Part shown: one piece after another, positions 1 to 64,000 of the stretch
How the letters are laid out: each line of letters starts with the position of its first letter
How positions within the stretch are numbered: the stretch's first letter is position 1
NCBI GenBank assembly: GCA_965215365.1
Contig: CBDCDS010000003.1
Span: 1,152,001-1,216,000 of the forward strand
DNA: 64,000 bases
From: Gammaproteobacteria bacterium
GTDB taxonomy: Bacteria; Pseudomonadota; Gammaproteobacteria; Eutrophobiales; Eutrophobiaceae
Reading direction: 5' to 3'
Translations under genes and position numbers: made by a program
The notes under the pieces: generated by a model
Databases searched by the model: none
What the model saw: the letters and a program-made list of their open reading frames with translations, nothing else
What the model was told of the DNA's origin: nothing

Positions 1-8
1 TGGCCAGC

Positions 9-875
9 ATGATCAATAAAGCCGTCTTCCCTATAGCAGGTCTGGGCACACGCACTCTGCCGGCGACCAAAGCGCTGGCCAAGGAGATGTTACCCCTGGT
101 AGATCGCCCGATCATCCAGCATGCCGTGGAAGAAGCGCTCAGTGTCGGCGTCAGGGAACTGATTTTTGTTACCGCAAGGAACAAGCAGATTATCCGTGAC
201 CACTTCCAAGCCGACCCCCAGCTGGAGCGGGAATTAGCGCGGCGGGGCCAGCAGGAGTTGCTGGAGTTGGTGCAGAACATACTTCCCCGGGACGCCGTTT
301 GCCACTATGTGATCCAGCGTCGCCCCTTGGGTCTGGGGCACGCGGTGCTATGTGCAAGATCCAAGGTTGGCAGCGAACCGTTTGCGGTAATACTGCCCGA
401 TGATCTGGTCTGTCACCCCGACACGACCTGCCTGCAACAACTGATGACACTCTACCAGGAGCGCAATGCCAGCGTAGTGGCGGTGGAAAATGTCGCCCGC
501 GAGCAGGTGTCCCGTTACGGCATCGTCGAGACCGCCCCGGCGCCGGGCGGCGCGTTGAAGATGAAGTCCGTTGTGGAAAAACCCGCCCCTGACGCAGCGC
601 CCTCAACACTGGCAGTGGTCGGGCGTTATATCTTCACCCCGGCGCTCATGCCGTTGTTAAAAACCACACGCAGGGGCGCCGGCGACGAAATCCAGCTGAC
701 CGACGCCATCGCCGCGCTACTGAGCCAGGAAGATGTCTATCTGTTCGAATTTCAGGGCCGGCGCTACGATTGCGGTTCACTCGTGGGGTACATGCAAGCC
801 AACGTTGACTACGCACTGAAACATGAGACCATCGGCGCAGAGTTTCGCTCGTATATCACCGGTCTGTTGAAGTAG
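9..875 (+). CDS. galU: UTP--glucose-1-phosphate uridylyltransferase
   Basis: KAVFPIAGLGTRTLPATKALAKEMLP, LGLGHAV, VEKP and GDEIQLTDAI motifs. Confidence 0.96.
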   Translation: MINKAVFPIAGLGTRTLPATKALAKEMLPLVDRPIIQHAVEEALSVGVRELIFVTARNKQIIRDHFQADPQLERELARRGQQELLELVQNILPRDAVCHYVIQRRPLGLGHAVLCARSKVGSEPFAVILPDDLVCHPDTTCLQQLMTLYQERNASVVAVENVAREQVSRYGIVETAPAPGGALKMKSVVEKPAPDAAPSTLAVVGRYIFTPALMPLLKTTRRGAGDEIQLTDAIAALLSQEDVYLFEFQGRRYDCGSLVGYMQANVDYALKHETIGAEFRSYITGLLK

Positions 876-920
876 GGACAAAATCTGCCGGTTATTTCAT
901 CGACAAATCCGGGACAGAGT

Positions 921-996
921 TGGCTCCCCGGGACGGGCTCGAACCGCCGACCTAGTGATTAACAGTCACCCGCTCTACCGACTGAGCTACCGGGGA
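921..996 (-). tRNA. tRNA-Asn(GTT)
   Basis: Reverse complement TCCCCGGTAGCTCAGTCGGTAGAGCGGGTGACTGTTAATCACTAGGTCGGCGGTTCGAGCCCGTCCCGGGGAGCCA; cloverleaf with encoded CCA. Confidence 0.97.
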
Positions 997-1012
997 ATAG
1001 TTGCAGATAATT

Positions 1013-1201
1013 TCACGCCAGGGCGTTCCAGAGCAGGCCCATGGTCAACGCCATGTTTACGCCTACCATCCACTTAAGCACACGAATCTCAGCCTTGATT
1101 TCAGCTATATCGGCTTTCGTAGCAACCTGGTCCTGGCCTGATACAGACATCGCTGCCTTACCGTGCTTTTGCCTCCGGGGCATTGGCGCTGATAAGTGCA
1201 T
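1013..1201 (-). CDS. Short DUF1640/CCDC90-like coiled-coil plus C-terminal TM protein (probably a fragment)
   Basis: VATKADIAEIKAEIRVLKWMVG followed by a hydrophobic tail; start uncertain. Confidence 0.55.
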   Translation of the reverse strand: MHLSAPMPRRQKHGKAAMSVSGQDQVATKADIAEIKAEIRVLKWMVGVNMALTMGLLWNALA

Positions 1202-1302
1202 CGTATAACTCCGTATTCATCGTGCTTTTCTTCTGAGTTTCCGTAGGTTATGTACTCCTGATTGGCACCGCTCCAATCAGGCTTGGCATTATACACACAA
1301 AA

Positions 1303-2487
1303 TCAACCCAGCGCATCCCCTAATCGATTTATGGCAGCCTCCAGGTTTTCCATACTGGTGGCATACGACAGCCGCATGTGGCCTTTCGCGCCGAAGGCCG
1401 AGCCTGGCACCAGAGCCACCTCGGCCCGCTCCAGCAGGAACTCGCCCAATTGTACGTCATTGCTGACACCGCCCAGTCTGTTGATCACGCCTTGCATATT
1501 CGGGAAGCTGTAGAAGGTGCCGTCTGACGGGGTACATTCCACGCCTTCGATCGCGTTCAGGCCGGCATGGACGAAGTCATGGCGCTGTTTGAAAACTGCC
1601 GTACTCTCGCTGATATAGGTCTGGTCGCCGTTCAGCGCCGCGAGGGTTGCGTACTGCGAGATCGAAGATGGATTGGACGTGCTTTGCGACTGAATTTTTT
1701 GTGCCGCTTGCACCAGCGCCCGCGGCCCGCCCAGGAACCCGATACGCCACCCGGTCATGGAATAGGCCTTGGACACGCCATTGACTACAACCGCCCTGTT
1801 GGCCAGTTCCGGACAGACATTAAGGATATTGCTGAAACTGTCCTGTCCCCAAAGGATGTGCTCGTAGATATCGTCCGTGAGTATGACGATGTCAGGATGC
1901 TTCCTCAGCACTGCGGCAAGCGCTTTCAGTTCTGTTTCGGAATAACTGACCCCGGTCGGGTTTGACGGGCTGTTCAGTACCAGCAGGCGCGAGTTGTCAG
2001 TGATGGCGCCTTCCAGTTGCTGGTCGGTGATCTTGAAACGCTGTTCAATGCCGGCCGGCACCACTACCGGTTCGGCGCCGGCCAGTTTCGCCATGTCCGG
2101 GTAGGAAACCCAGTAAGGCGCCGGGATGATGACCTCATCGCCCGGATTGAGCAGGGCCTGCATCAGGTTGTAGATACTGTGTTTGGCGCCGCAGGAAACG
2201 AGGATTTGGTCCGGGTGGTAGTTGAGGTTGTTTTCCCGCCGGAACTTGTCCGCGACCGCCTGTTTCAGTTCAGGCATGCCACCGGCTGCGGTATATTTGG
2301 TCTTGCCGTCCCGGACAGCTTTGATCGCAGCCTCTTTGATATGCTCCGGCGTATCGAAATCAGGCTCCCCGGCGCTGAGCGCGATAATATCCCGCCCCGC
2401 CGCTTGCAACTCCGCGGCCTTGGCGGTCACCGCAAGAGTGGGAGACGGTTTAATGCTTGCGGCGCGGTGCGCGATGTCGATGCTCAA
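1303..2487 (-). CDS. aspC: Aspartate aminotransferase (PLP-dependent class I/II)
   Basis: GEPDFDTP, NSPSNPTG, DDIYE, SKAYSMTGWRIG motifs. Confidence 0.92.
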   Translation of the reverse strand: MSIDIAHRAASIKPSPTLAVTAKAAELQAAGRDIIALSAGEPDFDTPEHIKEAAIKAVRDGKTKYTAAGGMPELKQAVADKFRRENNLNYHPDQILVSCGAKHSIYNLMQALLNPGDEVIIPAPYWVSYPDMAKLAGAEPVVVPAGIEQRFKITDQQLEGAITDNSRLLVLNSPSNPTGVSYSETELKALAAVLRKHPDIVILTDDIYEHILWGQDSFSNILNVCPELANRAVVVNGVSKAYSMTGWRIGFLGGPRALVQAAQKIQSQSTSNPSSISQYATLAALNGDQTYISESTAVFKQRHDFVHAGLNAIEGVECTPSDGTFYSFPNMQGVINRLGGVSNDVQLGEFLLERAEVALVPGSAFGAKGHMRLSYATSMENLEAAINRLGDALG

Positions 2488-2532
2488 GATGGTTTCCTCT
2501 GTTCTGGTGGTGCCAGCTGGCCCTCTATTGTA

Positions 2533-3870
2533 CTACGACAACCGGTAACTTCGGCGCAGTATCAGGACTGCAAAAGGGATTGCCACCAAACCCCACACCA
2601 GAAAATATGACATATTGGCCCAGGCTGCGCCAACGGCTCCATATTCAGGCAACAGCAACAGCAAGACGCTGACCTGTGTCACCAGGGCGGCCAGGTGCCA
2701 GATCAGCGATGGCACAGCATGTCCTGTCGCTGCCGGCAGTATATAGAGCGCGGTGATACTTGTAAAAACCAGCGCGCCTGGGATCATGATTATTAACAAC
2801 CGGCCTGTATCAACAAACTCTTCCCCAAGCATGACGCTGATGATGGGCTGGTGAAACAGCAGTAGTAACAGGTAACCTGAGACAGCAAGCCCCAGTGCCA
2901 GGAAAGTAAAGCGGCGCGCAGTGGTACGCAGAGCGACGCCTTCACGGGCATACCAGCGCCTGCTGTATTCAGCTTGAAGCACCGGCGCTATCGGCTGGAA
3001 AGGCATCCTGGTGATAGCCAGAATTCGGGATGCAGCACGATACAAACCAACTTGTGACGGACTGGTCAAAGCGCCGAGCAACAGCATGTCTACATTGCCG
3101 CCCAATGTTCCGATTTTTGCCTGACAGAAGGAAATGGCCTGATAGCGCATAGTATCTTTTGGAATTTTAACTGACCACGACGTGAAGAGCTTGTCAATAC
3201 CCAGTGTGCGCGTGGCTATAATGGCCACAAGCAACATGCCGAAACCGTTTATGCAGGCGCCGGCAACCAACGCAAGGACCACCATCCCCAGGCTGCCATC
3301 AAGGGCCAGCGTAATTAACAGTCCGGCAAATTGTATGAGAATGGCCGTGCAGATAACGACAAACCCCCAGGACAGCCGACTGGCCAACCTGAGTACAGCC
3401 ATGGATTCACGATGTGCAGCCATACAAATACCGCTGAGTCCATATATCAGCATCGTATTCACATGGCTGTTATCAATGCCGAGCACACGGCTGACGGGAT
3501 GGGAGAAAACTGTCAACAAGCTGTACGTGAGCAGGGCCAGGATAAAACATGCCATGAAAATAAATCGCAGGATACGGGCAGCTTCCTCCCATTCTTCATT
3601 GACCATACTCCGGGTAACGTAGGTGGTAATCGCTTCATGACCCGGCATGGACATCAGGCCGTAAGACAGTGACGTGACAGCAATGAAGAGGGCCAGAATG
3701 CCGAATCCTTCCAGCCCCAGAATTCTGGTAACAAGTAATAGTTGCACAATGCTGCCCAAGAACTGGATTGCCAGTATCGCCGCCATCCACAGCATTTGCC
3801 CGGCTGTCCCCTGCTCTGACTGCGGGATGACTCGCTCCGGAAGAGTTCTTATTAAGGTCAGGTAATCCAC
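2533..3870 (-). CDS. Wzx-type polysaccharide flippase
   Basis: Many TM helices; TRILGLEGFG, VGLYRAA, YGAVGAAWA motifs. Confidence 0.85.
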   Translation of the reverse strand: MDYLTLIRTLPERVIPQSEQGTAGQMLWMAAILAIQFLGSIVQLLLVTRILGLEGFGILALFIAVTSLSYGLMSMPGHEAITTYVTRSMVNEEWEEAARILRFIFMACFILALLTYSLLTVFSHPVSRVLGIDNSHVNTMLIYGLSGICMAAHRESMAVLRLASRLSWGFVVICTAILIQFAGLLITLALDGSLGMVVLALVAGACINGFGMLLVAIIATRTLGIDKLFTSWSVKIPKDTMRYQAISFCQAKIGTLGGNVDMLLLGALTSPSQVGLYRAASRILAITRMPFQPIAPVLQAEYSRRWYAREGVALRTTARRFTFLALGLAVSGYLLLLLFHQPIISVMLGEEFVDTGRLLIIMIPGALVFTSITALYILPAATGHAVPSLIWHLAALVTQVSVLLLLLPEYGAVGAAWANMSYFLVWGLVAIPFAVLILRRSYRLS

Positions 3871-4988
3871 GACACTATGCTGCGGGCACGATCTATGCTG
3901 GTATATTCCTGTGCGGCTGTTAGCGCTGCCTTGGACATCTGCAAACGCAGGTCGTGGTTATCCACCAGTTTGAAAATAGCCTCGGAAAGCATACGCTGGC
4001 CCCATGGGTCTACCAGTATCGCGTATCTGGAGTCCACAACCTCGCTGTTTCCGGGAATGTCCGTGGCGATAATGGGTAATCCGCACGCTCTGGCTTCAGC
4101 CAGCGCGTTCGATGACATCTCAATCAAGCTGGTATGCACAAACACATCAGCAGCGCTGAGCCAGATAGGGACTTCATCGTAAGGAACACTGCCGGCAAAA
4201 AGCACTTGCTCGCCTCGTGGTTTCTGCACACCAGGTCTGCCCAGGAAAAAGACACCGATATCAGGTCTTCCCTTGACGGCATCCAGCACGAATAAGGGGC
4301 GTTTGTTAGCATCAAACGCCCCGACAAAGCCTATAATGGGTCGGTCCGGTGGAAGATTGAGTCGTTGCCTTGCTTCACTTTTTTCGAGAGGGTTGAATTC
4401 AAACGAATGGGCGTTCCGGGCCGTGAGGATTTTATGTTCCGGTATAGCGTAGTTGTTAATACACCGATTTTTGAGGTGGTCGGCAACGGAGACTATGAAA
4501 TCCATGGCATTCAAGGTTCGTTGTATTTTATCGACCCCAAGTTGTCGCTCATAACGATCGAAAAAACTCTCACCCAGGTCCACCACCGATTTACTACCCG
4601 TCTCCTTGGCAAGTTGTACCGCAACGTAACCCGGCGGGAACAAAAATTGTCCGTAGATATGTGATGGCGATGTTGGTAATTTTAATATTGCCTTACGCGC
4701 GGCCGCGTGGAAATTTCGAATGGTGAGCAGAAAAGTTGAACCGACCCCAGGTATCATTTTGCTGGAACAGGATAAATACGGTGGGCGCATCACCACCGGC
4801 TCATTCCCCTCGGCTTGCACACTATAATGGCCTGTATCCTTCCATCGCCAGATCCTCACCGGAGCAATAACCGTTGTTTTTATACTTAGTTTAATCAGGT
4901 CTCTGGCCAGTTTTTGCACAAATGAACTCGCCCACGGCTCACGGGAAGATGGGTAGCTGCTGGTAATAATAACTATATGAAGGGGCAA
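3858..4988 (-). CDS. GT4 family glycosyltransferase
   Basis: AADVFVHTSLIEMSSNALAEARACGLPIIATDIPG (EX7E) motif; TTG start. Confidence 0.9.
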   Translation of the reverse strand: MPLHIVIITSSYPSSREPWASSFVQKLARDLIKLSIKTTVIAPVRIWRWKDTGHYSVQAEGNEPVVMRPPYLSCSSKMIPGVGSTFLLTIRNFHAAARKAILKLPTSPSHIYGQFLFPPGYVAVQLAKETGSKSVVDLGESFFDRYERQLGVDKIQRTLNAMDFIVSVADHLKNRCINNYAIPEHKILTARNAHSFEFNPLEKSEARQRLNLPPDRPIIGFVGAFDANKRPLFVLDAVKGRPDIGVFFLGRPGVQKPRGEQVLFAGSVPYDEVPIWLSAADVFVHTSLIEMSSNALAEARACGLPIIATDIPGNSEVVDSRYAILVDPWGQRMLSEAIFKLVDNHDLRLQMSKAALTAAQEYTSIDRARSIVSWIT

Positions 4989-5134
4989 TATTTACTCCTG
5001 ATCGACTGTGAATTACGCTCTTGTGCAAAGCAGCGCGAATAACGCTGCCGCTTGACAGCGTTATTCGATATGAATACCCTATTGTATCATCGTTGAAATT
5101 GTCGTAAGTGTTCTTTGCAATCGCTATTTTCCGG

Positions 5135-5371
5135 ATGCGACAGAATACAATCACCGTTATCTGTATATTATTACTGTCATACCTGCCGGCCGGCAAGGTT
5201 CACGCTTACTTGGACCCTGGCTCCGTGAGTCTGGCCTTGCAAGCCATTGCCGCGGCTGTAGCAGGCGCCATGCTCATGGGAAAATACTGGTTCTGGCAGG
5301 TTCTCGGTTGGTTCGGCATAAAGCGGAAAAACGATTCAGAGCAAAGCCCGTCAAACCCGGTTGATGAATAG
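5135..5371 (+). CDS. Small membrane protein with AYLDPG motif
   Basis: Signal-like N-terminus ending VHA, then YLDPGSVSLALQAIAAAVAG hydrophobic stretch; lies just upstream of the methyltransferase. Confidence 0.7.
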   Translation: MRQNTITVICILLLSYLPAGKVHAYLDPGSVSLALQAIAAAVAGAMLMGKYWFWQVLGWFGIKRKNDSEQSPSNPVDE

Positions 5372-6758
5372 AGCGCCGGGTTCCTTCAGAGACCCCGAAG
5401 CGCATGTTTATGCTACTTCGGACAGAGTTTTTCGTGGCATTTCCAGGGATAGGACCGATTGGTTCCGCAGCTTTTTACAATCATCATTTTTCAGGGAACG
5501 TGCCGGGATACATATTGTCAATACGCGAGAGATTTCTCCTGATGATGTGCTTGCAGCGGGTATTTCCATGGAAACCGTCTGGGCATACGGAATGTGGGTT
5601 GAACATGAGCCGTTGCCTTTCATATCGTACCCCTATGAGTGGTCTTTCGAGGCATTGAAGGCGGCTGCCCGTTTGACGCTGAGGTTGTTGATTGATGCTC
5701 TTGATAACGGTTACACCTTACAAGACGGGTCGGCATATAATGTACAGTTCATTCACTCCAATCCTGTATTCATGGATGTCCCTTCATTCTGCGAGTACCG
5801 GGAAGGCGAACCGTACCTCGGATACAAACAGTTTTGTGAGCATTTCCTAGCGCCGTTGTGTCTGACAGCATTTTCCGGTATTGATTTCAACCAATGGTTC
5901 CGGGGACGTCTGGACGGGCTTGATATAATGGAAGTATCTGCAGCGCTGCCCGTAAGCAGTTGTCTGCGTCCACAGGTGTTGATACACATCCATCTGCAGG
6001 CCTGGGCAATGTACAAAATGGAGGCAGCGGCGGATGACTCTCAGCGCCGTAAACCCAGGGTAGTGCCGCGCAAGAACCTACGTGCGCTTGCGCTCGGTTT
6101 GAGGAAATTTATTGGAGCGCTACAACGCAGACGCAGGTCATATTGGCAAAGATATGATGAACATAAGGTTTACGAAGATACCTCGCAAGCGGACAAGCTA
6201 CATATCGCCCGGGATTTCGTAAAAACTAACAAGTTACAGACGCTTGTAGACCTAGGCTGCAATACCGGAAAATATTGTGAGGCGGCGCTGAGAGCTGGTG
6301 TTAAGCAGATAATTGGCCTCGATCTTGATTGCGGCGCTGTTGATATTGCTTCCAGAGAGGCGCGGCACTGCGCTTGGCCTGCCCAATTCCTGCATTTTGA
6401 CATCGCCAATCCCACGCCTGACCAAGGTTGGGGACATGGGGAAAGAACAGCATTGGAAAAGCGTCTCGGACAGCGAGATGGATTGTTTTGCTTCGCTTTG
6501 ATCCATCACCTGGTCATAGGCAGAAATATTCCCATGCAAGAGTTGATTGACTGGGTTTGCGCCCTCGCACCGAGAGGTCTGATTGAGTTTGTCCCAAAAA
6601 CTGACCCCATGGTACAAGGCTTGCTAATTCATCGGGAGGATATATTTCGCGATTACACCCGGGATAATTTTGAAAGAAAGTTAGGTGATGCTTGTGTGCA
6701 GGTCAAAACGCACAAACTTCATGCCACGGACAGGGTAATTTATGAATATGCCAGATAA
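5364..6758 (+). CDS. SAM-dependent methyltransferase, NoeA-like
   Basis: GSFRDP, YPYEWSF N-terminal motifs; DLGCNTG SAM-binding motif; ALIHHL, EFVPKTD. Confidence 0.8.
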   Translation: MNRAPGSFRDPEAHVYATSDRVFRGISRDRTDWFRSFLQSSFFRERAGIHIVNTREISPDDVLAAGISMETVWAYGMWVEHEPLPFISYPYEWSFEALKAAARLTLRLLIDALDNGYTLQDGSAYNVQFIHSNPVFMDVPSFCEYREGEPYLGYKQFCEHFLAPLCLTAFSGIDFNQWFRGRLDGLDIMEVSAALPVSSCLRPQVLIHIHLQAWAMYKMEAAADDSQRRKPRVVPRKNLRALALGLRKFIGALQRRRRSYWQRYDEHKVYEDTSQADKLHIARDFVKTNKLQTLVDLGCNTGKYCEAALRAGVKQIIGLDLDCGAVDIASREARHCAWPAQFLHFDIANPTPDQGWGHGERTALEKRLGQRDGLFCFALIHHLVIGRNIPMQELIDWVCALAPRGLIEFVPKTDPMVQGLLIHREDIFRDYTRDNFERKLGDACVQVKTHKLHATDRVIYEYAR

Positions 6759-8262
6759 AATTCCGGCTCGGATAACCAAGGCAATCACTGAGCCGGTAGC
6801 TGCCGGCAAGAGCAAATTACTCCCGCTTATTTTTGTCCCGTTACAGCTTTATTTTGCTTGCAACATTCTCTCCTTCGGGTTCTGGAAGTCCAGTCGTTCC
6901 GAGTTTGAATACATGGTTTTATTTTTCGGGGCGTGGCTTGCCGGACTGAGCCTGTTGCTCATTCTGATTTTGAGAATGAACAATCATTTTGGCTTGGCGC
7001 GCTTTGGTCCTGTAATTTGTCTGGCCCTCAGCCTGCCGTTCTGTTTTGGTCTCTGGTTGCAGAGCTTGGGTGCCCATCCCTTGTTGTACTGGAATGCCAT
7101 CTGGGTCGTTCCCTTGTTGTTCGTTTATTTCCGTTTTGGTGTGGACTATCCCCTTCAGATTTCGACGCTCATGTTGGCACTTTGTGTGGTGTCATTTATG
7201 GGGCACTCAGGGTTTTTTGCTGAGGCTGAACCAGAGGAGCAACCGAATCTGACAGCTTCCGGGGTGGTAACGCTGGACAGAAAAATAAGTATTCATATCA
7301 TCATGTTGGATTCCCTGACACATTCGGACTATTCGAAATCCTTTCTCGGAGTGAGTAATCCGGCCGCCGATTATCTGGCTACGCGGGATGACGCGGTGTA
7401 TGCGGGCAACCGCGGATTTGTTGAGTATGTACCCACCCGTAACTCCTGGGCAGCCTTGTTTGAGCTGGAACGGGGGCGCGGGAACCACAGCGCCTTTTCC
7501 GGCCATGCTCCGAGTCTGTTGACAGATTTGCTGAATAGTAATGGCTATTATATCCAGACCGGGTACTCCGGCAGTTATCTTGGTGCGAGCCAAGGACAAT
7601 ACGTTAACAATTATGTCTTTGATGTGGCGGATTTGGAGCAATCACTGGTGTGTGCAGAGCAGGAGCCATTTTTTGGATTTTGTTCAGAACTGTCACGTTC
7701 GATTTACAACAACTGGTTCTGGAAGTTACTCAAGCGCTCGCAAAGACGGGCATGGCCTGAAGTCGTCATCAACATGATCGAGCAGGCAGAGCAAAACATA
7801 CCGGGGCCGGTATTTTCCGCTTTTTATATCTATGCCCCGGTCGGTCATACCGGCAGTGATTATGTAACTGGCGACCCGTATCTGTTTGCGAAGTATAAGG
7901 AGTTTTTCACCAGGCAGACTCGACGCGCACGCCAACTCGTGGAAGAGATAAATCATCTCAGGCGAAAATATCCGGATTCAATTTTTATTATTTCCGGTGA
8001 CCACGGCCCTTGGTTAAGCCGAACTGAAACAGAAGATAGGCGCTTTATCGTGCTGGATCGGCATGCTGTCGCATTGGCGCTACTGAATGCATCCAATTTG
8101 TGTGCCGGGTCAAAGGCTTGGTTGGAACAACAGAAATACCTGACACCGGCGCGGATGCTGGCTGCAGCGCTTGCCTGTGACGGCGAGAGCAGGGCGCTGA
8201 CGGACCATTTTAAGGACAATAAAGAATTTATACGTTACCTTCCCGCTTCCAAACCTCGATGA
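6742..8262 (+). CDS. Membrane protein with sulfatase/alkaline-phosphatase-like domain (NoeB-like)
   Basis: About 5 N-terminal TM helices; IHIIMLDSL and IISGDHG motifs. Confidence 0.7.
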   Translation: MNMPDKIPARITKAITEPVAAGKSKLLPLIFVPLQLYFACNILSFGFWKSSRSEFEYMVLFFGAWLAGLSLLLILILRMNNHFGLARFGPVICLALSLPFCFGLWLQSLGAHPLLYWNAIWVVPLLFVYFRFGVDYPLQISTLMLALCVVSFMGHSGFFAEAEPEEQPNLTASGVVTLDRKISIHIIMLDSLTHSDYSKSFLGVSNPAADYLATRDDAVYAGNRGFVEYVPTRNSWAALFELERGRGNHSAFSGHAPSLLTDLLNSNGYYIQTGYSGSYLGASQGQYVNNYVFDVADLEQSLVCAEQEPFFGFCSELSRSIYNNWFWKLLKRSQRRAWPEVVINMIEQAEQNIPGPVFSAFYIYAPVGHTGSDYVTGDPYLFAKYKEFFTRQTRRARQLVEEINHLRRKYPDSIFIISGDHGPWLSRTETEDRRFIVLDRHAVALALLNASNLCAGSKAWLEQQKYLTPARMLAAALACDGESRALTDHFKDNKEFIRYLPASKPR

Positions 8263-9664
8263 CCGCGGCAAAGGCCAGTACCACCCACAGGTGACGCTCA
8301 AACAGATATGATGCAGTCAGGTTGGCTGCCAACATACCTGTAAATGCACTGCAAAATACAGCCTTCCATATAATGGTTTCACCGGACATATTCGGGGTAC
8401 GTTGAAACAGCAGGATGAATGTATATGCCAACAGCGCAGCCAATGGAATGGTTCCCAGTAATCCTGACTCGGATAACACCATCAGATAACCGCTGTGTGG
8501 ATCGGTAATTTTCGCGTCAGGAATACGAGCAAGCACCTCATTTGTAGAAGTGCCAAATCCGCTGCCCCCTAATGGATGTTCCAGAAAAACTTCCAGCGCG
8601 ATTTTCCAATTTCTCTGGCGACCTGAGTCTATGGTCATTCCCTTGTAGCGATTAGCGCGCCTGGCAATGATTTTATCCGGCATCGCCGCAGTTGCGGGCT
8701 TGGCGGTAGCGGCCGAATTCTTGTCGCACAGGCCGAAGTTAAGCGCATGGGACGATAATATGCGTGACAAGGAATCATTCTGGACGATTCGTTCCAGCGA
8801 AGTGACGCCAACGGGCAGCAGCCACAGCAGCAGGAATACCCCTGCCAGAATCGCCGAACCTGTAACTGCATAACCGCAGGCAGCTTTCCATGACCTTGTA
8901 TTGATCACGAAAAAGGTTAGACATGTTATCAGAACCGCCAAGGTTCCTGATCTGGAGCCGCTGAGAATGACCCAGAAAATAATCAGGATCATCATTAGCG
9001 CGGCAAGCGCTTTAGGAAGCAGGCGCTTGGATGTTTGTATCAGACCCATGCCTAATGCGATCGGCAGGATAGCGTAGAATGCCAGCCTGTTGGTGCCGTA
9101 CAGGTCGTCGATCGTTAAATGGCCCATGCGCAAATGGTTTATTTCTTTGCAAAAGTCATGCGAGACGTGCCATTGCTCGTCCAGCATTGTCAGGTCAATA
9201 CCAGAGTAATATTCAATCAGCATCAAAATAAACAGGAGGGCAATCGAACCCGAGGTCACCCAGGCAAAAAGTGTGAGCGTCGCTTTTCTGCGCATGGTGT
9301 CGATTACCACCGCCATGATCAAAAGGAAAGTGATTTTCTGCCCCAATGAAAGAAGGGAGGGATAGGAATGATCGCCCCATACCATGGTGATAGTCAGGCT
9401 GAGTACAAACAGGGCAGCGAGTTGCTGGGTCCGGGTGCCCAATACTGCGGTATTTGCCAAGCCTCTTATATCCCTGGTCTGAATGTATGTCGCCACAAGA
9501 AACAGGCAACAGATAGCAAGTGTCAGAATGTTGCCGACAATCCCCCAGTGGGCTATGATTACGCCTTGAAATGCGGCTTGAATCATCAGGATGTAACCCG
9601 GCAGCCATGGCTTTGACAGCAATACATCAAATGCCTGCCTGGGTAAGTTCACAAGCCTGTTCAT
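8228..9664 (-). CDS. O-antigen ligase/Wzy_C family membrane protein
   Basis: LSGSRSG, SGRQRNW, HPLGGSG, DPHSGYLMVLSESGLLG motifs; start chosen at ATG 9664. Confidence 0.85.
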   Translation of the reverse strand: MNRLVNLPRQAFDVLLSKPWLPGYILMIQAAFQGVIIAHWGIVGNILTLAICCLFLVATYIQTRDIRGLANTAVLGTRTQQLAALFVLSLTITMVWGDHSYPSLLSLGQKITFLLIMAVVIDTMRRKATLTLFAWVTSGSIALLFILMLIEYYSGIDLTMLDEQWHVSHDFCKEINHLRMGHLTIDDLYGTNRLAFYAILPIALGMGLIQTSKRLLPKALAALMMILIIFWVILSGSRSGTLAVLITCLTFFVINTRSWKAACGYAVTGSAILAGVFLLLWLLPVGVTSLERIVQNDSLSRILSSHALNFGLCDKNSAATAKPATAAMPDKIIARRANRYKGMTIDSGRQRNWKIALEVFLEHPLGGSGFGTSTNEVLARIPDAKITDPHSGYLMVLSESGLLGTIPLAALLAYTFILLFQRTPNMSGETIIWKAVFCSAFTGMLAANLTASYLFERHLWVVLAFAAVIEVWKREGNV

Positions 9665-9713
9665 GGCCCCTTGATTACCGGGAGTGTGTGTTAAATTGTC
9701 GGTTGGCATAGTC

Positions 9714-37289: not shown

Positions 37290-37502
37290 ATGAAAGACGC
37301 ATATACGGTTATCATTGAGAAAGATGACGATGGTTACTATGTTGGCAGCATACCCGCGTTACCAGGATGCCACACCCAAGCCAGGTCGGTTGATCATCTG
37401 ATGGAGAGAATGGAAGATGCCATTGCGCTGTGGCTTAAAGTTGAGAAGGCGCCAGACCACAGACCGCTGGAATTAGTCGGTATCCAAAGATTAGCCGTAT
37501 GA
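37290..37502 (+). CDS. HicB family antitoxin
   Basis: YTVIIEKDDDGYYVGSIPALPGCHTQA. Confidence 0.9.
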   Translation: MKDAYTVIIEKDDDGYYVGSIPALPGCHTQARSVDHLMERMEDAIALWLKVEKAPDHRPLELVGIQRLAV

Positions 37503-37531
37503 CCAGAATGCCCCGTCTGGCGGGTAAGTAA
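37499..37531 (+). pseudogene. 10-codon stub of a HicA-like toxin
   Basis: ATGA overlap with the hicB stop; MTRMPRLAGK* resembles HicA N-termini. Confidence 0.55.
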
Positions 37532-37534
37532 TTC

Positions 37535-38794
37535 ATGCCCGACTACCTCCACGCCCTGCCTGCCGGCTACCGCCTTGACGAATACGAACTGGTGCGGGTG
37601 CTGGGCAGTGGCGGGTTTGGCATTACCTACCTGGGCTATGACCACCACCTAGACAAAGCCGTCGCCATCAAGGAGTACCTGCCCAATGATCTGGCGGTGC
37701 GCGCTGACAATCACTCGGTGCTGCCCAAGTCCAGTCAGGACAAGGCCGATTACGAATGGGGCTTGGCACGCTTTCTCAATGAAGCGCAGACCTTAGCCCG
37801 CTTTGACCACCGGCACATTATCAAAGTCTATCGGTTCTTCCGCGCCCATGGCACCGGGTATATCGTCATGGAGTATGCCGAGGGCGAAACGCTATCGGAG
37901 GTGTTACAGCGTAAGGGGACTCTGACAGAGACCGAGTTACAAGCCCTGCTGTTTCCCATTCTGGACGGGTTGGCCGTGGTGCATGAGGCCGATGTGCTGC
38001 ACCGGGACATCAAGCCGGGGAATATTGTGATACGGGACGATGGCAGCCCGGTATTGATTGACTTCGGCTCGGCGCGTCAAGCGGTGGCGGGGAAGAGTCG
38101 CAGTGTGACGGCAATTGTGACGCCGGGGTATGCACCGATAGAGCAGTATTCAGCCAAGGGGCATCAGGGGGCCTGGACGGATATTTATGCCTTAGGGGCG
38201 GTGTGTTACCGGTGTCTGACCGGAGAGCCACCTGATGATGCAACCGAGCGCTTGCGCGATGACCCGTTAGTGCCTGCTGCTCAACGATGTAACGGCAAGG
38301 TCAGTACAGAACTACTGGAGGCCATTGACCGGGCGTTACGGGTGGAGGAGGGGGAGCGGCCGCAAAGCGTGGCGGCATGGCGGACTATGTTGGTCGGAGA
38401 TAGTGACAGCGGCCAACATATTACCGGATCTGTGCACACCCAATACAACACGACTATCGGCCCGCCGTTGAATAACAACGGCGAACACACCACCGGGCCT
38501 GTGCAGAATGCAACCTGGCAGGAGTTGCTGGACAGCTACCTGAATAACAACGGCGAACACACCACCGGGCCTGTGCAGAAGCCGGAAACACGTTCTGTCG
38601 AAGGTTCAGAGTCGGCCCATGTCGGGATGGGCGAGTTTCTGTGGGGGCTGTTTCGACCAGGTGGTCTAGGTCTGGTGATAATACTACTGTCATTGGGAGT
38701 AAGTATCTGGCAGGATCTTGGCTGGTACTCTTTGCTTGTAATGGCAGGTGTTTTTCTTTTTCTTCTTTTTCTTCGTTTTCTTCTTTTTGTGTAA
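37535..38794 (+). CDS. Membrane Ser/Thr protein kinase copy 1 (C-terminus clipped by the IS)
   Basis: LGSGGFGITY, VAIKEY, HRDIKPGN, DFG, GYAPIEQ, DIYALG; C-terminal TM helices; stop lies in the IS left end, and the frame resumes at 41070-41144. Confidence 0.93.
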   Translation: MPDYLHALPAGYRLDEYELVRVLGSGGFGITYLGYDHHLDKAVAIKEYLPNDLAVRADNHSVLPKSSQDKADYEWGLARFLNEAQTLARFDHRHIIKVYRFFRAHGTGYIVMEYAEGETLSEVLQRKGTLTETELQALLFPILDGLAVVHEADVLHRDIKPGNIVIRDDGSPVLIDFGSARQAVAGKSRSVTAIVTPGYAPIEQYSAKGHQGAWTDIYALGAVCYRCLTGEPPDDATERLRDDPLVPAAQRCNGKVSTELLEAIDRALRVEEGERPQSVAAWRTMLVGDSDSGQHITGSVHTQYNTTIGPPLNNNGEHTTGPVQNATWQELLDSYLNNNGEHTTGPVQKPETRSVEGSESAHVGMGEFLWGLFRPGGLGLVIILLSLGVSIWQDLGWYSLLVMAGVFLFLLFLRFLLFV

Positions 38795-38879
38795 CTACTC
38801 GCCCCCTCCCTCTAATTCTACTGAATTTTTTGTCAAGGCGTCCTTGACAACATAGCGTCATGGCGTTATGTTGGTCGTC

Positions 38880-39560
38880 ATGGGGAATGCGTACCGAGGG
38901 TCGAAAGCCACGACGGGTCTGTGCCAGCCGCTCATTGCGATGATGCCGCCGCACAGTGTGTACATTGAGACACACTTAGGCGGCGGGGCGATTATGCAGC
39001 GCAAGCCGGCGGCGTTGCGCAACATTGGGATTGATCTTGATGTGCGGGCGTTGGCGGGGTTTACGTGTGGGTATCCGGTGGAGTTGGTGCAGGGGTGTTG
39101 TCACCGCTGGTTGGCGACTTTTCCGTTTGACGGCACGGAGTTGGTGTACAGCGACCCGCCCTACCTGCACAGCACGCGCAAGTCACGGCACCGTTACCGG
39201 TATGACTACGAGGACTCAGACCATGAGGCGCTGCTGGCGTTACTGCAGGGGCTGCCCTGTGCGGTGATGGTGTCGGGGTATCCTTCGGCCTTGTATGATG
39301 AGGTGCTGGCGGGCTGGCGCAGTGTGTCCTTGCAGGTGATGAATCAGGGCGGGGTGGTGACCGAGCGGGTCTGGTTCAATTTTGTGCCGGACCGGGTGCA
39401 CTGGGTGCGCTATGCGGGGCGCAACTTCACGCACCGCCAGCAGGTCAAGCGCAAGGCTGAGAACTGGGGGCGGCGTTATCGTGACTTGCCCCCGGCCGAG
39501 CGGCTGGCGGTGCTGGCGGCGATGATGGCGGTGGAGGCACAGTGCACATGGCCACGGTGA
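38880..39560 (+). CDS. DNA adenine methyltransferase (Dam/D12-like), IS passenger gene
   Basis: YRGSK, YIETHLGGGAI (motif I), VYSDPPY (motif IV), VMVSGY. Confidence 0.85.
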   Translation: MGNAYRGSKATTGLCQPLIAMMPPHSVYIETHLGGGAIMQRKPAALRNIGIDLDVRALAGFTCGYPVELVQGCCHRWLATFPFDGTELVYSDPPYLHSTRKSRHRYRYDYEDSDHEALLALLQGLPCAVMVSGYPSALYDEVLAGWRSVSLQVMNQGGVVTERVWFNFVPDRVHWVRYAGRNFTHRQQVKRKAENWGRRYRDLPPAERLAVLAAMMAVEAQCTWPR

Positions 39561-41065
39561 ACAAGGCCTCATTGCGTGCGGAGTTCGAGGCCATCCGAAT
39601 GCGTTTTAAGGCGTTGTGCGCCGACGGCGCGCTGAGTCCCGAAGGGCGTGCGCTGTTCGAGTCGATGTTGCTGCTATTCGAGTTGCTGCTGGCGGTGTTC
39701 TTAGAGAAGACCACACCGAAGGGGGCGCACAACTCCAGCCTGCCCAGTTCCCGCACCGACCCCGATGACAGTGCGCGCACACGGCCCGGCAAGCAGGGCA
39801 AGGGGCCGCAGACCGGGACGGTGCCCAGCGCGTCCCGGCGCGTGGTGGCTCAGACCCGCACGGTGCCCGTGACCGGCTGCCGGGCCTGCGGGCATGATCT
39901 CAAAGGCACCGCCCCCACCGGCCATGTGCGACGAGTCAAGGTCGATATAGTCTTCGAGACGACCGAGTTGACCATTGACGCCGAGATAAAAACCTGTCCG
40001 CGCTGTGGCACTGAGACCCACGGGGCGTTTCCCGATGACATGCCGGGGCCTTTACAATACGGCCCTGGCATCGTGGCTTTCGCCACGCACCTGTTAACGG
40101 CCCAAATGCTCTCGCTCAAACGTACGGCGCAGACACTTCATGCACTGACCGGGCGCGCCGTCGCCGAGGCGACCTTACTGGCCTGGCTCACGCGGGTGCA
40201 TGAGGCCCTGGCCGGGTGGGAGCGGGCGGCTATCGCCCGCCTGCTCACAGAGCCCGTGCTGCACGCCGATGAGACCTCCTTGCGCATCGACCGCACACAA
40301 CACTGGCTGCACAGCACCAGTGCCGGGAACCTGGTACTGAAACACTGCCACCGCAAGCGGGGCGGGGACGCCCTCAAGGACATCGGCATCGTCCCCCGCT
40401 ACGGCGGTGTTCTCGTGCACGACCGCTGGGCCAGCTACTTCGCCTATGACAACTGCGAGCATGCCCTGTGCGGCAGTCACCTGTTGCGTAACTTGGCCTT
40501 TATCGAGGACGCCCACGGCCATGCCTGGGCCCAACGTATGAGCCGCCTCCTGCTCAAGACCTGCCGACAGGTGCGCACACATAAAAACAAGGCACTCAGC
40601 GAGACCGACTACCAGTCCCTGCGCACCCGCTACCGGACTATCCTGACACAAGCCAAACGGGAACTCCCCACACCCCCGAAACGGCTCACCGGCCAACGCG
40701 GACGGATTGCCCAATGTGAGGCACAAAACCTCCATGATGCCCTCGTCAAGTACGAAACCGAAGTCCTCCGCTTCGCCCGCGACCCCAACGTGCCGTTCAC
40801 CAACAACCGCGCCGAACGCGATATCCGTATGGCTAAAGTCAAACAAAAAGTCTCCGGCTGCTTCCGAACCACCGCCTACGCCGACACCTACTGCCGCATC
40901 TCCAGCTACTTGCAGTCTATGACCCTGAAGGGCTACAATCCCCTCGCCGCCATCGAGATAGCACTCAAGGGAGACGCCGCCACCATGGTGGAAAAACCGC
41001 TCAAAAATAAAACGGTTAAGAAAAACCAGATCAGAACAAGAGATCAGGGTAAGGGGGGCGAGTAG
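39548..41065 (+). CDS. IS66 family transposase
   Basis: NSSLPSS, CRACG/CPRCG Zn motif, LHADET, LVHD, LCGSHLLR, FTNNRAERDIR, KQKVSGCFR. Confidence 0.95.
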   Translation: MATVNKASLRAEFEAIRMRFKALCADGALSPEGRALFESMLLLFELLLAVFLEKTTPKGAHNSSLPSSRTDPDDSARTRPGKQGKGPQTGTVPSASRRVVAQTRTVPVTGCRACGHDLKGTAPTGHVRRVKVDIVFETTELTIDAEIKTCPRCGTETHGAFPDDMPGPLQYGPGIVAFATHLLTAQMLSLKRTAQTLHALTGRAVAEATLLAWLTRVHEALAGWERAAIARLLTEPVLHADETSLRIDRTQHWLHSTSAGNLVLKHCHRKRGGDALKDIGIVPRYGGVLVHDRWASYFAYDNCEHALCGSHLLRNLAFIEDAHGHAWAQRMSRLLLKTCRQVRTHKNKALSETDYQSLRTRYRTILTQAKRELPTPPKRLTGQRGRIAQCEAQNLHDALVKYETEVLRFARDPNVPFTNNRAERDIRMAKVKQKVSGCFRTTAYADTYCRISSYLQSMTLKGYNPLAAIEIALKGDAATMVEKPLKNKTVKKNQIRTRDQGKGGE

Positions 41066-41233
41066 TTACCTTTTTGTTTTTATAACAGTCTTAATGGTAA
41101 TTTTTAAGTTGATCTTTAGGTTAATCTTATTCCTTATAGAGTAAGAGATGCGTTGATACTAAATGAGAGTAGTGAGGTGTCATAATCGCGGTTGTATTTC
41201 TGTATTTTTGAAAACTCCCAGTATTCGGAATAC

Positions 41234-41603
41234 GGTCACCTCTATTAATTAGAGGTGACCGTGCAGCACAAGGATGTGCTGCCAGTAACAGCAAGCACGT
41301 AAGTGCTTGAAAATGACAAATCGTCAGGATAGACGAATTGCAAACTACCTCCCTGTAGTTTGCCCCTTCGGGGCCAGCTACGCTGTCCAAATTCGTTCCG
41401 GACGAATTTGTGCACAGCCATAGCTGCCCGTAGGGTTGCGTCCACGGATGGACGCAATGAGGGAAATGAAAAATCATACTTTTTCATTTCCGTCTCACAA
41501 ATCCGCCCGGAGCGGATTTGGACGTCCGCAGGACGCCCGCAGGGGGCGTCCCAAGGATGGGACGCATCACAAAATACCACGGAGGGTATTTTTAGAGGTT
41601 ACC
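41234..41603. mobile_element. Hairpin-rich MITE-like element (family B, long form)
   Basis: Ends GGTCACCTCTA...TAGAGGTTACC; about a dozen short palindromes; blocks shared with 60069-60219. Confidence 0.8.
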
Positions 41604-41683
41604 ATATATCGGCCTGATGCAGATGCAACTGGTGCCTGCCGTCCTCCATCTGCTTATAGAATGTGTTATAAAGCGAAATCAAG

Positions 41684-42493
41684 ATGACAAATCCGCATAA
41701 ACCCCGCATGAACAACAACCCAACCATAGAAATCAACCAACGCCTGCTCGTAGTCAGCATCAGCCTGACTCTGGGCGTGATTTTTATTGCGGTGATGAGC
41801 AGTTTGTTGGAACATCCCGGTTCACCGGTGGGGGCTTTTCTGCTGGATCGCCATACGGAGAATTTTCCTTATCCTTTTACCGTACAAAACGTGATGTGGC
41901 TGATGTTCAGTGTCGGTTGCGGTGAGTTGTGGGTGCGTTTTAAGCAATCCAACCTTGAATTGGCGCAGGCCTCGAGAAAATATCTTCCCGAAGATGATGA
42001 AACCGTGTTGCGGGTGCAGGACCTTGGCCCCTTATACAAGAAGGTATTGCCTGGCGAAGGCGAGTCGGTGTTCTTTTTACAGCGCCTCATCAAGCGCGGT
42101 ATTTTGCAGTTTCAGGCAAGCCGGTCGGTGGACCAGACCAACTCGTTGTTGAATTCATCCCTGGAACTTTTTCAGCATGAACTGGAGCTTAAATACAATA
42201 TGCTGCGCTATCTGGTGTGGTTGATTCCCACTCTGGGGTTCATCGGCACAGTTGTGGGCATTGTGTTTGCTTTGGATTATGCTGCAAGTGTTAATAACCC
42301 GCAGGACCCGGCGTTACTGGCCGGCGTCATCGGGCGCCTGGGGGTGGCGTTCTACACGACCTTGCTGGCTTTGATTCAGTCGGCATTGCTGGTGTTTGGA
42401 TTGCATATTGCACAGGGGCGCGAGGAGCTGGCCCTGAACCGGTCGGGGCAATATTGCCTTGATAATCTGGTCAATCGACTTTATGAAAAGTAG
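41684..42493 (+). CDS. MotA/TolQ/ExbB proton channel family protein
   Basis: IPTLGFIGTVVGI and LGVAFYTTLLAL TM motifs, plus two N-terminal TM helices. Confidence 0.9.
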   Translation: MTNPHKPRMNNNPTIEINQRLLVVSISLTLGVIFIAVMSSLLEHPGSPVGAFLLDRHTENFPYPFTVQNVMWLMFSVGCGELWVRFKQSNLELAQASRKYLPEDDETVLRVQDLGPLYKKVLPGEGESVFFLQRLIKRGILQFQASRSVDQTNSLLNSSLELFQHELELKYNMLRYLVWLIPTLGFIGTVVGIVFALDYAASVNNPQDPALLAGVIGRLGVAFYTTLLALIQSALLVFGLHIAQGREELALNRSGQYCLDNLVNRLYEK

Positions 42494-42505
42494 GGGGTAA
42501 CCGTC

Positions 42506-43153
42506 ATGCCTGTTTATCGCGATGCAGACGGCAACATCATTGAAGAAAAAACTGAAAAGTCCGGCATGAAGACCGTACCAACCGGCGAGGAGGGTGAGCG
42601 GCCGGCGGCGCCAACCTCCGACAGCGCGTCGGTCATCGGCCAAGGGCGCCTAGATGCGCCCACCAGGAAAATGCAGGCAAGCCGTCCGGTGGTGGCTGCC
42701 GCTGATGCAAAAACCCGGTTGGTGGGCAGCCGCCGCAGACAGGCAGAGCGGGAGCGGTTGCAGGAACAGGCGGATAAAACCGACGCCATGGAGGATCCGG
42801 TTGTGGGTTGGCTGGTGATTGTGCAAGGGCCGGGTAAAGGCCGCGCGTTGAAACTGGGCTATGGCACAAACTCCATGGGTCGGGGCGAGACCAATCGGGT
42901 CAGCCTCAATTTTGGTGATGACCAAATATCGCGTGATCAACACGCGACGGTGACTTATGATCCGCGCGGCAAGAAGTTTTACGTCCAGCAGGGCAGCGGT
43001 ACGAACCTGACCTACCTTAATGATGAACCGGTGCTGACGCCCACTGAACTGGTGGCGGGGAATGACCTCACCCTGGGCAACACGATGGTGCGGTTTGTCC
43101 CCTTCTGCGGCGCTGGTTTTGACTGGCAAAGCACCGAACATGACGAAGCCTGA
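42506..43153 (+). CDS. FHA domain protein
   Basis: PVVGWLVIVQGPGKG, MGR, ISRDQHA, GTNLTYLN; disordered Thr-containing N-terminus. Confidence 0.92.
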   Translation: MPVYRDADGNIIEEKTEKSGMKTVPTGEEGERPAAPTSDSASVIGQGRLDAPTRKMQASRPVVAAADAKTRLVGSRRRQAERERLQEQADKTDAMEDPVVGWLVIVQGPGKGRALKLGYGTNSMGRGETNRVSLNFGDDQISRDQHATVTYDPRGKKFYVQQGSGTNLTYLNDEPVLTPTELVAGNDLTLGNTMVRFVPFCGAGFDWQSTEHDEA

Positions 43154-44094
43154 TGGATGATTTTGGCGGACGTTTCGCGGCCGGGCAGATTCCCGGCGCG
43201 CGCCAGTATCAGGAGGATGACTACGGCGTGCTGGACGGGCGCGCCGACCTCGGCACGGACGGTGGTGAACATACCTTGCTGCTGGTGGCGGACGGTATGG
43301 GTGGTCATGTCGGTGGCGGTGTAGCAAGCCGACTTATCAACAAGACCTTCATCGAAACCTACCCGCGCGTATCAGGGCCTGTCACAGACCGGCTCCGGGA
43401 GTGCCTTGACGCGGCCAATCAGGCCGTTGCCGCAGCGGTTGCAGAACAACCGGAACTCGATGGCATGGGCTCCACCCTGGTGGCTGTTGTGGTGTCAGCG
43501 CGCGGCCTGGAATGGCTCAGCATTGGCGATTCCCCCCTGTGGTTATACCGGGATGGTCATCTGGTGCGTATCAACTCCGACCATTCCATGGCGCCGGCAC
43601 TGGCGGAGCTGGTCGCCAGCGGCCGCATGACTGAAGCTGAAGCCGCGCAAGACCCCAATCGGCACATGCTGCGCTCGGCGGTGATGGGCGATGAAATCTC
43701 TTTAGTTGATGTCTCCTCCCAGCCACGCGACCTGAAAAAGGATGATCTGTTATTACTGGCAAGCGATGGGATGATGACGCTGGGTGAGCAGCAGATAGTG
43801 AATATCCTGCAAGACCGGCACGGCGCGGCTTTGGCAGACACAGCCGGCGCGTTGCTCAAGGCCGTTGAGGATGTGGCCCTGCCGAACCAGGATAATGCCA
43901 CGCTGTTACTTTATACGCCTGAGGCCGATTACGGGATGGAACCGGTGGTTGCCGCTGAGCACAAAACACCATCCGCGCGCGTCGAGGACGTGAGACAAGA
44001 GGCAAAATATCCAATTAAAATGTGGGCGGCAATCATCGTTGGCGCGCTGGTGTTGGGCCTGCTTGTTTATTTTCTACTCGCCCCCAACGGGTAA
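43153..44094 (+). CDS. PP2C/Stp1 Ser/Thr phosphatase with C-terminal TM
   Basis: RQYQED, VADGMGGH, MGSTL, IGDS, LASDG, DNAT; C-terminal hydrophobic helix. Confidence 0.94.
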   Translation: MDDFGGRFAAGQIPGARQYQEDDYGVLDGRADLGTDGGEHTLLLVADGMGGHVGGGVASRLINKTFIETYPRVSGPVTDRLRECLDAANQAVAAAVAEQPELDGMGSTLVAVVVSARGLEWLSIGDSPLWLYRDGHLVRINSDHSMAPALAELVASGRMTEAEAAQDPNRHMLRSAVMGDEISLVDVSSQPRDLKKDDLLLLASDGMMTLGEQQIVNILQDRHGAALADTAGALLKAVEDVALPNQDNATLLLYTPEADYGMEPVVAAEHKTPSARVEDVRQEAKYPIKMWAAIIVGALVLGLLVYFLLAPNG

Positions 44095-44137
44095 TCACTA
44101 CTGTTGACACCGGCTTGATAGGGTCAGGATAGCAAAG

Positions 44138-45727
44138 ATGATACTGAAATATAGCTGTCGATACTGGTTATTGCCGTTATTTTTTGTTGGCGTGCCTGTT
44201 GCCGCTGACATTGACCCTGAACTGGTGCGTGAGAGTCTGGTGCAGGTGCGCGCCTATGATAATAACCGGGTCGTAGCTGAAGGGACAGGCTTTGTTATTA
44301 ACGATGAAGGTCATGTGCTCACCAATGCCCACCTTATAAAACAGTCAGCTCAGCTCACCGTTTTGTCCCTGACAACCGGCGCGGAAATCCTGGCACAACA
44401 AACCTTTGTCAATGAAGACCTGAATCTGGCGCTGTTGCAGGCCCGGGGTTTGGGTTTGCCGCCGTTGCCACTGTCCGAACAGGGAGCAGACATAGGCCGG
44501 ATCGTGCAAACACTCAAATATGCGGCGGCTGAGGCGGTACGGTTGTCGCAAGGCACCATTGGTGTCTATCAGGATATTCCGGGGCCGACAGCCGCTGCCC
44601 CAACGGTGCACCTGCTGGAGCATAATGCCATGATAAGCTCCAGGGAGTTTGGAATGCCGTTGTTTAATGAATGTGGTCAGGTTGTCGCCATGAATACGCC
44701 CGACCCGGAAGCGGCTCACTGGCTCACCGGGCGGCTTGCCGAACCGGAAGGAAAAGTGCTGGCTTTGCGCAGCAACGATATTATCACCGCATTACAGGAT
44801 AAAGGAATTACCCATACTGTCGTCACGGATGTTTGTCTGAGCGCCGTGGAACGCGCACAACGAACGGCTCTGCAACAACAACAGGCGGCTGCGGTCGCCA
44901 TGGCGGCACAACAGGCAGCCGAACAGGCCCGACAACAGGCAGAAGTCGCCCAAGCGCAGGCTGAAACTGCAAAGGCAGCCGCCGAGCAAGACGCAGCAGC
45001 CGCTACGGCGGCGAAACAGGTCGCCGAACAAGCCCGACAACAAGCAGATGCCGCCCAAGCGCGGGCTGAAACTGCACAAGCAGCCGCCGAAGAAGATGCC
45101 GCCCGGAAAAAACAGCAGGCCGAGGCCGCCGAGGCTGCCCGTCTGGCAGCCGAGGAAACCGCCGGACATAAACAGGAAGAAGCGGAGAGACTGCAACAAG
45201 AACAAGTAAAAAAAGAACAACAACTGCTGTGGGCCGTGGCAACAGGAACGGTGTTGATACTGTTGGCGTTGCTTGGCTGGTTCCTGTCGGCTCGTGCAAA
45301 AAGGAAAAAGTTACAGTCCGCTGCAGCCCAGGTGGGCGCCGCGCAACAGGACGCAGAACAAGCCCGGCAAGCCGCCGCCAAGGCGCCGCAACCCACGCCT
45401 TTCAAATGTGTATTGGAAGGCCATGACGACACCGGCAAACCGTTTACGTTAAGCATTCCGGCATTAGCGTTAGGTGACCCCGCAGGCGTGGTGCTTGGCA
45501 GAAGCCCCGCCGATGCGGAATTCATCATCGACTACGATGAAATATCTCGTGAACATATCCGCCTGACATATACCCATGACAGACTCTATGTGGAAGACCT
45601 CGACACCCTGAACGGCACAAGGGTGAATGGCGATACGCTGCAACCACAGGAAAAGGTACTGTTGCAGGATAAGGATCGATTGCAGCTGGGGCCGCTCAGT
45701 CTGACCGTGCGCCTGATACTCTTGTAA
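44138..45727 (+). CDS. Signal peptide - trypsin-like domain (degenerate) - Ala/Gln/Glu coiled coil - TM - FHA protein
   Basis: GTGFVI, LTNAH; TM LLWAVATGTVLILLALLGWFL; FHA motifs LGRSP, ISREH, DTLNGTRVNG. Confidence 0.88.
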   Translation: MILKYSCRYWLLPLFFVGVPVAADIDPELVRESLVQVRAYDNNRVVAEGTGFVINDEGHVLTNAHLIKQSAQLTVLSLTTGAEILAQQTFVNEDLNLALLQARGLGLPPLPLSEQGADIGRIVQTLKYAAAEAVRLSQGTIGVYQDIPGPTAAAPTVHLLEHNAMISSREFGMPLFNECGQVVAMNTPDPEAAHWLTGRLAEPEGKVLALRSNDIITALQDKGITHTVVTDVCLSAVERAQRTALQQQQAAAVAMAAQQAAEQARQQAEVAQAQAETAKAAAEQDAAAATAAKQVAEQARQQADAAQARAETAQAAAEEDAARKKQQAEAAEAARLAAEETAGHKQEEAERLQQEQVKKEQQLLWAVATGTVLILLALLGWFLSARAKRKKLQSAAAQVGAAQQDAEQARQAAAKAPQPTPFKCVLEGHDDTGKPFTLSIPALALGDPAGVVLGRSPADAEFIIDYDEISREHIRLTYTHDRLYVEDLDTLNGTRVNGDTLQPQEKVLLQDKDRLQLGPLSLTVRLILL

Positions 45728-45901
45728 TCTGATATCGCCAGGTGCGGCGGGACAGATAAGGGCACTGACAGGCGATTGCAAGCAAGGGCGCGCCGGTCAA
45801 TGGCTGTTTGCGGAGGCGACCATGGGGTTCTTTGTGTCCGTGGCGAGGTAGTCGGAGCGGGCATTGTGGCCCCGGGATTATTTGCAAATACCCCGAAGAC
45901 A

Positions 45902-45936
45902 GGTTATAAGCAGCTTTTATGAAACTGCTTATAACC
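45902..45936. promoter_or_regulatory. Perfect 12 bp inverted repeat, putative operator
   Basis: GGTTATAAGCAG-N11-CTGCTTATAACC, 14 bp upstream of the nucleotidyltransferase start. Confidence 0.6.
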
Positions 45937-45950
45937 ACTGGTAGCGGTCG

Positions 45951-46985
45951 ATGAGATACACGTCATTGGTGCCAAGCGCCCAGGTCGCCTATGCGGACCT
46001 GCTCACCAGCCTTTACAACTCAGCCATCCCGGGCCGCGGCATTTCCTGTTTCACCCGAAATGTGAAAGGGAAAAATTACTGGTATCTGCAATACACTATC
46101 GGACCCAGCAAGCGCTCCTGTTACCTTGGCCCTGATACCGACTCCATTCGCGAGCGGGTGGTAAAGTGCAGGCAAAAACAGGATGAGGACAAACAGCAAC
46201 ACAGTGGGAGAAAACGCATGGTAGCCACCTGTATCGCAACGGGCCTGCAGGCTTTGTCGCCTGCCGAAGCCCGGGTCTATGAGGTGTTGGCGCAAGCGGG
46301 CCTGTTTGAGGCGGGCGCGGTGATTGCAGGGACACACGCTTTTCTCCATATCGGCAATATGCTGTGTGTTCAGTGGGCGCATTTTGCCACGCGCACCAAG
46401 GATGTTGATATCGCTCAGAAGCAGACCATTGCCGTGGCGTCCCCGCCTGTGAATATGGATTTCGGGGAAACGCTGGCGCGGGCGGATAAGGGTGTTTTTC
46501 CGGTCCCGGCACTGGACTCCAGGCAACCGTCAACCCGGTTCGCCCTGCGCAACCAGGACTTGACCGTCTCCCTGCTTACCCCGTTGCGCGGCAGGCCGTC
46601 GGGCAAACCGGTGCTGCTGAAAGGCTTGAATGCGGCAGCTGAGCCGGTGCGCTACCTGGATTACCTGATTGAAGACAGCCAGCCTGCAGCCGTGCCTGCG
46701 GGAACAGGCCTGCTGATTCGCATCCCGTCCCCGTCCCGTTTTGCCTTGCACAAACTGGTGGTTTCACAACGGCGTCCTGTCGCGTTCGCAGCAAAGAGCC
46801 GCAAGGACCTGGCGCAGGCGGCAGCGGTGCTGGAGGTATTGAAAGATCTCAGGCCCGGAGATATTGAACTGGCCGGCGCTGCCGCCGTGCGTATGGGGAA
46901 CAAATTTGTCAAGCAGATGCTGGCCGCCGCCAATCTGATCGATGAGGAACTTGGCGCGCTGGTCAGAGCTGCCGTGGTCAGGTAG
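45951..46985 (+). CDS. GSU2403-like nucleotidyltransferase-fold protein
   Basis: [54 protein letters not shown]. Confidence 0.8.
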
Positions 46986-47019
46986 GGTAAAATCATACTT
47001 TTATTGTAACTACTCACCC

Positions 47020-47310
47020 ATGCCTGACTACCTCCACGATTACTGTGGCGACTCATATCACTACACCGCCCCGGCAGGCAGTTTCCCGGCCAACCCCTGG
47101 GGCTTACACGATATGCACGGCAATGTGTGGGAGTGGGTGCAAGATTGCTGGCATTACACTTATGAAGGCGCGCCGACGGATGGCAGTGTTTGGACGAGTG
47201 GTGATTGCAGCCGGCGCGTGTTTCGGGGTGGTTCCTGGCTCAACGATGCGTGGGGCTTGCGTTCCGCCTTCCGCCTCTCGGACGCCCGCACGAACCGCCT
47301 CAACATATTG
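47020..47310 (+). pseudogene. Internally deleted kinase-FGE remnant: the first 6 kinase codons fused to the C-terminal FGE/CLec segment
   Basis: ATGCCTGACTACCTCCAC (same as kinase copies 2 and 3), then [15 protein letters not shown]...RGGSW; terminal GFR missing. Confidence 0.85.
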
Positions 47311-47419
47311 AGCGGTTGCTCTTGTTTCTCGATAGTCGCTTTCCATCGTCGGGCGCTATCGGTGAACGCCTCGTTCAACAGACTGACTCATTTCAGTTCG
47401 GTAACGCAAGAGTTCTCGC

Positions 47420-47929
47420 GTGGGCGACGAAAGACAATTTGAGGGTCATATCGAGGGACTGTCGGTGGTGGTAATGCTTCAGGAGGTTTATGACAGGGCT
47501 GAGGATCGATGCGTCCATTTCAGCGGTCCAACAGAATCCACCGACAGCCGTTTGTTCTTTGAAACCGGCCAACCGGAAGATACCGCAGCAAGCCAGTGGG
47601 GACGAAAGCTACTGGACAAACTGAAAAAACGGCAGTGTGGCCAACCATCCTCGGATTATCTTCGTATGCTCGTAGTCGATTTCTCACGTGCCGACACCGG
47701 ATGGCCTGATTTTATTTGCTGGCCGGGCATTGCCCAGCGACTCTCGAAGACGGTGAAGTTGCTCGCAGAGAAAGCCGGGGAACCGCTCGCATATGACGCC
47801 GTGTTGCCTGTCCGACTGAGCGATGTGAGTGGAGAGCGTTACTTCGGAGAGGTCATTTTACTGGATCATAGATGTGCGGAGGATGTTGAACGTATTGTGC
47901 AGGCGGCCTCGCTTAATCGTTGCAGCTGA
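47420..47929 (+). CDS. Hypothetical protein (possibly a 5'-truncated fragment)
   Basis: Open frame with protein-like composition ending at the PIN gene start; no family recognised. Confidence 0.4.
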
Positions 47930-48420
47930 TGCAAAGCATATACATAGAAACCACGATACCAAGTTATTTAACAGCTCGGAATAATCCGGATTTAAGGGTG
48001 GCTGCGTGGCAGCAAATAACTTTGCAATGGTGGAACGAAGAGCGGGTAAAATATGATATATTCATTTCAGAGTTGGTCACTGCCGAGGCTTCCAAAGGAA
48101 ATTATCAGGCAGCACGACGACGGCTTAAATCACTGGAAAATATTGCCGAGTTGGCTATAGACGTTGACATGAGAGAGTTGGCAAATGCTCTTATGAGAGG
48201 TGGGGGAATACCTGAATCATCAGAAACCGATGCCCTGCACATCGCCATAGCAGCAGTGCATCAGGTTGATTATTTGCTGACTTGGAATTGTCGCCATATA
48301 AACAATGCGGTCACGAAACCCATGGTGCGCAGATTATGTCAGGAAGCAGGACATATTTGTCCGGAAATCTGCACACCTCTTGAACTGTTATCGGAGGTTC
48401 AATGGCATGTACCGAGATGA
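47929..48420 (+). CDS. PIN-domain toxin-like protein
   Basis: IYIETTIPSYL, DALHIAIA, YLLTWNCRHI, ICTPLEL. Confidence 0.88.
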   Translation: MQSIYIETTIPSYLTARNNPDLRVAAWQQITLQWWNEERVKYDIFISELVTAEASKGNYQAARRRLKSLENIAELAIDVDMRELANALMRGGGIPESSETDALHIAIAAVHQVDYLLTWNCRHINNAVTKPMVRRLCQEAGHICPEICTPLELLSEVQWHVPR

Positions 48421-48610
48421 AATTATTGAAGAAGTCTGGAAAAACAGGGAAACCTACGCCGCCAGCCATGATCATAATCTTGCAAAAATAGTCGATGATT
48501 TGATGGCCCGTCAAAAAAAATCCGGGAAAATCGTAGTGGACCGGCGCCCCATTCCTGATGACGATACCAATACGGATGAGGTTGCCACTCGGCTCCGGGC
48601 GGGTATGTAA
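48407..48610 (+). CDS. Small partner protein of the PIN gene (putative antitoxin)
   Basis: DEIIEEVWKNRETYAASHDHNLAKIVDDL; overlaps the PIN gene end. Confidence 0.75.
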   Translation: MYRDEIIEEVWKNRETYAASHDHNLAKIVDDLMARQKKSGKIVVDRRPIPDDDTNTDEVATRLRAGM

Positions 48611-48618
48611 TCCCACCC

Positions 48619-49899
48619 ATGCCTGACTACCTCCACGCCCTGCCTGCCGGCTACCGCCTTGACGAATACGAACTGGTGCGGGTGCTGGGCAGTGGCGGGT
48701 TTGGCATTACCTACCTGGGCTATGACCACCACCTAGACAAAGCCGTCGCCATCAAGGAGTACCTGCCCAATGATCTGGCGGTGCGCGCTGACAATCACTC
48801 GGTGCTGCCCAAGTCCAGTCAGGACAAGGCCGATTACGAATGGGGCTTGGCACGCTTTCTCAATGAAGCGCAGACCTTAGCCCGCTTTGACCACCGGCAC
48901 ATTATCAAAGTCTATCGGTTCTTCCGCGCCCATGGCACCGGGTATATCGTGATGGAGTATGCCGAGGGAGAAACGCTATCGGAGGTGTTACAGCGTAAGG
49001 GGACTCTGACAGAGACCGAGTTACAAGCCCTGCTGTTTCCCATTCTGGACGGGTTGGCCGTGGTGCATGAGGCCGATGTGCTGCACCGGGACATCAAGCC
49101 GGGGAATATTGTGATACGGGACGATGGCAGCCCGGTATTGATTGACTTCGGCTCGGCGCGTCAAGCGGTGGCGGGGAAGAGTCGCAGTGTGACGGCAATT
49201 GTGACGCCGGGGTATGCACCGATAGAGCAGTATTCAGCCAAGGGGCATCAGGGGGCCTGGACGGATATTTATGCCTTAGCCCGCATATCTCACCAAGTCG
49301 CTTGTCGTCTTGTGAAACATAATTGCTTTCAATAAGTTATGACAATACTGCTACTCTTCCCGCATAACAGACTGCGCTTGATGCGCCCTCGCTGGTCTTG
49401 GTTCTGCCTGCGGGCACGTGCTCCCTCAACCATAGCTACCGCTATGGTTTCGGTCGCAGGCACCCGCAGGCAGAACCAATCCGGCGCGATCTTCGCATCA
49501 CTTGGTGAGATATGCGGGCTAGGGGCGGTGTGTTACCGGTGTTTGACCGGAGAGCTACCTGATGATGCAACCGAGCGCTTGCGCGATGACCCGTTAGTCC
49601 CTGCTGTCCAGCACTGCAAGGGCAAGGCAAGCACCGCCTTGCTCAACGCCATAGACCGGTCTCTTAAGGTAGATGAGGGGGAACGGCCGCAAAGCGTGGC
49701 GGCATGGCGGGAGATGCTATTGAATAAGACGGTAGCTTCAGCCTATCACCAGATAGAGGAAACGGCGAAACCGGCCACCCGGCCTCCTTCAATAAGCTCT
49801 CCAGAGGCTAAAGTTGGTTGGTTAAAACTCCTTTGGCTGGTTGGGGTAGCAGTGTGGGTAATCTTGTTAGTCTTTTTAGTCTTTTACTTCACCATATAA
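48619..49899 (+). pseudogene. Ser/Thr kinase copy 2, interrupted by a MITE
   Basis: Near-identical to copies 1 and 3; 243 bp insertion within DIYAL/G carries TAA at 49333-49335; ends after one TM helix. Confidence 0.92.
49279..49519. mobile_element. 241 bp MITE (family C)
   Basis: 20 bp TIRs GCCCGCATATCTCACCAAGT / ACTTGGTGAGATATGCGGGC; TA duplicated at 49277-78 and 49520-21; empty site present in kinase copies 1 and 3. Confidence 0.95.
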
Positions 49900-50213
49900 G
49901 CGCGGTCGTGTGGTCCGACAGTCAAAAATACAACTGTTTCATCTGTTCGGTTTTCGCAGAAGCAATATCGGCATTCCTTGACGCTTCGACATTCTTCACA
50001 GATAACGAAAATCACCCGAAAGTTTCTGCCTGCCCGTGCACTGGGGCAACCTCGCAAGTCCAGCCCTCCGGCAACTTTTCCGAGGCGCTCTGTTCTATCA
50101 TAAGGGTCATCTAGGATTTGTCCGACTATTTTCCGGATGCGTTTGCGCAAACTCGAATAACGTGCAAGATTACGAACAAACCGGTCTTCATAAAACCCTT
50201 GATATTCATTCAC
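49884..50213 (-). CDS. RelE/YafQ-like toxin with Cys-rich insertion
   Basis: FYEDRFVRNL, ILDDPY, LRGCPSAR..NFRVIF, FLTVGPHDRAY; CEECRSVKECRYCFC. Confidence 0.7.
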   Translation of the reverse strand: MNEYQGFYEDRFVRNLARYSSLRKRIRKIVGQILDDPYDRTERLGKVAGGLDLRGCPSARAGRNFRVIFVICEECRSVKECRYCFCENRTDETVVFLTVGPHDRAYMVK

Positions 50214-50436
50214 TCCATACTTCCTCGTGAGTATGGAACTTCAGTTTTCCCGTTTTTCTCCGTTCAGAAATATTAACCATGTCTTCGCGCAGAGGGGATT
50301 CCTCGTGCCATTCCAATACCCCCCGCTGACGTGAAGCAAACTCCATGAGTTCTTCCTGTACCACTTTACGGATGAGTCTTTCTAATTCGCCCAAGGTAAC
50401 TTTGCTTTCTGGTGTTGTTGCCATCTGACCGCTCAT
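50206..50436 (-). CDS. Putative antitoxin
   Basis: ELERLIRKVVQEEL...FHTHEEVW; overlaps the toxin start. Confidence 0.65.
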   Translation of the reverse strand: MSGQMATTPESKVTLGELERLIRKVVQEELMEFASRQRGVLEWHEESPLREDMVNISERRKTGKLKFHTHEEVWSE

Positions 50437-50705
50437 TTTCAAACCCTCGTCTCTCGATTTCTCCCTGATTTCAATGACAGTTTACTAAATTCCTGCTTTT
50501 CACTCTACCCTCTCTCAAGGAGTCCAAGTATTAGTTGTTTCGTGATAATTTGAATATGATGATGAGAGACGAACCTGATCCTTGGAGGGCGATACCAGCC
50601 TCGCTCTTCGAATCAGACAGCTATCATATACCAACGGTTTATCTTGAGGATGTAGCTCATTTGGGCTACACTGTCATAGTCAAGTCACAAACAGGAGAAT
50701 GATCC

Positions 50706-50966
50706 ATGGCAGTAACTGAGGTTGTACGCGCTCGAGTTGATGGGCGCTTGAAAGAAGAGGCCACCGCGATATTGGCGACCATGGGGCTTACCGTGTCCGA
50801 TTTCGTGCGTATTGGTCTCACCAAGGTAGTAAGCGAGCAGGGGTTGCCGTTTGCAATGCGAGCGCCCAACCGGCTGACAGCTGAAACCCTTGCCAGAAGC
50901 GAGCGCGGCGAGGACCTGCACCGTGCCGAAGACGCTGAAGCCCTGTTCAAAGACCTAGGTATTTGA
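50706..50966 (+). CDS. dinJ: RelB/DinJ antitoxin
   Basis: VRARVDGRLKEEATAILATMGLTVSD, GLPF, PNRLT, LFKDLGI. Confidence 0.92.
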   Translation: MAVTEVVRARVDGRLKEEATAILATMGLTVSDFVRIGLTKVVSEQGLPFAMRAPNRLTAETLARSERGEDLHRAEDAEALFKDLGI

Positions 50967-51238
50967 TGCGTATCCCGGTCTATTCCGGCCAGTTCAAACG
51001 CGACCTGAAAACAGCACGGAAACGCGGCAAGGACATGGAGAAGATCAAGGCGCTGATGCGCTTGTTGATAGATGAAAAGCCCTTGTCCCCGCACTGCAAA
51101 GACCATCCGCTTAAGGGCCAGTGGCGCGGCTTCCGGGATGCTCACATCGAATCGGATTGGTTGCTGATTTACAAGATCGACGGCGACGAAGTGCGTTTTG
51201 AACGGACGGGCAGACACACCGACCTGTTTGAAGAGTAA
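50966..51238 (+). CDS. yafQ: YafQ family toxin
   Basis: QFKRDLK, DHPLKGQW, RDAHIESDWLLIY, RTGRHTDLF. Confidence 0.93.
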   Translation: MRIPVYSGQFKRDLKTARKRGKDMEKIKALMRLLIDEKPLSPHCKDHPLKGQWRGFRDAHIESDWLLIYKIDGDEVRFERTGRHTDLFEE

Positions 51239-51446
51239 GTAGTGGTCCCATGCTTGTCGAGAAAAAGTTAGAAGTTTATCAGCAGCAAGGGGCCAACCAT
51301 GGATATAAAGGCAATAGTTGGGAGAAACAATACTACACCCGGCCGCACATAAAGATCTCAGCATTCGGAATATATCGGCCCATCAGAATACGCAAGGCAG
51401 CTCATGCTATTATGTGCATTACGCGTAGCAATGAAAGAGATCAAAA

Positions 51447-51535
51447 ATGTACAAAAAAATGACGCTCACGCTCGATGAAGCGGTTTACGAAGCACTGTAC
51501 CGGACGGTTGGCAAGCGTCGGATAAGCAAGTTAAT
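51447..51535 (+). pseudogene. Truncated antitoxin-like fragment
   Basis: MYKKMTLTLDEAVYEALYRTVGKRRISK resembles N-termini of RHH addiction-module antitoxins. Confidence 0.5.
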
Positions 51536-51809
51536 TCTGACGGGCGCGCAGGTGGGGAATCTGAACAAATGAGAAGCTTAATATTGATAGGTGTGTGGGG
51601 CTTAGTATTCTCATAAGGTGGTGCGATTTAGTTTATTAGGTTCTACGCACGCAATAAAAATGATGCGGTTGGGAGCAGAGATGATAACAGATGAAGAATC
51701 AAAAAATCAGCAAGGTGTGAGCTCTGAAGAATTTTTGTAGCCATCACGAAACTCTAATGCTACAAGCTACCTTTAATCACATCAGGAAGTTCAGCCACCG
51801 GAGATAAAG

Positions 51810-52034
51810 ATGAACTTAAAGCAAATAAAAGACGAGGTGCTCCACTTACCTGCAGGGGACAGAGCGGAGTTAGCCCAAAAACTTCTGCTAAGCCTTGATA
51901 CTCCGTCACAAGATGAAGTCGATGCCGGCTGGCTGACCGAATCACACAGGCGGGCACGTGAACTTGATGAAGGTATTGTTCAACCCATTCCGGCAGAAGA
52001 GGTGAGAAGAAAAGTACAAGCCTTGTTCAGATGA
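51810..52034 (+). CDS. Putative addiction module component (TIGR02574-like)
   Basis: LHLPAGDRAELAQKLLLSL, W..E..RR, IPAEEV; followed by an ATGA-overlapping stub MTYFL. Confidence 0.85.
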   Translation: MNLKQIKDEVLHLPAGDRAELAQKLLLSLDTPSQDEVDAGWLTESHRRARELDEGIVQPIPAEEVRRKVQALFR

Positions 52035-52052
52035 CCTATTTCTTGGTTACCC

Positions 52053-54173
52053 ATGCCTGACTACCTCCACGCCCTGCCTGCCGGCTACCGCCTTGACGAA
52101 TACGAACTGGTGCGGGTGCTGGGCAGTGGCGGGTTTGGCATTACCTACCTGGGCTACGACCATCACCTAGACAAAGCCGTCGCCATCAAGGAGTACCTGC
52201 CCAATGATCTGGCGGTGCGCGCTGACAATCACTCGGTGCTGCCCAAGTCCAGTCAGGACAAGGCCGATTACGAATGGGGCTTGGCGCGCTTTCTCAATGA
52301 AGCGCAGACCTTAGCCCGCTTTGACCACCGGCATATTATCAAAGTCTATCGGTTCTTCCGCGCCCATGGCACCGGGTATATCGTGATGGAGTATGCCGAG
52401 GGAGACACCTTATCAAAAGTGTTACAGCGTAAGGGGACTCTGACAGAGACCGAGTTACAAGCCCTGCTGTTTCCCATTCTGGACGGGTTGGCCGTGGTGC
52501 ATGAGGCCGATGTGCTGCACCGGGACATCAAGCCGGGGAATATTGTGATACGGGACGATGGCAGCCCGGTATTGATTGACTTCGGCTCGGCGCGTCAAGC
52601 GGTGGCGGGGAAGAGTCGCAGTGTGACGGCAATTGTGACGCCGGGGTATGCACCGATAGAGCAGTATTCAGCCAAGGGGCATCAGGGGGCCTGGACGGAT
52701 ATCTACGCCTTAGGGGCGGTGTGTTACCGGTGTTTGACCGGAGAGCTACCTGATGATGCAACCGAGCGCTTGCGCGATGACCCGTTAGTCCCTGCTGTCC
52801 AGCACTGCAAGGGCAAGGCAAGCACCGCCTTGCTCAACGCCATAGACCGGTCTCTTAAGGTAGATGAGGGGGAACGGCCGCAAAGCGTGGCGGCATGGCG
52901 GGAGATGCTATTGAATAAGACGGTAGCTTCAGCCTATCACCAGATAGAGGAAACGGCGAAACCGGCCACCCGGCCTCCTTCAATAAGCTCTCCAGAGGCT
53001 AAAGTTGGTTGGTTAAAACCCCTGCTGGTTGGGGTAGCAGTGTGGGTAATCTGTTTACTGTTAGTCTTTCTCGCGCAGGAGCAAGCTGCCATACAGCAGC
53101 AGGCTGTCAAACGAGAACGGATACGGCAGGAGCAGGCTGCCATACAGCAGGAGCAGGCTGTCAAACGAGAACAACGGATACGGCAGGAAAAATTATCTAA
53201 CGTTGAAATGTTCGAACAATATATCGTGGAGCAGGCTGTCAAACGAAAACAACGGATACTGCAGGAAAAATTATCTAACGTTGAAATGTTCGATCAATAT
53301 ATCGTGGAGCAGGCTGTCAATGAGCATTGGAACGCGTTTACGGCAGAGCTGAGGACTGGAGATCTGGTCGGAGCGGCTGCTTCCTTGTTTCAAATACGCC
53401 AGTTAAGCCCGAATGCGCCCGGTTTGTCCGACGGGGAGCGACTTTTAGCTGAGGCTCAGGTAGCTGCTCTGGCGAAGGCAATAGAGATGGTCTCCATCCC
53501 CGGCGGCACGTTCCGCATGGGGGATTTGAGTGGGGAGGGTTATAGCAACGAGCAACCCGTTCGCCGCGTCACGGTACCGGCCTTCAGGCTGGGAAAATAC
53601 GAAGTCACGTTTGCCCAATGGGACGCCTGTGTGGCGGATGGAGGCTGTAACGGTTACACCCCGCTTGTAGGCTGGGGCCGCGGCAACCGCCCGGTCGGCA
53701 ATGTCTCTTGGAACGACGCCCAATCCTTCATTGATTGGCTGAACGGCAAGACCGGCGGTAACTACCGCTTACCCACAGAGGCAGAGTGGGAGTATGCGGC
53801 CCGGGCCGGCACGACCACGAAGTACAGTTGGGGCGATGACATCGGCAGCAACCGGGCGAACTGTGATGATGATGTTTGCGGCGACTCCTATGAATACTCC
53901 GCCCCGGTAGGCAGTTTCCCGGCCAATCCTTGGGGCTTGCATGATATGCACGGTAATGTGTGGGAGTGGGTGCAAGATTGTTACAACGATAGTTACAAAG
54001 GTGCCCCGACAGACGGCAGCGCTTGGATGAGTGGTAATTGCGGCGAGCGCGTGCTTCGGGGTAGTTCCTGGTTCGGCGATGCGAGGTTCCTGCATTCCGC
54101 TTTCCGCTTCAAGGGTGCCGCCGCGAGCCAGTTCCACTTCGACATCGGCTTTCGTCTGGCCCAGGACAAGTAA
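52053..54173 (+). CDS. Ser/Thr kinase copy 3 - TM - coiled-coil repeats - FGE-sulfatase (CLec-fold) domain
   Basis: Kinase motifs; FRMG, YEVTFAQW, PVGNVSWND, YRLPTEAEWEYAARAG, GNVWEW, IGFRLAQD. Confidence 0.95.
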   Translation: MPDYLHALPAGYRLDEYELVRVLGSGGFGITYLGYDHHLDKAVAIKEYLPNDLAVRADNHSVLPKSSQDKADYEWGLARFLNEAQTLARFDHRHIIKVYRFFRAHGTGYIVMEYAEGDTLSKVLQRKGTLTETELQALLFPILDGLAVVHEADVLHRDIKPGNIVIRDDGSPVLIDFGSARQAVAGKSRSVTAIVTPGYAPIEQYSAKGHQGAWTDIYALGAVCYRCLTGELPDDATERLRDDPLVPAVQHCKGKASTALLNAIDRSLKVDEGERPQSVAAWREMLLNKTVASAYHQIEETAKPATRPPSISSPEAKVGWLKPLLVGVAVWVICLLLVFLAQEQAAIQQQAVKRERIRQEQAAIQQEQAVKREQRIRQEKLSNVEMFEQYIVEQAVKRKQRILQEKLSNVEMFDQYIVEQAVNEHWNAFTAELRTGDLVGAAASLFQIRQLSPNAPGLSDGERLLAEAQVAALAKAIEMVSIPGGTFRMGDLSGEGYSNEQPVRRVTVPAFRLGKYEVTFAQWDACVADGGCNGYTPLVGWGRGNRPVGNVSWNDAQSFIDWLNGKTGGNYRLPTEAEWEYAARAGTTTKYSWGDDIGSNRANCDDDVCGDSYEYSAPVGSFPANPWGLHDMHGNVWEWVQDCYNDSYKGAPTDGSAWMSGNCGERVLRGSSWFGDARFLHSAFRFKGAAASQFHFDIGFRLAQDK

Positions 54174-54428
54174 AACGAAGGCATGATACAGGGTATATGC
54201 ACACGACTCTATGCCGCGATTCCCTTTGCGCTGTTCCCTCTTTCCCTTTTCAATTGCGTTGATGCGTCACGTGGTATCTACCGGAATGTTTGCTATGTAA
54301 ATTTTGAAAATTTACATACTGTCGGGGTGTGCAGCTCCCTGATCATGAGGGTTTAGGGGTGGCCTTATGAGTCGAAAAGGCTGGGAAGCGGTCAGAATTA
54401 AATGGCAAGAGTACCAGTCCTGAAAAAT

Positions 54429-55448
54429 TCATTCCCGATGCGGATGCTTGGCGCGATACACCTGTCCTATCCAGTTGTTGATGACGGATTCGGCACTGTC
54501 GTGCCAGGTGTTGTCCAGGGAGGGGCTGATGAGTGCTTCGGGGAAGGGCGGGGGGGGCTGCTGCGCCTCCCTGGCCGCCAGTACGCGGTCCTGGTACTCG
54601 ATTAGTATTGCCCGGGTCTGCGCTCTGAAATAATGTTCGGGAAAAGGCGGGTAGGTGTCGGTCTCGCCGGCAACGTAGCGTAATACCTCCCGTTTGTATT
54701 CTTTTAGCAGGCTGTTGGCGTCATACTCGGGGTGGCCCTGAAAAAAGACCAGACGCAGGCCATCGGCACTCACGGCCAGGTGCGCGCCGACGGTGTCGCT
54801 CTGTACCAGCACTTTCAGGCCGGCTGCGGCGAATTGCTGCGGTGTTACTGCGTTAAAACGGGAGTGCGGCACGTCAAAACGGGTATTCATTCCCGCTACC
54901 AGCGGATGCGAACGATCCCGCACCCGATGTGAATAGACTCCCCAGCACTTGGCGGGCAAGGCCACCCGGTGTTGCCGGTAACGGAACTGCAATACCGCGT
55001 GGGTGGCAAGGCAGGAACACAGTATGGAGGTGACATGCTCACAGGCCCAGTTGACCACCTCGATGAGCGGGTCCCAGAATTCCTGCCGGTCCAGCGCTGG
55101 ATCGACCACATTGGCGCCGGTGATGATCAGCGCATCCAGACCTTCGGCCTGGATGTCTGCAAAACGCTTGTAATACTTTTCCACATGCGCGCGCCCTTCT
55201 GGGCTGCGCTGCAACCCGTCCAGAGTAAACGGGTGCAGGTAAAAGCGCGCGATCTGGTTGCTCTCACCCACCAGCCGGAAGAACTGCCGCTCGGTGGCCT
55301 CTAAGGCCTTGTCCGGCATCATGTTCAGCAGGCCGATGTGCAGTTCGCGCACTTCCTGGCTCAAGGCCGTGTCGCGGGGAATGATCAGGCAGCCCTCGCT
55401 TTGCAAACGCGCAAAACTGGGCAGGTCGGTATGCGCTACCAACGGCAT
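54429..55448 (-). CDS. metA: Homoserine O-acyltransferase (MetA family)
   Basis: IGLLNMMPD, TERQF, LIITGA, CSCLA, PHSR, GHPEY. Confidence 0.93.
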   Translation of the reverse strand: MPLVAHTDLPSFARLQSEGCLIIPRDTALSQEVRELHIGLLNMMPDKALEATERQFFRLVGESNQIARFYLHPFTLDGLQRSPEGRAHVEKYYKRFADIQAEGLDALIITGANVVDPALDRQEFWDPLIEVVNWACEHVTSILCSCLATHAVLQFRYRQHRVALPAKCWGVYSHRVRDRSHPLVAGMNTRFDVPHSRFNAVTPQQFAAAGLKVLVQSDTVGAHLAVSADGLRLVFFQGHPEYDANSLLKEYKREVLRYVAGETDTYPPFPEHYFRAQTRAILIEYQDRVLAAREAQQPPPPFPEALISPSLDNTWHDSAESVINNWIGQVYRAKHPHRE

Positions 55449-55451
55449 CTG

Positions 55452-56294
55452 TCAACCACCCCGGTCCAGCACGGCGGCGATGACGTCAATGAAATCCTGT
55501 TCTGAGGCAACGCCCAGCACGTCACTGCTGGGCGCGGTATAGCCGTAATTGTCGGCAATGTGCTTATAACGGGGCACGCGGGCGCGCAACAGCCGCGGGA
55601 ATACCCACCTGACGAAATCGTCCGGTTCGATCAGGGCAATATATTCCAGTTGCCGTTCCTGCATATATACGGTCAGTTGTTCATCCAGGAAAGTGTCCCG
55701 GTAGTACAAGGGCTTGGGTTCCCGTTCGGCCCGCGCCATCAGCTCTTGCTCATCCCCGGCCGTGGCTTGCATGTATAACACCACGGTATGTTGCGCCAGC
55801 ATGGCGATGACCTCATCATCCAGATCACACAGGCTGCCGCCGGCATCGTTGACAAAGTGGGCATAACCATATACCTCCCGGGCCTTGCGCATGAACTCCG
55901 GCACGTCGTTCATGGCATTGCTCTCGGCGGCCCGGTGCAGGGCTTGACGGCGTTTGAATTCCGGCAAATCCAGCCCGCCCAGTTCCGGGTTGCCGAGCTT
56001 GCCCAGAAAGCTCGACAGCGGTTTTAAGTTATCGATGTCGAGGTTGTTGGTGATGTAGATGGAGTCGGAACGCAGCAGTTCCCGGGTGAACGGGATCTGC
56101 ATAACATGCTGCTTGATGTTGTCCAGGATGGCCTCATCTAGGTAACGGGTGCCGATGCGGTAATCGCCGGAATAATGAAACCAGTGGTGACGCCGCAGCT
56201 TGCGCGCCAAGGTGGTCTTGCCCACCCCGGACATGCCCAGCAGCGTCACGGACTTGTGTTGCCAATGCCTGAATTCGTCACCGGTCATTTTCAT
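55452..56294 (-). CDS. P-loop ATPase/kinase-like protein adjacent to metA
   Basis: LLGMSGVGKTT, HYSGDYRIGTRY, DAGGSLC, PKPLYY. Confidence 0.85.
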   Translation of the reverse strand: MKMTGDEFRHWQHKSVTLLGMSGVGKTTLARKLRRHHWFHYSGDYRIGTRYLDEAILDNIKQHVMQIPFTRELLRSDSIYITNNLDIDNLKPLSSFLGKLGNPELGGLDLPEFKRRQALHRAAESNAMNDVPEFMRKAREVYGYAHFVNDAGGSLCDLDDEVIAMLAQHTVVLYMQATAGDEQELMARAEREPKPLYYRDTFLDEQLTVYMQERQLEYIALIEPDDFVRWVFPRLLRARVPRYKHIADNYGYTAPSSDVLGVASEQDFIDVIAAVLDRGG

Positions 56295-56317
56295 GATATT
56301 GCAACCATGAGCGTGCA

Positions 56318-56497
56318 GATTCATCCGCAGCTGACGCAGATTAACGCAGATATTTTTTTGTCACTCAGGACGCACGGTTCACGGAACCATTGAGTTGCGA
56401 CAACCGCCGATTAAGTTAGAGGTGGCCTTAAAATAATCTGCGTCAGCTGCGGATGAATCAAACTGCCCCAGTCAAGTGTCGCGTCAGCTGCGGATGA
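56318..56497. repeat. Family-A element with perfect 26 bp IRs (56318-56343 / 56434-56459) and an extra arm
   Basis: GATTCATCCGCAGCTGACGCAGATTA / TAATCTGCGTCAGCTGCGGATGAATC. Confidence 0.9.
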
Positions 56498-56512
56498 TGA
56501 TATGTCACCCGC

Positions 56513-58597
56513 TCATTCATCCACCGCTTTCATGCTTAACCGTACCCGGCCCTGGCGGTCTATCTCCAGCACCTTGACCTTGACGAAATCGCCTTCCGAC
56601 AGTTTGTCGCTGACGTTTTGCACCCGTTCATGGGAAATCTGGGAAATATGCACCAGCCCGTCCTTGCCCGGCAGGATGTTCACGAACGCACCGAAGTCCA
56701 TGAGCTTTGCCACCCGGCCGCGATATACCTTGCCGACCTCCACGTCTTCGGTCAGGTCTTCAATGCGTTTACGCGCGGCATCACTGGCGCTCTTGTCGCT
56801 GGAATAAATTTTGATGTTGCCGCTGTCGTCGATATCGATGGCGGCCCCGGTCTCGTCGGTGATGGCGCGGATGGTGGCGCCACCCTTGCCGATCACGTCC
56901 CTGATCTTGTCCGGGTGGATTTTGATGGTGGTAATGCGCGGGGCGTACTCCGACATCTCGGCGCGGGTGGCACCCAGTACTGCGTTCATCTTCTCTAGGA
57001 TGTGTAATCTCCCGGTGCGCGCCTGGGACAGGGCGGTTTGCATGATCTCCCGGGTGATGCCCGGCACCTTGATATCCATTTGCAACGCGCTGATGCCGGT
57101 GTCGGTGCCGGCCACCTTGAAATCCATATCGCCCAAGTGGTCTTCATCGCCCATGATATCCGACAGCACCACAAACTTGTCTTCCTCTTTGATCAAACCC
57201 ATGGCGATACCGGCTACCGGCGCTTTGATGCTGATACCCGCGTCCATCAATGCCAGGCTGGCGCCGCAGACCGAGGCCATGGAACTGGAGCCGTTCGATT
57301 CGGTAATTTCCGAGACGATACGGATGGCGTAGGGAAAGTCGTCCAGGTCCGGCATGATCGCCATCAAGGCGCGCTTGGCCAGCCGGCCGTGGCCGATCTC
57401 GCGGCGCTTGGGCGACCCGGCGCGTCCGGTCTCACCCACGCAATACGGCGGGAAGTTGTAATGCAGCATGAACGGGTCCTTGCGCTCGCCTTCAATGGCG
57501 TCGATGATCTGCGCGTCCCGGTCGGTGCCCAGGGTGGCCGCTACCAGCGCCTGGGTTTCCCCGCGGGTAAACAGAGCCGAGCCGTGCGCCCGGGGCAGCA
57601 GGCCGACCTCTACGCTGACATCTCGCACCGTTTCGGTGTCGCGCCCGTCGATGCGCGGCTCGCCGGCAACCACCGTGCCCCTGACGATGCTGCTTTCCAG
57701 TTTTTCAAATGCGCCCCTGATGGTCTTTTCGCTCCAGCGCTCACCGTGCTTCTCAGTGATGTCGGCGAGTGCCGTGGCGCGCGCCTGCGCCAGTCGCTCG
57801 CGCCGGCTGAGCTTGTCCCGGATTGAGTAGGCCGCACGCAACGGCTCGGTGCACAGGTTGCTGATCTCGTCTGCCAGTTCCTGATCTGCTGCCGGCGGCT
57901 GCCAGTCCCAGGGTTGGGTGTCCGCTTCTGTGGCCAGCGCCTGAATGTTCTCAATGACGATCTGCAGCTGTTCGTGGCCGAACATCACCGCGCCCAGCAT
58001 GACTTCCTCTGACAACAGCGCGGCTTCGGATTCAACCATCAGCACCGAGCTATCGGTGCCGGCCACTACCAGGTCCAGCTCCGAGTCGGCCAGGGCGGCG
58101 TAACCGGGGTTAAGCAGGTACTCGCCATTGCGATACCCCACCCGCGCGGCGCCGACAGGCCCTTGAAACGGCACCCCGGACACGGCCAGCGCCGCCGACG
58201 CGCCGATCAGGGCCGGTATATCCGGGTCAATCTGCGGGTCCAGCGACATCACCGTGGCGATGATCTGCACCTCATTTCTGAATTGTTTGGGAAATAGCGG
58301 GCGTATCGGCCGGTCTATCAGCCGGCATGTCAATACTTCCTTTTCCGACGGCCGGCCCTCGCGCCGGAAGAAACCGCCGGGGATCTTCCCGGCCGCATAG
58401 GTTTTTTCCATGTAATCCACCGTGAGCGGAAAAAAGTCCTGGTCGGGCCGGGCTTCCTTGCTGGCCACACAGGTCACCAGCACCACCGTATCACCCATGC
58501 TCACCAATACCGCGCCGGTAGCCTGCCGCGCAATGCGCCCGGTTTCCAGCGTGACCGGAATATCCCCATACTGAAATTCTTTTTTTACTACGTTCAT
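56513..58597 (-). CDS. pnp: Polyribonucleotide nucleotidyltransferase
   Basis: [34 protein letters not shown] and S1 domains. Confidence 0.98.
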
Positions 58598-58755
58598 AAC
58601 ACTCTTCCCGATGATAGTTTAAGGAACCTCCGGTTTAGAAGGTTCCCTGACTGAAGGAGCCCCTGACGCGGTCAGGGGGAGATAACAACGATGAGCTTCT
58701 ACAAGGACTGGACGTGTCGGCAACCTGTGCCGGATACACGGTAGTGTGAAACCGG

Positions 58756-59025
58756 TTACTTTCTCAACGACAACCGGCCGATCAAATCACGATACCGATC
58801 AATGTCTTTGTTCTTCAAATAATCCAGCAGCTTCCGCCGCCGGTTTACCATACGCAACAACCCCTGGCGTGAATGATGATCCTTGGCATGCGATTTGAAG
58901 TGCTGCGACAAATCAGTAATGCGCGCGGTCAACAACGCCACCTGCACCTCGGGTGAACCCGTGTCCGCAGATGAACGTTGATACTGTTTCAGAATATCAG
59001 CTTTATGCTGCCCGTTTAACGACAT
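58756..59025 (-). CDS. rpsO: 30S ribosomal protein S15
   Basis: [22 protein letters not shown]. Confidence 0.98.
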
Positions 59026-59103
59026 AAATCTATCTTCTCCCGCCCTCTCACTCAAAAGCGAGGCTATTCTACCCATGCTTGCGACATGTTACAAGAAAAA
59101 CTT

Positions 59104-60018
59104 TCAACTGACCAGACGCTTGGGGGCTACGCGCCCGTCGGGGAGGACTTCGCCGACGCCCAGGAAGCGCTGGTCTTCATGGTAGATACGCAACAGACCC
59201 CGGGTTGGCGCCTGTGGCACTGTGACCGGTTGCCCCTGGCACAGGTAAAAGGCGACGGCTTCGATCAGGTGTACGGCGGGCATATCCCGGACTACGGAAT
59301 CAATATCGAGCAGTAACTCGTCCAGGCCCGGGACGCCGGCTGCGGCCAGGTGTTGTAGCGTCGCCAGCGTCACCATGTTGGCCGCTGTGTAGGGGCCTAC
59401 ACCGATGCGCCGCAACGCCTGCACATGGGCGCCGCAACCCAGTTCCTTGCCGATGTCTTCGGCCAGGGTGCGGATGTAGGTTCCCTTGGAGCAGCGTATG
59501 TCCAGCTCCAGCCGGGTCTCGCGGTAATCGAGCAGGTCTATGTTATGTATGGTAATTTCACGCGGCTCGCGTTCTACTTCCAGGCCCTGGTGGGCAAGTT
59601 TGTACAGGCGTTCGCCCTTGTGTTTCAGCGCTGAGAACATGGGCGGTACCTGCATGATGGTGCCGTGGAAGGCAGCCAGGGTTTGTGCTATGCGGCGCGC
59701 TGACAGGTTCCCGGTAGCGCCCCGGAATACCACCTCACCCTCGGCGTCGCCGGTGCTGGTCTGGGCACCGAGTTGCAATACCGTATGGTAATGTTTGTCG
59801 GCATTGAGCAGGAAACCGGTGAATTTCGTCGCCGCGCCAAAGCACAGCGGCAACAAGCCCGATGCGGCCTTGTCCAGGCTGCCGGTATGCCCGGCCTTGC
59901 GCGCCCGGTACAGCGACTTCACTTGCTGCAAGGCTTCGTTGGAAGTCAACCCCAACGGCTTGTCCAGCAACAGCACGCCGGTGACGTTGCGGCCTTTTGT
60001 TCTGTTTCTGCGGGGCAT
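59104..60018 (-). CDS. truB: tRNA pseudouridine(55) synthase
   Basis: LLDKP, KAGHTGSLD, QVPPMFSALK, CSKGTYIRTL. Confidence 0.97.
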   Translation of the reverse strand: MPRRNRTKGRNVTGVLLLDKPLGLTSNEALQQVKSLYRARKAGHTGSLDKAASGLLPLCFGAATKFTGFLLNADKHYHTVLQLGAQTSTGDAEGEVVFRGATGNLSARRIAQTLAAFHGTIMQVPPMFSALKHKGERLYKLAHQGLEVEREPREITIHNIDLLDYRETRLELDIRCSKGTYIRTLAEDIGKELGCGAHVQALRRIGVGPYTAANMVTLATLQHLAAAGVPGLDELLLDIDSVVRDMPAVHLIEAVAFYLCQGQPVTVPQAPTRGLLRIYHEDQRFLGVGEVLPDGRVAPKRLVS

Positions 60019-60068
60019 GATGTCAATCGTTTTGAGGGCGCCGCCAAAAAAATCAGCGGTTCCCTTGA

Positions 60069-60219
60069 GGCCACCTCTGAAAATTAGAGGTGGCCGTGCA
60101 GTACAAGGATGTGCTGCCATTTTTAGTCACGTAAGTGACTGAAAATGAAGGAAACGGAAAATCGTATTTTTCCGTTTCCGTGTCTAAAAATGCCACGGAG
60201 GGCATTTTTAGAGGTTCCC
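60069..60219. mobile_element. Hairpin-rich MITE-like element (family B, short form)
   Basis: GGCCACCTCT...AGAGGTTCCC flanked by TTGA on both sides; homologous to 41234-41603. Confidence 0.8.
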
Positions 60220-60564
60220 TTGATTAACGCGATCGATAAGTTCGGTGAGGCGGTTGGCGCGGTGCAGGTTATGGTCGAAGCGGAACACCAGTTGCGGCAC
60301 GGCGCGCAACGCCAGACTCTGTCCCAACAGGTGCCGGAAGTGCCGCGCCCGTTCATTCAGCAGGTCTGTCAGGGCTTCCTCGCTGCAGGTGGGTTCAAGG
60401 CAGGTGAAATAGACACTGGCATTTTTGAGGTCGGGGCTGACATCTACGAACGATACCGTGATCAGTCCCGCTTCCCGGAACGAGGTTTCTTTCAGCAGTA
60501 AGCGCGCAATTTCACGTTGCAGCAAGTCCGCAACACGCTGGTTCCGACCGTATTCACGAGGCAT
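60208..60564 (-). CDS. rbfA: Ribosome-binding factor A
   Basis: RNQRVADLLQRE, VDVSPDLKNA, VPQLVFRFD. Confidence 0.95.
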   Translation of the reverse strand: MPREYGRNQRVADLLQREIARLLLKETSFREAGLITVSFVDVSPDLKNASVYFTCLEPTCSEEALTDLLNERARHFRHLLGQSLALRAVPQLVFRFDHNLHRANRLTELIDRVNQGNL

Positions 60565-60568
60565 TTTG

Positions 60569-63160
60569 TCAAACCTTCCGCTCCACTTCGATCCGTTCAA
60601 ATACCTCAATCTGGTCGCCCGACTGGATGTCGTTGTAGTTTTTCACGCCGATACCGCATTCCACGCCGGATTTTACTTCGTTCACGTCATCCTTGAAGCG
60701 GCGCAGGGATTCCAGCTCACCTTCGTAGACGACCACATTGTCGCGCAACACCCGGATCGGGTTGGCCTTGCGCACTAAGCCGCTGGCAACGATACAGCCG
60801 GCGATCTCGCCGAAAGCAGGGGAGCGGAATACCTCCTTGACTTGTGCGACGCCGACGATCTGTTCCCGCACCTCGGGTGACAGCAGGCCGTTGATCGCCG
60901 CTTTCACGTCATCAATCACATCGTAGATCACGCTGTAATAGCGCAGGTCCACGCCTTCTTCATCAACCAGTTTGCGCGCCGCGCCGTCCACTCTTACGTT
61001 GAAACCAATGACCAGGCCACTGGCAGCAAGCGCCAGATTGATGTCGGATTCGGTAATACCGCCCACCCCGGCGCTGATGATGTTGATCGCCACCTCATCA
61101 CCGGACAGTTTCAGCAATGCTTCCGTCAAGGCTTCCGCCGAGCCCTGAACGTCAGCCTTGATAAGGATGTTGATGGACTCGCCGTTGGCGTCGGTGAGGC
61201 GAGTGATGGCGTTCCGGGCCTGTGAGGCCTGTTGTTTGGCGAGCTTGACTTCCCGGTACTTGCCCTGGCGAAACAGCGCGATCTCCCGCGCCTTGCGTTC
61301 GTCCGGCACCACGATCATATCATCACCGGCGTTGGGGGTACCGGACAGGCCCAATACCTCAACCGGGGTGGAGGGGCCGGCGGCGCGCACATCGGCGCCG
61401 TTTTCGTCGTGCATGGCCCGCACCCGGCCAAACTCATGACCGGTGAGTATCACGTCGCCGCGGCGTAATTCACCGTGCTGGACCAGGACGGTAGCGACCG
61501 GCCCTCGGCCCTTGTCCAGTCTTGCTTCGATGACGGCGCCGGAAGCCGGTCCTTCCGCAACCGCCTTGAGTTCCAGAATTTCGGCTTGCAGGGAAATGTT
61601 GTCGAGCAGGCTGTCCACACCCTCTCCGGTTTTTGCAGAGAGGTTGACAAACATGGTGTCGCCACCCCAATCCTCGGGAATAACCGAGAATTTGCCCAGC
61701 GCCTGTCTGACCCGATCGGGCTCGGCTTCGGCTTTATCGATCTTGTTCACGGCTACGATCAACGGCGCCGAACCGGCCTGGGCGTGTTGTATGGCTTCTT
61801 CGGTCTGTGGCATCACGCCATCATCGGCAGCCACAACTAGGATCACAATGTCGGTAACCTTGGCACCGCGCGCCCGCATGGCCGTAAACGCTTCGTGGCC
61901 GGGGGTGTCCAGGAACGTGATGGCGCCGTTTTCCGTGCTCACGCTGTAGGCACCGATGTGCTGGGTAACGCCGCCGGCTTCGCCCGCCGCGACCTTGCTG
62001 CGCCTGATATAGTCCAGCAGCGAGGTTTTGCCGTGATCAACGTGACCCATGATCGTCACCACCGGCGCGCGCACCACGGTTTCGCCGTCACTGCGGCCGG
62101 TCTGCATGATCTCTTCTTCCAGCGCGTTTTCCTTGAGCATCTTAGCCTTGTGGCCCATTTCCTCGGCGACGATGGCGGCGGTTTCCTGGTCTATGGTCTG
62201 GTTGATCGTCACCATGGTGCCCAGGTTCATCATTGCCTTGATGACCTCGGTGCTCTTTATCGACATGCGCTGGGCCAGTTCAGCAACCGTGATGCTTTCC
62301 GGTATCTCTACCTCCCGCACAATCGGCGCGGTGGGTTTTTCAAACCCGTGTTGCACCGGCCGCTTGAGCACCTGCCGTGGTCGTTTTTTCTTGCGTCGCC
62401 GGCCCGACTTGTCGGATGCGACGTGTAATTCTTCGCGCTGGATACGGGCGGGTTTTTCTTTGTCCTTTGCCGGTGGTGGCGGCGCTTCTGGCGCGGCCGG
62501 CGCCGGATCGGGTAATTCCGGGGTAGCGTCAGCGGGTTGCGGCGGTGCTGGCGGCGCGGCGGCCTCAGGCACAGCGGCGGCCTCAGCCATGGCGGCCAGC
62601 TCCGGCTCCACTGCCGGTGGTTCGGCCTCAGCCGCTGGCGGCGCCGCGGCGGATACTGTTGCGGGCACCACCGGCGGCGCCGCGGTGTCAGCGGCTGCCG
62701 GCGGCGCTTCTACAACCGCCGCCGCTGCTTCCTGTTCGGTCTGTACCCGGGCTTGCGTTTCCTCCTCGGCAAGTCGCGTCTGCTGCAACTGTTCTTCCGT
62801 TTCCTGTGCCCGTCGTGCGGCTTCTTCCTCAATAACGCCGCGTTTAATGTAGGTGCGGCGCTTCCTGACTTCCACGCTGACGGTTTTCGAGCGTACCTTG
62901 CTGGGGCGGTTGCCGGTGCCGGTCGCCGGCAGTTTTATCTCGCTGATGGTTTTCCTTCTCAGGGTGATTTTTTCCGGACCGGAGCGGTTTTCCTTGCCGT
63001 GCTTGCGTCGCAGGTAACCCAACAATTCGGTCTTTTCATCATCGGAAATCCGGTCGTCTGCGTTCTTCGCCGGCAGGCCGGCTTCCTGCAGCTGCTCCAG
63101 CAGCCGATCTACCGGTATGCGGATGACCTCGGCATATTGTTTTACCGTGACTTCAGGCAT
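60569..63160 (-). CDS. infB: Translation initiation factor IF-2
   Basis: [25 protein letters not shown]; Pro/Ala-rich N-terminal linker. Confidence 0.98.
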
Positions 63161-63166
63161 GGTCAG

Positions 63167-64000
63167 CTAGCCGTTGGCCTCCTCTGTGGTAAACCAGGGG
63201 CTGCGCGCAGTCATGATCAGTTCGCCGGCGCGGGCCTTGTCCAGCCCTTCAATGTCCTGCAGTTCATCCAGCGAACTTTCGGCCAGATCTTCCATGGTAA
63301 CCACGCCGCGTCCGGCCAGTTCGTAAGCCAGCGCTTCATCCATGCCTTCCATCGCCAGCAGGTCGGCCGCCGGTTTTACATCCACCAGCTTTTCCTCGTT
63401 GGCAATGGCGCGGGTCAGCATGATATCCCGGGCGCGGTCGCGCAATTCCTTGACCAGCACCTCGTCAAATTCTTCGATATCCTGCATTTCGTTCTCCGGC
63501 ACGTAGGCTATTTCCTCAACACTGGAAAAGCCCTCCTGTACCAGGATTACGGCGATTTCCTCATCCACATCCAGTTCTTCCATGAACATCTGTTGCAGCG
63601 TCTGGGCCTCGGCTTCAGTTTTCTGATCCGCCTGTTCCACGGACATCACGTTCAGTTCCCACCGGGTCAGCTGGCTGGCGAGTTTGACGTTCTGGCCGCC
63701 GCGACCAATGGCCTGGGACAGGTTCTCCTCAGACACCGCGACATCCATGCTGTGGCTGTCCTCATCGACCAGTATCGATACCACCTCCGCCGGTGCCATG
63801 GCGTTGATGACAAATTGTGCGGGGTTCTCGTCCCAGGGGATAATATCGACGCGCTCGCCGCCTAAGGCATTGGATACTGCCTGTACGCGCGAGCCCCTCA
63901 TACCGACGCAAGCCCCGATCGGATCGATCCTGCTGTCGTTGGCTTTAACTGCTATTTTTGCTCTGGAGCCCGGGTCCCGAGCGCCGCCGATGATCTCGAT
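63167..64000 (-). CDS. nusA: Transcription factor NusA (5' part outside the window)
   Basis: [25 protein letters not shown], two acidic C-terminal repeats. Confidence 0.96.

Follow-up and report, generated by a model that had tools for sequence, protein, structure and literature searches.

RESULTS

Kinase genes and their neighbors

The window, a 64,000-nt stretch of contig CBDCDS010000003.1 from a gammaproteobacterium, contains kinase genes starting at positions 37535, 48619, and 52053 that share their first ~700 nt, hereafter the head, nearly base for base. The features considered below are the following (strand in brackets; a dot means that none is assigned):

33802..33890 (+), residual trypsin-FHA 3′ end immediately 5′ of the VWA gene; 81% to 45610–45698
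33916..34821 (+), V, VWA-domain protein of the conserved cluster; Pfam VWA_2/VWA
36136..37219 (.), block X with a PIN-domain toxin gene; blastn 90.9% to L026 12382–11301
36219–36644 (−), the PIN-domain toxin gene in block X; Pfam PIN
37535..38794 (+), kinase copy 1; Pfam Pkinase, E 7e-42
38791..41069 (+), IS66-family insertion sequence, 2279 bp; Pfam DDE_Tnp_IS66, NCBIfam transpos_IS66
41684..44094 (+), M block: MotA/ExbB-like protein, FHA protein, PP2C phosphatase; Pfam MotA_ExbB, FHA, PP2C_2; NCBIfam Stp1_PP2C
44138..45727 (+), T, membrane trypsin-like peptidase with a C-terminal FHA domain; Pfam Trypsin_2, FHA
47020..47442 (+), kinase-FGE gene remnant: 18 nt of head and an FGE piece, then unrelated sequence
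48619..49274 (+), 5′ portion of kinase copy 2; variable-site table shows a copy 1/copy 3 mosaic
49275..49517 (.), MITE insertion, 243 nt including target duplication; gap in the copy alignment
49518..49899 (+), 3′ portion of kinase copy 2, with TM helix and type-B juxtamembrane part
50706..51238 (+), RelB/YafQ toxin-antitoxin genes separating copies 2 and 3; Pfam RelB, YafQ_toxin
52053..54173 (+), kinase copy 3; Pfam Pkinase 17–235, FGE-sulfatase 478–703

A repeat search of the window returned the head as three 300-nt copies at 37534, 48618, and 52052 that are 98 to 100% alike, far above chance expectation. When nucleotides 1 to 657 were compared ungapped, copies 1 and 2 differed at 3 positions, copies 2 and 3 at 12, and copies 1 and 3 at 15, which confirms the near-identical kinase heads that an earlier note on this DNA had reported. 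The near-identity extends to synonymous sites and, in the alignment of the three copies, begins ~4 nt 5′ of each ATG. The genome-wide comparison proposed in that note was carried out as a DNA search and a Pkinase profile search of the whole 2.73-Mb genome; only these three heads were found, all in the window. A kinase repertoire spread over this genome was therefore rejected.

Hanks-type kinases are recognized by a glycine loop, the VAIK lysine, the HRD catalytic loop, and the DFG and APE motifs. Copy 1, the 5′ part of copy 2, and copy 3 scored 144, 131, and 143 bits with the Pkinase profile (cut-off of 31.7), which places all three in the Hanks-type Ser/Thr kinase family (PF00069). The motifs GSGGFG, VAIK, HRDIKPGN, DFG, and APIE are present in the translations of copies 1 and 3, both predicted kinases; the domain of copy 2 is broken by the MITE 3′ of APIE.

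Decay of three of the four kinase-like genes

Copy 1 has a full kinase domain, a type-A juxtamembrane part with two 24-aa repeats, and one TM helix, with no ectodomain. Its tail aligns with those of kinase c of the related genome G006 (G006_c) and others until GVSIWQ and no further. The gene ends shortly past the TM helix, its stop codon (38792–38794) falling within the IS66-family element; what had been read as a multi-TM tail comprises a single type-A helix and, beyond it, T-rich read-through. The element carries a Dam-like ORF (38868–39560) and a transposase ORF (39542–41065) that scores 249 bits with transpos_IS66 (cut-off of 180). It has inverted ends, GTAACTACTCGCCCCC, and is flanked by an 8-bp target duplication, CTTTTTGT, at 38783–38790 and 41070–41077. 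A duplication of this length is usual for the IS66 family, to which the transposase, terminal inverted repeats, and duplication assign the element. Thirteen further full-length copies of ~100% identity are present in the genome (query ~89–92 to 2370–2384). Block X lies 5′ of copy 1 in this genome and of kinase c in G006; with both flanks, X and M, in common, the two genes are positional orthologs.

Copy 2 is a mosaic. Its head agrees with copy 1 at 12 variable sites and with copy 3 at nucleotides 6, 333, and 351, and from nucleotide 682 onward, it agrees with copy 3 at all 59 variable sites. Its tail is that of copy 3, identical over ~310 nt and then cut short 3′ of the TM helix. The MITE, which has inverted ends of ~22 nt and ~50 near-full-length copies in the genome (85 to 96% identity), splits the kinase domain into ORFs 48619–49335 and 49339–49899. 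A contig from sequencing run X5 lacks this insertion, 49276 being joined directly to 49520. Copy 2 is thus not the intact single-TM gene described earlier; its kinase domain is split and its copy 3–type tail is cropped.

Copy 3 consists of a kinase domain, a type-B juxtamembrane part, a TM helix, a coiled coil holding a 78-nt tandem duplication, and a PvdO-like FGE domain whose nearest solved chain is PvdO 5hha (E 2e-39). This layout matches the original description of TM helix, coiled coil, and FGE domain. The gene start noticed at 47020 is indeed fused in frame to an FGE tail; the exact match to the head is, however, only 18 nt long, and the FGE piece covers profile positions 155–241 of 255. 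This ORF, the fourth copy, is the internal-deletion leftover of a fourth kinase-FGE gene. Copies 1, 2, and 4 have been damaged by the IS, the MITE, and deletions, and copy 3 is the sole complete receptor among the four kinase-like ORFs of the window.

The FGE piece of the remnant is 79% identical to the copy 3 tail, with 52 mismatches in 253 nt, mostly transitions; A stands in the remnant at 9 and in copy 3 at 12. We considered the two FGE tails as the template/variable pair of a diversity-generating retroelement (DGR) and rejected this, since the 253-nt comparison of the two copies revealed no adenine-biased template/variable repeat and a profile search of the genome, which is 97.6% complete, gave 0 RVT_1 matches. 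The remnant was also considered as the lost ectodomain of copy 1; its FGE piece is equally near both G006 kinases (83.5 and 83.9%) and so favors no single origin.

A cluster shared within the genus

Genes surrounding the kinases have counterparts in relatives, where the order is trypsin-FHA, VWA, kinase array, MotA/ExbB-like, FHA, and PP2C; this synteny is common to the present genome and its relatives. V is 78 to 86% identical at the nucleotide level to the gene preceding the kinase arrays in G003, G006, and G018, and the M block is 82 to 86% identical to the block 3′ of these arrays. The RelB/YafQ pair is also found between G006 kinases a and b (blastn 91.8% to L026 14694–13797). T, which stands before V in G003 and G006, is displaced here to a position behind the M block; the end of this intact gene (45610–45698) is the segment matched by the orphan 3′ end at 33802. 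A candidate history, in which the entire locus was duplicated in tandem and complementary parts were then lost, would explain both the PP2C/trypsin-FHA junction and the orphan end. The vWA, kinase, FHA, and PP2C families, as in vWA-kinase-FHA-PP2C operons, are encoded together in the window.

In a census of 23 genomes of the genus, which as relatives are non-independent samples, the head was found in 13 (1 to 9 matches each, 0 to 9 overall), mostly as tandem arrays beside a single PP2C gene, and PP2C was found in 14, with one match per genome. Both were present in 12 genomes and only one of the two in 3; in 10 of the 12, both hits are on one contig, with PP2C at most ~10 kb from the array or inside it. 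The cluster is present in about half of the genus genomes, and each array found has a single PP2C gene beside it, in keeping with the idea of kinases that feed one PP2C circuit. Outside the genus, a scan of a genome collection returned one head of 74% identity, on a chromosome labeled Latescibacteria, and otherwise distant kinases.

The kinase tails of relatives were cataloged, as the earlier note had recommended. Seven types were recognized (FGE, PG-binding, RDD, TerB-DnaJ, Sel1, DUF4328, and ankyrin); 3 of the 32 relatives’ kinases scanned had no recognized tail family. Different genomes have the same conserved juxtamembrane types, A and B. The proposed repertoire of constant heads and variable tails is real at the level of the genus, whereas the differing tails in the window are products of decay.

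Kinase heads are more alike within genomes than between them

Heads are 98 to 100% identical within the present genome (G000), 93 to 96% within G003, 92 to 94% within G018, and 92 to 97% within G010, while identity between genomes is at most 92%. Identity profiles are box-shaped in four genomes, extending from the ATG to ~nucleotide 780. Paralogs within a genome are thus closer than orthologs between genomes, synonymous sites included. The orthologous flanks of G000 and G006 are merely 84 to 91% identical; despite having X and M in common with G006 kinase c, copy 1 has a head nearer to copy 3 (98%) than to G006_c (92%).

In a tree of 26 heads, those of G000, G003, G018, and G010 each formed one clade with 99 to 100% support. 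The heads of G001, G006, and G008 did not form single clades, so homogenization is uneven. AU tests rejected monophyly of the type-A heads (P = 6e-13), of the type-B heads (P = 4e-5), and of the positional orthologs copy 1 + G006_c (P = 0.009) and copy 3 + G006_a (P = 4e-4); these P values are post hoc, since the tail types had been assigned by visual inspection of the sequences once the first identity matrix was known. The tree of nucleotides 735 to 960, built from 236 columns and with one starred branch only, grouped copy 1 with G006_c (93/98), G003_d with G018_a (92/94), and the DUF4328 kinases together (97/97). No genome formed a clade in any of its 200 bootstrap trees. The genomes in both trees are related and, as in the census, not independent samples. 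Overall, kinase 5′ parts cluster by genome, while 3′ ends and juxtamembrane parts cluster by tail type across genomes. Conflicting trees for parts of one gene (with AU groups named post hoc) and mosaic tracts, including that of copy 2, uphold the idea of recombination through the shared head.

We therefore read the locus, with a probability of roughly 80%, as a rearranged and partly decayed version of the genus cluster whose kinase heads have been homogenized by interlocus gene conversion or unequal crossing-over. The array members would be old paralogs with different juxtamembrane and sensor parts, and the first ~700 to 780 nt of their kinase domains would have overwritten one another repeatedly, with either RecA-type gene conversion between loci or unequal crossing-over of the direct repeats as the mechanism. 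Repeated overwriting of this kind would leave heads alike within a genome and different between genomes.

Alternative explanations

Young whole-gene duplicates could have arisen in each species, with tails replaced later and no ongoing conversion of heads. Tandem duplication is common, all six G010 copies have one architecture, and identity stays high 5′ of the ATG in the pairs G018 a/c and G010 e/b, all as expected of recent duplicates. We nevertheless regard this history as improbable. Against it stand the sorting of kinase-domain ends and juxtamembrane parts by tail type across species and the affinity of the copy 1 head for copy 3 over its positional ortholog, and repeated tail replacement exactly at a domain border would itself be recombination at one junction.

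The earlier note had favored sensor swapping similar to that of polymorphic cassette systems. Programmed variation is known from shufflons and from silent-cassette or orphan-module systems such as Neisseria pilE/pilS and the orphan toxin tips of Rhs/CdiA. As in the latter, a constant part is common to the copies, their ends differ, and recombination passes through the shared part. A system in which one expressed head acquires now one tail, now another through frequent recombination in the population would fit the direct orientation of all heads, the head-1/tail-3 hybrid nature of copy 2, the tail fragment with 18 nt of head at 47020, and the variation of copy number between species. In contrast to pilE/pilS and Rhs/CdiA, however, the copies here are not silent: each of the three begins with a start codon of its own and includes the full head. 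No silent promoterless cassettes were found in the window, and the 47020 fragment is too short for a swap cassette. Two of the three copies are inactivated by mobile DNA. Pfam scans revealed no site-specific recombinase or invertase in the window, and reverse transcriptase, as noted above, was not found in the genome. The joints between flanks and heads are identical in contigs of four runs from three studies, with no sign of population-level switching. Public contigs, which drop rare variants, contained no alternative head-tail joints, the MITE-free copy 2 of X5 being the only variant; joints linking MITE copies to each other were disregarded as repeat artifacts. We consider such a programmed system very improbable.

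That a single kinase gene was misplaced three times during assembly is scarcely credible: ~700-nt repeats at 98 to 100% identity do break short-read contigs, and Logan contigs end at head edges, but three different upstream flanks (36500–37570, 41577–48644, and 49799–52078, in public contigs of three studies) run 26 to 36 nt into the head in X1, X4, and X5, and the first and third do so in X6, so the three copies are not an assembly collapse, a concern raised at the outset; the copies also differ at 3 to 15 fixed sites and have unlike 3′ parts, and the genome consists of 3 contigs in which 14 full-length IS copies of ~100% identity (that of the window included) each have their own place.

DISCUSSION

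The process favored here, concerted evolution by gene conversion confined to the kinase domain, is already known. Partial concerted evolution of tandem receptor paralogs by interlocus gene conversion has been described for mammalian TLR1/TLR6 (PMC2077338), and prokaryotic cases have been surveyed (PMC6053082). The present locus has in common with them that paralogs within a genome are nearest, that part of a gene is homogenized as the remainder goes on diverging, and that mosaic tracts occur. It differs in concerning bacterial Hanks-type kinases, a whole catalytic head, arrays of at most six genes, and unrelated sensor domains; the main text of the prokaryotic survey has 0 occurrences of the word “kinase”. 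A literature search, limited in scope and to main texts, returned no study in which heads of bacterial Ser/Thr kinases evolve in concert, and none that describes this cluster in sponge symbionts.

Individual components have precedents in earlier work. The same four domain families stand side by side in the vWA-Ser/Thr kinase-FHA-PP2C operon DRA0331–DRA0334 of Deinococcus radiodurans, whose FHA and PP2C proteins are proposed to act on the kinase (bioRxiv 10.64898/2026.01.23.701218), a likeness at the level of domain families, and kinase-PP2C-vWA neighborhoods were described by Kaur et al. 2020 (PMC7159879). Unlike the Deinococcus operon, the cluster further encodes a membrane peptidase of the trypsin-FHA type as well as a MotA/ExbB-like protein, and it has 0 to 9 kinase matches per one PP2C. 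Copy 3, with its kinase, TM helix, and FGE-fold domain, resembles the kinases with a C-terminal FGE/NirV (DUF323) domain of Krupa and Srinivasan 2005 (PMC1262709). Sensor proteins with CLec/FGE domains diversified by DGRs (Dore et al. 2024, PMC10907252; Kaur et al. 2020, PMC7159879) likewise have a C-terminal FGE fold on signaling proteins, and their paralogs are shaped by duplication, recombination, transposons, and MITEs; here, in contrast, the genome search yielded no reverse transcriptase, and the FGE copies lack adenine bias.

The tails of the kinases would sense periplasmic ligands, FHA proteins, including the FHA-tagged membrane peptidase, would read the phosphothreonines made by the kinases, and the single PP2C would reset the signal. 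A shared head may be favored, as all sensors must suit one set of partners. It is a tentative and rather doubtful extension of this idea that the array corresponds, in bacteria, to receptor-like kinase repertoires: selection would favor conversion that matches every head to the shared FHA/FHA-peptidase/PP2C output, and unequal crossing-over in the head would make and remove head-tail combinations, so that the sponge-associated bacteria could renew their sensors (FGE, Sel1, ankyrin, PG-binding, and others) quickly.

With only one of the four kinase-like ORFs of this genome being a complete receptor, the locus is also a warning for annotation. The unstudied cluster of trypsin-FHA, VWA, kinase array, MotA-like, FHA, and PP2C genes is one in which many sensors appear to feed a single set of phosphatase and readers. 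Within it, one gene has two histories, the signaling half kept uniform through recombination and the sensing half diverging or exchanged, a pattern repeated in at least four species of the genus.

Three near-identical kinase heads

The 5′ region of a Hanks-type kinase gene, here called the head, is present in the window as three direct copies, which a repeat search recovered as 300-nt repeat families of 98 to 100% identity. The genes and the elements that interrupt them are as follows.

From 37535: copy 1, 419 aa; whole kinase domain, juxtamembrane part with a 24-aa repeat (2 × 24 aa), one helix
38791-41069: IS66-family element, 2279 bp; inverted ends, 8-bp target duplication (CTTTTTGT)
47020: fragment with 18 nt of head fused in frame to FGE profile positions 155-241 of 255
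From 48619: copy 2, kinase domain divided into two ORFs
49275-49517: 243-nt insert in copy 2
From 52053: copy 3, complete, 706 aa; kinase, juxtamembrane stretch, one hydrophobic helix, coiled coil, FGE-sulfatase

In a three-way alignment, identity sets in ~4 nt upstream of each ATG, and the DNA further upstream is unrelated. Over nucleotides 1-657, aligned without gaps, copies 1 and 2 differ at 3 positions, copies 2 and 3 at 12, and copies 1 and 3 at 15, in agreement with the earlier note, which had described the heads as near-identical. The translated heads contain the usual kinase catalytic motifs GSGGFG, VAIK, HRDIKPGN, DFG, and APIE. When the genome (2.73 Mb in three contigs, 97.6% complete) was searched, exactly these three head copies were found at the DNA level, and the Pkinase profile matched the same three genes only.

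The possibility that the three heads represent a collapsed or mis-assembled repeat is argued against by their separate upstream flanks and by the fixed differences between copies. In Logan contigs of public sequencing runs from two studies (X1 and X4 belong to one, X5 to the other), three distinct upstream flanks continue into the head (spans 36500-37570, 41577-48644, and 49799-52078); run X6, which comes from a third study and represents a more distant strain, has the first and last of these spans. No other head-tail joints were seen in these public contigs, which miss rare forms.

Tails and decay of the array

As the earlier note had it, copy 3 carries a transmembrane helix, a coiled coil, and an FGE-sulfatase domain (Pfam E 3e-60), whose nearest solved relative is PvdO (5hha, E 2e-39). 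The coiled coil contains a 78-nt tandem duplication. Copy 2, previously taken for a gene with a single-TM tail, is broken instead. Its insert, a MITE, has inverted ends of ~22 nt, and the genome contains ~50 near-full-length members of the same family. Past the insert, ~310 nt are identical to copy 3, small indels follow in the helix, and similarity is wholly lost near 49875. One X5 contig joins 49276 to 49520 with two other letters, which corresponds to copy 2 without the MITE. Since copies 1 and 3 have no common 30-nt stretch across this point, a chimeric path is unlikely. The insertion therefore seems to be recent, absent from some populations, and thus polymorphic between them.

In copy 1, the anticipated repeat is present, but the multi-TM tail is not: the tail alignment shows one helix, immediately past which the gene diverges from its relatives. 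Its stop codon (38792-38794) lies inside the IS66-family element. When copy 1 is read across the empty IS site, the ORF is just 21 codons longer; the loss of the ectodomain thus predates the IS insertion. The "fourth start" at 47020 is indeed fused in frame to an FGE tail, but with 18 nt of head only and with unrelated sequence after the FGE piece, and is an internal-deletion remnant. Directly upstream of its ATG (region 46995-47019), 15 nt, TGTAACTACTCACCC, agree with the left end of the IS66-family element at all but one position, a hint that the remnant arose with the participation of an IS copy. Overall, the array in this genome is largely decayed.

The spacers between the kinase copies contain the IS66-family element, MITE-like repeats, a PIN pair, a RelB/YafQ pair, a lone antitoxin, and an NTP_transf_8 gene. 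The IS66-family element has 13 further full-length copies in the 2.7-Mb genome, and their ~100% identity points to very recent transposition bursts. The 230-aa product of its ORF at 38868-39560 contains a DPPY motif and weakly matches Dam methyltransferases. Between the element and the MotA-like gene is a block of short repeated elements (41230-41610), parts of which recur at many sites of the genome; a ~72-nt unit forms long tandem arrays at C3:2120478-2120780 and 2323480-2324142. A 51-nt hairpin-bearing repeat occurs at 41234-41284 and 60069-60119 (88% alike). An exact 49-nt tandem duplication with the motif CAGATGACGCAGAT, and related copies in both orientations in other intergenic spots, were noted in the window (31162-31259, 27306-27510, and 56318-56366). 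Elsewhere in the window, 11744-15049 encodes a 1102-aa protein with 29 stretches of RTX calcium-binding repeats; its DNA contains internal 300-nt repeats, and GC skew is strong (0.37) in this region.

Kinase arrays in related genomes

A protein search over 40 related genomes showed that this kinase also occurs in tandem arrays in other members of the genus. A head-only search of the 23 genomes of the genus, including that of the window (G000; other G-numbers are relatives' genomes), gave matches in 13: nine in G017, six in G010, four each in G001, G003, and G018, three each in G000 and G006, two in G008, and one each in G004, G009, G011, G014, and G016, with none in the remaining ten. These counts include fragments and pseudogenes; two TAG stops interrupt the match in G014, and one of those in G018 is a piece of 128 aa. 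Pfam analysis of 32 relatives' kinases assigned FGE-sulfatase tails to 15 (5 of these also with PG_binding_1), ankyrin repeats to 6, DUF4328 to 3, Sel1 repeats to 2, and PG_binding_1 without FGE, RDD, and TerB plus DnaJ to 1 each; the tails of 3 belong to no recognised family. With up to nine matches per genome and varied tails, the relatives do not carry one fixed kinase with an invariant tail, the outcome that would have spoken against a repertoire.

In G017 (loci L116-L119) and G036 (L123), the same head is followed by long ankyrin-repeat tails with up to 20 repeats. Ankyrin repeats are frequently remarked on in sponge symbionts. A 74% identical head is also found at 275480-288328 of OY282352.1, a chromosome that bears the label of an uncultured Latescibacteria MAG. 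No other named record compared comes nearly as close, and the label or the origin of the gene merits scrutiny.

Order of the cluster

When the window was compared with the arrays by blastn, an order common to G003 and G006 emerged: a trypsin-FHA gene, a VWA gene, the kinase array, and a MotA/ExbB-like, FHA, and PP2C block. In G018, the VWA gene, array, and PP2C block follow in the same order, and the trypsin-FHA gene had no match within the stretch compared. A PP2C query gave one match per genome in 14 of the 23 genomes. Kinase and PP2C occur together in 12, the kinase only in G011, PP2C only in G007 and G012, and neither in eight. In 10 of the 12, both are on one contig, with PP2C at most ~10 kb from the array and, in G001, inside it; in G017, the neighbour of PP2C is a kinase fragment, and the contig holding them is small.

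The order in the window is altered relative to G003 and G006: a 3′ remnant of trypsin-FHA (33802-33890), VWA, an inserted ATPase gene, a block with a PIN toxin gene (36136-37219), copy 1 with its IS, the MotA/ExbB-like, FHA, and PP2C block, and trypsin-FHA, followed by the NTP_transf_8 gene, the 47020 fragment, the PIN pair, copy 2, the RelB/YafQ pair, and copy 3. A tandem duplication of the whole locus with complementary losses would explain the junction between the PP2C block and trypsin-FHA. Copy 1 is flanked by the PIN-containing block and the PP2C block, as is kinase c of G006 (G006_c), and the RelB/YafQ pair sits between two type-B kinases (see below) in both the window and G006.

Heads and tails have separate histories

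Compared over their first 660 nt, heads are 98 to 100% identical within G000, 93 to 96% within G003, 92 to 94% within G018, and 92 to 97% within G010, and at most 92% identical between genomes. Sliding identity profiles are box-shaped, with ~90 to 100% from the ATG to ~nt 780 and a fall to background soon past the end of the kinase domain. In a tree of 26 heads, G000, G003, G018, and G010 each form one clade with 99 to 100% support; the heads of G001, G006, and G008 are not single clades. By their juxtamembrane and TM parts, the kinases sort into types common to several genomes.

Type A: copy 1, G006_c, G003_d, G018_a, and kinases of G001, G004, and G009
Type B: copies 2 and 3, G006_a, G003_b, and kinases of G008, G016, and G010

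AU tests, whose groups were named after the sequences had been inspected and whose p-values are thus post hoc, rejected type-A heads (p 6e-13) and type-B heads (p 4e-5) as clades, as well as the positional orthologue pairs copy 1 with G006_c (p 0.009) and copy 3 with G006_a (p 4e-4). The two parts of the gene were also compared in 14 rows by counting changes of tail-type label against shuffles. The count was 8 on nt 1-690, the same as the shuffled mean; for nt 735-960, it was 5 (minimum 4), and only 1 of 200 shuffles was equally low. The nt 735-960 tree, which rests on 236 columns only, pairs copy 1 with G006_c (93/98) and G003_d with G018_a (92/94) and places the DUF4328 kinases together (97/97); clades by genome appeared in 0 of 200 bootstrap trees. 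Copy 2 is a mosaic: it carries the letter of copy 1 at 12 variable sites and that of copy 3 at nt 6, 333, and 351 and, from nt 682 on, at every one of the 59 variable sites.

The simplest reading of these patterns is repeated interlocus gene conversion, or unequal crossing-over, confined to the kinase domain. The alternative that the copies are young whole-gene duplicates whose tails were replaced later fits poorly, since the 3′ parts group across species and both flanks of copy 1 are shared with G006_c. Programmed cassette switching, the earlier note's reading, in which recombination through a constant head swaps sensor tails, found no support: Pfam scans detected no recombinase in the window, the genome has no reverse transcriptase, there is no adenine-biased repeat pair, every copy has its own start codon, and mobile DNA has inactivated two copies. 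Purifying selection alone is ruled out by near-identity at synonymous sites.

Discussion

A vWA-kinase-FHA-PP2C operon is described in a preprint on Deinococcus DRA0331-DRA0334 (bioRxiv 10.64898/2026.01.23.701218), and kinase-PP2C-vWA neighbourhoods are described by Kaur et al. 2020 (PMC7159879). By analogy with such operons, the kinases studied here may sense periplasmic ligands, their phosphothreonines would be read by the FHA proteins, among them one of 215 aa and the FHA end of the trypsin-like peptidase, and the signal would be reset by the single PP2C. Across genomes, both juxtamembrane types contain a semi-conserved stretch similar to KPATRP ahead of the TM helix (38400-38580 in the window, and in the relatives' tails), a candidate site where the FHA proteins could dock on a phosphothreonine.

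That paralogues can evolve in concert over part of their length is well established, as in TLR1/TLR6 (PMC2077338), and concerted evolution has been surveyed in prokaryotes (PMC6053082) in an article whose main text does not contain the word "kinase." The architecture combining a kinase with FGE/NirV was described in 2005 (PMC1262709). In the literature searched, there was no account of concerted evolution limited to the heads of arrayed bacterial Ser/Thr kinases, nor of a cluster like this one of trypsin-FHA, VWA, kinase array, and PP2C block. The feature is real, and the kinase arrays of this genus are a clean, recurrent example of partial concerted evolution.
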